From: a bacterium
Lineage (GTDB): Bacteria > UBA8248
NCBI GenBank assembly: GCA_963692865.2
Contig: OY843592.1
Coordinates: 896,001-960,000, forward strand
Length of the DNA stretch: 64,000 bases
Direction: 5' to 3'
Shown: positions 1-64,000 of the stretch, in pieces
Layout of the letters: the number at the start of each line of letters is the position of its first letter
Numbering within the stretch: the stretch's first letter is position 1
Notes under the pieces: generated by a model
Seen by the model: only the letters and a program-made list of their open reading frames with translations
The model's database searches: none
What the model was told of the DNA's origin: nothing
Translations under genes and position numbers: made by a program

Positions 1-849
1 GGAGCGGATGAAATCCCGGGCGGTTCGGCGCGCGGGAAATCCGGCGATCGGCCCGAGGACCTGGAAGCGCCGACTCCCCGAAAAGGGCCGGACGAGGGGA
101 CGAGGAAGATAGCGGCGCCCGAGAAAAAAACCGCGCCCGCCAAGGCGAAGAACGCGCCCGCCAAGGCGAAGAAGAAAAAGGTCGCCGTCAGGAAGGTCAA
201 GAAGAAAACCCCGCGCAAAAAAGAAGTTCGGCGCATCCCGAAAAAGAAGCCCAGGAAGGTCGTGCGGAAAAAGAAAAAGCGCGACCGCGTTCGCGAAGCG
301 CGCCTCAAGCGGATACGCGATCGTAGAGAGCGCGCCAGGCGTTGGCGCAATCGTTTCAAGAAGAGCGCGAAGAAAAAGCCGATTCAAAAGAACAAGCAAC
401 CGCGCGATGACTGGAAGAGCGATGATCGCCTGGCGAAAGCGAACCTCGCGCCCAAGGCCCGCGCGCCCCGTAAGGGATACGCCGGCGAGGGGGGAGGCGA
501 CGGGCAGGGCGGCGGCAGCCGCGCGGGCGGCAGCGGCGGCGTCGCGCGAACGGATAAGGAGCGATACTATGGGCTTCTGGCGGAGCGCATTCGGGGTTTC
601 TGGACGGTGCCGCCCGGTATTGCAGATTTAATCCAGCTCAAGACCGATGTCGCGATAGACGTGGATCGAGGGGGGAATTACCGCAATTTGCGGGTCGTGC
701 GCTACAGCGGGAACCACATTTACGATCAGGCGGCGCTGCGCGCCGTGCAGCGGGCCGCCGAACCCTCCCTGCCCAAACCGCCCGATACGATCAAGGAAAA
801 CTGGCTTTTGCTCGGTTTCCGGTTCTGCGGAAGGGATTTTTGCCGTTGA
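1..849 (+). CDS. tolA: TolA/TonB-family protein, 5' part outside window
   Basis: Frame is open from base 1; Lys/Arg/Pro-rich linker, then a TonB_C-like C-terminus (IRGFWTVPP...SGNHIYDQAALRAV...LPKPP); directly upstream of tolB-pal-cpoB. Confidence 0.8.
   Translation, partial: GADEIPGGSARGKSGDRPEDLEAPTPRKGPDEGTRKIAAPEKKTAPAKAKNAPAKAKKKKVAVRKVKKKTPRKKEVRRIPKKKPRKVVRKKKKRDRVREARLKRIRDRRERARRWRNRFKKSAKKKPIQKNKQPRDDWKSDDRLAKANLAPKARAPRKGYAGEGGGDGQGGGSRAGGSGGVARTDKERYYGLLAERIRGFWTVPPGIADLIQLKTDVAIDVDRGGNYRNLRVVRYSGNHIYDQAALRAVQRAAEPSLPKPPDTIKENWLLLGFRFCGRDFCR
132..173 (+). repeat. 21-bp perfect tandem duplication inside the tolA linker
   Basis: CGCGCCCGCCAAGGCGAAGAA at 132-152 and 153-173. Confidence 0.9.
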
Positions 850-893
850 TGCGAGAAAAAATTCAGACCAGACCATACAAGCGGGGGAGCCGG

Positions 894-2198
894 ATGCTTC
901 CTCGGGCTGTCTTTCTCATCACCATGATTCTCTCATGGCCGCAAGGGGCGGAAGCTGCGCGCGAGTTCATCGACATCTATTCGCCCACGGCGAGAAAGAT
1001 TCGACTGGCCGTCCCGGAGTTTCGCCCCCTGGGCGGCGCGCGCGACCCGCTGGGGCTCAAGATAGCGCAAGTCATCGAGTCGGACCTCAGGCGCAGCGGT
1101 TTGTTCTTCATTCCCGACCGCAAGGGCTATCTGGAGAACCCCATGCGCGCGGGGATTCGAAGGGACGAACAGCGCTTCTCCGACTGGAGCAAGGTGGTCA
1201 AGGTGGAGGCCCTCATCAAGGGCGGCTACGAGATTTCGGGAAAAACCATCACGGCGGAGGTCTACCTGTACGATACGCTCCGCTCCGCCCAGGAGTTGGG
1301 CAAGCGGTACCGCTACCCCAAGAGCGGATGGCGCTTGCTGGCCCACCGGTTCGCCAACGCGGTGCTGGAGCGCTTCACGGGAGACAAGGGGGTGTTCGAC
1401 ACCCAGATCGCCTTCGTATCGAGGCGTTCGCTCAAAGAGCGCGGAGAGATATTCATCATGGACTGGGACGGCGCCGAACTCAGGCGCGTGACGCGCAACG
1501 GCATGGGAAACAACGCGCCCGCGTGGTCTCCGGACGGGAGATGGATGGCGTATTCATCGTTCAAGTCCAGGCCGCCCGGCGTGTTCTTGCTGCCCACGAA
1601 CGGGTCGCGCGAGTTCAAGGTGAGTTCTTCCCGCGCGCAGGCCATCGGAGGCGCTTTTTCTCCGAACTCACGCTATTTTGCGTTTTCCGAACTTGTGAGA
1701 CGAAACTATGAGATTTTCCGCTACGATTTGCGCACTCGCGTGAAGAGGAGGCTCACGCGGAGCTTTGGGATAGACGTATCTCCCACGTTCTCTCCGGACG
1801 GCAAAAAAATCGCATTTACGTCAAGCCGCTCGGGGAATCCCCATATTTACGTCATGAACGTGGACGGCTCCGGCCCGAAGCGCATCACGTTCAAGGGAAA
1901 ATACAACACCGAACCCGAGTGGAGCCCCCGGGGGGACAGAATCGCCTTGACGAGCCGCATCAAACGGGGAAAGGAAATAGATATCGCCACCATGAACGTC
2001 GACGGCACCGACCTTCGCCGCCTCACGGGCAGCCAGGGCCGCAACGAATCTCCCACCTGGTCTCCCGATGGCCGGCACATCGCTTTTTCCTCCGATCGGA
2101 GCGGCAGAAAATATGTATACGTGATGACCTCCGCCGGCACGCAACTCAAGCGGCTCCAACCCGGACAGGAACCCGCCTGGTCGCCCACATCGAAGTGA
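894..2198 (+). CDS. tolB: Tol-Pal beta-propeller protein TolB
   Basis: Signal peptide, TolB N-domain (IESDLRRSGLF, AHRFANAV, FDTQIAFV), repeated PD40 motifs (PAWSPDG, PTFSPDG, PEWSPRG); GGGGGAG RBS before ATG 894. Confidence 0.95.
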   Translation: MLPRAVFLITMILSWPQGAEAAREFIDIYSPTARKIRLAVPEFRPLGGARDPLGLKIAQVIESDLRRSGLFFIPDRKGYLENPMRAGIRRDEQRFSDWSKVVKVEALIKGGYEISGKTITAEVYLYDTLRSAQELGKRYRYPKSGWRLLAHRFANAVLERFTGDKGVFDTQIAFVSRRSLKERGEIFIMDWDGAELRRVTRNGMGNNAPAWSPDGRWMAYSSFKSRPPGVFLLPTNGSREFKVSSSRAQAIGGAFSPNSRYFAFSELVRRNYEIFRYDLRTRVKRRLTRSFGIDVSPTFSPDGKKIAFTSSRSGNPHIYVMNVDGSGPKRITFKGKYNTEPEWSPRGDRIALTSRIKRGKEIDIATMNVDGTDLRRLTGSQGRNESPTWSPDGRHIAFSSDRSGRKYVYVMTSAGTQLKRLQPGQEPAWSPTSK

Positions 2199-2244
2199 AA
2201 TTTTGAAAATCGGAAAATATCTATCTAAAAAACGAGAAACGGGC

Positions 2245-2273
2245 TTGCTCATCGCGCATTCGCCCTTTATACT
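2245..2273 (+). promoter_or_regulatory. Putative sigma70 promoter for pal
   Basis: TTGCTC-17 bp-TATACT. Confidence 0.55.
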
Positions 2274-2386
2274 TCGCCGATGTATGTCTGAGGATGGATG
2301 AAGAGGGGAAGAGTTTCCGCTCCGTGATATATCGCGCTTCTCACTCTGAACATAGACGAACTAGAGACTCCGAGGGGGATGTCTGC

Positions 2387-2977
2387 ATGTTTTTATCGGG
2401 CCGTGTTAAATCTTTTCAATCCTTGTTGATGACGGCGATGCTCGTCTTCGCCGTGGGTTGCGTGAAGCAAACGGTGGAAACCGAGGAACTGCCGCCGCCC
2501 AAACCGCCGGCTCCCATGGTGAGAAAAGCGCCACCTCCCAAACCCGTGAAAAAGGTCGAGAGGGATATGACGGAGGAGGAGCGTCGTCGCAAACGCGCCG
2601 CTTTCAAACGCTCGTTGGCCGAGTTTGAAAACGATCTGGTCTACTTCGATTTCGACAAATCGGATGTTCGCCCCGACATGCGCGCGACTCTGGATGCCAA
2701 GGCCCGCTTCCTGCAGGAGTTTCCCAGCATTCGGGTGCAAGTCGAGGGCCATTGCGACGAGCGCGGCACGGTGGAATACAACATCGCGCTCGGCCACAGG
2801 CGTTCGCAGAGTTCCAAGGATTATCTCGTCTCGCTCGGCGTCCAGGCTTCCCGGATCGATACGGTGAGTTACGGCGAGGAGCGCCCGGCGGATTCGCGCT
2901 CCAATGAGGCGGGATGGGCCAAGAACCGGCGAGCGAAGTTCAACGTCATCGGCGGTATTCCGGCGGGCATGAATTAG
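2387..2977 (+). CDS. pal: Peptidoglycan-associated lipoprotein Pal
   Basis: Lipobox AVGC; OmpA-like domain VYFDFDKS, EGHCDERGTVEYNIALG, VSYGEERP, AKNRRA. Confidence 0.97.
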   Translation: MFLSGRVKSFQSLLMTAMLVFAVGCVKQTVETEELPPPKPPAPMVRKAPPPKPVKKVERDMTEEERRRKRAAFKRSLAEFENDLVYFDFDKSDVRPDMRATLDAKARFLQEFPSIRVQVEGHCDERGTVEYNIALGHRRSQSSKDYLVSLGVQASRIDTVSYGEERPADSRSNEAGWAKNRRAKFNVIGGIPAGMN

Positions 2978-3007
2978 TCGTCCGACTGTCCAACGCGAGC
3001 GAAAAGG

Positions 3008-3042
3008 ACTCCCCGTCGGCGCCAGCCGCCGGGGAGTTTTTC
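3008..3042 (+). terminator. Intrinsic terminator-like hairpin after pal
   Basis: ACTCCCCG-TCGGC-GCCA-GCCG-CC-GGGGAGT followed by a T run. Confidence 0.6.
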
Positions 3043-3045
3043 TTC

Positions 3046-4056
3046 ATGAATACTTTCAAAGCATCCAGACTCAGGTTTTTCTCGCTGGTGGCGCTGTCTT
3101 TTGCTTTGCTCGGTTGTCCCGAGGTCGATTCTCCGGTGGGTGGCCCGGGCGGAGGAGTCGTCCCGGGAACGGGTTCGCCGCCGCGCCCCGCGCCGCCCTC
3201 TCGAATCGTTGCGCAAAGACCGCCGGTCGATGTTTCGGCGATCGAGAAGAATCTGCAAGGGCTCAGGCGCGGGATGCGGAACCAGGAGCAGCGCATCGAG
3301 GAGGCGCGCGAAGCGATTCAGGGGATCACGGACGAGGTCGAGCGCGCGCGGAAGGATTCCGAAAAATCTCTCGAAGAAGCCGGGAAGATCATCGCGAAGC
3401 TTCAGGAGCGAATCGAAAAGCTCGAAAATGAGGTGAGCCGGTTGCGTTCGAAGCCTCCCGTGGAGGCGGCGCAGAAAAAAGTGGAGGTTGTCGTCACGGC
3501 GGCGGGCGCGCCGTCTCGGATGCCGCCCGTAGGCCTTCCTCCCGCCGATGGGCGAATCGCGTCCGCAGGCTTGCCGCACAGCCGGGATGCTCAGGCCGTG
3601 GGCGTTCCTGCTCCGGACGCGCGGGTCGCCGTTATTCCCAAAGAGCCGGCGAACCAGCCTCAAAAGCCTGCGCCGATGCCTCCCGATCCCGAAGAGGACT
3701 ATACCCGGGCCATCCGCGTCTTGCGCGATGAGAGAAGTTTCGCGAAGGCGCGCGGCTTGCTGAACGGGTTCATCTCCAGGTACCCCACGCATGAACTGGC
3801 GGATGACGCGCAGTACTGGATAGGGCAGTCCTATTTCGAGGAGAAGAATTTCGAGCGCGCCATCCTGGCGTTCAACAAGGTGCAGGTCGATTACGCCAAT
3901 GGGGACAAGGCGCCGGAGGCCCTTCTTCTGGAGGCGCTCTCGTTTTTGAACCTGGGCGACCGCCCAAGCGCCAGGGAACTGCTCGGCCGCGTGATTGACA
4001 AGTACCCGGATTCGAACGCGGCGGCCACCGCCCGCGAGCGCCTCGAATCGCTCTAG
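3046..4056 (+). CDS. cpoB: Tol-Pal system protein CpoB/YbgF (lipoprotein, coiled coil, TPR)
   Basis: Lipobox LLGC, coiled coil, C-terminal TPR (YPTHELADDAQYWIGQSYF...KAPEALL...YPDS); follows pal. Confidence 0.88.
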   Translation: MNTFKASRLRFFSLVALSFALLGCPEVDSPVGGPGGGVVPGTGSPPRPAPPSRIVAQRPPVDVSAIEKNLQGLRRGMRNQEQRIEEAREAIQGITDEVERARKDSEKSLEEAGKIIAKLQERIEKLENEVSRLRSKPPVEAAQKKVEVVVTAAGAPSRMPPVGLPPADGRIASAGLPHSRDAQAVGVPAPDARVAVIPKEPANQPQKPAPMPPDPEEDYTRAIRVLRDERSFAKARGLLNGFISRYPTHELADDAQYWIGQSYFEEKNFERAILAFNKVQVDYANGDKAPEALLLEALSFLNLGDRPSARELLGRVIDKYPDSNAAATARERLESL

Positions 4057-4067
4057 GTGTTTCCTGA

Positions 4068-6155
<2,088 letters not shown>

Positions 6156-6243
6156 CCTTCGTTTGTTGCTTTTCCTATGATCAAGGTCAAATGTCACGTA
6201 TTCACATGCAGCGATACATCTTTTTTCTCATGGAAACCTTCTG

Positions 6244-7125
6244 ATGAGCCGGGTTCGCAAGGCCGTTTTTCCTGTGGCGGGGCTCGGCACGCGGTTTTTG
6301 CCCGCCACCAAGGTGATCCCGAAAGAGATGCTTCCCATCGTGGACATCCCGCAAATCCAAATCGGCGTACAGGAGGCGCTCGACGCCGGCATCGAGGAGA
6401 TCGTCTTCGTTACCGGGCGCGGGAAGGTCTCGATGGTGGACCACTTCGACGTCGCCTTCGAGGTGGAATCCTACCTGCGCGACAGGGGCGAGGAGAGGCT
6501 GTTGGCCGTGGTGGAGGAGATCTCGCAAAAAGCGCGCATCACGTCCATCCGCCAGAAGCGTCCGCTGGGTTTGGGTCATGCGATCCTGTGCGCGAAGCCG
6601 GCCGTGGGAGATGAGCCTTTCGCCGTCATATTGTCCGATGACGTCATCAAGAGCGAAGAGCCCGCCATCGGCCAGCTGGCGCGCGTGTTCGATGCGCATG
6701 GCGGCGGCGTGGTCGCGGGGCTGCGGGTCGAAAAGCGCGCGCTCTCCAAATACGGCGTCATCGAGCCTTCCGGCGAACCGCCGCCCGCCCCGGGCGTCAC
6801 GCCGCTCAAGGGGATGGTCGAAAAACCAGAGCCGGAAGATGCGCCCTCGGACGTCGCCATCATCGGGCGCTACGTTTTGCCTCCCGAGATTTTCGAGGTG
6901 CTCGAACGCATGAAGCCGGATGCAAAGGGAGAGATTCAGCTCACAGACGGGTTGCGGGGACTGCTGGAGCACGCCAGGCTTTACGCCTATGAGTACGAGG
7001 GAAAACGCTTTGACGCGGGTGATAAGCTGGGCTTTTTGGAGGCGACGGTCGAGTTCGCTCTGGAGCGCGAGGACATCGGCCCCGCATTTCGCAATTATTT
7101 AAGGAGATTGACAGACTCATGGTAG
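6244..7125 (+). CDS. galU: UTP--glucose-1-phosphate uridylyltransferase
   Basis: KAVFPVAGLGTRFLPATKVIPKEMLP, LGLGHAI, VEKP, EIQLTD. Confidence 0.96.
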   Translation: MSRVRKAVFPVAGLGTRFLPATKVIPKEMLPIVDIPQIQIGVQEALDAGIEEIVFVTGRGKVSMVDHFDVAFEVESYLRDRGEERLLAVVEEISQKARITSIRQKRPLGLGHAILCAKPAVGDEPFAVILSDDVIKSEEPAIGQLARVFDAHGGGVVAGLRVEKRALSKYGVIEPSGEPPPAPGVTPLKGMVEKPEPEDAPSDVAIIGRYVLPPEIFEVLERMKPDAKGEIQLTDGLRGLLEHARLYAYEYEGKRFDAGDKLGFLEATVEFALEREDIGPAFRNYLRRLTDSW

Positions 7126-7201
7126 CGGAAGAACCTGCGCCTGACCCCGAACCTCCGGGGCGGATACCTTTTCATCACAATCGGCCGGGAGGCATGGACT
7201 G

Positions 7202-8473
7202 ATGGATGCCGACCTGCTCTTCCGGCTCGCCGCCTTCGTCTTCCTCATGCTCTGCTCCGCCGGATTCTCGGCCAGCGAAACGGCCCTTTTCTCCCTTCCG
7301 CGCCCCAGGGTGCGCGCCATGCGCCGGGAAGGCGGCGCGGGTGAACGGGTGTCCGGCCTTCTGGACAGGCCCAGGCGGCTGATTACCTCCATATTGATGG
7401 GCAACGAAATCGTGAACATCGCCTCCTCCGCGCTGTTCACGGGCGTCGTGGTGGCTTATCTGGAACCCGGCAAGAGGTGGCTCGCCCCCGTGTTCATGAC
7501 GCCGCTCTTGATGATATTCGGCGAGATCACGCCCAAATCCCTGGCGGCCCGGTATCCGGAGCGGTTCTCGCGATTCCTGGCGCATCCCATATCTCTCTTC
7601 GCGCGCATTATCTCTCCTTTGCGATGGGTCTTTTTACAGGTGGCGAACGGCGTGCTCACCCTCTTGCGCGCGCCCTCGCACGACCCGCAGAGCATACTGA
7701 TGGAAGACGAATTCCTTCACCTCGTGGACGCGGGCCATGCCGAAGGCGAACTCGAAGAGGGCGAGCGCGAGCTCATTCACAACGTGTTCGGCTTTCACGA
7801 CAGAACCGTGTCCGACGTGGCCGTGCCGCGTACTGATCTGGAATGCTGGGAGATGGATCTGCCCGTCGCCGAGGTGATAGAGCGCGTCCGCACGGCGACG
7901 CACTCGCGCATTCCGATTTTCCAGCGAGACCGGGATCAGATAGTGGGCATCTTGTACGTCAAGGACTTTCTGCGCCAGACGCGGCGAAGAAACTTCGGCC
8001 CGGAGGAGCGTCTGACGAAACAGATGCTGCGCGCTCCCCTCATCGTTCCGGGCGGAATAAAGCTCGACCGCCTGTTCCGGCGGTTCCGGCACGAACGCAC
8101 CCACGTCGCCATCGTTCAGGACGAGTTCGGCGGCACCCTCGGCCTGGTGTCGATGACGGATCTGCTCGAGGAGATTTTCGGCGAGATCAAGGACGAGCAC
8201 GAAGAAGTCGAGGAGGCCTGGATCGAGCAGGAAAACGAGGAGTCATACCTGTGCCAGGGCCGCGTTCCCCTGGCCGAATTCTCGGCGGTGAGCGGCTGGG
8301 AACTCCCCGACTACGAGGAGGCGAACACGCTGGGCGGCGTGGTCTTCACGATGCTGGGCCATGTGCCTTCGGTGAACGAGCGGGTCCGGCTGGGAAGCGT
8401 GGAGTTCACGGTGACCGAGACGAGCGGTTCCCGCGTCCTGCAGGTGCGCGCGCGAAGACGGGAGGATTCCTGA
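7202..8473 (+). CDS. CNNM/CorC (hemolysin-family) membrane protein with CBS pair
   Basis: FSASETALFSL, FGEITPK, HSRIP, DEFGGTLGLVSMTDLLEEIFGEIKDE, CorC_HlyC C-terminus. Confidence 0.92.
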   Translation: MDADLLFRLAAFVFLMLCSAGFSASETALFSLPRPRVRAMRREGGAGERVSGLLDRPRRLITSILMGNEIVNIASSALFTGVVVAYLEPGKRWLAPVFMTPLLMIFGEITPKSLAARYPERFSRFLAHPISLFARIISPLRWVFLQVANGVLTLLRAPSHDPQSILMEDEFLHLVDAGHAEGELEEGERELIHNVFGFHDRTVSDVAVPRTDLECWEMDLPVAEVIERVRTATHSRIPIFQRDRDQIVGILYVKDFLRQTRRRNFGPEERLTKQMLRAPLIVPGGIKLDRLFRRFRHERTHVAIVQDEFGGTLGLVSMTDLLEEIFGEIKDEHEEVEEAWIEQENEESYLCQGRVPLAEFSAVSGWELPDYEEANTLGGVVFTMLGHVPSVNERVRLGSVEFTVTETSGSRVLQVRARRREDS

Positions 8474-8474
8474 A

Positions 8475-9725
8475 TTGGATATTTTCACCGTCATCGTCGT
8501 CGGTTTCTTCCTCCTTCTGGCGGAGGCGTTGTTCTCGGGCGCGGAGATAGCCATCGTTTCCGCGGATCGCGCCCGCCTGCGGGCCAAGGCGGAGGGCGGG
8601 AACAAGGGCGCTCATATCGCGTTGCAACTGCTGGAGAAACCCGAATGGCTCATGGGCACGATTCTCACCTGCCATAACGCGAGTTTCGTAACGAACGTCT
8701 CCCTGGCCACCATAGCGGCCATCAATTTCGTCGGTCCCGCATACGGCGAAATCCTTTCGGTCGTCCTCGTGATTCCGCTCCTCGTGGTGTTCGGCGAGGT
8801 GGTTCCCAAGGGCTATTGCCAGGCCCGCGCCGACGCGCTCGCACCTATGCTGGCGCGCGTCGTCTGGGGCGCCAGGGTGATCGTGTATCCCCTGGTGTGG
8901 CTCATCAGCGCGCTTATCGGCGCCGTTTTGGGGCTGAGAAGGCGCAATGGCGAGAGCACCCCTTTCGTCACGCGGCAGGAACTCGAATCGCTGGTGGAGG
9001 AGCAAAGCGACGGAGACGTGCAGGTTCTCGAACGCCAGATGATCGGCCGCATCTTCACGTTCGGCGAGTTGGACATGGAGAACGTGCTCGTGCCCATCGT
9101 GGACCTCTCGGCGGTGGATGAGGAAGGCACGGTGGAGGAGGTGATCCAGCGAATCGAGGACGACGGCCACTCGAGGATTCTGATCTACAGTGAAAACCTG
9201 CACCACATCGTCGGCGTCGTCCACGCGAGGGACATTATCGGCCTGGGGCCCGACGCCGCGGGACGATTGAAGGACAAGGATGACCTCATTCGAAGCGCTT
9301 ATTTCGTGCCGGAGACGAAACCGGCCGACAGTCTTCTCGATGAGTTGATGAGCCGAAAGGACAAGATGGCCGTCGTGGTGGATGAATACGGCGCCTGCAC
9401 CGGCATCGTGACGATGGAGGACCTGGTGGAGGAGATCGTGGGCGACATCGCCGATGAATACGACGTCGACGAAATCCGCCGGTTCCACAAGCTGGGTGAG
9501 GCGCATTACATCGTCGATGCCCGCATGGAGGTCGAGGACGTGCGCGAGACGCTGGAGTTGCCCTTGCCCGACGGGGACTACGAGACGTTGTCGGGCTATC
9601 TTCTGGGACGGTTCGAGCGCATCCCGAAAGAGGGTGAGAGCGTATCCCTGGAGGAGTGGACCCTCACCGTGGAATCGGCGAACGAGCGGCAGATAGAGAC
9701 CGTTCGCTTGGAGCGAAACGACTAG
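8475..9725 (+). CDS. Second CNNM/CorC (hemolysin-family) protein
   Basis: FSGAEIA, FGEVVPK, DEYGACTGIVTMEDLVEEIVGDIADE; TTG start right after the paralog's stop. Confidence 0.9.
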   Translation: MDIFTVIVVGFFLLLAEALFSGAEIAIVSADRARLRAKAEGGNKGAHIALQLLEKPEWLMGTILTCHNASFVTNVSLATIAAINFVGPAYGEILSVVLVIPLLVVFGEVVPKGYCQARADALAPMLARVVWGARVIVYPLVWLISALIGAVLGLRRRNGESTPFVTRQELESLVEEQSDGDVQVLERQMIGRIFTFGELDMENVLVPIVDLSAVDEEGTVEEVIQRIEDDGHSRILIYSENLHHIVGVVHARDIIGLGPDAAGRLKDKDDLIRSAYFVPETKPADSLLDELMSRKDKMAVVVDEYGACTGIVTMEDLVEEIVGDIADEYDVDEIRRFHKLGEAHYIVDARMEVEDVRETLELPLPDGDYETLSGYLLGRFERIPKEGESVSLEEWTLTVESANERQIETVRLERND

Positions 9726-10193
9726 GAGTTGTTGAAAAGTCCTGAACTCGTGATTCGGCGTATGCAAACAACCCGGGAGGGCGTGGTAGCGGACGGGCCC
9801 CTGCGCCTGTCCGGGGCCGTAGCCCGTCCTTTCGAGGGGGTTCGGTTTTGTTTGTCATTCCGGCGTCGGAACCGGCCGGGGAGGGAGGTCGAACCCGATT
9901 GACGAATGAGGGTTCGGCGCGACTGACGAGAAGCAAGAAAACCACTCCCCCCTTGGGGGGGAGTCAGTGAGCTGAGGGCGTAAGCCCGAAAGCGAACTGG
10001 TGGGGGGTATAATTCGGAATGGCAATAAAACGCATTTTTACCCCCCACCGGTTCAGCCTTCGCACAAAACGCTCGGCTTCACCGTCGGGCATTCCCCTCG
10101 GGATGCCCGACCCTCAAGGGGGGAGTGGTTGTTGGGCGCTCTGCAAGGGGAGAATGTATGGGCCCGGCCCGTAACAGGCTTTTCAACAACCCC
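9725..10193. mobile_element. TIR-bounded non-autonomous composite repeat (MITE-like), copy A
   Basis: Ends GGAGTTGTTGAAAAG / CTTTTCAACAACCCC; interior has a GTAG REP (9786-9813), a truncated GTCATTCCGGCG (9854), a GGTCGAACCC hairpin (9887-9916) and a CACTCCCCCC module (9940-10130). Confidence 0.75.
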
Positions 10194-10257
10194 GTACGGC
10201 TGGCGCGTGGCGCGCTCTCGATGGCGCGAAAACGATTTTTTCGGCGGATGAGTTCCG

Positions 10258-11322
10258 CTAGATGGTTTCGGGCGGCTCGACGCCCAGCCAGCCGCCTATC
10301 ATCTCGAGCGCCTCCCACTGGCTGGCTTCATAGGGGATGCCGTTTTTCTCAGCGTCCGCTTTTTTGCGCGCCTCGCGCTCTCCCGGAAGGAGCATCTCCG
10401 GCCCCCCGCAGCTTTTGATGTCCCGCACCGCATCGGCCAGACGCTTTTTCGCGTCCTCCATTGGATATAGCGCGTCCAGCCTCCAGGCCTCAATCGTCTG
10501 GGTGATGCGGGCGTCGGGCCGGACGCGCAGTGTCGGAATATGCCGCGTCGAGCCGCCGCCGATGACGCCGTCCAGATCCACCAGAACGGCGAGACCGGAG
10601 CCCTTGTAGCCGAAATGCGTTCCTCCCAGGGGGAGAACGGAACCTTTGAGTAATTCGTCATACGGCACGTGGCCGGAAATGACCTCTCCGTTCTCATCAA
10701 GAAAATAATCGTCCGGTATCGCCTCTCCCGCGCGGCTGGCGCGAATGGCGGGGCTCACGGCGCGCTGCGTGGTGGCCACGTCGATGACGACGGCCCGATC
10801 CCCCGCGGGCACTCCCCAGGCGATGGGGTTCGTGCCCAGCCGAATCCTGTTTCCGCCGAAAGGCTTCATCCACGCGCCGGAGGTGCACGTGGCGCGGCCG
10901 GCGAGACCCCGTTCGGTGAGCGCCTCCACGTACACGCACGCCGCCCCGAAGTGATTCGCGTTGTGCACATAGACCTTTCCGATGCCGTATTCTTCCGCCA
11001 AATCGCCCGCGAGGCGCGTCGCGTCCATCGCCGCCGCCGGGCCGATGCCGGCTTGCGCGTCCATGGCGGCGACGGCCCGGTTTTCGTTTCGCTCGATAAT
11101 CGGCGTGGCTTTGGGGTCGATGGCGTCTTTCTGAATGCGCTCGACGAGTTCGCGCAAGCCCGTCCCGCCCGCCACGCCGTGGCTCGATATTCCGCGCATG
11201 TCCGCCGCCGCGAGGATTTCCGCCGTCACCCTGGCGCGTTCCTCGCAGGCTCCCAGGGCCATGATGCATTTCGTGGCGAAACGCACGAGCGCTTCTTCGG
11301 AAATTCGTTTCGTTTCACTCAT
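10258..11322 (-). CDS. Ldh_2 family oxidoreductase (malate/L-lactate/sulfolactate dehydrogenase-like)
   Basis: ADMRGISSHG, NHFG, LGTNPIA, GYKGSGL, LPGERE. Confidence 0.88.
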   Translation of the reverse strand: MSETKRISEEALVRFATKCIMALGACEERARVTAEILAAADMRGISSHGVAGGTGLRELVERIQKDAIDPKATPIIERNENRAVAAMDAQAGIGPAAAMDATRLAGDLAEEYGIGKVYVHNANHFGAACVYVEALTERGLAGRATCTSGAWMKPFGGNRIRLGTNPIAWGVPAGDRAVVIDVATTQRAVSPAIRASRAGEAIPDDYFLDENGEVISGHVPYDELLKGSVLPLGGTHFGYKGSGLAVLVDLDGVIGGGSTRHIPTLRVRPDARITQTIEAWRLDALYPMEDAKKRLADAVRDIKSCGGPEMLLPGEREARKKADAEKNGIPYEASQWEALEMIGGWLGVEPPETI

Positions 11323-11334
11323 GTAGATGGATTC

Positions 11335-12057
11335 CTATGAAAGTTTGGAGCTTTGTGGTTCATGAACCGGAAACTCGACGATGAAGGATACGCCGCCCTC
11401 GGGAGGGGTCGTAAGTTCGAGGCGCCCGCCCAGCATGAGGGCGGTGAGACGGCTTCGGTAGAGACCGATTCCGATTCCCCGAAGGGCGCCCGGGTTTTCC
11501 AGGTCCTTCGCCATCCAGTCGATGAACGAATTGGTGGAAAAGGAGGGTGTTTCGGCGTCGCGGTTTGTGGTCGATAAAACGATCCGCTCGTTCTCCTTCT
11601 TGAGAAGCGCGTGGATGATGCCGCCCTCGGGCGCGACGTGAATGGCCGCGTCCAGAAGGTCGTCGATGAGGAAGGTGAGCCTCGTCCTGTCGCCATACAT
11701 GTCGAGCCTGGAGGGCATTTCGGGCAAAAACCGGAACGAGGGGAAATTCCACAGCCGCTTGCCGATGCGCTCGCTGAAAAGATGCGCGAGGTTGATTTCT
11801 GCGTTTTCAAGGTCTACACGTTTGGCCTCGATGTCGGCGGCGTCGGCGAGCGTCTCGATGAGGCGGCTCAGGCGGTGTATGTTTTCGGATAAATCCCGAA
11901 TCTCCTCACGCGCCTTCCAGGGGTCGGATTCCTCGGCCAGGGCGAGGAACCTGTCATTCAGACGAGAAGCGGGCGTTTGGAGTTCGCGCGCGGCGAGACG
12001 GAGGAACAATGCTGCGAGCCGTTCGTTCGCAGGTTGTTTTTCTCCGCCGTCATTCAT
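11335..12057 (-). CDS. Degenerate histidine kinase-like protein (HisKA + HATPase fold)
   Basis: RELQTP (H-box without His), GDRTRLTFLIDDLLDAAI (N-box without Asn), GIGIGLY (G2 box), GGRLEL...GG.SF.VEFP. Confidence 0.7.
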   Translation of the reverse strand: MNDGGEKQPANERLAALFLRLAARELQTPASRLNDRFLALAEESDPWKAREEIRDLSENIHRLSRLIETLADAADIEAKRVDLENAEINLAHLFSERIGKRLWNFPSFRFLPEMPSRLDMYGDRTRLTFLIDDLLDAAIHVAPEGGIIHALLKKENERIVLSTTNRDAETPSFSTNSFIDWMAKDLENPGALRGIGIGLYRSRLTALMLGGRLELTTPPEGGVSFIVEFPVHEPQSSKLS

Positions 12058-12517
12058 GTGATTTCTCGGTTTTCCGGCTCGATGATTGGTTGAGCGCGGC
12101 GACCGATTCCGATATGAATTCCGCCGTTCCGCTCGTCATCGGACTGAAGGAGGATACCTCGCATAAGGGAACCCACCTGGCTTCGGAAATGTCGCTCGCC
12201 GCCTGGAGCGTCCCCCCGGTGGGCCGGCACACGAAATCAATCAGCACGTAGTGAAATTGCACGCGCCCCCATTCGTCGCGGGTGACGCGGTTCAGAACCT
12301 TGCCCTCTGAGAGAACCTCCACATCCAGGCCGGTCTCTTCCTTGACCTCTCGTATACAGGCTTCTTCAAGGCCTTCACCCAGGTGAACGCCGCCGCCCGG
12401 AATGCTCCAGGCGCCCATCTTGGGGGGCTGCCCACGGCGGACGATGAGGACGTTTTCCTCATCGAGGATGATGGCCCCTACGCCGACAATCGGGCGAAGC
12501 GGATATTCACGACCCAA
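12050..12517 (-). CDS. Nudix hydrolase (ADP-ribose pyrophosphatase-like)
   Basis: Nudix box PGGGVHLGEGLEEACIREVKEETGL; FHYVLIDF. Confidence 0.92.
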   Translation of the reverse strand: MGREYPLRPIVGVGAIILDEENVLIVRRGQPPKMGAWSIPGGGVHLGEGLEEACIREVKEETGLDVEVLSEGKVLNRVTRDEWGRVQFHYVLIDFVCRPTGGTLQAASDISEARWVPLCEVSSFSPMTSGTAEFISESVAALNQSSSRKTEKSHE

Positions 12518-12677
12518 TCCCCCGGCTCCTCAGGTGAAAGATGAAAGAAAAACACTTAAGACTTCGGATTGCGCGTACCCCATGCCCTCGGTTTCAAAAT
12601 AGCATGTTTTACTCCACAAGGGTTATGGCGAATCGAGCAGAATACTGAAAGATGGGCATCCCCCGCCGCTCATTCCG

Positions 12678-12706
12678 TTGACACGCCGTGGTGGGGGCCG
12701 TATCAT
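12678..12706 (+). promoter_or_regulatory. Putative sigma70 promoter for the EamA gene
   Basis: TTGACA-17 bp-TATCAT. Confidence 0.6.
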
Positions 12707-12823
12707 TTTTTCGGTTTTTGAAGCCTGCCCTTCGGAACTTCCCTGAATCGAGGGCGCTTTCATCCCCCCATCAGCCAAGAGGTATGCGTGGCGAGCAGGG
12801 ACGTCCGCGCCGGGGAGTCGCGT

Positions 12824-13666
12824 ATGCCGCCTGAAGTCGTATTCGCGCTCATGTCGCTGTGCTTTCTCGGCGTCAATGACTTCCTCTACAAATGGGGCCA
12901 GCAGTGGGATATGCGCAGCGGCCCATTCATGTTCCTGCAGAACATGGCGTATCTGCCCAACGCCTTCGGCCTGGCCTGGTATCGGGACGAGTTGATCCTG
13001 AATCCGGGACTCGCCTTCGGCTTCATCAACGGGATTTTGGCGTTCACCGCGTTCTTGTTCGTCCTGCTCGCCTTGAAGAGAGGCGAGGCGGTGGCGCTCG
13101 TGCCGATCGTCCGCCTCAATTTCGCGGTGACGGCCGCTCTCACGATTTTTTTCCTGGGCGAGAGCGTAAACCTCATCAAGGGCGCCGCCCTCCTCCTGGC
13201 GGCTCTCGCCGTGACGGCGGGCGGCAGCGGCGTGGCGGCGTCCGTCGGGGACAGGCGTTCCGTGGCCTTGGCGATTGGCGCCATGTGCATGTTCGGGGTC
13301 ATCGGGCTGTTCTACAAACTGGGGCTCGGAATGGGCGCCAAACCCGCCATGATGACGGCGGTGCAAAGCGTGGGCGTCTTCTGCATGGCCGTACCCTACG
13401 CTCTCCTGCAAAAAGACCCGCTACCCAGGCGCGGCGTGCCGCTCTGGCTTCCTTTCGTGTGCGGCGTGCTCACCTCTTCGAGTTACGTGGCCATCGCCGT
13501 GGGGTTCACCTATGGCGAGGCGGTCGTCGTCGCGCCCATCGCCCAGTTGAGCTTCGTGTTGACCGGGGTGCTCGCCATCATCTTCCTGAAAGAGAAGCTG
13601 ACGCTCAGAAAAGGGGTGGGCGTCATATTCGCCGCGGCGTCCGTGATTCTCTTCTCCAGAGGGTAG
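12824..13666 (+). CDS. EamA/DMT family transporter
   Basis: About 10 hydrophobic segments in two repeats; GEAVALVPI, FFLGE, IFLKEKL. Confidence 0.88.
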   Translation: MPPEVVFALMSLCFLGVNDFLYKWGQQWDMRSGPFMFLQNMAYLPNAFGLAWYRDELILNPGLAFGFINGILAFTAFLFVLLALKRGEAVALVPIVRLNFAVTAALTIFFLGESVNLIKGAALLLAALAVTAGGSGVAASVGDRRSVALAIGAMCMFGVIGLFYKLGLGMGAKPAMMTAVQSVGVFCMAVPYALLQKDPLPRRGVPLWLPFVCGVLTSSSYVAIAVGFTYGEAVVVAPIAQLSFVLTGVLAIIFLKEKLTLRKGVGVIFAAASVILFSRG

Positions 13667-13669
13667 GTT

Positions 13670-14848
13670 TTACAGCACTTCTTCGTTTCGAAGTCGCTCG
13701 ATTTCCGGGGGCGTCATGCCCAGCCATTCGTCGAGAATCGCTTCGGTATGCTGCCCGAGCGCCGGCCCCGTCCAGGCGATGTCGAGGGGCGTCTGCGACA
13801 TTCTCGGGAAAGCGCCCTGCATGGGCACGGCGCCGAAATCCGCGTCCGGCACGTGGCGAACCAGGTTTCTCGCCTGAAAATGGGGGTCTGAGAGGATGTC
13901 TTCGATGTCGTAGACGGGGCTCGCCGTTACGCCGCCCGCGTTGAAAAGCGCCATGTTCTCGTCGCAGGTGCGCTTCGCTATCGCGTCGGCCACGATTTTA
14001 TCGAGCGCATCCTGGTTCTCGACGCGCGTCTCGTTGTTCGCGAATCGCTCGTCGGTGATGATGTCTTCGCGCTCCAGGGCGCGGGCGAGACGTTCATACA
14101 TCGGCTGGGTGGAGGCGGAAATCGCCACCCACTTGCCGTCGCTCGTGGGATAGATGTTTCTGGGCGCCGAGTTCTCGGAGCGGTTGCCCAGGCGCGGGCG
14201 TTTTTCCCCCTCGATGAGATAGCGGGCCGCCTGTGGACCCAGAACCGTGAAAAGCGGCTCGTAAAGCGCCAGATCGATGACCTGCCCCTTCCCGCCTCCC
14301 AGGGCGTCGCGGTGATAGAGCGCGAACATGGTGGAGGCGACGCCCTGGAGCGCGGCCGTCATGTCCGCCAGGGGCTGGGGCGGGGCCAGGGGAGGGGAGT
14401 CGGGAAACCCGTTCATATCGGCGAAGCCCGACATCGCCTCCACCAGGGTGCCGAAGCCCGGCCTGTCGCGGTAAGGCCCGTCCTGTCCCCATCCGGATAT
14501 CCGGACGACGATGAGTCTCGGGTTCACTTTCCACAACTCGTCCGGCCCGATCCCCCAGCTTTCGAGTTTGCCGACGAAAAAATTCTCGGCGAGAACGTCC
14601 GCATGGACCGCCAGCTTGCGGATGAGGTCCTGCCCTTGCGGGTTCGCCAGGTTGGTGGTGATGGAGCGCTTCCCCCGGCCATAAACCTTCCACCAATAAG
14701 GATTCCAGGCCCGCAGCGTATCGCCGTGGCCCGGCGCTTCTATCTTGACCACGTCGGCGCCGGCGTCGGCCAGCAGCATGCCGTACATTCCGCCCGAGAC
14801 GAGGCGGGTCAGGTCCAATACCTTGACGCCCTCAAGGGGTCTGCTCAC
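13670..14848 (-). CDS. Family III CoA-transferase (CaiB/BaiF)
   Basis: PLEGVKVLDL, GADVVKIE, RGKRSIT, ISGWGQDGPY, GPALGQHT. Confidence 0.94.
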   Translation of the reverse strand: MSRPLEGVKVLDLTRLVSGGMYGMLLADAGADVVKIEAPGHGDTLRAWNPYWWKVYGRGKRSITTNLANPQGQDLIRKLAVHADVLAENFFVGKLESWGIGPDELWKVNPRLIVVRISGWGQDGPYRDRPGFGTLVEAMSGFADMNGFPDSPPLAPPQPLADMTAALQGVASTMFALYHRDALGGGKGQVIDLALYEPLFTVLGPQAARYLIEGEKRPRLGNRSENSAPRNIYPTSDGKWVAISASTQPMYERLARALEREDIITDERFANNETRVENQDALDKIVADAIAKRTCDENMALFNAGGVTASPVYDIEDILSDPHFQARNLVRHVPDADFGAVPMQGAFPRMSQTPLDIAWTGPALGQHTEAILDEWLGMTPPEIERLRNEEVL

Positions 14849-14900
14849 GGTTTTTCTCCCGTCCGTTCAAAGGGGCCGCCTTTTTCTACTACTTCCAGAA

Positions 14901-15629
14901 TCAATCTTTCAACGTGATCCACAAGGCGGCGTGATCGCTTGGGGGTTTCGGGTCGCCCTTCACCCAATCGATGCGCGCGTCAAGAAGTCGATTTCGCGCG
15001 CTTCGATTGATGAACGCATGATCCAGCCGAAAGCTCCCTCCCCCGCCGGGCGCGCGCCAGGTGTAGGCGCGTTTTCGGCCGTAAACGCTGCGGTAGGCGT
15101 CCGCCCATCCCGCTTTCGACATGGCCGTCATGAAATCGTCTTCGCGCCTGTTGAAGCATTTCACCGTTTCATCCTCGCCGATTCGCCCGGTGTTGAAATC
15201 ACCCGCCACGATGGCGTCTCCCCCGCGCCAGCGGCGCGTCAAATCGCGGAGCGCATCCAGGAAGGGATATTTGATGCCGCTCACGCGGTTGGGAACGTGA
15301 ACGGCGGCGACCGTGATGGGCGCGGGCGCGCGAACGTGGGCGAGCAGGCGGCGTTCTACAGGTTCGGGAGGCCTTCTCCAGTGAACGCGCCTGAGCGGCC
15401 GGCGCGAGGCGAGGAGCAGGGCGTTTTTGGCCGGATGATTTTCAGACGCCGTGTTCAGTTGATGAGGCAGTCCCAGCTCCTCGATACGGGAGGCGATCTC
15501 CCGGCTGGGCGGAGTGCCACGAAACTCCGTCAGAATGACGATGTCGGGACTTCCCTGGCCGATGCGCTCCACGATTTTGGCCGCCCGGCGTCCGCCGCCG
15601 TGCATGATGTTCCAGATGAGAATCTTCAT
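14901..15629 (-). CDS. Endonuclease/exonuclease/phosphatase family protein
   Basis: MKILIWNI, PDIVILTE, AGDFN, RLDHAF, PSDHAAL; the true start lies inside the long predicted ORF. Confidence 0.88.
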   Translation of the reverse strand: MKILIWNIMHGGGRRAAKIVERIGQGSPDIVILTEFRGTPPSREIASRIEELGLPHQLNTASENHPAKNALLLASRRPLRRVHWRRPPEPVERRLLAHVRAPAPITVAAVHVPNRVSGIKYPFLDALRDLTRRWRGGDAIVAGDFNTGRIGEDETVKCFNRREDDFMTAMSKAGWADAYRSVYGRKRAYTWRAPGGGGSFRLDHAFINRSARNRLLDARIDWVKGDPKPPSDHAALWITLKD

Positions 15630-15755
15630 GGCGAAGGGAGTGTAGCGGTAGTAATATGTGCGACGCCAATGGAAGTTGAGTGTCTCGTTGAAAAGCAAAA
15701 GCCGGAGGATGTCGAGCCCCCGCCTGGGCGCCGACCCGGCGGGGAGGAAATCTCG

Positions 15756-16298
15756 TTGAAACGGATATGCGTTTTCGCCGGTTCGTCTAAAGGCGTGCGG
15801 ACTGAATATCGGGAGGCGGCGCGAACCTTGGGCCATGCCCTGGGTGCGCGTGGAATCGGCGTGGTGTACGGCGCGGGAGGCATCGGACTCATGGGCGTTC
15901 TGGCCGACGCCGTGCTCGAAAGCGGCGGCGAGATAATCGGCGTGATTCCCGACAGGTTGATGGAAATGGAGGTCGCCCATCAGGGGATCACCGAACTTCG
16001 CGTCGTGCGAACGATGCACGAGAGAAAAGCCTTGATGGCGGAATTGGCCGATGGATTCATCGCGCTGCCTGGCGGACTCGGAACGCTCGAGGAAACCATG
16101 GAGATGATCACATGGCTCCAACTCGGGTACCACGACAAGCCCGTCGGCCTGCTCAACGTCCGCGGTTATTATGATCCTTTGCTGGGATTTTTCCGCCACA
16201 TGAACGAGGAAGGTTTCATCTCGGAGAAAATCCTGGATTCCTTCACGGTCGACGACGCGCCCGAGGGACTGATGCGGCGGATGCTTACTCCCAGGTGA
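15756..16298 (+). CDS. LOG family nucleotide phosphoribohydrolase (TIGR00730-like)
   Basis: RICVFAGSS, VYGAGGIGLMG, MHERK, LPGGLGTLEE, KPVGLLN; GGAGG RBS before TTG 15756. Confidence 0.92.
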   Translation: MKRICVFAGSSKGVRTEYREAARTLGHALGARGIGVVYGAGGIGLMGVLADAVLESGGEIIGVIPDRLMEMEVAHQGITELRVVRTMHERKALMAELADGFIALPGGLGTLEETMEMITWLQLGYHDKPVGLLNVRGYYDPLLGFFRHMNEEGFISEKILDSFTVDDAPEGLMRRMLTPR

Positions 16299-16959
16299 GC
16301 GCGGCGAGGTAGCCCGCGCCCTCATCCAGCGCTGTCTTCGCCTCGATTCCCTGCGCCTGCTTGTGCGCCTGGATGGTTTTTAAGTGGGCGTACCCCTCCC
16401 AGAGCACATGGCGGAAGGTCCACTCCAGGTTGTAGTGGAAGGCGTTGTATTTTTTCTCGTCGCGCCGGAAGCCGTCGGGGTGGATTTTGAGCACCACGTT
16501 TTCAATCCAGTCGATGTACCGATCACCCGAGGGCCATTCGTAGTTCCGGGGAACGACCCTTTCTTTGGTTTTTTCCCGCAAGGATTCGAGGGTTTCGTTT
16601 TCGAGAATATCCAGAGCCAGTCGGCAGCCGTCTTCATAAGCGGCGAGCAGATCGTCCATCTCGTGGAATCGTTCGGGATCGAGGAGACGATCCGCACCGC
16701 CCGTGTCGTACAGGGATTTCGGCCTCGGCAGCTCCTCTCCAAACAATGACTTCCCCCAGACCTGTAAAAACCACCTGTAATTCACATAACCCATGTGGCT
16801 GACCTGCTCGCGGATCGGCCACATTCCCCAGCTTTTGCCGGGTTGTTTCAGATCCAGTTGCTCGTCCGTGAGGCCTTCCACTTCCCGGGCGTACATTTCG
16901 GGCAAAAGGGCGTATTCGGGAAAAATTTCCGTGGCGGGCCTTGAAGAGTCCTGCGTCAT
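16285..16959 (-). CDS. DinB/YfiT superfamily-like protein
   Basis: GLTDEQL...WPIREQVSHM and C-terminal H..WE...H motifs typical of the four-helix metal-binding fold. Confidence 0.6.
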   Translation of the reverse strand: MTQDSSRPATEIFPEYALLPEMYAREVEGLTDEQLDLKQPGKSWGMWPIREQVSHMGYVNYRWFLQVWGKSLFGEELPRPKSLYDTGGADRLLDPERFHEMDDLLAAYEDGCRLALDILENETLESLREKTKERVVPRNYEWPSGDRYIDWIENVVLKIHPDGFRRDEKKYNAFHYNLEWTFRHVLWEGYAHLKTIQAHKQAQGIEAKTALDEGAGYLAALTWE

Positions 16960-17034
16960 TTTCTGTGTCCTCGGATGGAATCGGGAGCCGGGAATATATC
17001 ACGCCGCGTCCGGTTTCGCGCGGGGCGCGGATTA

Positions 17035-17311
17035 GGGGTTGTTGAAAAAGCCTGCTTTCGTGATTCGGCGAATGAAACCAACCGGGGGGCGTGGGGACAG
17101 GCCCCCGCGCCTGTCCGAGGTCCCTGCGCGACGGCGCGGTTTTGTTCGTCATTCCGGCGAAAGCCGGAATCCATTTGTTTTGCCTTTGTTTTTTCTTTTC
17201 TGACTGATTCTTCCCAATGACGGCGGTGGTCGGTTCCGACCGATGAGGAAGGTCGAACCCGATTGATGAATGAGGGTTCGACCAAGCGGGGCAGGGTTTT
17301 TCAACAACCCC
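17035..17311. mobile_element. TIR-bounded composite repeat, copy B
   Basis: Perfect 15-bp IR GGGGTTGTTGAAAAA / TTTTTCAACAACCCC; shares its left arm, REP, GTCATTCCGGCG (17148-17173) and GGTCGAACCC hairpin (17251-17283) with copy A; flanks ATTA/GTTA. Confidence 0.8.
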
Positions 17312-17386
17312 GTTACGGATGCCGGTTTCTCGTGCCATAATGCGCATCTATCGCTTCGTTTCATTTCTCTGTCCCTTGGATAGGCT

Positions 17387-18271
17387 TTGATCGAGTCCCT
17401 CCCCCCGGTTTTCTTGTCTTTCCTGTCCGCTGTCTTTCTGGCCGCAACGCAAACAATCTATCGAGGCGCCCTTCAGTGGATAGGACCGAAGGCTATCACC
17501 TTTGTGACCAATTTGACGCTGGTGACTTACGCTTCGACCATATACATATTGGGCGCAGGCCTCGAAAAATGGCCTCTGGTGGGGATTTTCTGGTTCGTGC
17601 TGGCGGGGCTTTGTTCTCATTTCCTGTCGAGAAACCTGAACTTCATATCGGCCACCCTCATCGGGATGGCGCGCTCCCAGATTTTTTTGCAAGTCCATCC
17701 CATATGGAGCGCTTTGCTGGCCATGCTCCTTTTCGGCGAGACGATCAATTTCCCGATCGCCCTGGGTACTTTCGCCATCGTGTTGGGCGCGATACTCCTG
17801 GTGCAGGAGAGAGGGGCGGGGGGCAAGCGCGCTCCCTTTTTATATTACCTCCTTCCGATTCTCGCGGCTTTTTTCTTCTCCTTCGCTCCGCCGTTGCGAA
17901 AGCTCGCTTTTCAGACGATTCCCTCACCCGCTTTCGGCATCGCCACCACGGCGTTCACGGGCGCGCTTCTCCAACTCGGGTCCATACCGTTCGTCGAAAA
18001 TCACGAGCTCAACCCCAGAACATGGAATAAAAAAAGCCTGTGGCTGGTTCTCATCGGAGGGGTTTTCAACATCATATCGGCGTACTGCTTTTGGCTCGCC
18101 ATCAAAAACGGAAAGCTCATAGAGGTGATTCCGATAAACAGGCTCTCCATCTTGTTCCTGATACTGTTTTCCTGGCTTTTTTATCAAAGGCTCGAGCGCA
18201 TCAATTTGCGCGTGATCGCAGGCGGACTGCTCGCCGTGGAGGGCGCCGTGCTGATCGTATTGGGCAGTTAG
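17387..18271 (+). CDS. EamA/DMT family transporter
   Basis: Two EamA-like hydrophobic repeats, LLFGE motif. Confidence 0.85.
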   Translation: MIESLPPVFLSFLSAVFLAATQTIYRGALQWIGPKAITFVTNLTLVTYASTIYILGAGLEKWPLVGIFWFVLAGLCSHFLSRNLNFISATLIGMARSQIFLQVHPIWSALLAMLLFGETINFPIALGTFAIVLGAILLVQERGAGGKRAPFLYYLLPILAAFFFSFAPPLRKLAFQTIPSPAFGIATTAFTGALLQLGSIPFVENHELNPRTWNKKSLWLVLIGGVFNIISAYCFWLAIKNGKLIEVIPINRLSILFLILFSWLFYQRLERINLRVIAGGLLAVEGAVLIVLGS

Positions 18272-18327
18272 ATGCTCACTTATTTTGAATGGGGCGCGCG
18301 CTATGTGGCGGTTCTTGAGGTGTTGAA

Positions 18328-19209
18328 ATGGGAAACCTGATTGTGGAGGCGCCGCCCGAGATTCGCGCTTTGCTGGGCGCCTTCCTGTTCGCGTGCAACC
18401 AGATCCTCGTTCGCAGACTGCTCGAGCGCGCCTCGGCGCTCACGATCATCTTCTGGGTGAATGGGTGGATGGCGGTCCTCGCCGCCTTTTTTTCCCCTCT
18501 CTCCGATAGTTACGAGGGCGACTGGACGACCGCTCTCGTCTTTTTCGTCCTGACCGGCGTGTCGGGGAATCTCGTGGCGCGCTACAGCGCTCTGCGTTCG
18601 AGCGAATACGTCGGCGTGAGCAGGACGAACGCGCTCGTGGCGGCGACTCCCATCGGCTCGGCATTGATGGGCGTTTTGCTTCTGGGCGAGCGCCCCGACG
18701 GCGGCGTTTGGCTGGGAATCCTGCTCGTCGTCCTCGGGATGATCTGGCTTACCGGCGAGCGGATAACGGGAGCGTATTCGCTCAGGCGCTATACGTTCGC
18801 CTTCATCGCGATGGCGGCGTTCAGCGTCACGCCCTATCTCCGAAAAGCGGGGCTGGCCGCCATGAACGCGCCGTGGATGGGCATCATCGTGGCCACGCTC
18901 ATCGCCAACGTGGGCTTGCTCGCATCCTCGCGCTTCGCCTCGCAGGAACAGAAGTTTCAGTGGAGCATGCGGATTGCGGCGGCATGCGTCCCGGCGGGTT
19001 TGTTCGGGCTCTTCTCCGCCGTGATGTTCTGGACCTCGCTGCGCGACGGGCAGCTCGCGGTCATTTCCCCGCTCGTTCGCATGACCCCGATATTCGTTCT
19101 TCTTCTTTCCGTAGCGCTGTTGCGCGACCTGGAAGTCATCACGAAGCGCCTGGTGATCGGCACGCTTATCGTCGTGGCGGGGGCCGTTCTGGTGACGTCG
19201 GGCGGTTGA
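18328..19209 (+). CDS. EamA/DMT family transporter
   Basis: Hydrophobic repeats, GVSRT, LLLGER. Confidence 0.85.
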   Translation: MGNLIVEAPPEIRALLGAFLFACNQILVRRLLERASALTIIFWVNGWMAVLAAFFSPLSDSYEGDWTTALVFFVLTGVSGNLVARYSALRSSEYVGVSRTNALVAATPIGSALMGVLLLGERPDGGVWLGILLVVLGMIWLTGERITGAYSLRRYTFAFIAMAAFSVTPYLRKAGLAAMNAPWMGIIVATLIANVGLLASSRFASQEQKFQWSMRIAAACVPAGLFGLFSAVMFWTSLRDGQLAVISPLVRMTPIFVLLLSVALLRDLEVITKRLVIGTLIVVAGAVLVTSGG

Positions 19210-19363
19210 CGCTCCGCGCGGGCGAACGTCGGATATTCGTTTGACCGGGGTTGTCCGTCTCTGCGAGAATGACCTCGTCTTCATTCTTTCAAAGCAGCGT
19301 TTTCCGCATCGAAATTCATGAGATGCGGTGCGGGAAGCCCTTTCATCAAATCGTGGGGGTGCG

Positions 19364-19843
19364 ATGAAAATACTCAAGATCATTCCCGAGAAGTGTACCG
19401 GCTGCATGCGGTGCGAACTCGCGTGCTCATACGAGCAGACGGGGACGTTCCAGCCCTCGAAGGCGGTGATCCGCGTCTCCTCGTTCGAGGGCCACACGAG
19501 CTATGCGCCCTACACTTGTCCGCAGTGCGACGAGGCATGGTGCCTGACGGCGTGTCCGGTCGAGGCGATCGGCATTTCGCCCGCCGGGGCGAAGGACGTG
19601 GCGGACGACATTTGCGTGGGTTGCAAGCTCTGCGCCATCGCGTGTCCCTACGGAACGATGTTCTACGACATGGACACCCACAAGGCGTTCAAGTGCGACC
19701 TGTGCGGCGGCAATCCCGCGTGCGCGTCGGTGTGCCCCACCGACGCCATCCTCTTCCAGGAGGCCGAGAAGACCGACTGGGTCGGGCCCTTTGCCGCGGA
19801 GCGGGCGAAATCGCCCGCCGGGCCGCTTGCGGGGGTGCTCTGA
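19364..19843 (+). CDS. 4Fe-4S polyferredoxin subunit of the AOR complex
   Basis: Four Cys clusters (CTGCMRCELAC, CPQCDEAWCLTACP, CVGCKLCAIACP, CDLCGGNPACASVCP). Confidence 0.93.
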   Translation: MKILKIIPEKCTGCMRCELACSYEQTGTFQPSKAVIRVSSFEGHTSYAPYTCPQCDEAWCLTACPVEAIGISPAGAKDVADDICVGCKLCAIACPYGTMFYDMDTHKAFKCDLCGGNPACASVCPTDAILFQEAEKTDWVGPFAAERAKSPAGPLAGVL

Positions 19844-19844
19844 T

Positions 19845-21167
19845 ATGGCCAGACACGTCATCGTAGGCGGCGGAACCGCAGGGTGGAACGCCATCACCAC
19901 CCTCAGGGAGCTGGACCAGGGCGATTCCGAGATCGTCCTCGTCGCGGACGAGACGCCGTATTCTCGGATGGTTTTGCCCTATTACCTGGCGCGGGACATC
20001 GCGGAGTCCCACGTCTACATCGCCTCTCCTCCCAGGCTCGCGGCGCTGAACGTGGACGCGAGGCTCGGCGCGCGCGCCGGGAGAATCGACGCATCGGCCA
20101 ATAAGCTCATCCTCGAAGGAGGCGATGAGATTGAATACGACAATCTCTTGATCGCCACGGGGTCTTCTCCCGTCAAAGCCCCGGTGCCGGGAGCGGACGG
20201 GAGGAGCGTGCACAGCTTCTGGACGTTTCCCCAGGCGCGCGCCGTGGCGTCCGGCGTGGGCGAGGGCGCCCGCGTGGCGATGATCGGAGCGGGATTCATC
20301 GCCTTCACGATTCTGAACGCCCTGGTGAATCAGGGCGTGAAGCTCACCGTCGTGGAACTCGAATCGCGTATCCTGCCGCGCATGATAGACGACGCAGGCG
20401 CCGGAATCGTTCAGGACTGGCTGAGCGAGCGCGGCGTGGAAGTGAGAACATCGACGCGCCTGGCCTCGATAGAGGACAAGGGAGACGCCAAGCTCCTCAA
20501 ATTCGAGGAAGGCCCCGATCTGGAGGTCGACCTGGTCATCATGGCCACGGGCATCAAGCCCAACATCGACTGGGTGGCGGGCAGCGGCCTCGAGACCAAT
20601 CAGGGAGTTCTGGTGGACGCGCATTGCCGAACGAACGTGGCGAACGTCTACGCGGCGGGAGACATCGCGGAAGGCCCCGACGCGGTGACGGGCGATAAGG
20701 TGGTGCACGCCATCGAACCCACCGCCATGCAGCATGGCCGCGTTGCGGCGGCCAACATGGCCGGCCGGGAGGTCGCGTACAAGGGCAGTCTGCTCATGAA
20801 CATCGTGGACGTCCTCGATTTGGAGATCGCCAGTTTCGGCGCATGGGACGACCCGGCGGCGGAGGTCTTCGAGGCCGTGCGGGCGGAGCGGCCCGCCTAC
20901 AGAAAACTCCTGTTCCGCGGCGGGAGGCTGACAGGGGCGATCATCCTGGGAAAAACGCGGGAAATCTGGACGACGAACGACGTGGGGATGCTCAAGGGAC
21001 TCGTGTACACGGGAGCGGACATCTCCGAATGGAAAGAGCATTTGCGCAGGAATCCGTTTGACGTGAAACGCGCGTTTTTGGCCTCGGGCGCCGCGGGTGA
21101 CCTGCTGCCGGAAACCGTCTTGGGGCGTCCGTCGATATCTGCGCATGAAATTGCGGTTTCTTCATAA
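19845..21167 (+). CDS. FAD/NAD(P)-dependent oxidoreductase subunit
   Basis: VIVGGGTAG, YDNLLIATGS, IGAGFIA, VYAAGDIAE. Confidence 0.92.
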   Translation: MARHVIVGGGTAGWNAITTLRELDQGDSEIVLVADETPYSRMVLPYYLARDIAESHVYIASPPRLAALNVDARLGARAGRIDASANKLILEGGDEIEYDNLLIATGSSPVKAPVPGADGRSVHSFWTFPQARAVASGVGEGARVAMIGAGFIAFTILNALVNQGVKLTVVELESRILPRMIDDAGAGIVQDWLSERGVEVRTSTRLASIEDKGDAKLLKFEEGPDLEVDLVIMATGIKPNIDWVAGSGLETNQGVLVDAHCRTNVANVYAAGDIAEGPDAVTGDKVVHAIEPTAMQHGRVAAANMAGREVAYKGSLLMNIVDVLDLEIASFGAWDDPAAEVFEAVRAERPAYRKLLFRGGRLTGAIILGKTREIWTTNDVGMLKGLVYTGADISEWKEHLRRNPFDVKRAFLASGAAGDLLPETVLGRPSISAHEIAVSS

Positions 21168-21184
21168 ACAAGGAGGTCGATGCC

Positions 21185-23056
21185 TTGACTGATTACGCAT
21201 ACGCAGGAGAAATCCTCCGGGTCGATCTCTCGAGCGGGAAGGCCTGGGGCGAGAAGTTCGAAGCCGCCGACCGCAGGAAATGGGTGGGCGGCGCAGGGTT
21301 GGGCGCCAAGATTCTGTGGGATGAAGTGCCGCCCGAGGTGGGTTGGGATCATCCCGAGAACCGGCTCGTTCTGGCCACGGGCCCTCTGGCCGGTTTGCCG
21401 GTCTGGGGAACGGGCGGGCTTACCGTGGTGACGCGGGGCGCGATGACGGGCGGCGCGACCAACACCCAGGCGAACGGGTTTTTCGGCGCGAATCTCAAAT
21501 ACTGCGGCTATGACGCCATCGTGTTCCAAGGAGAATCGCCCGATTGGGTCTATCTCCACATCCGCGACGACGGGGTGGAGCTTCGCGACGCCGCCGGGTT
21601 GCTGGGCAAGGACACCTGGGAGACGCAGCAATCGCTCGAGAACGCCTTGAACCTGAGCGGGCATAACCTGAGCGTCTACAGCATCGGGCCCGCGGGGGAG
21701 AGCCTCGTGCGCTTCGCCGCCATACAGGGCGACTACGGCCACGTGGCGAGCAAGAACGGCTGCGGCGCCGTCATGGGCAAGAAAAAGGTGAAGGCGGTGG
21801 CCATCGAACGCGGAACGAAGGCGGTCGCCGCCGCCCATCCCAAGGCGCTCTTCGCGGCGGCGGACGATATCGCCCACAGCCTGCAGACCGACCCCTCCAC
21901 CAAGGGGTTGTACCTCTACGGCACCCTGGGCGGCGTGCGGAACCTGCAGGGCATGGGGGCGCTGCCGATCCAGAACTACACGACCAACGTGTGGCCCGAG
22001 GAAGTCGAAACGCAAAAATGGGAGGCGAACGGCCTGCGCGAGGGCTTCGACCACCGGGGCCATCAGTGCAGCGCGTGCGGCATGCACCATTGCCACATGC
22101 AGGTCATCGCCTCGGGCCCCTACAAGGGACAGGTCGTGGACGAACCGGAGTACGAGGGTTGGTCGGGCGCGGGCTGGACGATTGGCGCCACCGATCCGCA
22201 GCAGGTCACCTGGATGAACACCCAGCTCGATCGCGCCTGCGTGGACGTGAACGAGTTCGGCTGGCTCTGCGGCTGGGTGATGGAGTGCCAGCAAAAAGGC
22301 TACATCACGGACCAGGACCTGGGCTTCCGCCTGGAGTGGGGCGACATCGACGGGGCCAACAGGCTGCTCGAGATGATCTGCAAGCGCGAGGGCATGGGCG
22401 ACCTCCTGGCGGAGGGCACGAAGCTCGCGGCGGAGAAACTCGGCGGCGAGGCGAAGGATTGCGCCATTTATACGGAGGTAGGCAATTCCCCGAGAGGGCA
22501 CGATCACCGCTCCCGGTGGGAGGAGATGATCGATACCTGCACGGGTTCGGGCGGAACGATGGATACGGCTCCCCCGGTGTTCCCGACGGATTACGGCCTG
22601 CCCGCGCGCGTGCATCCCCAGGACGCGGAGGCGGTGCCCAGGCACGTGGGCGGCCTCAGGGGACGCCGCGCGTATGAGGATTCCCTGGGGGCGTGCGTTT
22701 TTACTACGCGCGCGCCGATGGACGTCTTGTGCCGCTCCATCCAGGCGGCTACCGGGTGGGACGTGGACAAGGATGAGGCGATGCAGACCGGCCGGCGCAT
22801 CAACGCCTTGATGCGCGCGTTCAACCTGCGTTGCGGCATCGGCCCCGAGGTCGAGAAGCCGTCCAGGCGATACGGCTCCACGCCGGTGGATGGGCCGATA
22901 GCGGGCGTCTCGATAATGGATCAGTGGGAGAAGATGCTCGATATCTGGTACGAGACGGCCGGTTACGACAGGGAGACGGGCCGCCCCAATCCCGAGCTTT
23001 TGCGCGAACTCGATCTGGAAGATGTCGCCGAAGCCTTGTGGGGGGCGAACGCATAA
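21185..23056 (+). CDS. Aldehyde:ferredoxin oxidoreductase (tungstopterin AOR family)
   Basis: YAGEILRVDLS, IGPAGE, GAVMGKKKVKA, C..C...C, EPEYE; AGGAGG RBS before TTG. Confidence 0.93.
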   Translation: MTDYAYAGEILRVDLSSGKAWGEKFEAADRRKWVGGAGLGAKILWDEVPPEVGWDHPENRLVLATGPLAGLPVWGTGGLTVVTRGAMTGGATNTQANGFFGANLKYCGYDAIVFQGESPDWVYLHIRDDGVELRDAAGLLGKDTWETQQSLENALNLSGHNLSVYSIGPAGESLVRFAAIQGDYGHVASKNGCGAVMGKKKVKAVAIERGTKAVAAAHPKALFAAADDIAHSLQTDPSTKGLYLYGTLGGVRNLQGMGALPIQNYTTNVWPEEVETQKWEANGLREGFDHRGHQCSACGMHHCHMQVIASGPYKGQVVDEPEYEGWSGAGWTIGATDPQQVTWMNTQLDRACVDVNEFGWLCGWVMECQQKGYITDQDLGFRLEWGDIDGANRLLEMICKREGMGDLLAEGTKLAAEKLGGEAKDCAIYTEVGNSPRGHDHRSRWEEMIDTCTGSGGTMDTAPPVFPTDYGLPARVHPQDAEAVPRHVGGLRGRRAYEDSLGACVFTTRAPMDVLCRSIQAATGWDVDKDEAMQTGRRINALMRAFNLRCGIGPEVEKPSRRYGSTPVDGPIAGVSIMDQWEKMLDIWYETAGYDRETGRPNPELLRELDLEDVAEALWGANA

Positions 23057-23084
23057 CCCACCCTGGATTCGGAGGAAGGCGCCC

Positions 23085-23411
23085 GTGAGCGAGACGAAAA
23101 GCGTCAAGGGAATCCGCGTCCGGCTGGAGTTCATCTCCTGGGCGTCGACGTTCGTGGGCGGTGACGGGAACGAACGCAAGATTTTCGATGTGGAAGTGCC
23201 CGAAGGCGCCACGCTCCGGGACGTCCTCAAAAAGATGAGCAGCCGGTATCGCTCTCTGGACGAGGCGCTTTGGCACAACGGCACCGGCGAGTTGGCCGAA
23301 CACCTCGAAATTGCCGTGAACGATGCGCTCCTGGGAATCCATCACAAGCTGGATTCCGAGATGAAAGAGGGCGATCTCATCCTCCTGATGGGTCAATACA
23401 TGGGCGGATGA
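23085..23411 (+). CDS. MoaD/ThiS family sulfur carrier
   Basis: Ubiquitin-like fold (VPEGATLRDVL, IAVN, EGD) ending in GG; last gene of the AOR operon. Confidence 0.88.
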   Translation: MSETKSVKGIRVRLEFISWASTFVGGDGNERKIFDVEVPEGATLRDVLKKMSSRYRSLDEALWHNGTGELAEHLEIAVNDALLGIHHKLDSEMKEGDLILLMGQYMGG

Positions 23412-23432
23412 GCGCGACACCCGGCCTGGAGG

Positions 23433-24042
23433 GGGGTTGCTGAAAAAGTCCTCATTTCGTGATTCGGCGTATATAGCCGACAGGGGACAGCGGAAACTTT
23501 ACTCCTCCATTACAGAGCGCCAACCAACCACTCCCCCCTTGAGGGTTGTTGAAAAAACCCCTCCTTCCTCCGAGTTGACTACCGCCGTCATTCCGGCGAA
23601 AGCCGGAATCCAGAGCCGAGGAGAATGGCGACGCTCCGGTTTTTCATCCCCTACTCATTGACGGGAATCCAGAAGAAATAAACAAAAACAAAAGCAAAGT
23701 CCCTGGATTCCGGCATGCGCCGGAATGACGATCAAACCCCGTCCCGATCGTTCTCCCCCTGCCTTTATGGGGTTTCCCTCTCAAAGGGGTTGCCTTTACC
23801 CTGTCAGGGGGTAAAGGCGATGCCCCCGATGAGGGGGGTGGAAGAAAAGCCCCCCTGATAGGGGGTGCTGAAAAAGTCCTTTCCGCCTCATCCTGAGTAG
23901 CGGCGAAGCCGCGTATCGAAGGATGCCCTCTCGCCCCGACGGAGGCGTTCGATTCCCCTCGTCCTTCGATACGCCGCCTCCGGCGGCTACTCAGGGTGAG
24001 GGAAGAGGCGTTGGCGGTTTGCGGGACTTTTTCAACAACCCC
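23433..24042. mobile_element. Stacked TIR-bounded composite repeat, copy C
   Basis: Left-type ends at 23433, 23542 and 23861, one right end at 24042; contains half a CACTCCCCCC module, a GTCATTCCGGCG pair (23586-23730) and a CTCATCCTGAG pair (23886-24001). Confidence 0.75.
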
Positions 24043-24139
24043 TGGAGAGGGCGTTTTCGCTCCCGGTTATCTCCGTCAGGATTCGTTGATCAAGCAGGTA
24101 ATCTTCCGGTATTCGTGCTCGCGTGAAGAAAACGCTCCG

Positions 24140-24604
24140 CTAGAGCGGGTGATCCGGGTCGAGCATTCCCAGAAATTCAGCGCAGCGTTTCGCCTCGGCG
24201 GATTCTCCGATGGCGTCGGCGCATTGTCCCAATCCATGAATGGCGCGCAAAAACGGCCGATTGGCGGGAATTTCCCAGGGAATGCGCCCCTCGCCGCGCC
24301 AGCCCGACCCGCGGGCCTTGTCCAGCCCCCTGTGGTAGGCGACCCGGAAGTAGGCGTATGCGGTAATCGTCTCTTCGTTTGCGAGCGCAATCCGCCCCAT
24401 GGCCACCCAGCCGGATAATGCGTCCGGTTGGCGCGCCACGAGACTTTGCAGTTTCTCCATAGATGGCCCGCGGTTATCGTCGCTCAATAAAATTTCATCG
24501 CACATTGAATCCAGGATACGGAGTTCTTCCGGCTCGGGCGGTAGCGACGTCCTGGGAATCCCCTCCGGGGAGATATCGAGCAAATCGTCGGTTTCATTCG
24601 GCAT
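24140..24604 (-). CDS. DUF3151-like protein
   Basis: AYAYFRVAYHRGLD..RGSGWRGEG.IPW...NRPFLRA...IGE..EA.RC..FL...DP matches the DUF3151 pattern as I recall it. Confidence 0.8.
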   Translation of the reverse strand: MPNETDDLLDISPEGIPRTSLPPEPEELRILDSMCDEILLSDDNRGPSMEKLQSLVARQPDALSGWVAMGRIALANEETITAYAYFRVAYHRGLDKARGSGWRGEGRIPWEIPANRPFLRAIHGLGQCADAIGESAEAKRCAEFLGMLDPDHPL

Positions 24605-24680
24605 GATGAAATCCTTTACCTGGGGGTTTCGGATTGCCAGTATAACTGTCGCGTCATGGTGGGGCATTCGGCTTTCGGGA

Positions 24681-24709
24681 TTGACGCCCCCGAGCCTGTT
24701 TGTTAGCTT
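24681..24709 (+). promoter_or_regulatory. Putative sigma70 promoter for glyA
   Basis: TTGACG-17 bp-TAGCTT. Confidence 0.5.
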
Positions 24710-24771
24710 CCACCCGCCGGAGAAATTCCGCACCATTCCCCACGCCTGAAAAAAGTCTGGAGGTTCCACCG

Positions 24772-26028
24772 ATGTCGTCGGCACTTGCGCTTAGAGATCC
24801 CGATATTTTCGCCGCCATGGAAGATGAAAGACACCGCCAGGCGGACGAGCTCGAACTCATCGCCTCGGAGAACTACGTGAGCAAGGCGGTGATGGAAGCG
24901 GTGGGCGGCGTGATGACGAACAAGTATGCGGAGGGGTTTCCGGGCAGGCGGTACTATGGCGGGTGCCAGTACGTGGACGTGGCCGAATCCCTCGCCATCG
25001 AGCGGGCGAAGGTTCTTTTCGGCATGGATCACGCCTCCGTGCAGCCGCACAGCGGCGCCCAGGCGAACGCCGCGGTGTATTACGGGCTGCTGGAGCCGGG
25101 CGATACGCTCCTAGGGATGAACCTTTCGCATGGAGGCCACCTCACCCACGGCCACCCCGTCACTTTCTCGGGCCGCTGGTTCAAGGTGGTGTCCTATGGC
25201 GTGGACCCCGAGAACCACGTCATCGATTTCGATGAAGTGGAAAGCCAAGCGAAGGAACACCGGCCCAAAATCATCGTCGTAGGAGCGAGCGCGTATCCGC
25301 GAGCCATCGATTATGCGCGCTTCAGGGAGATTGCGGATGAGGTGGGCGCCGTGGTGATGGCGGACATCGCCCACGTCGCGGGGCTTATCGCCGGTGGCGT
25401 CCATTCGAATCCCGCGGGCCACGCGCAGATCGTCACCACCACGACGCACAAGACGCTCAGGGGTCCTCGCGGCGGCATGATTCTCTGCGACGAGGACTAC
25501 GCGGCGCAAATGAACAAGGCCGTTTTCCCCGGGATGCAGGGCGGGCCGTTGATGCACGTCGTCGCAGCCAAGGCGGTTGCGTTAAAAGAAGCGAGCACGC
25601 CCGGGTTCAAGACCTATGCGGCGCAGATTGTAAAGAACACGCAGGCGCTCGCGGACGCGCTCCTGGCGCGCGGCATCCATCTCGTCTCGGGCGGCACGGA
25701 CAATCACCTGATACTCCTGGATTTGCGCGAGGCCGGCTTCAGCGGGAAAAAGGCGGAAGCCGCCCTGGGCCAGGCGGGAATCACGGTGAACAAGAACGCG
25801 ATTCCTTTCGACACCAGAAAGCCGGCGTTCACGAGCGGAATTCGCGTCGGGACGCCCGCGTTGACCTCGCGCCGCATGAAAGAGGCGGAGATGCAAATCG
25901 TGGGTGGCTGGATAGCCGACGTGCTGGCGGATATCACGGATGAGGCTCGCATCGCCTCGGTGCGAGAAGACGTCCGCTCGCTTTGCGAGAAATTCCCGAT
26001 GGGAGAGGACGGGGCCAGACCGGAGTAG
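24772..26028 (+). CDS. glyA: Serine hydroxymethyltransferase
   Basis: [42 protein letters not shown]. Confidence 0.98.
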
Positions 26029-26042
26029 AGTGCGCCTCCGGG

Positions 26043-27455
26043 CTATAGAGGCGGCCTTTCCACCTTCACGATTCCCTTTTGTTCGAGTTGATGCGTAAAC
26101 GCCAGCGTGTGGTGGTCCGCAAAGGGCGCGCCCATGATTTGCGCTCCAAGCGGCAGACCCTCCTCGCTCATGCCTGCGGGAAAGGCCGTGGCCGGTCCAC
26201 CGAGGAAATTCCAAAGCCTCGTGAGAGAAGTCATGATCGTTCGAATGTCGATTTCCCTGCCCCGAATAGATTCTGACGACTGAGAACGCAAGACGGCGGG
26301 AATGGGAGTGGTGGCGGAGAGAACGAGGTCCACCCGAGCGAACACTTCTTTGCATATTCGCTTCGCCCACTGCTCCCTGAATCGAAGCGCCTGGATGTAC
26401 GATGTGGCGGGGATGAAAAACCCGGGCCTGATTCTCCCCAGGACGCCCGGGTCGAAATCTTTCGCGTTCTCCCGCACGTTTTTCTCATGCACGGCAGCCG
26501 CTTCCGCCACCATCAGCACAGAAGCCGCGTGAGAAGCGAGTTCGATATCGGGTATTTCAATTTCGACGACATCGGCGCCCGCTTCCCGAATCGTCCTGGC
26601 CAACCCCTCCACCGCTTCCGCCACGGGAGGTTCGGAGCGTTGCTCGTAGTAGTCGCGCGCATGGCCGATCCGGAAATCCTCGATGGGTTTGCCCAGCGCG
26701 CCCATGAAATCGGGTGGTTCTGCGGCGATGGACGAAGCGTCGGCAGGGTCGCGCCCGGCGATGGCGGACATCATGAGCGCGCAGTCCCGGGCGGACCTCG
26801 CCAATGGCCCGAACGAATCGAGCGACCACGACAAGGGCGCGCAGTTCGACTTCGTGACCATCCCGAACGTGGGTTTGTGTCCGATGACGCCGCACAATGA
26901 TGCTGGAATCCGGATGGAGCCGCCGGTGTCGGAACCGATGGCGATGGAAACCTGCTCCGTCGCCACGCTGTTGCCCGATCCGCCGCTCGATCCGCCCGTG
27001 ATCCGCTCGGTATCCCAGGGGTTTTTCTGATCCCCGTAGTGGGGATTGTGTCCGGTGGGGCCGAATGCGAATTCATGCAGGTTGAGTTTTCCGAGTATCA
27101 CGCCGCCCGCCCGGCGAATCTTCCGGGCCAGCAGGGCGTCGGCGTCCGGGGTGTTCCGTTTGTCGATAATGCTGCCCGCCGTGGTGGGCAGGCCTTTCAT
27201 GTCGATCAGGTCTTTCAGGCCTATCGGCGCGCCGGCCATGGGGCCCGGGTCTTCGCCTCGGGCGATGGCGGCGTCCGTTTCCCGCGCCGCCTTCAGGGCG
27301 CCTTCTGAATCGATCTTGATCCAGGAGTTCAATTGCGGACCGATTTTCTCCGAACGCTCCAGGTGCGCCTCGGCGACTTCGATGGCGCTGACGGTTCTTT
27401 CTTTGATTTGCGCGACGATTTCAGAGGCGGTGAGTTTCGTGAGGTCGTTCGTCAA
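26043..27455 (-). CDS. Amidase signature family enzyme (GatA/AtzE-like)
   Basis: GLKDL, GGSSGGS, GSDTGGSIRIPAS. Confidence 0.93.
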   Translation of the reverse strand: MTNDLTKLTASEIVAQIKERTVSAIEVAEAHLERSEKIGPQLNSWIKIDSEGALKAARETDAAIARGEDPGPMAGAPIGLKDLIDMKGLPTTAGSIIDKRNTPDADALLARKIRRAGGVILGKLNLHEFAFGPTGHNPHYGDQKNPWDTERITGGSSGGSGNSVATEQVSIAIGSDTGGSIRIPASLCGVIGHKPTFGMVTKSNCAPLSWSLDSFGPLARSARDCALMMSAIAGRDPADASSIAAEPPDFMGALGKPIEDFRIGHARDYYEQRSEPPVAEAVEGLARTIREAGADVVEIEIPDIELASHAASVLMVAEAAAVHEKNVRENAKDFDPGVLGRIRPGFFIPATSYIQALRFREQWAKRICKEVFARVDLVLSATTPIPAVLRSQSSESIRGREIDIRTIMTSLTRLWNFLGGPATAFPAGMSEEGLPLGAQIMGAPFADHHTLAFTHQLEQKGIVKVERPPL

Positions 27456-27456
27456 T

Positions 27457-27657
27457 TTATTTCTCCCCCGCGAGGTAGCGCAGGAATCCGGCGTGTCCGG
27501 CAGGCTCCGTTGTTGAGGAGAGATGCTCCAGCAATTGTGGATGTCTTTTTTCGAGGATTCCCAAGGCGGCGCTTATAAACGCGCGCTCTTCCTGGTCGAG
27601 AGAGTCTCCGAATACATCGTCACATCGAGATTTTAGTGAATCGTCTGAAATCGACAT
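27457..27657 (-). CDS. Small protein coupled to the amidase (possible GatC/AtzG-like partner)
   Basis: 66 aa, ends 1 bp before the amidase start, contains L....EPA near the C-terminus. Confidence 0.55.
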   Translation of the reverse strand: MSISDDSLKSRCDDVFGDSLDQEERAFISAALGILEKRHPQLLEHLSSTTEPAGHAGFLRYLAGEK

Positions 27658-27888
27658 TCTTTCTCCTGGCGAACGAGGGTAATGCGTGAACCCGATGTCT
27701 CACCGATTCATTCGTGAATAGCCCCATGATGCGTTGTCTCAACCGGCATTGCAATCGAAACAGCGGAATGTCGTCGATAACGGCTTGAGAGTGTTGGGAG
27801 GGCATTCATTTTTTCATGGTTGCCTCCGCTCAAGTCAAAAGGCAAAATAGAGAGAGTTTTTGTTTCAATTCGCCCTCCAGGGGAACTC

Positions 27889-28536
27889 GTGAGTAAATTC
27901 ACCAGGTTCATGTTCATGATCGCATTGTTGCCTTTATGGGTGAATGGGTGCGTGCCCGCGGCGGTGGTGGTCGCCCAGAAGGGCATAAAGAGCGCATTCG
28001 AGGACCGTTCCCTCAGCTGGCAGGTTGAGGATGCGAAAATACATGCGAACCTTCTGCAAGAGTATGTGCGCGTCGATAGCGGCCTGCCGGTGGACGTGAA
28101 CACGGACGTGTGGGAAGGAAGGGTGTTGTTGACCGGAATGGTGGATTCGGAGAAAAAACGAGACGCCGTTTTAAGCATTACGCGGGGCGACCCCAGAATC
28201 AAAGCCGTCTACGATCATATCCTAATCGGTGCTTCACCCGAGGTGGCGCGCAACCGCGAAGAGGCGAAGACGCCGAAGGCCGAGGAGCGCGATATCGTCA
28301 AGGTCAGCCGCATCGCCAGTGATGCGTGGATAGAGGCCAAACTCAAAGCCCAGTTCCTGGCGGCCGAGGGCGTAAGTTCCGTGAATTATCGCTGGCAGTC
28401 CGTGCGAAACAAGGTATACATCATCGGTCGGGCAAGGACGGGGGGCGAAAAGAAACTGGTCCTCCAGATAATTCGCGAAACGAAGGGCGTGATTCATCTC
28501 GAAGAATATATTCAGGTAAAACCGATTCGAAAATAA
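27889..28536 (+). CDS. BON-domain lipoprotein (DolP/OsmY-like)
   Basis: Lipobox VNGC; two BON repeats (D..I...L, GRVLLTG; DAWIEAKLKA, VYIIG). Confidence 0.88.
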   Translation: MSKFTRFMFMIALLPLWVNGCVPAAVVVAQKGIKSAFEDRSLSWQVEDAKIHANLLQEYVRVDSGLPVDVNTDVWEGRVLLTGMVDSEKKRDAVLSITRGDPRIKAVYDHILIGASPEVARNREEAKTPKAEERDIVKVSRIASDAWIEAKLKAQFLAAEGVSSVNYRWQSVRNKVYIIGRARTGGEKKLVLQIIRETKGVIHLEEYIQVKPIRK

Positions 28537-28574
28537 AATTCCTGAAAATTTCCTTTCAAGTGGTTCTCGAATAG

Positions 28575-29588
28575 ATGATTCGTTTGAGTGTTTTGGATCA
28601 ATCTCCCATACGCTCGGGAGGCACGGCGGCGGACGCCATCGGTGAGACCGTCGAGTTGGCGCAAATCGCCGAGCGTCTGGGCTATCATCGCTATTGGCTG
28701 GCGGAACACCACAGCCACGGGGCGTTCGCGGGCACGTCGCCTGAAATTCTGATCGGCCGGATCGCCGCGACGACGGAGACGATTCGCGTGGGGTCGGGCG
28801 GAGTCATGCTCAGTCACTACAGCGCGCTCAAGGTGGCCGAGTCGTTCCGGGTGCTGGAAACGCTCTACCCGGGGCGCATCGATTTGGGTTTGGGCCGCGC
28901 CCCCGGGGCCGACAGACTCACGTCTGCGGCTTTGGCGCCCGAGCAGAGTGGTTTTCGCTACGACGATTTCCCGCAAAAAGTTTCTGACCTTAGAGGCTGG
29001 GTTGAAGGGTCGTTGCCGGGGGATCATCCCTTCGCCCGGATAAGCGCCATGCCCGCCGGAGAGACGGCGCCCGAGATGTGGCTCCTGGGAACCTCGGATC
29101 AAAGCGCGATCCTCGCCGCTCATTTTGGCTGCGCGTTTTCTTTCGCGCATTTCATCAACACGTATGGCAGCGTCCAGGTCATGGATATGTACCGCAGGGA
29201 TTTTCGGCCGTCGGCCAGATGCAAAGCGCCTACGGGGAGTCTTGCGGTTTTCGTGATTTGCGCGCCGAGCGAAGAAGAAGCGCTCTACCACGCGGCCAGC
29301 AGGCCTCTGGTGATGCTCAGGAGCCGCCGAGGCGAGGGAGGCGGCGTGCCCACGCCCGAGGAGGCGCTCGCCTACCCGTGGACGAACATGGAGCGCGCCT
29401 TCGCTCAGGATATCGACAGCAGAACCATCGCGGGAGATCCGGAGCAGGTCAAGAAAAGGCTCGAAGCACTGGCTTCCGAGCACGAGGTCGATGAACTCGT
29501 CATCGTGAACGTGATGCACAGCTTCGAGGCCCGGGTGAAATCCTACGAACTCCTGGCGGAGGTTTTCGGGTTGGAAGGAAACCTCTAA
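28575..29588 (+). CDS. LLM-class flavin-dependent oxidoreductase (luciferase-like group 1)
   Basis: LSVLDQSP, RYWLAEHH, IRVGSGGVML, PGRIDLGLGRAPG. Confidence 0.93.
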   Translation: MIRLSVLDQSPIRSGGTAADAIGETVELAQIAERLGYHRYWLAEHHSHGAFAGTSPEILIGRIAATTETIRVGSGGVMLSHYSALKVAESFRVLETLYPGRIDLGLGRAPGADRLTSAALAPEQSGFRYDDFPQKVSDLRGWVEGSLPGDHPFARISAMPAGETAPEMWLLGTSDQSAILAAHFGCAFSFAHFINTYGSVQVMDMYRRDFRPSARCKAPTGSLAVFVICAPSEEEALYHAASRPLVMLRSRRGEGGGVPTPEEALAYPWTNMERAFAQDIDSRTIAGDPEQVKKRLEALASEHEVDELVIVNVMHSFEARVKSYELLAEVFGLEGNL

Positions 29589-29710
29589 GGCCTTAGACCC
29601 GAAAGAATGGTTCTGCTACGCTTCGCTGACAAACATGAGATTCATTTTCCGCTCACTCGTGAGCGACGATGTGCCTTGTGTTCACTTATATACTACTCAA
29701 GGAGTTATTC

Positions 29711-30208
29711 ATGGCGCTTTCCGCAGTAATCACGACGAGCCGTGGCGAGATACGGCTCGATTTGCACGAAGACAAGGCGCCCGTAACGGTGGCCAGTTTC
29801 GTGAACCTCTCCCGGCGGGGCTTCTACGACGGTCTGATTTTTCACCGCGTGATCCCTGATTTCATGATTCAGGGCGGCTGTCCTTTGGGCTCGGGAACGG
29901 GTGGTCCCGGCTACAAATTCGAAGACGAGTGCTCTCCCGACCTTCCCCATGACGGCCCGGGCGTTCTTTCGATGGCGAATGCGGGCCCTGGCACCAACGG
30001 CTCCCAGTTTTTCATCACGCACGTGCCCACCGCCTGGCTCGACGGGAACCACACCGTTTTTGGCCGAGTCACTTCCGGGCAGGACGTGGTGGATGCGATT
30101 GAGCAGGGTGACGGGATTGATAAAATCGAGATCGAAGGCGACGCCTCAGAGTTGCTCGAAGCGCAAAAAGACAGGATTACAGAGTGGAACAAGGCGCTGG
30201 ATGGTTAG
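29711..30208 (+). CDS. Cyclophilin-type peptidyl-prolyl isomerase
   Basis: [41 protein letters not shown]. Confidence 0.96.
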
Positions 30209-30212
30209 GATA

Positions 30213-32018
30213 TTAAGCGTGTTTTCTGGCCTTTAGTTCCGTTCTACGCAATCGGAAGATTTCAGGGGTTACTTCCAGACATTCACCCTCGCGCAGGAAT
30301 TCGAGCGCTTCTTCCAGGCTGAATCGCTTGGGCGGGATGAGTTGAGCGGATATGTCGGCGTGGGCTGCCCGGATGTTGGTGAGTTTCTTCTCCTTCGAGA
30401 TGTTCACGAACATGTCCTGTTCGCGGTTGTTCTCGCCGATGATCATTCCTTCATAGACTTCTTCTGTAGGCGCGACGAAAAGAGTTCCGCGCTCTTGGAT
30501 GTTTTCCACCGCGTATGACGTGGTTTTGCCCGCGCGGTCCGATATCAATGCGCCCGTCGTTCTGCCCGGAAGCTCGCCCGCCCATTCACTCCACCCAGCG
30601 AAAATGTGGGTGAGTATACCTGTTCCCCGTGTCTGGGTGAGGAATTCGTTACGATAGCCGATGAGGCCCCGGCTGGGGATGGAAAAATCGAGCCGCGCGC
30701 GCCCTTTGCCGTGGTTGATCATCCTGGTCATTTTCCCTTTGCGCGCGCCCATGCTCTGCGTGACGGCGCCGATGAATTCTTCCGGAACGTCCACCACCAC
30801 GTTTTCCATGGGCTCCAGGGTCTTGCCGCCTTCTTTACGCGTAATGACCTCGGGCCGGCCGACGGTGAGCTCGTATAGTTCGCGCCTGAGTTGCTCGATC
30901 AGCACGGCGAGTTGCAAAGAACCTCGTCCGGATACGCGTAAGGCGTCCGCAGTATTGGTCTCCTCGACTTTGATGGCTACATTATTTCTTGCCTCTCGCT
31001 GGAGCCGCTCTCGAATCTGACGCGAAGTGAGGTATTTCCCACTGCGACCCGCCAGGGGGGTATCGTTGATTCTGAAATTCATGGCGATAGTGGGTTCATC
31101 TACAGTAATGGCGGGCAGCGCAACCGGGTTGTCCACATCCGCGATGGTGTCCCCGATTTCCAGGTGCTCTAAGCCGGCTATTGCAACGATATCGCCGCCG
31201 CGTGCTTCTTCCATTTGGTAGCGACTCAATCCTTCATAACCGAATATAGAAACGATCTCCCCTTTCGTCTTTCTCTCCTCGCTCCCCAAAACCAAAGCTT
31301 GGGTCTTTGATTTTAGTTGTCCATTCCAAATTCGGCCGATGGAGAGACGGCCCACGTAATTATCGTATTCAAGGCGGGAGACGAGCATCTGAAGTGGTTT
31401 GTCTGCGTCGTATGAGGGTGGTGGTATCGTGTTCTCAAGGGTATGAAACAAGGGCTCCAGAGTTGGAGAGAGCTCGCCGGGTTCGGAACCGACCCTGCCC
31501 TCCCGCGCAACGGCGTAGAGCACGGGAAAATCGAGTTGGGCTTCACTAGCGTCCAGATCGATGAACAGATCGTAGATTTCGTCGAGTACTTGTTCCGGTC
31601 TTGCATCTGAGCGGTCGATTTTGTTGATGACGACGACGAAGGGGAGTTCTTGCTCCAGTGCCTTGCCGACGACGAACCGCGTCTGCGGCAGGGGGCCTTC
31701 CGAAGCGTCGACTAATAGCATCACGCCATCCACCATCAAGAGGACGCGCTCCACCTCGCCGCCGAAATCCGCATGACCCGGTGTGTCGACGATGTTGTAG
31801 CGTATTCCGTTAAAATCGATGGCGCAGTTTTTCGCCATGATGGTGATACCCTTCTCACGCTCGAGATCCATCGAATCGAGTACGCGCTCCGCCACTGCTT
31901 GCCCCTCGCGGAAGATGCCGCTTTGCCAGAGCATGGCGTCCACGATGGTGGTTTTGCCATGATCAACGTGGGCGATGATAGCGAGATTTCTCAGGTCGGT
32001 TCGTTGCACGATAGCCAT
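30213..32018 (-). CDS. typA: Translational GTPase TypA/BipA
   Basis: [42 protein letters not shown]. Confidence 0.97.
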
Positions 32019-32215
32019 TTTGTCCTCGTAAAATATGACGCGACGCTCGGGAATGCGCCCAAAGCGCGGGGATAATGTAGGAATCGGGAGGCGATGACAA
32101 GTGGAGGAAGGTTTTGTTTTTAAGTGCAGGATGCTGGAAATTCATAAATAGGATAAGATGGCCGGCGGATTCCTGAATTTCCTATCCACACTTTAATTGG
32201 GAGGGGGAACTCGCC

Positions 32216-33421
32216 TTGAAATTTTCTTTTTTCATGATGCCGATTCACCACCCTTCAGAAAATCCATCGCTTGCCTATCAGCGTGACATCTCGCTCATCG
32301 AATATGCCGATGAACTCGACTTCGATGAATTCTATATCGGTGAGCACCATTCCGGTGGGTGGGAGACGATTCCGGCGCCCGAGATGGCTCTCGCCATGGC
32401 GGCGGCCAAGGCGAAGCGAATCCGTTTGGGCACTTCCGTGCTCAGCGTTCCTTTCCATCATCCGTTTCACCTGGCGGAGCGGATGGCGTTTTTGGACCAG
32501 CTCACCAGGGGGCGCGTCATTTTTGGGGTGGGGCCGAGCAATCTGGTGAGCGACATCAAGCTGTTCGACATCCCGCCCGGCGATCTGCGCCCGATGCTGA
32601 ACGAGTCGGTGGATATCATGGTCAGGCTCCTGGAATCGCCCGAACCTTTCGATTACGAGGGCCGGTTCTGGAAGTTGAGAAATGTGTGCCTGCAGGTACG
32701 CTCCTACCAAAAGCCCAGAATGCCGCTCGCCATCGCATCAGCGGGAAGCCGTGGGGCGATAGATATGGCCGCTCGATACGAGATGATTTTGCTCTCCTTC
32801 GGCGGCAAGAAAATCATGGATAACCTCGCACTCTCTGAGCAATGGCCCTATATGGAGGAATGTGCGCGAAAATACGGCACGCAAGTGTCGCGTGAGAACT
32901 GGAGAATTACCACGTACGTGCATCTTGCCGAAAGCCGCGAGAAAGCGTGGGCCGATATCGAAAAGTATGCCCTTCGAGACATGAACTACTTCATGGATAT
33001 CGGTTTGAAACCTGCCTATGAGTCGTATCCTGATCAGCCGCGCTCGGAGATCACACCGAAAACCGCCGCAGAGCAAAGGTACTGGATCGTGGGCACTCCG
33101 GATGACGCGATTGAAGTAATAGAGAAAATACAGGAGGAATCAGGCGGCTTCGGCGGCCTTATGCTCACGACGCATGAATGGGTGGGCGATCAGAAAATAA
33201 GAGACTCACTCGAGTTGTTTGCGCGATACGTGATGCCGCACTTCAGGGGGCATACCGAAGATCTCCAAAACGAGTGGCGAAGACTGCAAAAGGGCGTGGC
33301 GCAAGACGAGATGCCATCGCCAGGGGGAACGCCCTCATGGGAAACACCCGGGTTGGAAGGACACAGGAGCAATTTGTTCACTTATCCGCCGCAGAGCGGG
33401 GATTTCCCAAAAGAGAACTGA
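32216..33421 (+). CDS. LLM-class flavin-dependent monooxygenase (LimB-like)
   Basis: IGEHHSGGWE, IRLGT, LDQLTRGR..FGVG, LFARYVMPHF. Confidence 0.9.
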   Translation: MKFSFFMMPIHHPSENPSLAYQRDISLIEYADELDFDEFYIGEHHSGGWETIPAPEMALAMAAAKAKRIRLGTSVLSVPFHHPFHLAERMAFLDQLTRGRVIFGVGPSNLVSDIKLFDIPPGDLRPMLNESVDIMVRLLESPEPFDYEGRFWKLRNVCLQVRSYQKPRMPLAIASAGSRGAIDMAARYEMILLSFGGKKIMDNLALSEQWPYMEECARKYGTQVSRENWRITTYVHLAESREKAWADIEKYALRDMNYFMDIGLKPAYESYPDQPRSEITPKTAAEQRYWIVGTPDDAIEVIEKIQEESGGFGGLMLTTHEWVGDQKIRDSLELFARYVMPHFRGHTEDLQNEWRRLQKGVAQDEMPSPGGTPSWETPGLEGHRSNLFTYPPQSGDFPKEN

Positions 33422-33541
33422 TGGGAGAATAACGAGCGAGAGGGGAGGAAATCGCTCCAAATATAGTTGCGCGGTTGGCATTTTCTCCCTGTTGAACGTG
33501 GAAAAATTTAGAAATACGATGTCGGGAGGGAGGTGCTGAAC

Positions 33542-34459
33542 ATGGGCGTTACGTTTTTCCACGAAGCGGAGGACGCCAAAGATCCTTTGCTGATTATGGC
33601 GTTTTCCGGATGGAACGATGCGGCGGAATCCGCAACGGCGGCGGCGCGCTATCTTGCTCAAAACTTCCAGGGAAAACTGGTGGCGCGAATCCAGTCGGAT
33701 GATTTTTTCCAGTTTGCGGATCAGAGGCCGACCGTCAAACTTAGCGAATCCGGCGAACGGCAGATTACTTGGCCTACGAACGAATTTTTCTATTGCCGAA
33801 CGCCGGGTCTGTCGCGGGACCTTATTATCGGAGTCGGCTCCGAACCACATTTGAAATGGAAACATTTTAGCCGCGATGTCCTTGCGATAGGCAACCGCTT
33901 CGGTGCGCGGATGATCGTTACGATGGGGGCTTTGCTCGCGGGAGACTTACATACCCAACCCAGCCGCTTGATGGCCATCGCAACAGATCCGTCGTTGGTG
34001 GAACCCTCGGGCGTGGAGATAACGCGTTATGAAGGCCCTACGGGCATTGTGGGCGTCATCCATACGCTCATGCAGGATGAGGGTTTTCCGGCGGTCAGCT
34101 TGTGGGTGAACGTGCCCCATTACATCGCATCTCTCTCCAACCCGAAGGCTACGCGCGCGCTGTTGGATAAACTGAGCGCCTTGGGTGGTTTTGAAATTTC
34201 CCTGGAGGATTTTGACGTCGCCATCGATACGTTCGATGGACAAGTTGAAAAAATCATCGCCAAAGATCCTCGCATCGCAAAATATGTAGAGGATATACAA
34301 AAAGGCCAGATACCCGATGACATCCCAGGCCTTGATTTTGAAGATGCGTTCGATGGAGAACTCGAGGAAGATGAGGAAAAGTTGCCTCCCGGTTCCGAGG
34401 TGGCTGACGAAATAGAACGCTTGTTCCGGAGAAAACCCGACGGACCTGAGTCGGAATAG
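33542..34459 (+). CDS. PAC2 family protein
   Basis: AFSGWNDAAE, RP, EPHLKW, GALLA...HT, YEGPTGIVG, SLWVNVPHY, PKA; acidic tail. Confidence 0.88.
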   Translation: MGVTFFHEAEDAKDPLLIMAFSGWNDAAESATAAARYLAQNFQGKLVARIQSDDFFQFADQRPTVKLSESGERQITWPTNEFFYCRTPGLSRDLIIGVGSEPHLKWKHFSRDVLAIGNRFGARMIVTMGALLAGDLHTQPSRLMAIATDPSLVEPSGVEITRYEGPTGIVGVIHTLMQDEGFPAVSLWVNVPHYIASLSNPKATRALLDKLSALGGFEISLEDFDVAIDTFDGQVEKIIAKDPRIAKYVEDIQKGQIPDDIPGLDFEDAFDGELEEDEEKLPPGSEVADEIERLFRRKPDGPESE

Positions 34460-34542
34460 GCGATTGACGACTGTTTCTTTGTAACCATGCGAGTCGATTT
34501 TTCATATCGAAAACATGAGTTTTCCAAAAGCGGAGGTTTGTA

Positions 34543-36873
34543 ATGTCGGAGCGTTTTTACCAGGAGATGTTCGGCGGACCCGATGATGACGGGGACTTCA
34601 TCGGCGCCGACATGCCAAGGGTGGATGGTCCTCCCAAGGCGGATGGTTCACCCGTATTCGCTGCGGATCACAAACTTATCAATCCGCTGTACGTCGTTCC
34701 TGTGCCGGCTCCCATCCCTTGTGGAACTCTGGAGCGAGTCGATACGACGGAGGCGGAAAATGCGCCGGGCGTCGCCTGTGTCCTGACCGCCAAGGACATT
34801 CCCGGCCAGAAACTCTACGGGATGATCATCCCCGACCAGCCGGCTTTTGTCGATAAGCGCATCTATTCGCTTCAAGACGTCGTGGCCGTTGTAGCGGCGG
34901 ATACGCTGGAGCAGGCGGAGTTCGCGGCCGGTCTGGTGAAAATGAAGACAAAGGCGCTCCCGGCCGTTTTTGAAACACAAGACGCCTTGAAGGATGACGC
35001 CCCCATCGTGCAGCCGGAACATCCGGTGGCCAAAGGCAATGTGCTTACCCACTTGAAGATCCGAAAGGGAGACGTTGAAAAAGGCTTCGCCGAAGCGGAT
35101 GTGGTGCTGGAAAATACCTACGAAACGCAGTTCATCGATCACGCTTACCTCGAACCCGATGCGGGTTATGTGGTTCCCAATCCCGATGGCTCAATTACCT
35201 GCACCGGGCCCACCCAGTGCCCGCATATGGTGAGGCGCGTTATTGCGCCGGTTCTGGGGTTGGGGCAGAACGAAATCCAGTTCATCTCCACGCCGCCGGG
35301 CGGCGGTTTCGGCGGAAAGGAGGAAACCTCCATCGAAATCGCCATGCGGGCGGGCCTGGTCGCGCTCAAAACCCGTCGCCCCGCCATCTATAACTACACG
35401 AGGGAAGAATCCCTGGGCGGCAAGGCGAAAAGAGTGCCCGCCGTAATCCGGCATAAGATCGGCGCCAGGAATGACGGCAAAATCACCGCCATGCGCATCG
35501 ACATTTATCTGAACAAGGGTCCATACGCCGCGGTAGGGCCCGGCATCATCAAAAAACTCATCATTCATTCCTCCGGCGCTTATGAATGCGACAACGTCTG
35601 GGCCGATGGTTACCTCGTTCTGACGAACAACATCAACACTTGCGCGATGCGGGGTTTGGGCGTTCCCCAGGTGCACTTCGCGATCGAAAGCCAGATGGAC
35701 GAGTTGGCCCTCTCGCTTGAAATGGATCCCTTCGAACTGAGGCGATTGAACGGCTACAAAGTCGGCTCCTCCACCGCAACCCGCCAGATGCTGGATCAGA
35801 GCGTCGGGTACATGGATTGTCTCGACCAAGCGGAGAAGGCGCTCGGCCCGCATCCGCGGGAAAGCGCGAACGGCGACGGCCTTCTGTATGGCCGCGGCAT
35901 GGCGGGGTTTTGGTATTCCACGGGCGCGGCATCGCCCTCGGATTCCTGTGGCGCGCAGATTCATGTAACCGATGACGGGAAGGTGCAGGTGGGTGTCGGC
36001 ATCATCGAACTCGGGCAGGGCTCCCACACCGTGCTCGCCCAGATTGCGGCCGAAGCGATGGGCGTTCGTTTTGAGGATGTGCGCATCATGCAAGTGGATA
36101 CGGATGCCGTTCCGGAGAGTGGCTTTACGGCGGGTTCACGTTCCACCACCATTCCCGGCAATGCGATATGCGAAGCCATCGCGGAAGTTCGGGGAATTCT
36201 GGCTCCGGTGGCGGGGGAGATGCTCGAAGGGCCGGTCGAAGACGTGGCCTTCAAGGGTGGGCGGGTTTTCATCAAGAGCGCGCCCGAACGTTCCATCTCG
36301 TTTGGGGAGGTGGTCTCACAGGCGCTTTTGGTCGGCGAGCAGATTACGGGCCAGGGCTGGTTCAGCACCGGTCCTCTGACGTTCAACCCCGAAACCGGAG
36401 AGGGCAGGCCTTTCATGGTGTACAGCTATGGCGTACAGGTGGCGGACGTGGCGGTCGACCCGGATACGGGAGAAGTTTGGGTGAAGCGCATGGTCGCCGC
36501 CCATGACGTGGGGCGGGCCATCAACCCGCAAGGGGTAATCGGGCAGATACAGGGAGGCATCGAGATGGGTCTCGGGCAGGCCCTGATTGAGGAAATCGAC
36601 GTGCATGACGGTCGCGTGCTCACACCGGATCTGGCGCGATACGAGATTCCCGTATCGATGGATACGCCCGAGTTCACGACCATCATCGTGGAAGAAGCCA
36701 ATGCCACCGGCCCCTACGGCGCCAAGGGCGTGGGAGAGAGTTCTCTGGTGCCCACGTTGGCCGCGATTTCCAATGCCGTGCGTGATGCCGTCGGTCATCG
36801 ATTCACCAAGTTGCCCATCACGCCGGAGAGCGTCGCCATGGCCATTCACAAAGAAGGCATCTTGGCAGGGTAG
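34543..36873 (+). CDS. Xanthine dehydrogenase-family molybdopterin-binding subunit
   Basis: HAYLEP, GGGFGGK, MRGLG.PQ, GQGSHT, DVGRAINP, GQIQGG, AKGVGE. Confidence 0.93.
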   Translation: MSERFYQEMFGGPDDDGDFIGADMPRVDGPPKADGSPVFAADHKLINPLYVVPVPAPIPCGTLERVDTTEAENAPGVACVLTAKDIPGQKLYGMIIPDQPAFVDKRIYSLQDVVAVVAADTLEQAEFAAGLVKMKTKALPAVFETQDALKDDAPIVQPEHPVAKGNVLTHLKIRKGDVEKGFAEADVVLENTYETQFIDHAYLEPDAGYVVPNPDGSITCTGPTQCPHMVRRVIAPVLGLGQNEIQFISTPPGGGFGGKEETSIEIAMRAGLVALKTRRPAIYNYTREESLGGKAKRVPAVIRHKIGARNDGKITAMRIDIYLNKGPYAAVGPGIIKKLIIHSSGAYECDNVWADGYLVLTNNINTCAMRGLGVPQVHFAIESQMDELALSLEMDPFELRRLNGYKVGSSTATRQMLDQSVGYMDCLDQAEKALGPHPRESANGDGLLYGRGMAGFWYSTGAASPSDSCGAQIHVTDDGKVQVGVGIIELGQGSHTVLAQIAAEAMGVRFEDVRIMQVDTDAVPESGFTAGSRSTTIPGNAICEAIAEVRGILAPVAGEMLEGPVEDVAFKGGRVFIKSAPERSISFGEVVSQALLVGEQITGQGWFSTGPLTFNPETGEGRPFMVYSYGVQVADVAVDPDTGEVWVKRMVAAHDVGRAINPQGVIGQIQGGIEMGLGQALIEEIDVHDGRVLTPDLARYEIPVSMDTPEFTTIIVEEANATGPYGAKGVGESSLVPTLAAISNAVRDAVGHRFTKLPITPESVAMAIHKEGILAG

Positions 36874-36890
36874 CCAAAAAGGAAGATTGA

Positions 36891-36930
36891 ACAAACCGGG
36901 CAAATGGACTCCGTGCCCGGTTTTGTTTTG
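36891..36930 (+). terminator. Hairpin plus T tract after the Mo-subunit gene
   Basis: AAACCGGGCA...TGCCCGGTTT followed by TGTTTTG. Confidence 0.5.
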
Positions 36931-36980
36931 CTCTAGATGCGCATAAATGGCGTGATTTCGACCAAAAAGAGGGGCGCGCG

Positions 36981-38048
36981 ATGCGGGCCTTCGTGATGGC
37001 GGCGGGGTATGGAAAAAGATTGGGAGCGCTGGGAGAAGAAATTCCCAAACCTCTCTTGCCCTTGGGCGGAGTGCCGCTTATCGGGTTTGCGTTGGAGAAA
37101 TTGGCTGCTGTAGGCGTGAGAGAGGTTGCGGTCAATTTACACCATGGCGCGGAGAAAATTCGCTCTGCTTTGGGAAATTATGCGTATGGCGTCCAGATTC
37201 ACTATTTTCATGAGCAGGAGATTTTGGGCACCGCAGGCGGAATCAAGAATGCGGAGGCGTTTTTGTGCGAGAAAAGCGAGCCTTTTTTCGTCATCAACGC
37301 GGATGCGCCTTGTGGCGCGGATTTGAAAACGGCACTGGCCCATCACCAAAAGGGCGGTTTTCTCGTCACCCTCATTCTCAGGCGCTCGCCCGAGGCTGAA
37401 AAATACGGTGTGCTCGAGTTCGATGAGGAGGGGCGTTTGCGAAAATTCCTGGGCGCGAGCGCTCCCGGAAGTCCACGTGGCGGGTCGTGTCAGGCGATGT
37501 TCACCGGGTTGAGCGTCATGTCTCCTGAAATGTTGAGTCATATCCCGGCCGGAGCGGCGTCGGACATTTCGTCGCAGATTTATCCCGGGTTGATGAGGAA
37601 AGGCGCGCGGATCGGAGCGGTTTCGAGTGGTTCCTACTGGATGGACGCCGGCTCTCCGGCCCGGTATCTGCAGGCGAACGTAGATATCATGTCCGGTGCG
37701 TTTGCGCCCGGTTTCAGTTGGCCGCAAAACGGGTTTTTGTTGATTGAAGGCCCCTCCATGAAGTGGGGGGAGGGAAGCATCGAGCCGCCCGTCCTGCTAG
37801 GTCCCGACGTCGTGATCCGCAAGAATGCGAAAGCGGGCCCCTTCACTGCAGTCATGGCGGGTGCTACCCTTGGGGATAACGCTGCGGCGCGGGAATCCAT
37901 CGTCTTTTCGGACGGAATGATAGATGAGAATTCCGTATTGAAAAGGTGTATCGTAGGAGAGAACGCCAGGGCTTCATGCGGCGGCGGTGAGGTTTGCGAA
38001 ACGGTGTTTCTGCGCAACAATGAACAGTCGAATTTTCATGACGCATGA
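36981..38048 (+). CDS. NDP-sugar pyrophosphorylase family nucleotidyltransferase
   Basis: MAAGYGKRL...PKPL, ILGTAGGIK, WMDAG; C-terminal left-handed beta-helix-like repeats. Confidence 0.88.
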   Translation: MRAFVMAAGYGKRLGALGEEIPKPLLPLGGVPLIGFALEKLAAVGVREVAVNLHHGAEKIRSALGNYAYGVQIHYFHEQEILGTAGGIKNAEAFLCEKSEPFFVINADAPCGADLKTALAHHQKGGFLVTLILRRSPEAEKYGVLEFDEEGRLRKFLGASAPGSPRGGSCQAMFTGLSVMSPEMLSHIPAGAASDISSQIYPGLMRKGARIGAVSSGSYWMDAGSPARYLQANVDIMSGAFAPGFSWPQNGFLLIEGPSMKWGEGSIEPPVLLGPDVVIRKNAKAGPFTAVMAGATLGDNAAARESIVFSDGMIDENSVLKRCIVGENARASCGGGEVCETVFLRNNEQSNFHDA

Positions 38049-38079
38049 ATCGATAAAATTGCATCGCGCGAAGGAGTGG

Positions 38080-39690
38080 ATGTTGAAGGAACCGACTACC
38101 AGGACATCGCTGGCCGCAGGACGTTCTCCCGTATTCGCCACGGGAGGCCTGGTGGCCACCAGCCAGCCCCTGGCCGCCGAGGCGGGTCTCCAAATCCTCA
38201 AAGAAGGCGGAAACGCCATGGACGCGGCAATCGCGGCGGCGGCGGCGTTGAATGTCGTGGAGCCGCAGTCCACAGGCGTTGGCGGGGATATGTTCATGCT
38301 CTATTGGGACGCCGGTTCGAAGGAGCTTCTGGGCTTGAACGGCAGCGGAAAGAGTCCGGCCAAGGCGGCGCTCCCGCGCTACCGGGAATTTTCCTCCATG
38401 CCGGAGACGGGAATTTATTCTTGCACCCTCCCCGGCGCCGTGGATGGCTGGTTCGCCGCCCACGAGCGATGCGGCAGCGGCAAGAAGAAGATGCCGGAGC
38501 TCCTGCGGCCTGCGATTCGATATGCCGAAGACGGCTTTCCCCTCTCCCCCATCATCGCCCGCGCGTGGGCGAACCAGACGGAAAAGCTGAAGAAATGCGC
38601 ATACTCGAGGCGAACCTATCTGCCGGCCGGGCGCCCGCCGAAGATCGGAGAGAGATTCCGGAACCCGAAGCTGGGCGAGTCCTTGCGGGCGATAGCCGCC
38701 GGCGGGCGTGAGGCGTTCTACGAAGGCCCGATAGCCGAGGAGATAGTCCGCTGCACGAAGGAAATCGGGGGTTTGTTCGAGTTGGAAGATTTCGCCGCCG
38801 TGAAATGCGAATGGGTGGAGCCGATACGCGCAAACTACCGCGGCCATGAACTTTGCGAGATACCGCCCTCGGGGCAGGGCGTCACGGCGCTGGTATGCCT
38901 GAACCTCATCGACGCGTACCCTCTGGCGGAGATGAGCTACGGCTCGGCCGAGCATCTCCACGTCGTGATCGAGGCGATGAAACTCGCCTTTGCGGACAGG
39001 GATCGCTACGTCGCGGATATGGCCAAGGCGGACGTGCCTCTCACGGGGCTTCTATCCCCGGGATATGCCGATGAGCGGCGAAAGCTCATCGATGAGAAGA
39101 AAGCCGGCAGTCCGGGCGCCGGAATTCCGGCAGCCTGGAACGACACGATTTACCTCACCACGGCGGATTCCCGCGGCAACATGTGCTCGTTCATCAACAG
39201 CCTGTTCCATCATTTCGGCTCGGGCGTCACCGGGGGCGAGACGGGCATCATGCTCCAGAACCGGGGGAGCGGCTTCGTGCTGGATGAGGGCCACCCGAAC
39301 TGCATCGCGCCCGGAAAGCGGCCCCTGCACACCATCATTCCCGGTTTCGTGATGAAGGACGGGGAGCCCTGGATGAGTTTCGGCGTCATGGGAGGCGACA
39401 TGCAGCCGCAGGGCCACGTGCAGGTGCTCTCGAACATGGTGGATTTCGGCATGGACGTCCAGGAGGCCATCGAGGCGCCGCGGTTCCGCGTTCTGGGCGG
39501 TCGCGCGGTGGCGATAGAGAGCGGCGTGCCGGAAGACGTGCTCCGTGAGCTGGAGTCGCGCGGCCACGATGTCCGCCGCGCGGGCGGCTACGAGGGATTC
39601 GGCGGCGGACAGGGGATCGTCCGGCTCGATGACGGCGTGTTCATGGGTGGTTCCGACCACCGGAGGGACGGCTGCGCGGCCGGTTTCTAG
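38080..39690 (+). CDS. ggt: Gamma-glutamyltransferase
   Basis: GGNAMDAA, GVGGDMF, DT nucleophile (NDTIYL), LQNRG, PGKRPLHTIIP, GVMGG..QPQG, SD.RRDG. Confidence 0.95.
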   Translation: MLKEPTTRTSLAAGRSPVFATGGLVATSQPLAAEAGLQILKEGGNAMDAAIAAAAALNVVEPQSTGVGGDMFMLYWDAGSKELLGLNGSGKSPAKAALPRYREFSSMPETGIYSCTLPGAVDGWFAAHERCGSGKKKMPELLRPAIRYAEDGFPLSPIIARAWANQTEKLKKCAYSRRTYLPAGRPPKIGERFRNPKLGESLRAIAAGGREAFYEGPIAEEIVRCTKEIGGLFELEDFAAVKCEWVEPIRANYRGHELCEIPPSGQGVTALVCLNLIDAYPLAEMSYGSAEHLHVVIEAMKLAFADRDRYVADMAKADVPLTGLLSPGYADERRKLIDEKKAGSPGAGIPAAWNDTIYLTTADSRGNMCSFINSLFHHFGSGVTGGETGIMLQNRGSGFVLDEGHPNCIAPGKRPLHTIIPGFVMKDGEPWMSFGVMGGDMQPQGHVQVLSNMVDFGMDVQEAIEAPRFRVLGGRAVAIESGVPEDVLRELESRGHDVRRAGGYEGFGGGQGIVRLDDGVFMGGSDHRRDGCAAGF

Positions 39691-39745
39691 TCGTTCCGTA
39701 GAACCGGGTCGGTCCGGGGTTGGCGGCGTCGAGGGGCTTTTCGCC

Positions 39746-40594
39746 ATGAAGCGTTTGCTGGTGCTGATTCTCATTGCAGGCCCTTTCCTGGCCGCTCAAC
39801 CGGCGGTTTCCGCGTCGGATTGCCCCCTCAAAGGCCGCCCCGCGGGCGCCGGCCGCTGGACGCGGCTGGGGTCTCCGCCGCTGGATACGCGCGACGTCCG
39901 GATCCGCTTCGAGAACGGCGCGACCGCGCGCATGAAGGCGGTCCGGCTCGCGCCGCGCGAGTTTGATATCCGCCTCCACTGGCGCGACAGGTCGGAATGG
40001 TTCCTGCCGGTCGACTTGCGGGTTCTCGGCGGGAAGCTGGGCGCCGCCGTGGTTTTGAACGCCGGTTATTACGACGGGAAGGGCCGTCCCCTGGGGTATT
40101 TCCGCTCGGGCGGCACGGTGTTCAACAGCCGCGTGCTGCACCGCGGACGCAGTACCTTCCTGCACTACGGGGCGCTCTTCACGGTGGGGCGGGAAGACGG
40201 GCGGCCCCGAATCGTCTCCCGCGGGAAGTTCGAGGATGCGGGCGTCGGCGAAGCCTTTCAGGCGGGGCCTCTCCTCGTGAAGGACGGGCGGCCGGTCCGG
40301 GGGCTGTCCCGGTACCGGGAGTACCTGCGCGCCACGAGGCGGACGGTGGTCGGCCTGGACGCCGGGGAGCGGCTCGTCGTCCTGGTGAGCGAGGCCGAGA
40401 CGCGCGGCGTCTCCTGGTGCGAGCTGCAGGCGTTTCTCGTTCTGCCCGAATCGAGGGGCGGCCTCGGCGTCCGCGACGCCATGAACCTGGACGGCGGGGC
40501 GAGTTCGCAGTTGTGGGTGCGCGGCGGAATCGAGGTTCCCGGCCGTCCCGCGCCGACGTATTTAATCGCCTCGCCGAGGTCGAAAACCAGATAA
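39746..40594 (+). CDS. Phosphodiester glycosidase (NAGPA/DUF2233) family exported protein
   Basis: Signal peptide; NAGYY, QAGPLLV, RTVVG, AMNLDGGASS. Confidence 0.85.
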   Translation: MKRLLVLILIAGPFLAAQPAVSASDCPLKGRPAGAGRWTRLGSPPLDTRDVRIRFENGATARMKAVRLAPREFDIRLHWRDRSEWFLPVDLRVLGGKLGAAVVLNAGYYDGKGRPLGYFRSGGTVFNSRVLHRGRSTFLHYGALFTVGREDGRPRIVSRGKFEDAGVGEAFQAGPLLVKDGRPVRGLSRYREYLRATRRTVVGLDAGERLVVLVSEAETRGVSWCELQAFLVLPESRGGLGVRDAMNLDGGASSQLWVRGGIEVPGRPAPTYLIASPRSKTR

Positions 40595-40875
40595 CTCCAT
40601 ATTTATCAATCAGATAATCTTTCAGGAATTTATCGAAAAACGTCGTGAATTTATCCGAATTTATACAATTTTTCAGGAATTCGAAGCGGGGCGTTTTCGT
40701 TCCGCCTGCCGGACGCGCCGTCGTTCCGGCGTCCCCGTGAGCGTCGCGTTTTCCCGTCTTGCCCGAGCGCATGAAAATTCCTCCTCGCGGCGGATTCTGC
40801 CGCATCCCGGCGGGAGCGCGATGACGGCAAATGCGCGGAAATGCGGACGCGCCGGATTTTGCAGGGGCGGCGTAC

Positions 40876-41117
40876 GGGGCTGTTGAAAACCCTATGTATC
40901 CCCCGGTCGGCGACGTGATGATCCCGTAGCAGGACAACCCTTTGGGGTTGTCCGAGGCCTCCGTGCCTGTCCTGCTACGCAAAACGTGATGGTATTGTAG
41001 GTCAGACATAGATGTCTGACATATTATGCGGCCCGCGTGCCCCTAACGGGGAGGGTCGCATGTATGCGACCCCTACACACAAACACATTTTTCCTCTCCG
41101 ACTTTTTCAACAAGCCC
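40876..41117. mobile_element. TIR-bounded composite repeat, copy D (REP-packed)
   Basis: GGGGCTGTTGAAAA / TTTTTCAACAAGCCC; interior has three different GTAG-type palindromes. Confidence 0.75.
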
Positions 41118-41169
41118 TCAATGGGGGGTAGGGGGGGTGGTTTTCGGGCGAAAGGCTGTTTTCCGGCGT

Positions 41170-41489
41170 CCCTCGATACGGCCCTTGCGGGCCTGCTCGG
41201 GCGGGGCGGGGATTGCCCCCGCGCATGGTTCCGCCCGTCGCGCCGGAACCCTCTCGTCCGGCATCCCGCAGGGGCGGTTCGCGAACCGCCCTCCTTCCCG
41301 AACGGGGGAAAATCCCGGCCTTAAGGCGAAATATCGGCGGCTTATCCTGCAATAGACGGGGCAAATCCAATCGATAAGGACGTGTCGAAAAACCCCCGCG
41401 CGCGACCCCTGCAAACCGCCAACGCCTCTTGCCTCACCCTGCTTAGCCGCGATCGAAGGGGACGCTCCCTTCGACGGGCTCGGGACGAC
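41170..41489. repeat. Degenerate repeat debris (half CTCAYCCTGAG modules, GCAG REP)
   Basis: 41170-41207 matches 49082-49118; GCAGGGGCGGTTCGCGAACCGCCCT at 41268-41292; 41411-41441 matches the reverse complement of about 23993-24022. Confidence 0.65.
41314..41357 (+). repeat. Direct repeat, copy 1 (about 40 bp)
   Basis: CCCGGCCTTAAGGCGAAATATCGGCGGCTTATCCTGCAAT(AGAC). Confidence 0.9.
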
Positions 41490-41609
41490 ACATAACATGA
41501 CGACCGACCAAAGCCTTGCCCTTCCCCGTCCATTTCCATTACACTTCATGTGCTTCGAGTGCTTCATGCCGGATGAAAATCAGTTTCGCCGCTAAGTGGA
41601 AGCCCGCTC

Positions 41610-42197
41610 ATGTCTGCCATATCGACGCAACTTTTCAATATCGTCGTCGAGTCCATGAAAGGGAATTTCGTTCTGGTCTTGGCGGGACTTGTTGTGCTTG
41701 CCGTTTTAGTGACATACCGGTTCACGAAATGGAAAACGGAAGTCGATCTTGCAAGAACTGATTTGCAAACCAGATTCGATGCCCTGAGAACGGACCTGAA
41801 GGAATTCATGCAGGAAATACGGGATGATATCAAGTCCATTCGAGGGCGGCTGCCTCCCCAGGCGATTGTATCGGAAAGCCCTCTTCGTCTGACTGATTTT
41901 GGAGAAAAAATCGCCGAAGAAGTACAAGTGGACGAATGGGTTTCAGGATACGTAGAGGAGTTGTTGAATCGCGTAGCGGACAGCACCCCATATGCGATTC
42001 AGAAGTTGTGCTTTGATTACGCCCAAAAAGAACTTCTTGTCGATTTGAAAAAAAACTCCCCCGACGCTTCATGGGAAGAGACGTTCAAGGCGGCCGCGTA
42101 CAATAATGGGGTTAATTTGGCCCAGGTAATGGACGTCGTCGGCTTGGTGCTCCGGGACAAATTGCTGGAACTGTTGAATATCGACCGGCCCGAGTAA
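41610..42197 (+). CDS. Hypothetical protein: N-terminal TM helix, coiled coil, SPLRLTDFG domain
   Basis: Clean 195-aa ORF, more AT-rich than flanks; hydrophobic FVLVLAGLVVLAVLV. Confidence 0.7.
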   Translation: MSAISTQLFNIVVESMKGNFVLVLAGLVVLAVLVTYRFTKWKTEVDLARTDLQTRFDALRTDLKEFMQEIRDDIKSIRGRLPPQAIVSESPLRLTDFGEKIAEEVQVDEWVSGYVEELLNRVADSTPYAIQKLCFDYAQKELLVDLKKNSPDASWEETFKAAAYNNGVNLAQVMDVVGLVLRDKLLELLNIDRPE

Positions 42198-42229
42198 ATC
42201 GCCGGCTTTCATGAAGAGGATTCGTTCTC

Positions 42230-42535
42230 GTGAATCACCACCCTGTCGTAGTCATCCGTCTCCACGTGCGCCGGGAAGAGCAATTGGTGGATATGGCGCA
42301 AGAATTCGAACTGTCCGAACTTGGCGGAGCCGTTCCGGTAGCCGGAGATTTGATTGTAGAACCGGGGGTTCCGGAGCGGAAAGACCGATTCGATCCGGAT
42401 AATCGAACAATCTACGAAGTCGTTTCACGCTATTTCTTGCCTCGCGCGCACGGCGAAACGGTTACGTACGTAGCCGTCGTCGTGGAAGAACGGCAGGCAT
42501 TGGCGACTGAAAAATCCATAGTTTGCATTTCATAG
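42230..42535 (+). CDS. Hypothetical protein (101 aa)
   Basis: GAGGA RBS before GTG; protein-like composition; follows the 41610 ORF. Confidence 0.5.
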   Translation: MNHHPVVVIRLHVRREEQLVDMAQEFELSELGGAVPVAGDLIVEPGVPERKDRFDPDNRTIYEVVSRYFLPRAHGETVTYVAVVVEERQALATEKSIVCIS

Positions 42536-42655
42536 GGCGAGTGTTCATGGCGGACGAAAACCCCGATGCCGTCCAGCCGAAAAGCGAATGTCGCCGCCGC
42601 CGGACGCCCACGGGAACTTGGCCCGCGCATATGAACAAGACCCCGCAACTCATCC

Positions 42656-42714
42656 CCCGGCCTTAAGGCGAAATATCGGCGGCTTAGCCTGAAATGGGTG
42701 ATAGTGGAATAGAC
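42656..42714 (+). repeat. Direct repeat, copy 2
   Basis: CCCGGCCTTAAGGCGAAATATCGGCGGCTTAGCCTGAAAT; 38/40 identical to copy 1, with AATAGAC resuming after a 15-bp insert. Confidence 0.9.
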
Positions 42715-42722
42715 TTTTGCGG

Positions 42723-43625
42723 CTAAAACTTGTCCACAGGCAAGTAGGCCTCGCCAGTTTGAGAGGCATGTCGCCTTATGCGTTCAACGACATCTTTGAA
42801 ACTATTCGTCCCGAGCAATACTTGGTATAGATGATTGTGGTCAAGCAGAAGAAGGGGTGTTTTTTTCCCGGATGCCTCTTCTATCGCGACCGATGTGTAC
42901 CCTGACATCGAGACGAATACACCCATTGTATTGTCCGCCTTGCTTTCAACTTTCGACCGAAAAACATCGATATCAGGTGCTCCAGTCTGATCGTTCGTGA
43001 ACTTACATTCAACGAGATAAGTTGTATCGCCTATCGTAATTGAGCCGTCAATTTCACGTCCCTTCGTTTTGTATGGCGACCGCGATGTAATTTCGCTGAA
43101 ATCCATCAACTCATAGAACCACTTTTCGAACTCTTTGCCTGCAGAAGCTGCTCCCATCTCATCTGCAAGTTCGGCAAGTTTGTCACTGAGCGATTGGAGT
43201 GTTTCCTGGGACGCGCGGGTTTGAGCCTGACTCTCGTGGAATTTCTTGCGGGCCTCCTGCTTTTGTTTCTCAGACGTTAGTTGCTTATCCTGCCTTGATA
43301 GAAAACTCCGTAGCGTACTGACCGCTTGTTTAGCGGTCTTTATTTTCTTTGAGCTGTCTTCCCAGTTCTCAAGGTCTGGAAAAGATGTCTGTTCCGACAG
43401 GAAATGGGCGAGTTCGATAATCTTTCTCTTTCCTTGTTCAGTTTTCTGTAGAGACTCGAAAGCACGCGAGATGTAATCTCTCTTTGTTTCATCAGGAAGC
43501 CATGAGGGCAGGCCCGGCAAGTTTGCTGCTTTCAGAAATGCCGAAAGAGCCTTTTTGCGCCAGAAAGAATGAAGCGCAGCCTCGAAAGTAAGACTGATGA
43601 GGTGGGGGGTAAGTTGTGTCTTCAC
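42723..43625 (-). CDS. Mrr-like (PD-(D/E)XK) restriction endonuclease
   Basis: GKEFEKW...EIDG...YLVECKF...GVFVSMSGYT..A; low GC. Confidence 0.82.
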   Translation of the reverse strand: MKTQLTPHLISLTFEAALHSFWRKKALSAFLKAANLPGLPSWLPDETKRDYISRAFESLQKTEQGKRKIIELAHFLSEQTSFPDLENWEDSSKKIKTAKQAVSTLRSFLSRQDKQLTSEKQKQEARKKFHESQAQTRASQETLQSLSDKLAELADEMGAASAGKEFEKWFYELMDFSEITSRSPYKTKGREIDGSITIGDTTYLVECKFTNDQTGAPDIDVFRSKVESKADNTMGVFVSMSGYTSVAIEEASGKKTPLLLLDHNHLYQVLLGTNSFKDVVERIRRHASQTGEAYLPVDKF

Positions 43626-43914
43626 CTTAAATACTCGCTAGCATACTTTTATATAATCGACCAAAAGGAACTCCAAGTATCATTTTAACGCCAAACTAGC
43701 AAAGAAATATAATCTAATCTCGCATCATCCGTAACCTTATTTATGGTACAAAACATAAGTTTTTGTCTTAGACGAGATGATACTAGTGGTTCATTTTATT
43801 GCGTTCTATTCGATGGCATGCCTTGAGAATGACGCTCCCATTGTGAACCGGGCGGCGGGTGGGGTATACCTTCGGGCATGAGGCGCTTTGAACCATACGG
43901 GGAGTCGCAGCGGC

Positions 43915-46900
43915 ATGGCCGGGGATGATCCGCGCGCGAACATGGAGGCCGCCTTTTCCGGCAGCTTGTTCGCGGGCGGCTTTCTGGAGGCCGGCATCGC
44001 CGACGAGGACGAGTGGAAGGAATTCGACGATTCCGCGCTGGACGCCCTCGAAAGCGATCTGCGGAAAATCTTCGACGCCTTCCCGATAGGCGGCTCGCCC
44101 AACGAGAGCCAGACGGAAGACGACCTCATCTGGCGCGTCCTTGGACGCCTCGGGTGGGAGTCGCACCTTCGCCAGCAGAATCTCTCCGGCCGCGGCAGGC
44201 GGGACGTGCCAGACGGCCTCCTGTTCGAGAACGAAGCGGAGAAGGCGAAGGCCAACGCCGTCCCGGAGGGGCCGGGGCGCTACGGGTTCGGCCTCGCCGT
44301 GGTGGAATCCAAACGCTGGGAGCGTCCGCTCGACCGCCGCTCCGGGAGTGAACCCTCCCCGCAATTTTCCCTCGACTTCGCCCATGATCCCGAGAGAACC
44401 AAAAGCCCCCCCGTCCTGGAAACCGCGCCCTCCACCCAGATGCTCCGCTATCTGAGGCGCCTGGACGATTTGACGAGCGGCAAGCTCTGCTGGGGCATCC
44501 TCACCAACGGCGCGCAGTGGCGGCTCTATTTCGCAGGGGCGCGCTCGGTCTCCGAGCAATTCTTCGAGGTCGATCTCGCGCGAGTCTTGAACCTCCCCGG
44601 CCCCGGCGAGGGATTGTTCACCTTTCCCGAAGACGCTCGCCGCCGTTGCCTGCGGGTGTTCGCGCTCATGTTCCGGCGAGAAGCCTTTCTGCCGCTCTCG
44701 GCGGAATCGCGCACGTTCCACCAACTCGCCATGGATCAGGGCCGCCGCTACGAAAAGCGCGTCGCAGACAGTCTTTACGAACAGATATTCCAGGACAGGC
44801 AAAAGCGGGACAAGCAGGAAGAGAATCCGATTTTTCCCGAACTCGTCGCCGCCATCGCCGCCGCCGCGCCCGATGCGCAGCCGCCGGAGGTGCGCGAGGC
44901 CGCCCTGGTTATCCTCTACCGCTTCTTGTTCATCCTCTACGCCGAGGATCGGAACCTCCTGCCCGTCCGCGATTCGCGCTACGACGATTACGGCCTGCGA
45001 ATCAAGGTGCGCGACGATGTCGGGCGGCGCAAGAATTTGAAAGATACGTTCTCGACGAGCGCGACCCCCTACTGGTCGGCGTTCGAGGATCTTTGCCGAA
45101 TGATTGACGCGGGCGACGCCTCCATCGGCCTGCCGCCCTACAACGGCGGGCTCTTCGACCCCGAGCGCACGCCGCTTCTTAATCAGATTCGGCTTTCCGA
45201 TCAGATAATGGCGAACGTCATCGACGTGCTCTCCTTCGAGAAAACCCCGCAGGGCCGCCGCTACATCAACTACCGCGATTTGGGCGTGCAGCAACTGGGC
45301 TCCATATACGAGCGCCTGCTGGAGCAGGATGTCGTCCGCGTCGGAAACGATATCGAGGTCCGCCTCAGCCCCTTCGCCCGCAAAGGGTCGGGCAGCTACT
45401 ACACGCCCGACGATCTGGTCGGCCTCATCATCGAGGAGACGGTGGGGCCGCTCGTGGACGCGCGCATGGAAGCGTTCAACGCCCGTGTTTCCGATGCCGA
45501 CGCGGATGAGCCGCCCGAAGCCTCGAAGCTGGAGGAACTCGAAAGGCTCGACCCGGCGGAGAGGATTCTGGAGCTTAAAATCTGCGACCCCGCCATGGGT
45601 TCGGGGCACTTTCTGGTCAACCTCGTGGACTATCTCGCCGACCGGGTCATCGAGGCCGTGGCCGAGGCGCAAACCGTTGTAGGGGGCTACGTCTCGCCGC
45701 TGACCGGGCGGATCGAGGAAATCCGAAAGACGATCATAGCCGGCGCCGAGAAAGGCGACTGGCTCGTCGATGCGGCGCAACTCGACGACCGCCACGTCGT
45801 CCGCCGCATGGTGCTCAAGCGCTGCGTCTACGGGGTGGACAAAAACCCCATGGCGGTGGAACTCGCCAAGGTCGCGCTCTGGCTGCACACCTTCACGGTG
45901 GGCGCGCCGCTCGGCTTTCTGGATCACCACCTGCGCTGCGGCGACAGCCTTTTCGGTTCATGGGTGAGCGTGGGAGTCGAGAGGGCGCCTGCTTCGCTGT
46001 TCCTGCACGAGTCCATAGAGCGGGCGACGAAAGCGGCGGCCCCCATGCGGGAGGTCGAGCGACTGACCGACGCCGAGATCGCCGAGGCGCACGAATCCGC
46101 CGAACGCTTCGCCGATGTGGAGGAAGGAACCAGGCCGCTCGACGCCTTTCTCTCCCTGCTTCACGCCCTCGACTGGCTGAAACCCGGAGAGAAAGAGGAA
46201 AAAGACGCGCTTCGCGATTTCTTCTTCGGCTCATTCGGCGATCCGGTCGGGATCGCTATGGGTGAAGCGCCCAAGAAAAAACGGGGAGTGAGACGCCTCG
46301 CCGCTCTATTGGAGAAGGCGCGCGCCCTTATCGGAGAGGAACGCTTTCTCCACTGGCAGGCGGCGTTCCCGGGCGTATGGTCGCAATGGGAAAGCAAGGA
46401 GCGCAAGGGCGGTTTCGACGCCGTTATCGGCAATCCGCCTTGGGACCGCGTGAAGCTGCAACAGGTGGAATGGTTCGCCGCGCGGCAGCCCGAGATCGCC
46501 CACGCCCCCCGCGCCGCCGACCGCAGGCGGATGATCCTCGATCTGGAGAAGGCGGAAGACCCGCTCGCTTATGATTTCGCACATGCGAGCGAACGCGCAA
46601 AGGACACGGCGCAGATGGCGAGAGCCTGCGGCGACTACCCTCTACTATCGGGCGGCGACGTGAACCTCTATTCGCTCTTCGTCGAGCGCGCCATGTCGCT
46701 GGTGAAGCCGGACGGCATGGTCGGCCTCCTCACGCCCTCCGGCATCGCCTCGGACAAGACGGCGGCCCGGTTCTTCAAGGGCGTGGCGACGGAAGGCAGG
46801 CTGAAGGCTCTCTATGATTTCGAGAACAAGAAAGTCTTCTTTCCCCATGTTCATGCGTCGTTCAAGTTCTGCGTGTTCGTCGCAAGTCCATCGCCAATCG

Positions 46901-48102
46901 AAGAGTCCGCCGAGTGCGCTTTCTACCTTCACGGTGTCCCCGAACTAAAAGCTACCGAGCCTGCGCGCCGCTTTGCGCTGAGCGCGGATGACTTCGCCCG
47001 GGTAAATCCCAACACGGGCACCGCGCCCATCTTCCGCACTGAGCGGGACGCGGAACTCACCAAAGCGATCTACAAACGCCTGCCGGTTCTGGTGAATCGC
47101 TCGTCGGGCCAGGAAGTAAAGACGTGGCCGGTGAAGTATTCGACCATGTTCCACATGGCCAATGACTCGGGCCTGTTTCGCACGCAGGAGGAACTTGAGA
47201 AGAACGAGAGAGCCTGGCCCATAGGCGGCAACCGCTACCAGAGCGATGCAGGGGACTGGGTTCCGCTCTACGAAGGCAAGATGGTGCAGGCGTTCGACCA
47301 CCGTGCGGCCGATGTAACAGTGCAAGACGCAAATCTTTTTCGCCCTGGGCAACAGGAGGCACTCACGGCCCAGAACAAGCAAGATTTTGGCCGCTTTCCG
47401 AGACCACGCTACTATGTTCAAGTAAACTCAGGAAGGTGGCATTGGAGCGATTCTTGGGTTATCTCCTTCAAGGATATTACGGCGGCAACCAACATGAGGA
47501 CGATGATTGCAGCCATTATGCCCAGAGCCGGGGCAGGACATACGCTTGCTTTACTCCCTATGGATCACAACACAACTGATCGAATGACACTAGCAAGTCG
47601 AATAGTCGCGAATTTGAATGCTTTGCCGTTCGATTTTGTCGCCCGGCAAAAAGTGCCTACAACTCACTTTACTTGGTACGTCTTGGAACAACTCCCCGTA
47701 GTTCCGCCCAAAACTTTTGACGCCACTTCTTTCGGCCCCAAAACCGCCGGGGAGATCGTCCGCGAGGCCGTGCTGGAACTTACCTACACCGCGCACGACA
47801 TGGCGCCCTTCGCCCGGGATATGGGCCACGTCGATGAAGCGGGAGAAGTCTTGCCTCCCTTCGCGTGGGACGAGGAGCGCCGTCTCCATCTTCGCGCCAA
47901 GCTGGACGCCGTTTTCTTTCATCTCTACGGCGTTACCGACCGGGACGACGCGCGCTACGTCTACTCCACCTTCCCCATCGTCGAGCGTGAGGAAGCTAAA
48001 AAGTATGGCGACTACCGCTCGCGCGAGTTGTGCCTCGCCTGGATGAACGCGCTGGCCGCAGGCGCGCCCGACGCGGAGGTCAGCCTCCAGCGCCCTCGTT
48101 GA
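43915..48102 (+). CDS. Type IIG restriction-modification fusion (Eco57I-like REase + N6-adenine MTase + TRD)
   Basis: PDGLLF...VVESKRW and LTNG..WR nuclease motifs; LGSIYERLL, GSYYTP, DPAMGSGHFL, GVDKNPMAVELAK, GNPPW. Confidence 0.92.
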   Translation: MAGDDPRANMEAAFSGSLFAGGFLEAGIADEDEWKEFDDSALDALESDLRKIFDAFPIGGSPNESQTEDDLIWRVLGRLGWESHLRQQNLSGRGRRDVPDGLLFENEAEKAKANAVPEGPGRYGFGLAVVESKRWERPLDRRSGSEPSPQFSLDFAHDPERTKSPPVLETAPSTQMLRYLRRLDDLTSGKLCWGILTNGAQWRLYFAGARSVSEQFFEVDLARVLNLPGPGEGLFTFPEDARRRCLRVFALMFRREAFLPLSAESRTFHQLAMDQGRRYEKRVADSLYEQIFQDRQKRDKQEENPIFPELVAAIAAAAPDAQPPEVREAALVILYRFLFILYAEDRNLLPVRDSRYDDYGLRIKVRDDVGRRKNLKDTFSTSATPYWSAFEDLCRMIDAGDASIGLPPYNGGLFDPERTPLLNQIRLSDQIMANVIDVLSFEKTPQGRRYINYRDLGVQQLGSIYERLLEQDVVRVGNDIEVRLSPFARKGSGSYYTPDDLVGLIIEETVGPLVDARMEAFNARVSDADADEPPEASKLEELERLDPAERILELKICDPAMGSGHFLVNLVDYLADRVIEAVAEAQTVVGGYVSPLTGRIEEIRKTIIAGAEKGDWLVDAAQLDDRHVVRRMVLKRCVYGVDKNPMAVELAKVALWLHTFTVGAPLGFLDHHLRCGDSLFGSWVSVGVERAPASLFLHESIERATKAAAPMREVERLTDAEIAEAHESAERFADVEEGTRPLDAFLSLLHALDWLKPGEKEEKDALRDFFFGSFGDPVGIAMGEAPKKKRGVRRLAALLEKARALIGEERFLHWQAAFPGVWSQWESKERKGGFDAVIGNPPWDRVKLQQVEWFAARQPEIAHAPRAADRRRMILDLEKAEDPLAYDFAHASERAKDTAQMARACGDYPLLSGGDVNLYSLFVERAMSLVKPDGMVGLLTPSGIASDKTAARFFKGVATEGRLKALYDFENKKVFFPHVHASFKFCVFVASPSPIEESAECAFYLHGVPELKATEPARRFALSADDFARVNPNTGTAPIFRTERDAELTKAIYKRLPVLVNRSSGQEVKTWPVKYSTMFHMANDSGLFRTQEELEKNERAWPIGGNRYQSDAGDWVPLYEGKMVQAFDHRAADVTVQDANLFRPGQQEALTAQNKQDFGRFPRPRYYVQVNSGRWHWSDSWVISFKDITAATNMRTMIAAIMPRAGAGHTLALLPMDHNTTDRMTLASRIVANLNALPFDFVARQKVPTTHFTWYVLEQLPVVPPKTFDATSFGPKTAGEIVREAVLELTYTAHDMAPFARDMGHVDEAGEVLPPFAWDEERRLHLRAKLDAVFFHLYGVTDRDDARYVYSTFPIVEREEAKKYGDYRSRELCLAWMNALAAGAPDAEVSLQRPR

Positions 48103-48164
48103 CACCGCGCATCCCGCGTGAAAGCATCGCGTGGAATTTCGCGCGGCGGGCGGGGAGATATCAC

Positions 48165-48950
48165 ATGCGTGACATGGAAGGAAAAATCGCCCTCGTGGCG
48201 GCGGGGAGCAAGGGCCTGGGCCGCGCCTCGGCGCTCAAGATGGCGATGCGGGGCGCGAGCGTGGCCATCTGCGCGCGCGATGAAGCCGCTTGCGCGGCCG
48301 CCGCAGCGGACATCGCCAAACGAGCGGGCGTTGAAACCTGGGGTTGCGCGGCGGACGTGAGCACGGCCGAGGGCGTCCGGAAATTCGTCGGCGGGGCGGC
48401 GGCGCATTTCGGCGGCGTGGACGTGCTCGTCGCGAACGCGGGCGGCCCGCCCAGAGGCGCGTTCGAGGATTTCGGGGACGACGCCTGGTTCGACGCCTTC
48501 GAACTCGGCGTCATGAGCGCGGTGCGCCTCGTGCGCGAAGCGCTCCCGCGCATGAGGGGGCGCGGCGGCGGGAGAATCCTCTTCATCCTCTCCAGTTCGG
48601 TGCGCGAGCCCATCGACGACCTCCTGCTCTCGAACGTCATGCGGCCCGCCGTGGCCGGCCTGGCGAAATCGCTCTCGCGCGCACTGGGGGAGGAGAACAT
48701 TCTCGTGAACGTGGTCATCCCCGGCGTCATCAAAACCGAGCGCGCCATGGGGGGCCGCGAATCCCTGGCGAAGCGGCTGGGCATCACTCTCGAGGAGTCC
48801 GTCGCCCGCGTGGAGCGCGAGGTGCCGCTGGGCCGCCTGGGCGAGCCCGAGGAGTTCGGCGCGATGGTGGCGTTTCTCGCCTCGCCCGAGGCGAGCTACA
48901 TATCCGGCGGCGTCTTCGCGGTGGACGGGGGGCGGCTCAAGGCGATTTGA
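48165..48950 (+). CDS. SDR family oxidoreductase
   Basis: AAGSKGLG, VANAGGP, PGVIKT, GGVFAVDGG. Confidence 0.9.
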   Translation: MRDMEGKIALVAAGSKGLGRASALKMAMRGASVAICARDEAACAAAAADIAKRAGVETWGCAADVSTAEGVRKFVGGAAAHFGGVDVLVANAGGPPRGAFEDFGDDAWFDAFELGVMSAVRLVREALPRMRGRGGGRILFILSSSVREPIDDLLLSNVMRPAVAGLAKSLSRALGEENILVNVVIPGVIKTERAMGGRESLAKRLGITLEESVARVEREVPLGRLGEPEEFGAMVAFLASPEASYISGGVFAVDGGRLKAI

Positions 48951-48971
48951 GGGATCAATCGCGACCGATCA

Positions 48972-49644
48972 AGGGTTGTTGAAAAAGCCCTGATGCAGCG
49001 TAATTCCTCTCCTCTTCCTGCGCTGCCCGCCGCTCCGCCTCACCCTGAGTAGCCGCCGGAGGCGGCGTATCGAAGGGGCGCCCCTCGATACGGCCCTTGC
49101 GGGCCTACTCGGGACGAGGAGGTTTCTCGCTTTCGCCTTTCATCAGGGTTCCTGCGCGTCGGCGGGGAATGAAACGCCGCCGTGTATTCGCCCGTAACCG
49201 CAGATTGCCGTCATTCCGGCGAATGCCGGAATCCGGAGCCGAGGAGAATGGCGACGCCCCGGTTTTTCATCCCCCACCCATTGGGGCTGTTGAAAAACCC
49301 CTTGCGGGCCGGTCGGTATCTCACCGTAGGGGCCGCATATCATGCGGCCCTGCCTTTTCGCCTTCACAATACGGGTCGCATGATATGCGACCCCTACGGG
49401 TAAAACGTGGTTGATGCGAGAGGGATAGGTTTTTCAACAACCACCCATTGGCGGGAATACAGAAGAAAAAAACAAAGGCGAAGTCCCTGGATTCCGGCAG
49501 ACGCCGGCATGGCGAACGAAACCGCACCACCTCGCAGGGGCAGGTCGCGACCTCGGACGGGCGCGGGGGCCTGTCCGCTACCGCCCCCCTCCCCGGTCGG
49601 CTCCATACCCGGAATCACGAAATCGGGACTTTTTCAACAACCCC
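48972..49644. mobile_element. TIR-bounded composite repeat, copy E (inverted relative to A/B; extra degenerate end to about 49672)
   Basis: AGGGTTGTTGAAAAAGCCC / GGACTTTTTCAACAACCCC; CTCACCCTGAG pair 49038-49119, GTCATTCCGGCG pair 49210-49514; right arm is the reverse complement of the A/B left arm. Confidence 0.78.
49283..49444. mobile_element. Nested TIR element carrying a GTAG REP doublet
   Basis: GGGGCTGTTGAAAAA...TTTTTCAACAACCAC inside copy E; CCACCCATT duplicated at the junctions; REP pair at 49324-49399. Confidence 0.78.
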
Positions 49645-49708
49645 TTGTCAGGGGGGCTTTTTCAACGGCCACGTATGCGGCTCCTGTGCGCCCCCTCGAA
49701 TGACGACC

Positions 49709-49816
49709 GCAGGGGCGGACCCGTGTGTCCGCCCGCCTTTGGGTATCCGCCTTATCGCGATCAGGGAAGATGGAACATGGCGAACGCATAGGGCGGACAC
49801 ACGGGTCCGCCCCTGC
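49709..49816. repeat. REPIN-like doublet with a perfect 26-bp inverted repeat
   Basis: GCAGGGGCGGACCCGTGTGTCCGCCC ... GGGCGGACACACGGGTCCGCCCCTGC. Confidence 0.85.
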
Positions 49817-50082
49817 AAAACCATTGCGCCCCCCACGCTCCGTCAAACCCCTCATTCATCGGGGGTGTTCTCCGCGGTTAGGAAATCGTGGCGTAATCGC
49901 CCTGAATTCAATCGTCTGTTTCACGAAAATGGGTGTTTTCAGCGAATGATGAAAAATGCCGAAAATGAAAAGCCTCGAATGTATGGCAGTCAATAGAGGG
50001 TATTGTCGCGGGATTTGCGGGGATGAGGTGAAAACATCCTGCGGTGAAATGTCGGAGCGCGGCGCACTTGAAATATGTGTTT

Positions 50083-50110
50083 GCAGGGACAGGCCTCGAC
50101 CTGTCCCTGC
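50083..50110. repeat. Single REP-like palindrome
   Basis: GCAGGGACAGG-CCTCGA-CCTGTCCCTGC, 11-bp stem. Confidence 0.7.
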
Positions 50111-50320
50111 GAGATTCCGCTTCTTCGCATTGCGGAGCCGAAACCCTGATAGGGGCTTGTTCGAGTTCGCCCCCCACCGAAACGAGCGCGCCCCATCTTT
50201 CTCCCGCCTCGCGCATGGAATATACTGCCGCGTCATACGACAGGTTTCGACGGTCGAGCCGCCTGCGGTTTCCAGCCGTAAGACAGACGCCCCGGATCCG
50301 GGGGCACTCGGCCATGATGG

Positions 50321-52357
50321 ATGGGGGAGGCGCCATTGAGCGGCTGGCGAATCGGCGTGGACGTCGGGGGCACCTTTACGGACGTGGCCCTCGTGGAGGA
50401 GGCGACGGGCCGGGTCGGCGTCTACAAGGTTCCCACGGCGGTCGGCGAGCCGGTTTCAGGCGTGCTGGAAGGCGTGCGGGAAGGACTCCGTGGCGAGGAT
50501 ATCGACCCCGCGGACGTCGTCTACTTCGGCGCGGGCTCCACGCTTGCGGTCAACACGATCATCCAGCGCACCGGAGAACCGACCGGGCTTCTGGTGACGC
50601 AGGGATTCCGCGACGTCCTGGAGATCCGCCGCACCCGGCTTCCCGATGCGCCCAGCTTCGAAGCGGCGAGACCCGTGCCGCTCGTCCGCCGCGCCCACGT
50701 CCGGGAGGTGAGGGAGCGCGTCGGCGCGGACGGCGCCGTCCTGCGCCCGCTGGATACGGACTCCGTGGCGCAAGGGGTCGAGGAACTCCTGGCTGCCGGC
50801 GTCAAGGCCCTGGCCGTCAGCTTTCTGCATTCCTACCTCAATCCGGCCCATGAGCAGGCGGCGCAGGCGGTCATCGCCGAGCGCCGGCCGGATCTGTTCG
50901 TCTGCGCGTCCTGGGAGACGTGGCCCCAGCAGCGCGAATACGAGCGGACGCTCGTCTGCGTGATGAACGCCTACGTCGGGGCCACCATGCGCTCCTACTA
51001 CCGGAGGCTCGAAGAAGGCCTGCGGTCGATGGGGATCGGCTGTCCGGTCCAGATCACACAGTCCAACGGCGGGACGGTCTCGGTCGACGAGGCGGCGCGG
51101 ATACCCGTGCGCACGATGTTCTCGGGGCCCGCCTCGGGGGTGATGGCGGCGGCCAGGTCCGCCCGGGAATCCGGCGAGGCGAAGTTCTTCACCCTGGATA
51201 TGGGAGGGACCAGCGCGGACATGTCCCTCATCGACGGCGCACCCCGCGTCAGCGTGGAGAGCACGATCGGGGATTTTCCGCTGTTTCTGCCCGCCGTCGC
51301 CATCGAGACCATCGGCGCGGGGGGCGGATCGATCGCCTGGGTCGACCCGCACGGTGTTCTGAAAGTCGGGCCGCGCTCGGCGGGGGCCGATCCGGGGCCT
51401 GCGTGCTACGACCGGGGCGGCCGGGAGCCGACCGTTACGGACGCCTACCTCGTAACGGGGGTGCTGGGCGAGAACGACCTGCTGGGCGGCCGGATGACGC
51501 TTTCGCGCGCCCGGGCGGAAGACGCCGTAGGCGGGCTGGCCGAAGCCCTGGGGGTGGAGACGATCCGGGCGGCCGAAGCCGTCCTGCGGGTCGCGACGGC
51601 GAACATGGTCGCCTCGTTTCTGCCGATGATCGCGCGCTACGGGGTCGACCACCGCGAATTCAGCCTCCAGGCCTACGGGGGCGCCGGACCCACGCACGCC
51701 TTCATGCTGGCGGCCGAGGCGGGCATCCGGAGACTCGTCATCCCCCACTCGCCGGGAGCGATGTGCGCGGTGGGAGCGGCCATGGCGGACGTCCAGATGG
51801 ATTTCGTGCGCAGCGTCCGGGCCGGATTGTCGGATGAGAAGGGGATGGAGGAGATGTTCTCGGAGATGGAGGAAACCGCCCGGAGGTGGCTCGCCGAGCA
51901 GGGGCTGGAACCCGCTGCGGCGGCGTTCGAGCGGAGCGCGGATATGCGCTACGAGGGGCAATCGTTCGAGATCATGGTCGGACTTGACCGGAACGGGGAC
52001 GCTCAGAAGGCCTTCCGGCGGAGATATGAAGAGACCTTCGGGTACCTCGACCCCGACTCCGCGATCGAGGTGCTCCAGATCCGGATGCTCGCGAGGGCGC
52101 CGAACCGGATGGCCGGCGCCGCCTCTTCCCCCCGGCCCGGCGAATCGGACGCGCCCGAACCCGTGGAGACGCGCGAGGTGACGCATCGGGGGAGGCGGCT
52201 CGCCGTTCCCGTCTACCGCAGGGCGCAAATCCCCACAGGTCTCAGGCTCTCGGGGCCCGCCGTGCTTCTTCAGTACGACACGACCGTTTTCGTCACGCCC
52301 GGGTTCGACTTCAGCGTCGATGAGTCGGGGAATCTTCACGCGGAGGCGGCCGGATGA
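50321..52357 (+). CDS. Hydantoinase/oxoprolinase family, subunit A
   Basis: GVDVGGTFTD, SGPASGV, DMGGTSAD, GAGGGSIA, SAGADPGPACY, YGGAGP. Confidence 0.94.
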   Translation: MGEAPLSGWRIGVDVGGTFTDVALVEEATGRVGVYKVPTAVGEPVSGVLEGVREGLRGEDIDPADVVYFGAGSTLAVNTIIQRTGEPTGLLVTQGFRDVLEIRRTRLPDAPSFEAARPVPLVRRAHVREVRERVGADGAVLRPLDTDSVAQGVEELLAAGVKALAVSFLHSYLNPAHEQAAQAVIAERRPDLFVCASWETWPQQREYERTLVCVMNAYVGATMRSYYRRLEEGLRSMGIGCPVQITQSNGGTVSVDEAARIPVRTMFSGPASGVMAAARSARESGEAKFFTLDMGGTSADMSLIDGAPRVSVESTIGDFPLFLPAVAIETIGAGGGSIAWVDPHGVLKVGPRSAGADPGPACYDRGGREPTVTDAYLVTGVLGENDLLGGRMTLSRARAEDAVGGLAEALGVETIRAAEAVLRVATANMVASFLPMIARYGVDHREFSLQAYGGAGPTHAFMLAAEAGIRRLVIPHSPGAMCAVGAAMADVQMDFVRSVRAGLSDEKGMEEMFSEMEETARRWLAEQGLEPAAAAFERSADMRYEGQSFEIMVGLDRNGDAQKAFRRRYEETFGYLDPDSAIEVLQIRMLARAPNRMAGAASSPRPGESDAPEPVETREVTHRGRRLAVPVYRRAQIPTGLRLSGPAVLLQYDTTVFVTPGFDFSVDESGNLHAEAAG

Positions 52358-54384
52358 GCGAAACCTTTACGCCCAGGTCCGACCCCGTCCTCTTCGAAAT
52401 ACTCCGGTGCCAGTTTCAGGGGGTCGTGGAGGAGATGGGCGAGCTGCTGACCCACTGCGGGCATACCGTCTTCGTCAAGGAAACCCAGGATTTCATCGTC
52501 GCCCTGGTGACGCCCCGGGGAGAGGTGGCGGCCTGCTCCGTGGACATCGGGCTCTGGATAGGGGTCGGCCAGAACTTTCAGGCCGTATTCGACGCCGGCG
52601 GGCCCTACCGGCCCGGCGACGTCTGGTTCACCAACGACCCCGAGCAGAGCAGGGGCCTGGTGACCCACCTGCTCGACGTCTTCTGCTGGCGTCCCATCTA
52701 CCACGAGAATGAGCTCGTCTGCTTCGCGGCCGCCTTCATCCATTGCACGGATGTGGGCGGGCTCGCGCCCGGGTCCATCGCGCCTTCCGCCGTCGACCAG
52801 CATCAGGAAGGCGTGGTCATTCCGGTGACCCGGCTCGTCGCCGAAGGCGAAATGCGGGAAGACATATTGCGGATCTTCCTGAGGAACTGCCGCGCTCCGG
52901 ACAAGAACCGGGGCGACGTGCTGGCGATGCTCGGAGCGCTCAAGCGCGCGGAATTGCGCGTGACCGGCCTCGCCGGGAAGTTCGGCGGAGACGTCCTGAG
53001 GACGGCGCTCGACGACGTTCTGGATTACGCCGAAGCCCAGGCCCGATCCCTGATACGGGAGGTTCCCGACGGAGACTACGAGTTCTGGGACTACCTGGAA
53101 GGGGATCTGATGCCGGAGGGCCGTCACGTCCGGATCCGCCTCGCCTTGCGGATCCGGGGGGATGAGATGCTCCTCGACTTCGAGGGCACGGACCCCCAGG
53201 TGGCGGCGGCGTTCAACCTCCCCTCCTACGGCGCGGACGGCCACTACCTCCTGGTGATGGGCGTGGTCAACTTCATGCGGAGCGTCAACCCGCACACGGT
53301 GTACAACTCCGGGCTGGTTCGCTCCGTTAAGGTGAACGCGCCGAGGGGGTCCCTCCTCAATCCCGAGCCCGGAGCGCCCATCGGCGCCAGGCAGGCCACG
53401 TTCTTCCGGGTGGCCGATATCGTCCTCGGCGCCCTGGCGCATGCCTGGAGGGAGCGGATGCCCGCCGCAGGCTGCGGCCAGGGCTCCATCATGGTGATGG
53501 CCGCGCCGGACTTCTCCACCGGGACGAACCTGGTGAGCACCGTCCAGCCGCTCGTGGGCGGGTCGGGGGCGCGGCCCTTCGACGACGGCACGGAGGGAGT
53601 CGATTTCACCACGGGCTTCTACCGGAACATCCCCAACGAGGTGCTGGAATCGGAGATGCCCGTCCTGGTCGAGCGCTACGCGCTCATCCCCGATTCCGGG
53701 GGAGCGGGCCGCACCCGCGGCGGGTGCGGCCTGCACTATTCCCTCAGGCTCCTCGTGCCCGGCGGGGTGGTGACGGCCCGGGGGATGGAGCGGTTTCATT
53801 TCCAGCCCTGGGGAAGGGAAGCCGGCCTGCCGGGCGAAGTCGGCCGCGCGTTCCTGCAGGCCCCGGGCGAGGAGCCGCGAGAGATAGAGAAGATAAACGT
53901 GCTCGATGTTCCGGCGGGCGGCGTCGTGCACGCCCACTCGGCCGGCGGCGGCGGTTTCGGCCCGCCCCGGGAGCGCGATCCCGCATTGGTGCTGCGCGAC
54001 GTCGAGGACGGGCTGGTCACGCCTGAGAGCGCCGGGGAGGTCTACGGCGTGGTTATCCGCGGCGGCCGAGTCCTGGAAGAGGAAACCGCCGTGCGTCGGC
54101 GAGCGCTCGGCGTCGAGAATGACGGCGGCTCGCCCCCGGCTCCGTTTGCGTTCGGTGCGAATCGCGAGGCGTTCGAGCGGATTTGGCCGGATGAGTTGCA
54201 ACTGGCCGTCAACCGGGCGACGGAGGGCATCCCCGCCGCCATCCGGCAGCACGTACGCTTCGAGGCGATGAGAGCCGTGGAGGAGGCTCGATCGGGAGCG
54301 GAGCCGATCGATGAATCCTGGCTCGAGGCCAGGGTGCGCGAGATCACCGAACGCATGAGTCCGAAGTCGACGCATTCCGCTTGA
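52354..54384 (+). CDS. Hydantoinase B/oxoprolinase family, subunit B
   Basis: NDP, HLLD, H..DVGG, QEG, DFEGT, DSGGAGRTRGG, GGGGFG; ATGA overlap with subunit A. Confidence 0.94.
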   Translation: MSETFTPRSDPVLFEILRCQFQGVVEEMGELLTHCGHTVFVKETQDFIVALVTPRGEVAACSVDIGLWIGVGQNFQAVFDAGGPYRPGDVWFTNDPEQSRGLVTHLLDVFCWRPIYHENELVCFAAAFIHCTDVGGLAPGSIAPSAVDQHQEGVVIPVTRLVAEGEMREDILRIFLRNCRAPDKNRGDVLAMLGALKRAELRVTGLAGKFGGDVLRTALDDVLDYAEAQARSLIREVPDGDYEFWDYLEGDLMPEGRHVRIRLALRIRGDEMLLDFEGTDPQVAAAFNLPSYGADGHYLLVMGVVNFMRSVNPHTVYNSGLVRSVKVNAPRGSLLNPEPGAPIGARQATFFRVADIVLGALAHAWRERMPAAGCGQGSIMVMAAPDFSTGTNLVSTVQPLVGGSGARPFDDGTEGVDFTTGFYRNIPNEVLESEMPVLVERYALIPDSGGAGRTRGGCGLHYSLRLLVPGGVVTARGMERFHFQPWGREAGLPGEVGRAFLQAPGEEPREIEKINVLDVPAGGVVHAHSAGGGGFGPPRERDPALVLRDVEDGLVTPESAGEVYGVVIRGGRVLEEETAVRRRALGVENDGGSPPAPFAFGANREAFERIWPDELQLAVNRATEGIPAAIRQHVRFEAMRAVEEARSGAEPIDESWLEARVREITERMSPKSTHSA

Positions 54385-54411
54385 GGCGGTACCCATACAC
54401 CCCAAAACATC

Positions 54412-54441
54412 TTGACACTTACCTCCCCCGCACATCATATT
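54412..54441 (+). promoter_or_regulatory. Putative sigma70 promoter for uvrA
   Basis: TTGACA-18 bp-CATATT. Confidence 0.4.
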
Positions 54442-54495
54442 GAGGGGTTATCGTTCGCTCATCGCCCGAATCACCCTTAGAGCCGTCACGAGGAA

Positions 54496-57390
54496 ATGAG
54501 TACCCAAAGCGCAGCTTCCCCCGCCGTCTCCCTGATGGAGGACATCCGCATCGAGGGCGCGCGGGAACACAATCTCAAGGACATCTCCCTCAAGCTCCCG
54601 AGGGAGCACTTCATCGTCGTCACCGGGCCGAGCGGTTCGGGCAAGTCCTCCCTCGCGTTCGACACCATCTACGCCGAGGGCCACCGCCGGTACGTGGAGA
54701 GCCTCTCCACCTATGCGCGGCAGTTCCTGGAGCGCGTGGACAAGCCCGACGTGGACTACATCGAGGGCATCAGCCCCGCCATCGCCATCGAGCAGTACAA
54801 CCCGGTGAACCATTCGCGCTCCACGGTGGGCACGGCGTCGGAGATTTACGACTACCTCAGGCTGCTCTTCGCCAAGGCCGGGAAGATTCATTGCCCCGAT
54901 TGCGGGAGCGAGGTCACGCCCGCCACGGTCGACGGCACGGTGGCGCTCCTGTTGAACGCCTACGAGGACGCGAGAGGGTTCATACTTTTCCCGATGGGTG
55001 AGCTCGAAGCGGAGGATTTGCCGGGAGAACTCGAATCCCTCATGGGGCAGGGCTACGTCCGCGTGATGTTGGACGATGAAATCGTGAGCATCGGCCCCCC
55101 GCTTTTCGAGAGATTGAAAAAAGAAGCCGAACCGCCGCCCGAAGCGAAGAAGCGGGGCCGTCTTCGCAAAAAAGAGCCTCGAGATGAAAGCCCCGCCGTG
55201 CGGAACCATCATGCCGTTCGGGTCGTGGTGGATCGCCTGAAGCTCTCGCCCAGAAACCGCGCGCGCCTGGGCGAATCGCTGGAGACGGCGTTCCGCGAAG
55301 GCGGCGGCGTCGCCGAAGTGCAGCTCGTGGACGGTCCGAGGCTGCGCTTCAGCCAGAAGCTCGAGTGCTGCGGCCATACGTTCGAAGAACCCGTCCCGCA
55401 CACGTTCAGCTTCAACAATCCCAACGGGGCCTGTCAGGAGTGCGGGGGGTTCGGCAACACGCTCAGTTTCGATGAGGCGCTCATCATCCCCGAGCCCAGG
55501 AAGACGCTCGCCCAGGGGGCGGTGGAGCCCTGGGCGCGGCCGCGCTACCGCCGCTATTTCGGCGAACAGCTCCAGGATGCCGCAAAGTCAGAGGGCCTCG
55601 ACATCCACACCCCCTGGGAGAAGATGCCCGAAGACCAGAAGAAAATGGTTTTCGAGGGATCGGGCAGCTTTTTGGGCGTGTACCGGTTCTTCGAGAGGCT
55701 AAAGCGAAGGAAATACAAGGTCTGGGTGCGCGTGATGATCAGGCGCTACCAGAGTCTTCAGAAATGCGCCTCCTGCGGCGGCACGCGCCTGCGTCCCGAG
55801 GCGCTCTGGATCAAGCTGGGCGATCGCACCATCGCCGATATATGCGCCATGCCGGTGAGCGATCTGAGGGAATACTTCGAGGCGCCGCCGCTCACGCCCG
55901 AACAATACACGCGCGCGGGCGACGTCTTGAAGCAGGTGCGCGAGCGCCTCGATTTCCTGCACAAGGTGGGCCTGGAATACCTGACGCTGGACAGGGAGAC
56001 CAGGACCCTGAGCGGGGGCGAGCACCAGCGGATCAACCTGGCGAACCAGTTGGGCGCGCACCTGACGGGCACACTCTACATTCTGGACGAGCCGACCATC
56101 GGGCTGCATCCCAGGGACAACGCGCGCCTCGTGAGCATCCTGAAGGACCTGGTCGATCGGGGGAACACGCTGCTCGTGGTGGAGCACGACCGCGACGTCA
56201 TCGACGAGGCGGACCACGTGGTGGACCTGGGCCCCGGCGCGGGCGAGCGCGGGGGCGAGGTGGTTTTCTCAGGACCCCGGGAAGAGCTCGACTGGTGCGA
56301 GGGGTCGGCGACGGCGAAGTTCCTGAGCGGCGAGCGCGAGATCAACCCCAGGAAGATCAAAAGAGGAGAGAACGGCAGCTTCTCCTGTCTTTCCCTGTTC
56401 GGGGCGCAGGAGAACAATCTGAAAAAGGTGAATCTCCACGTTCCCCTGGGCCGCCTGGTGGCGATAACGGGCGTTTCCGGCTCGGGCAAGAGCACGCTGG
56501 TGCACGACACGCTCTACCCGGCCTTGGCGCGGATTCTCCACGACGGCAAAGGCGCCATCGGCCGCTTCGAGCGGATAGAGGGATTCGATGAGCTTGATTC
56601 CGTGGTGCTGCTCGACCAGAGCCCCATCGGCAAAAGCCCCCGGAGCAACCCCATCACCTACCTCAAGGCCTACGACGCGATCCGGCGCCTGTTCGCCGAA
56701 ACGCCGCTGGCGCGCAACATGGGCTACGGCCCCGGGCATTTTTCCTTCAACACGGCCGGGGGGCGGTGCGAGTCCTGCACCGGAAGCGGCATCCAGAAGA
56801 TAGAGATGCACTTCATGGCCGATATCTTCATCCGCTGTCCCGATTGCGAGGGCAGGCGCTTCAAGCCCCAGGCCATGGAAATCCAGTACAAGGGCAGGAA
56901 CATCCACGACGTGCTGAACCTGACGGTGGATGAGGCCAGCCTGTTTTTCGATCACGTGCCCTCGGTGCTGAACAAGCTCTTGATCCTGAGAGACGTAGGC
57001 CTCAATTACCTCCGGATCGGCCAGCCCGTGAACACGCTCTCGGGCGGCGAGGCGCAGCGTCTCAAGATCGCGGGTCAGTTGGCCGCCAAGCCGCCCCGCG
57101 GCGTGATGTACCTGATGGACGAACCCACGACGGGCCTCCATTTTCAGGACGTCGAGCGGTTGCTGAACGTGCTCACGCGCCTCGTGGGGCTGGGGAACAC
57201 GGTGGTCGTCGTCGAGCATAATATGGACGTCATCCGCAACGCGGAGTGGGTCATCGACTTAGGGCCCGAAGGAGGGGAGGGGGGAGGCCGCATCGTCGCC
57301 GAGGGGACGCCCGAGGAGGTGGCGCAGAACCCCCGCTCGCATACGGGCGGGTTCTTGAAGAAGTATTTCGAACAAGCGGTGGCGGGCTGA
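54496..57390 (+). CDS. uvrA: Excinuclease ABC subunit A
   Basis: [31 protein letters not shown] zinc fingers, two ABC signatures ([21 protein letters not shown]). Confidence 0.96.
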
Positions 57391-58574
57391 TCATCTTAAG
57401 ACGCCTCCTCACGCTTCGGCGCCTTGCGCTGGCCGCTTCGTTACTCCTGGGCCTGTTGTTCGTCGCATCGCGTTTTTCGCCGGGGCTGCGACACCCGGTG
57501 GATTCCCTCCTGATGGCCCAGGGACTCATCGACGCGCGTAGCGGGGGCTGGCTTTCGCTTCTCACGAAGAAGCCGCTAAGAGCCGAAATTTCATTCAACG
57601 GTGTTTTTGCGGATTCCTATTCGCCGGGCGATTCCGTCGGCTGGGGCGATGCGCCCGCGCGCGGCTGCGTCGTCCTGGTTCACGGCATGACGACGATGGG
57701 CAAGGCGGATCATCGTCTCGTGGCGTTCGCGGAGTCGCTCGCGAGGCTGGGTTTTGCGGCGCTCGTACCCGATTTGCCGGGCATGAAGCGGTTTCGCCCC
57801 GAAGAGGCGGACGTCCTGCGCATCGAAAGGGCATTCTCGTGGATGACGCGGGGCGGCGCGGGTTCTTGTGAGAGATGCAGCATTCTGGCGTTTTCCTTCG
57901 CCGCCGGCCCGGCCCTTCGCGCGGCGGCGAGTCCGGCGGTGGGCGGGAAGTTGGTCGCCTTCATCGGCGTGGGCGCCTATTACGATCTCAAGAACGTGCT
58001 GAAACACCTCACCACGAGCAGCGGGCAGAACCGGCCCGCCTTCCCCGGCGGGCTGCCCATCCGCCACGGGAAATGGCTCTTCCTGCGCTACAACACGGAA
58101 CTCCTGGGTTTGGACGCCCATCGGGAGCGCATCGAGGCCATCGTGTCGAGAAAGCGAAAAGACGAAGCGGCGGATATCGGCGATTTGCTCGCGGGCTTGC
58201 CGGAGGATGCGCGGGCCATTATCGCCTTGATGGAGAACAAATCCCCCGAGCGCTTCGAGGCGCTTTACGCGCGGCAAGGGGCCGCACGGCGCGAGCGCCT
58301 GCGGGCATGGGGGATGCGCGATGTCATTCCCGGGGTCGGGGGGAAGAAATTTTTTCTGCACGGGCGTGAGGACCCCTTCGTTCCCCCGTCCGAGAGCATC
58401 CTGCTGGCGAATCGCGCGCGGGAGACCTCGGGCGATGCGGCATCGGCCTTCGTCTTCGGTGGATTTCGCCACGTGGGAATCGAGGCGGACCTCTTTTCTC
58501 TTGCGCAGATTCTGGAAGGCGCGCGCTTTTTGGGATTCATATCCGCCGTCTTGAGCGCGATGGAGGTGAGATGA
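57387..58574 (+). CDS. Membrane-anchored alpha/beta hydrolase-like protein (start uncertain)
   Basis: TM segment, LVHGM, ALVPDLPG, AFSFAAG, HGREDPFVP, late His. Confidence 0.7.
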   Translation: MIILRRLLTLRRLALAASLLLGLLFVASRFSPGLRHPVDSLLMAQGLIDARSGGWLSLLTKKPLRAEISFNGVFADSYSPGDSVGWGDAPARGCVVLVHGMTTMGKADHRLVAFAESLARLGFAALVPDLPGMKRFRPEEADVLRIERAFSWMTRGGAGSCERCSILAFSFAAGPALRAAASPAVGGKLVAFIGVGAYYDLKNVLKHLTTSSGQNRPAFPGGLPIRHGKWLFLRYNTELLGLDAHRERIEAIVSRKRKDEAADIGDLLAGLPEDARAIIALMENKSPERFEALYARQGAARRERLRAWGMRDVIPGVGGKKFFLHGREDPFVPPSESILLANRARETSGDAASAFVFGGFRHVGIEADLFSLAQILEGARFLGFISAVLSAMEVR

Positions 58575-58667
58575 GGAGTTGCGCTCGCCCTCGCTCCGCA
58601 TGGCGCGGCGGGGGAGCGATGTAGTAGGCTACGGGCGGATTTTTCCTTATGCCAAGAGGGCGTCGTC

Positions 58668-59126
58668 ATGATCGAGCGAAGCGCCATCACACGGACGGCG
58701 AACGCGCAATGGATGGGGGATATGCGCGCGCGGATTCAGGCGCGCGATTGCCCGGAGTTCGCAAGCGATGAGCCCGTGGAGCGCGGCGGCCTGTTCGAGC
58801 ATCCCACCCCCGCCGAATACATGCTCGGCGCGCTGACGGGCTGCGGCGCCGCGCACGTGGAGTTGTTCGCAAAAGAAGTCGGCATGCCGCTCGATGACTG
58901 CGCCATCGAGGGGCGGCTCACGATGGAGCGCTTCGCGCCCGGCGACCCGCACGCGGAGAACGGGGGCGTCACCGGCGTGGAGCTTGAGATAGAGGTGACT
59001 TCGGCGGGCTCCGCGGAGCAGCTCGAGGAGGTGAAGGAGAAGTTTCGCGCGGGGTGCATCCTCTATCTGTTCATGAGCGCGGCGACGTGCGTGAACGACA
59101 ACTGGACGCTGAAACGGCCCGAGTAG
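58668..59126 (+). CDS. OsmC/Ohr family protein
   Basis: SDEP...GG, PTPAEYMLGALTGC, second Cys in AGCILY. Confidence 0.85.
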   Translation: MIERSAITRTANAQWMGDMRARIQARDCPEFASDEPVERGGLFEHPTPAEYMLGALTGCGAAHVELFAKEVGMPLDDCAIEGRLTMERFAPGDPHAENGGVTGVELEIEVTSAGSAEQLEEVKEKFRAGCILYLFMSAATCVNDNWTLKRPE

Positions 59127-59135
59127 CGGCCGTTC

Positions 59136-59402
59136 GGGGCTGTTGAAAAAGCCCACAAAAGGAGCGCACCGAATTTCACTCCCCCCTTGAGGGGGAGTCA
59201 ACGAGGCAAGGGCGAAGCCCGCAGGCGAGTTGGTGGGGGGACATGCCACAGAAAAGGCTCCCCTCACCGAATCGGCCTTCGCACAAACCGCTCGGCCTCT
59301 TCGTCTGGCTTTCCCCTCGGGAAGCCAGACCCTCAAGGGGGGAGTGAAATCAAAAGCGTGTGCGCAACTCAAAATTACTTCCCGGGGGTTTTCAACAGGC
59401 CC
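59136..59402. mobile_element. TIR-bounded composite repeat, copy F, with 4-bp target duplication
   Basis: GTTC|GGGGCTGTTGAAAA...TTTTCAACAGGCCC|GTTC; inner module 59173-59350 with a perfect 21-bp IR, homologous to 9940-10130. Confidence 0.82.
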
Positions 59403-59437
59403 GTTCGGGAAATCTTTACGAACACCAGAAAGCGGTC

Positions 59438-60352
59438 ATGAACCTATCTACCCATGTCGTGGGCCTGCTGTTCGCAGCCTCGGCGCTCCTGAGCTGGACG
59501 AGCCTCTCCTTTTTCGTGCGCCTGGCGATGAAGAACGCGCCGCTCCTGAGGACGACGGCGGCCATGTCGACCATAAACGGCGCGCTCGTCTCCGCGCTGG
59601 TCTTCTTCGCACTTCCGGCTTCGGCTTTTCAGCCCGGATCGACGAGAACCTGGGTGCTGCTGCCGATCACCGCTTTTTTCATGATCACCATCTCGCGGCT
59701 CACCTACTATTACGCCATCCGGCGCATCGGGCCGAGCCGCACCATTCCCATCGCGGCGAGCACGCCCGCCGTCACCGCGCTTCTGGCGACCATCTTCCTG
59801 GGCGAGCCGTTCACGATTCTCATCATCCTGGGGCTTCTGTGCCTCATCGTGGGTCTCAACATGGTGGTGCGATCGGCGCCCGCGCAGCCGAACCTCGAGA
59901 TGGGCCACACGCGAAAGGACGTCGTGAAGGGCTACGTCTCGGCGGGCCTGACCACGCTGAACTGGAGCGTCTCGGGCGTCATGGTGCGGACCATCACGCT
60001 CGACATGAACGCGCTGGCCGCATCGGCGCTGCTCATCTGGATAGGGCTCGGTTTCGCCTGGGTGCTGGCGGTGGGTTTCGCTCACAGGGAGACGGCGGAG
60101 AAAATCCCCCGGGCGAGCTGGAAGTGGATGCTCATGGCCGCCGTCTGCCAGACGATAGCTGTGCCCTCGTTCAGCAACGCCATGGCGCGCACCTACGCGG
60201 TGGGCGTTACCTCCATCACGTCGGTCCAGCCCCTCCTGGTGATCCTGGGGTCGCACCTGTTCCTGAGGGAGAGCGAGAACATCACGGGCAAACTCGTCCT
60301 GGGCGCGGTGATGACGGTGCTGGGGACGGTCCTGATCTTGCTCCGCCTCTAG
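59438..60352 (+). CDS. EamA/DMT family transporter
   Basis: Two hydrophobic EamA repeats, IGPSR, IFLGEP, FLRESE. Confidence 0.88.
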   Translation: MNLSTHVVGLLFAASALLSWTSLSFFVRLAMKNAPLLRTTAAMSTINGALVSALVFFALPASAFQPGSTRTWVLLPITAFFMITISRLTYYYAIRRIGPSRTIPIAASTPAVTALLATIFLGEPFTILIILGLLCLIVGLNMVVRSAPAQPNLEMGHTRKDVVKGYVSAGLTTLNWSVSGVMVRTITLDMNALAASALLIWIGLGFAWVLAVGFAHRETAEKIPRASWKWMLMAAVCQTIAVPSFSNAMARTYAVGVTSITSVQPLLVILGSHLFLRESENITGKLVLGAVMTVLGTVLILLRL

Positions 60353-61566
60353 GGCTTCCTGATGCGCTCCACGCTCTTTCGCGAGAAGACGGCCTCGTGC
60401 CCGAAACGCTCGCGGATCTCATCGAGGCTCTCCACGAGGCGTTCCTCCTTCTCGCGGTCCCGATCCTCGAACAGCAGCGGCTGCGCGCGGGCCGCATCCA
60501 GCCCCGAGAGGTAGACCCCCAGCAGGCGGAATTTGCGGTTCCTGCCCTCTTTTGCGCAGGCGCGCCTGAGAAGATCGAGCGCGGGTTCGATGATCTCCTT
60601 ATCGAGGCAGGTGGGCTTTTCCAGCGTGAACGAGCGCGTGAGCGTCGTGAAATCCGAAAACCGGAGCTTGAGGGTGATGTGCCTCGCGCTTAGACCCCGG
60701 CGGCGCACGCGCGCGCTCGCCTCCTCGGCCAGACCCGTGAGTACGGCTTCGAGCTTCGCGCTATCGGCGGTGTCTTCGGCGAAGGTGGTCTCCTTGCCGA
60801 TGCTCTTGGGCCGGCTTTCGAGTTCGAGCTCGGAATCATCCAGCCCCCGCGCCTTGCGGTAGAGATCGGGCCCCAGGTTCTTGAACTGCGCCTCCAGGAA
60901 GGGCAGCGATTGCGCGGCGAGGTCGCCGATAGTCGAGACGCCCAGGCGGTTCAGTTTCTCGACCATCACCCTGCCCACGCCGGGGATCTTGCTCACCTTG
61001 AGGGGACGCAGAAAGGCCGCCTCACCGCCGGAGTAGACGCGCAGGATGCCTGCGGGTTTCGAGAGGCCGGACGCGATTTTCGACACCAGGCGGCTCGACG
61101 CCAGCCCGATGGAGGCCGAGCAGTTCGTCTCGCGCAGAACCGCTTCCCGGATTCTCGCGGCCGTCCGGAGCGGGGGGCCGTGGAGGCGTTCGGTGCCGCT
61201 CAGATCGAGATACGCCTCGTCCACGGAGACGGCCTGCACCGCGGGCGTGAAGTCCCCGAGCACCCGCATCACCCGCCCGGAGGCCCCGCCGTATTTCTTG
61301 TGGTTCGCCTGGATGTAGACGGCGTGGGGGCAGAGCTCGCGGGCGCGCGCCATGGGCATGGCCGAGTGGACGCCGAACGCGCGCGCCTCGTAAGAAGCGG
61401 CGGATACCACCCCGCGCTTGCCCACGCTGCCGCCGACGATGACCGGCTGGTTTTCGAGATCGGGCCTGTCCATGCGCTCCACGGACACGAAAAAGGCGTC
61501 CATGTCCACGTGCGCGATGAGCCTGCCCTCGCGCGGCGATTCCGGCTCTTCCGGGCGTCCCGTCAT
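60349..61566 (-). CDS. dinB: DNA polymerase IV
   Basis: HVDMDAFFVSVE, ASYEARAFGV, SVDEAYLD, KIAS...KPAG, KSIGKETTF. Confidence 0.96.
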   Translation of the reverse strand: MTGRPEEPESPREGRLIAHVDMDAFFVSVERMDRPDLENQPVIVGGSVGKRGVVSAASYEARAFGVHSAMPMARARELCPHAVYIQANHKKYGGASGRVMRVLGDFTPAVQAVSVDEAYLDLSGTERLHGPPLRTAARIREAVLRETNCSASIGLASSRLVSKIASGLSKPAGILRVYSGGEAAFLRPLKVSKIPGVGRVMVEKLNRLGVSTIGDLAAQSLPFLEAQFKNLGPDLYRKARGLDDSELELESRPKSIGKETTFAEDTADSAKLEAVLTGLAEEASARVRRRGLSARHITLKLRFSDFTTLTRSFTLEKPTCLDKEIIEPALDLLRRACAKEGRNRKFRLLGVYLSGLDAARAQPLLFEDRDREKEERLVESLDEIRERFGHEAVFSRKSVERIRKP

Positions 61567-61644
61567 GGCGCCTCCTTCTCGGCAAGCGCAGCGTTGTCGG
61601 TACTTCCTGGAGCCAAGTGTTCCTTTTGGTTGAAGCTATCCGGT

Positions 61645-62571
61645 TTACGAGCCATGGTTCGGTTGTGTGGCGCGCATCCATTCCAGCATCGCCGTTAAAT
61701 CATGAACCCGGAAGATGGTCAGCCCCTTCTCTTGAGCGTCAATCAGGTTCCGCAAGGCATAAACTCCGCCCAGAACCGCCGCCGTCACAACCTGGGCGGT
61801 TCCGAACTCGTTCCGCCATGTGACCGCCTTGATGGCGTCGTCGTTGTTGAGCCTCTTGATGGAATTGGTCGCCGAATTCGGCACCTTGCATTCCAACGCC
61901 ATCGTCCGGCCATCATGTAGGCCGATGACGAAGTCCGCCTTACGACTGCCAAGCAAACATTCACGGCAGAACTGCCCCGGCTTCGGCGCCTTGGAGAGCG
62001 TAGATACTTTTCGGGGTGGGACCGGGTCGAAGCGGGAGCGGCGCAGTTGCGTTGCGACCAACTCTTCTTGAAGCTTCTTGCCCTTGTTGCGGCGCATCGT
62101 CTCCAGGCGGCGCATGGCGAGTAGCGTCGACGTCGCGAGTAGCGCGGCCTTGCGGTCGTGTTTTTCAGGCTTCCGCGACTCCTTGACCCAAGGGAAGCGG
62201 CGGCGATCATGCCAGTCCTGTATGAAGCCGACGAGGCGGTCTGCCAGCCCGGGGTCAGATCTGAAGCGGCTCGCGGCAAGCGACTTCACCTGAATCAGCA
62301 CCTTGAGGTCGTCTTCCGATACCGGCGGCCCGGAAAGATAGCGGAACACTTCGAGCTTGCGCTTGTCGGCCAGCAGACCCAACACTTCCGCCCGAAGATT
62401 CGCCAGATCGCCCGTCAGTCCGAGAACTTCTTCGACAACGCCCTCATATTCATCGAACAAGTCCAGGTATATCTCCAGCGGCTCGGTGTGCCGACCCTGC
62501 CGAAAGTGTTCTTCAGACTTGGTTCTGGCGGAATCCAGCTCCGCCTCTGTCCATGCGGGTGGGGCTTTCAA
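61645..62571 (-). CDS. Type II restriction endonuclease, XamI-like family
   Basis: P.WT..EL, FRYLSGPPVSEDDL, D..RFPW, KADF...ALECK..NS.TNS.KRLN; overlaps the MTase stop. Confidence 0.78.
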   Translation of the reverse strand: MKAPPAWTEAELDSARTKSEEHFRQGRHTEPLEIYLDLFDEYEGVVEEVLGLTGDLANLRAEVLGLLADKRKLEVFRYLSGPPVSEDDLKVLIQVKSLAASRFRSDPGLADRLVGFIQDWHDRRRFPWVKESRKPEKHDRKAALLATSTLLAMRRLETMRRNKGKKLQEELVATQLRRSRFDPVPPRKVSTLSKAPKPGQFCRECLLGSRKADFVIGLHDGRTMALECKVPNSATNSIKRLNNDDAIKAVTWRNEFGTAQVVTAAVLGGVYALRNLIDAQEKGLTIFRVHDLTAMLEWMRATQPNHGS

Positions 62572-64000
62572 GCCGCCATCTCCGCCAATGCCGCCGGTTC
62601 GGGGACGACGATCCGTTCCATTTCGCGTGGTTCAAACTTGATGAGCCCGCCCGCATAGACGCGCCCGCCGTTGACCGACGACGCGCCCCGCAGGCACCTG
62701 ACCAAAGCGGACAGTACACCCGGCGCCATATTCTCGCGCGGGTAGAGCCCGTGCGCGATGTTCAGATGCCGGGCTTCGGCTTCATTGAGCACAAACGTCG
62801 GCGGGCGGCGGGCCATGTAGGTCGCCAGAATCGGCGCCGGCTCCCGCAGGCGGACGGACCACCAAGCGAACCGATGCCGCGCAACGTAACTCTTCTTTGC
62901 TCCCATTTCCTCCGCGATAGAGAGGAATTTCTCGACGGCGGCCAGATCGGCCTTGCCGAGCGTGGACAGGTCCGGCGGCAAGTCGATAACGCGCTTGAGC
63001 TCATCGGCGTCGGCCAGTACGGGGCCGGTCCGTATCAATTCCTTGGCCCGCGTCACGGTCGGGAACAACAGGCCGTCGGGCAGGCCTCCGCTGTGCTCTC
63101 CGGCTATCCACACGCGGTTGGCGCCCGTAACCTGCCCTCTGTGCACGCGGCACAATTCACCCAGTTTGACATAGTCCTCCGGGATCTCGGTCGGCGTCCG
63201 CGTGAAGTGGGACCAGCGCTTCTCGGCAATCAGCCGCTCACGGCGGACGCGGCGTCCGCCACTCAAATCGCCAAGGCCCGACGGTTGCGTGATCCTGGCG
63301 AGGCGCGCCGACGTGGGCTTGCCGTTTACGGTGAAGGTCGTGACGGCCCCGGTCGTGGCCGTGTCCGGGAAGAGCTCGGCCTTCGGTTCGATCATGTAAA
63401 CGCTTTGCCCGCCGAGACGATCAAGAAACAGGTCGCGGACCAGTTGCCCGTAGTTCACGTCGAGCCATTCCGCTGCGGTGATGAGCGCGCCATAGTCGTC
63501 CGCCTTCGCCCGACGGGCGATGGCGAGGAAAAAATAGACGTGAAGCCCCGCCAACGCGCTTGCCCGGAGCCCCATGGCGTCGGCTTGATTCTTGAGCCAA
63601 TCCTTGTGTTTCGGATCGATCAGATGGTGCCGCACGTAAGGCGGGTTGCCGACGAACAACGTTCGACCATTCGAGCCGCCGAGATCGGACGTGAGGAAAT
63701 CTTCGACGCGTACTTCGGCCCGATCGGCCATGCCGGACGCGGCCAGATTCGCGCGGGCCGTCAGTGCGGCCAGCGGGTCACGCTCGATTGCAATCAACAG
63801 GGCGCGCGGGAAGCGTCGCCCGGCTTCCAGCAGAAAACGGCCGGAGCCTGCGCCGGGATCGATCACGCGGTCGGGCTCGCCGACGGTCTCGGCCCAGGAT
63901 AGCATCGCCTTGACGATGGCCGGCGGCGTGTAGACTGCGCCGTCTGCTCGGCGCTGCGCGGACGGCCGCAGTTCGCAGAATGCTTCGCCGAGCGGGTCGC
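62568..64000 (-). CDS. N6-adenine DNA methyltransferase (gamma class), 5' end outside window
   Basis: VYTPP, DPGAGSGRF, GNPPYVRH, YAGGLIKFEPRE; frame stays open to the window edge. Confidence 0.92.
   Translation of the reverse strand, partial: DPLGEAFCELRPSAQRRADGAVYTPPAIVKAMLSWAETVGEPDRVIDPGAGSGRFLLEAGRRFPRALLIAIERDPLAALTARANLAASGMADRAEVRVEDFLTSDLGGSNGRTLFVGNPPYVRHHLIDPKHKDWLKNQADAMGLRASALAGLHVYFFLAIARRAKADDYGALITAAEWLDVNYGQLVRDLFLDRLGGQSVYMIEPKAELFPDTATTGAVTTFTVNGKPTSARLARITQPSGLGDLSGGRRVRRERLIAEKRWSHFTRTPTEIPEDYVKLGELCRVHRGQVTGANRVWIAGEHSGGLPDGLLFPTVTRAKELIRTGPVLADADELKRVIDLPPDLSTLGKADLAAVEKFLSIAEEMGAKKSYVARHRFAWWSVRLREPAPILATYMARRPPTFVLNEAEARHLNIAHGLYPRENMAPGVLSALVRCLRGASSVNGGRVYAGGLIKFEPREMERIVVPEPAALAEMAA

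Follow-up and report, generated by a model that had tools for sequence, protein, structure and literature searches.

Six intergenic loci within a 64-kb stretch of bacterial DNA (the window) are bounded by the same short sequence, and their interiors are mosaics of palindromic repeats. What are these elements, and how did the mosaics arise? The elements are of a known kind, MITEs of the IS1182 type, in a tangled, nested form. The reading that we favor, with a probability of about 0.65, is that the six loci are non-autonomous MITEs of an IS1182-family insertion sequence (IS) and that their mosaics were formed by hairpin-directed insertion and nesting.

A shared end motif marks six intergenic loci

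The motif GGGGYTGTTGAAAAA, with up to two mismatches allowed, occurred 17 times in the window compared with 0.27 expected, and none of 100 shuffles of the window reached this number. All 17 matches lay inside the six loci and none elsewhere in the window. The initial annotation was thus right that the loci have common ends, and its outer coordinates were correct. A weight matrix built solely from 50 ends of other genomes provided an independent check; it recovered the same 17 ends and gave two further weak matches in the window, at 41378 and 57348. An inverted-repeat search of 40800-42760 returned the ends of locus 4 and nothing else. Loci 3 and 5 hold more ends than had been listed earlier: there are three left ends (23433, 23542 and 23861) and one right end (24042) in locus 3; in locus 5, the left ends are at 48972 and 49283 and the right ends at 49444, 49644 and 49672. 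The end motif is partly self-complementary. The loci are intergenic and several are located directly after stop codons. Their layout is given in Table 1.

Table 1. Layout of the six loci in the window (positions count from the first nucleotide of the window).
Feature	Position	Strand	Remarks
Locus 1	9725-10193	.	Composite, 469 bp; no target duplication
Locus 1, left end	9725-9740		
Locus 1, 'A' subterminal region	9741-9850		
Locus 1, GGTCGAACCC hairpin	9886-9916		
Locus 1, 'C' element	9943-10127		Inverted ends are CACTCCCCCC
Locus 1, 'C2' subterminal region	10128-10177		
Locus 1, right end	10178-10193		
Locus 2	17035-17311	.	MITE, 277 bp
Locus 2, ends	17035-17050, 17296-17311		
Locus 2, 'A' subterminal region	17051-17140		
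Locus 2, one GTCATTCCGGCG hairpin and T-rich stretch	17146-17193		
Locus 2, GGTCGAACCC hairpin	17247-17280		
Locus 3 with flanks	23427-24047	.	Element 23433-24042, 610 bp
Locus 3, duplication TGGAG	23427-23431, 24043-24047		5 bp
Locus 3, left end	23433-23448		
Locus 3, left half of C hairpin	23529-23545		Abuts inner left end
Locus 3, inner left end	23542-23557		
Locus 3, GTCATTCCGGCG...CCGGAATGAC element	23586-23731		146 bp
Locus 3, hairpin	23792-23818		
Locus 3, inner left end	23861-23876		
Locus 3, CTCAYCCTGAG pair	23885-24001		Palindromic
Locus 3, right end	24027-24042		
Locus 4	40876-41117	.	Element of 242 bp; no target duplication
Locus 4, ends	40876-40891, 41102-41117		
Locus 4, GTAG-type REP hairpins	40919-40980, 41001-41020, 41053-41076		Interior
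Locus 5	48972-49672	.	Outer ends without shared duplication
Locus 5, left end	48972-48987		
Locus 5, CTCACCCTGAG module	49037-49113		
Locus 5, GTCATTCC element	49207-49282, 49445-49515		In two pieces
Nested MITE in locus 5, with flanks	49278-49449	.	Element 49283-49444, 162 bp; order: end, two inverted GTAG REPs, end
Nested MITE, duplication CCATT	49278-49282, 49445-49449		
Locus 5, inverted 'A' subterminal region	49516-49628		
Locus 5, right end	49629-49644		
Locus 5, second right end	49657-49672		After a 6-nt spacer
Locus 6 with flanks	59132-59407	.	MITE 59136-59402, 267 bp
Locus 6, ends	59136-59151, 59387-59402		
Locus 6, 'C1' subterminal region	59152-59176		
Locus 6, C element	59177-59346		170 bp
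Locus 6, duplication GTTCG	59132-59136, 59403-59407		Holds if one G of the terminal run is counted as flank

The ends belong to IS1182-family insertion sequences

The related loci used for comparison are a small, non-random sample: of the 118 stretches listed, most match by chance and come from unrelated phyla, and 18 share repeats with the window. The 15-16 nt ends of the window elements are the ends of full IS1182-family ISs. Two such ISs were found at loci of related metagenome-assembled genomes (MAGs), L028 and L052. The first (L028:3083-4447) is 1365 bp long and encodes a 430-aa transposase that matches NCBIfam NF033551 (308 bits, cutoff 270) and the Pfam families DUF772 and DDE_Tnp_1_6. 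The second (L052:1494-3015) is 1522 bp long with a 480-aa transposase, 66% identical to that of L028 by tblastn; it has the ends GGGGTTGTTGAA(T/A)AAC, is flanked by the duplication GAAGA and is located within a CACTCCCCCC (CACTCC) element. Annotated IS1182-family elements on Sinorhizobium and Bradyrhizobium plasmids (L119 and L120; protein identity 63-66%) have the same type of end (GGGGCTGTTGAAGAAG and GGGGTCGTTGAAAAAG) and the duplications TACGT and CGCGT. All of the full ISs with these ends, from MAGs and rhizobia alike, have 5-bp target duplications. The resemblance to IS1182-type ends that had been suspected is therefore confirmed, and full ISs with the same terminal inverted repeat (TIR), a search proposed at that time, are present in the related MAGs.

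Beyond the terminal repeat, the 'A' ends of the window gave weak scores against the L028 IS (z 1.3-4.2, p 0.003-0.17); similarity in this region was clear by eye solely for ends from outside the window (L075, L021 and L016). Over both MAG ISs, the window elements reached z values of 2-4 at best; this weak similarity counts against the reading that we favor, and descent from these two ISs in particular is no more than possible. A Pfam search of 50 ORFs and a tblastn search with the L028 transposase found no transposase gene in the window, so any movement of these elements must occur in trans; the lack of such a gene likewise counts against our reading.

Target duplications and an empty site

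The initial annotation had asked whether the elements are flanked by target duplications. Duplications of 5 bp are present: they were perfect at 9 of 30 candidate end pairs compared with 2.1% of 1018 cross-locus control pairs, and the GTTCG of locus 6 comes on top of these nine. Among the seven end pairs of the window, three have a duplication (23433-24042, 49283-49444 and 59136-59402). No duplication is present at the remaining four, which are the pairs of loci 1, 2 and 4 and the outer ends of locus 5, and this counts against the assignment to IS1182-type MITEs; the flanks of locus 2, GATTA and GTTAC, show no clean duplication.

One copy in the window has inserted into a different repeat, of which the window also contains an uninterrupted copy. 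The element at 49283-49444 interrupts a GTCATTCC element; the intact paralogue is at 23586-23731, where 23640-23680 is the empty counterpart of the filled site. In locus 3, L075 and L101, an outer duplicated pair is accompanied by inner ends of the same direction. Comparison of the window with the related loci by tblastx returned the repeats and one 43%-identical ferredoxin stretch, nothing more, indicating that there are no orthologous loci among them.

The interiors are built from recurrent modules

As first described, modules recur in other orders and orientations, for example 10110-10143, which matches 23546-23513 (inverted) at 94%. The interiors are indeed mosaics, but they are not all different, since loci 1, 2, 3 (left) and 5 (right, inverted) have 55-180 bp beside the end in common and loci 1 and 6 have a 170-bp element in common. 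Most window modules are present in other genomes at 80-100% identity, and the same modules are also found outside TIR pairs, both in related loci and in the window. The small elements form several recurrent subfamilies, also present in other genomes, and are not cargo carriers with random interiors. The earlier contrast with classical MITEs, by which these elements would lack a conserved interior, is half right: there are several subfamilies, but each is conserved across genomes. Single-linkage clustering of the subterminal sequences was kept merely as a listing because families were lumped via shared modules.

The six loci make up 4% of the window and contain 16 of its 39 perfect hairpins (stem of at least 8). 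Folded end to end, all elements of a reduced set were structured relative to mononucleotide shuffles (z -5 to -10.5; locus 2, z -8.5). An Rfam search of the whole window gave no family match, and there are no tRNA genes in the window. A search for RAYT, GIY-YIG or DUF559 genes flanked by the modules had been suggested; no match to RAYT/Y1_Tnp, GIY-YIG or DUF559 was obtained in the 50 window ORFs or in 77 ORFs beside related loci.

Ends are enriched at half-hairpins

The ends preferentially abut hairpins formed by a C-run, 5 nt and a G-run, and they are enriched next to half-hairpins. A run of at least four C, 3-7 nt outside the end, was present at 21 of 66 ends, whereas GGGG sites used as controls had it in 128 of 1620 cases (p = 2e-8), and the counts for a 4-6 nt spacer were 24 of 66 and 177 of 1607, with control sites that include the hairpin repeats themselves. 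The junction of cactccccccttgag with GGGG is common to five ends in five loci, the right flank of locus 4 reads CCC-TCAAT-GGGGGG, and L002 holds a complete insertion in a C-run/G-run hairpin with the loop duplicated. Two observations count against hairpin-directed insertion: the C-run context is absent at 45 of the 66 ends, and several duplicated sites (GAAGA, ACTTG and TTGAT) are without a convincing hairpin. For IS1272 and TnSha1, both of the IS1182 family, published accounts (PMC5678879, PMC4923244) describe stem-loops as insertion targets, along with outcomes that vary, end sequences that are duplicated and the use of a surrogate end.

Origin of the mosaics

Under the reading that we favor, a DDE transposase encoded elsewhere would move the window MITEs in trans. 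This transposase would prefer a C-run, about 5 nt and a G-run, as in the loops of G+C hairpins and at the junctions of resident elements. Because of this preference, new copies would enter palindromic repeats and older copies, and the probable outcome is repeat hubs of nested and tandem elements. Chimeras, with an outer pair and extra inner ends, may be generated by deletion between ends of the same direction or by pairing of an outer with an inner end; the data cannot tell these two sources apart. Target choice and nesting would then have produced the mosaic interiors as a side effect, and no dedicated cargo-collecting system would be at work. Target choice on its own does not account for the REP pairs inside the duplication-flanked element at 49283-49444, and these pairs count against this reading. 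A bolder version, which we put forward only tentatively, is a self-nesting engine that shuffles repeats through the C-run/N5/G-run preference, junction sites and re-pairing of ends, with host palindromes carried along. Each insertion would create two new C-run/N5/G-run sites at its own junctions, outer/inner re-pairing would keep yielding composite MITE subfamilies with REP pairs and other modules, and one module set would be common to several species-level genomes. Such an engine resembles the repeat shuffling proposed earlier, but target choice would drive it.

The initial annotation regarded the repeats as cargo. In that scheme, which we think rather unlikely, an inward-facing end pair moves as a unit, and carriers pick up the repeats lying between (REPs, CACTCC, GTCATTCC and CTCAYCCTGAG elements) and spread new composite MITEs. 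Composites with inner ends and perfect 5-bp duplications (23433-24042, L075:3001-3459 and L101:301-548) are consistent with this. So are a REP pair that the window and L098 have in common at 93% identity, each time between other subterminal sequences, and the right part of locus 6, which has an 82% match of 247 bp in L047, whereas the two loci have unlike left parts. According to passages in PMC4923244, the surrogate end of TnSha1 lets an IS1182-family transposase move neighboring DNA. However, no composite was found twice with identical outer structure. From the proposal that a DDE transposase moves repeat cassettes in trans, the transposase family and the lack of a transposase in the window are retained, whereas movement as a unit is at most a possibility. 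The junctions shared by L041 and L075 and by the window and L062 have different upstream parts, which fits independent insertions at one hairpin type, and deletion between same-direction ends yields the same architecture. The presence of modules outside TIR pairs, the enrichment of ends at half-hairpins and the stem-loop insertion described in passages of PMC5678879 and PMC4923244 make the repeats at least as target-like as cargo-like. We therefore do not uphold the collection of repeats as cargo; "collect and shuffle" is possible as a secondary effect only.

The polarity could also be the reverse, with the interior repeats (REP/REPIN and other small palindromes) as the active elements. They would preferentially enter existing MITEs, or insert in the same permissive stretches between genes, and the TIR elements would be passive landing pads. 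The 146-bp GTCATTCC element, the 170-bp CACTCC element and the REP pairs have inverted ends of their own, modules occur alone in related loci, and the repeats cluster in few long intergenic regions. Yet in the only case within the window where the polarity is clear, it is the TIR element that has entered a GTCATTCC element, and the full L052 IS lies within a CACTCC element. With no duplication found around interior modules and no RAYT or other mobilizing gene in the 50 window and 77 neighboring ORFs, we consider this improbable. Least probable is that the motif is a structural or regulatory signal of the host, such as a terminator-like hairpin or a protein-binding site, or an assembly artefact, and not a transposon end. 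Although the position of the loci between genes, in several cases just past stop codons, and the partial self-complementarity of the end would suit such a signal, full, transposase-encoding ISs have the same ends, the 5-bp duplications greatly exceed chance, the window contains a filled site as well as its empty counterpart, and no Rfam family matches the window. The ISs and the duplications already contradict this explanation.

Relationship to known systems

Like bacterial MITEs, the window elements are short, non-coding and present in many copies, with the inverted ends and duplication length of an IS family and long hairpin folds; they differ in having several unrelated cores on one end pair, heavy nesting and chimeras. 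GTAG-headed hairpins in inverted pairs, as in REP/REPIN-RAYT systems, occur at 49326-49397 and in locus 4, but here the REP pairs are enclosed in TIR elements that have flanking duplications, and there is no RAYT gene among the examined ORFs. Neisseria intergenic mosaic elements, Correia elements and E. coli BIMEs are also intergenic hubs in which a few palindromic modules occur in varying order. These mosaics are not known to have ends of the IS1182 type, and other mechanisms have been proposed for how they are put together. The GTCATTCCGGCG-N4-CCGGAATCC hairpin presumably resembles the neisserial dRS3 type; in the Neisseria elements, dRS3-type inverted repeats of 20 bp bound the repeat blocks.

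The terminal type GGGG(Y)TGTTGAA(A/G)AAG is the same as in IS1182-family ISs (IS1272 and the Sinorhizobium and Bradyrhizobium plasmid copies), from which the window elements differ in being 162-610 bp long and encoding no transposase. Stem-loops as probable sites of insertion and the duplication of end sequences agree with the descriptions of IS1272 in PMC5678879 and PMC4923244. IS1272 reportedly leaves no duplication and deletes part of the hairpin, whereas we found both duplications and half-hairpin junctions without them. TnSha1, in which IS1272 and a surrogate end move sh-fabI, provides a precedent for a non-canonical second end and for hairpin targeting (passages in PMC4923244), but it contains a gene and its own IS, and the window elements contain neither.

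A search of the open literature, with subscription journals and ISfinder outside its range, returned no description of this element family. With the present analysis, mosaics between genes that were otherwise puzzling are placed in a named family of transposons, and a testable cause for them is proposed, hairpin-directed insertion. If the rule of CC-N5-GG, hairpin loop or junction holds genome-wide, the stem-loop targeting of IS1272 would extend to a distant, duplication-making branch of the IS1182 family, and the target rule would explain the build-up of repeat hubs in these uncultured lineages. The elements also break assemblies, as several related copies among the matches listed are at contig ends. 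At gene ends, the elements may replace terminators.

Ends and repeat content of the window

The 64-kb window contains 17 matches to the end motif GGGGYTGTTGAAAAA at two or fewer mismatches, compared with a mean of 0.27 in shuffled sequence, and none of 100 shuffles reached this count. All 17 matches lie inside the six intergenic loci named in the initial annotation, whose outer coordinates were correct; its list of ends per locus was incomplete, the full set being three left and one right in locus 3 and two left and three right in locus 5. A weight matrix trained solely on 50 ends from other genomes recovered the same 17, together with two further weak matches (41378 and 57348) barely over the shuffle maximum. 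Comparison of the window with itself yielded 24 pairs of repeats, almost all of them inside the six loci or directly adjoining them, bearing out the module families that had been proposed. These loci make up 4% of the window and contain 16 of its 39 perfect hairpins (stem at least 8). Contrary to the earlier claim, some of the interiors are related: loci 1, 2, 3 (left) and 5 (right, inverted) have 55-180 bp beside the end in common, and a 170-bp element is present in both locus 1 and locus 6.

Related loci and full-length IS1182-family elements

We scanned genome contigs with the end pattern and obtained at least 118 stretches, most of them chance matches in unrelated phyla. Among the matches listed, 18 of 118 have repeats in common with the window (77-100% identity), a small sample chosen through the end motif itself. 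These 18 belong to MAGs with the titles Nitrospinota, Nitrospinaceae or just "bacterium" and have no genes in common with the window. In one stretch, L069, which belongs to a different species-level genome and has no genes in common with the window, 71 bp of a CACTCCCCCC element (1-71) are 100% identical to window positions 59171-59241. In another, L031, a 634-aa ankyrin-repeat protein (22-1926) adjoins a related repeat locus.

Among these related loci, L028 and L052 each carry a full insertion sequence (IS) delimited by window-type ends (terminal inverted repeats, TIRs). The L028 protein matches the IS1182-family transposase model NCBIfam NF033551 (308 bits, cutoff 270) and Pfam DUF772 and DDE_Tnp_1_6. 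The L052 IS is located within a CACTCCCCCC element. A protein search of a plasmid collection returned, from Sinorhizobium and Bradyrhizobium, genes 63-66% identical with the annotation "IS1182 family transposase"; the elements there have ends GGGGCTGTTGAAGAAG and GGGGTCGTTGAAAAAG and 5-bp duplications TACGT and CGCGT. The earlier guess that the ends are of IS1182 type was therefore correct. A Bacillota MAG (L017/L018, 254-2169) contains a 1916-bp IS whose 15-nt ends are identical but whose transposase reaches only 27-39% identity; there, conservation of the ends far exceeds that of the protein. The end is thus conserved across a wide part of the IS1182 family. Beyond the end, similarity between the window elements and the L028 and L052 ISs is weak.

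Positions of the six loci, duplication-flanked elements and full ISs
Feature	Position	Length	Duplication	Remarks
Locus 1	9725-10193			
Locus 2	17035-17311			
Locus 3, duplicated element	23433-24042		TGGAG	
Locus 4	40876-41117			
Locus 5	48972-49672			
Duplicated element in locus 5	49283-49444	162 bp	CCATT	
Locus 6, duplicated element	59136-59402		GTTCG	direct reading; right end too diverged for the regular expression
Full IS	L028:3083-4447	1365 bp		430-aa protein
Full IS	L052:1494-3015	1522 bp	GAAGA	480-aa protein, 66% identical to the L028 protein

Evidence for transposition

We looked for target duplications at every left/right end pair with a spacing of 60-3000 bp, 30 pairs across the window and related loci, with ambiguity in the terminal G run allowed in scoring. 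Perfect 5-bp duplications flanked 9 of the 30 pairs compared with 2.1% of 1018 cross-locus control pairs. Duplication was absent at four of the seven window pairs: those of loci 1, 2 and 4, and in locus 5 the outer pair. The 162-bp element splits a GTCATTCCGGCG...CCGGAATGAC element, of which an intact 146-bp copy lies at 23586-23731; thus, the window contains filled and empty versions of one site. All elements fold end to end into long hairpins (z -5 to -10.5, mononucleotide shuffles). The window elements are a real family of IS1182-type MITEs, small transposase-less IS derivatives. The Pfam scan found no transposase among the 50 window ORFs. The earlier idea of a transposase acting in trans holds, and we infer such action in this genome.

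Probable target choice and the origin of the mosaics

The initial annotation attributed the mosaic interiors to carriers that collect palindromic repeats as cargo. This is the less likely cause, as modules D, C, F and GTCATTCC are present outside end pairs too in related loci, and the window has perfect hairpins of REP-like type that no TIR pair encloses (41272-41291; 49713-49734 and 49791-49812, spanning 49713-49812; 50083-50110). The flanks are also non-random. A run of at least four C lies 3-7 nt outside 21 of 66 ends versus 128 of 1620 control GGGG sites (p = 2e-8), forming a small hairpin with the terminal GGGG; for a spacer of 4-6 nt the counts are 24 of 66 ends and 177 of 1607 controls. 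The C-run context is absent at two-thirds of the 66 ends, and several duplicated sites are not hairpins. Finally, an architecture consisting of an outer pair with a duplication and inner ends of like orientation, every one of them after a C run plus about 5 nt, recurs in locus 3 and in the related loci L075 and L101, and series of same-direction ends likewise occur in L041, L044 and L069. Together these observations point towards target choice over cargo collection. Target choice alone does not account for the REP pairs inside a duplication-flanked element. The outside REP-like hairpins share long intergenic regions with loci 4 and 5.

Individual junctions illustrate the proposed choice of site. 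The same junction, cactccccccttgag followed by GGGG, occurs at five ends, each in a different locus; cactccccccttgag makes up the left arm and loop in the CACTCCCCCC hairpin. L002 has a complete insertion in a hairpin of this type, with the loop TTGAA(G) duplicated. At L042 (3000-3257) one element follows another, tail to head, after 5 nt (TCCTC); the second has its own duplication (TCCTC/TTCTC), so its insertion site was precisely the junction of the first. Junctions common to L041 and L075, and to the window and L062, have differing upstream parts, as would be expected if one type of hairpin had been hit repeatedly, not if a composite had moved.

A transposase encoded elsewhere would move the window elements, favouring C-run/N5/G-run sites that each insertion would remake at its own junctions, so that copies would pile up within one another as well as in palindromic repeats. 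Chimeras may have arisen by deletion between same-direction ends or by an outer end pairing with an inner end; the data fit either. Against this mechanism weigh the lack of a transposase in the window, the missing duplications at four of its seven end pairs, the weak similarity to the two ISs beyond the end, the duplicated sites that are not hairpins, the ends lacking a C run, the enclosed REP pairs and the small, motif-selected sample of related loci. PMC5678879 and PMC4923244 describe matching traits for IS1272/TnSha1 of the same family: insertion into stem-loops, outcomes from partial hairpin loss through to a duplicated loop or a duplicated stem-loop as a whole, one end repeated in tandem, and use of a surrogate end. 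A review cited by both states that some IS1182 members target palindromes. Among the papers searched, nothing relevant was found on the motif or on MITEs in such symbionts. The nesting behaviour of IS1182-type MITEs merits genome-wide scrutiny.

Genes and neighbourhood

At 61% G+C, the window looks like ordinary chromosomal DNA, and its scanned genes include tolB, pal, ligA, bipA, SHMT and uvrA-like genes. RAYT (REP-associated transposase), GIY-YIG and DUF559 genes were absent from its 50 ORFs and from 77 ORFs beside related loci, and Rfam and tRNA scans of the window gave no match. The locus-1 end shares its first base with the stop codon TAG (9723-9725) of a CNNM/CBS/CorC gene (8475-9725), so the insertion lies exactly at the end of this gene and may have replaced its terminator.

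Two restriction-modification neighbourhoods were observed, one with an Mrr-like nuclease adjoining a 1404-aa Eco57I-type enzyme (42723-48102) and one with a XamI-type nuclease adjoining an Eco57I-type methylase (61645-63905). A solitary 964-aa UvrA-like protein (54496-57390), in which ABC and UvrA DNA-binding domains are present, follows hydantoinase A/B genes. ORFs at 41118-42197 and 57246-58574 had no Pfam match. The 41.1-42.7 kb region, where the weak end-like match at 41378 lies, also has a 40-bp direct repeat (41314-41353 and 42656-42695, 95%).
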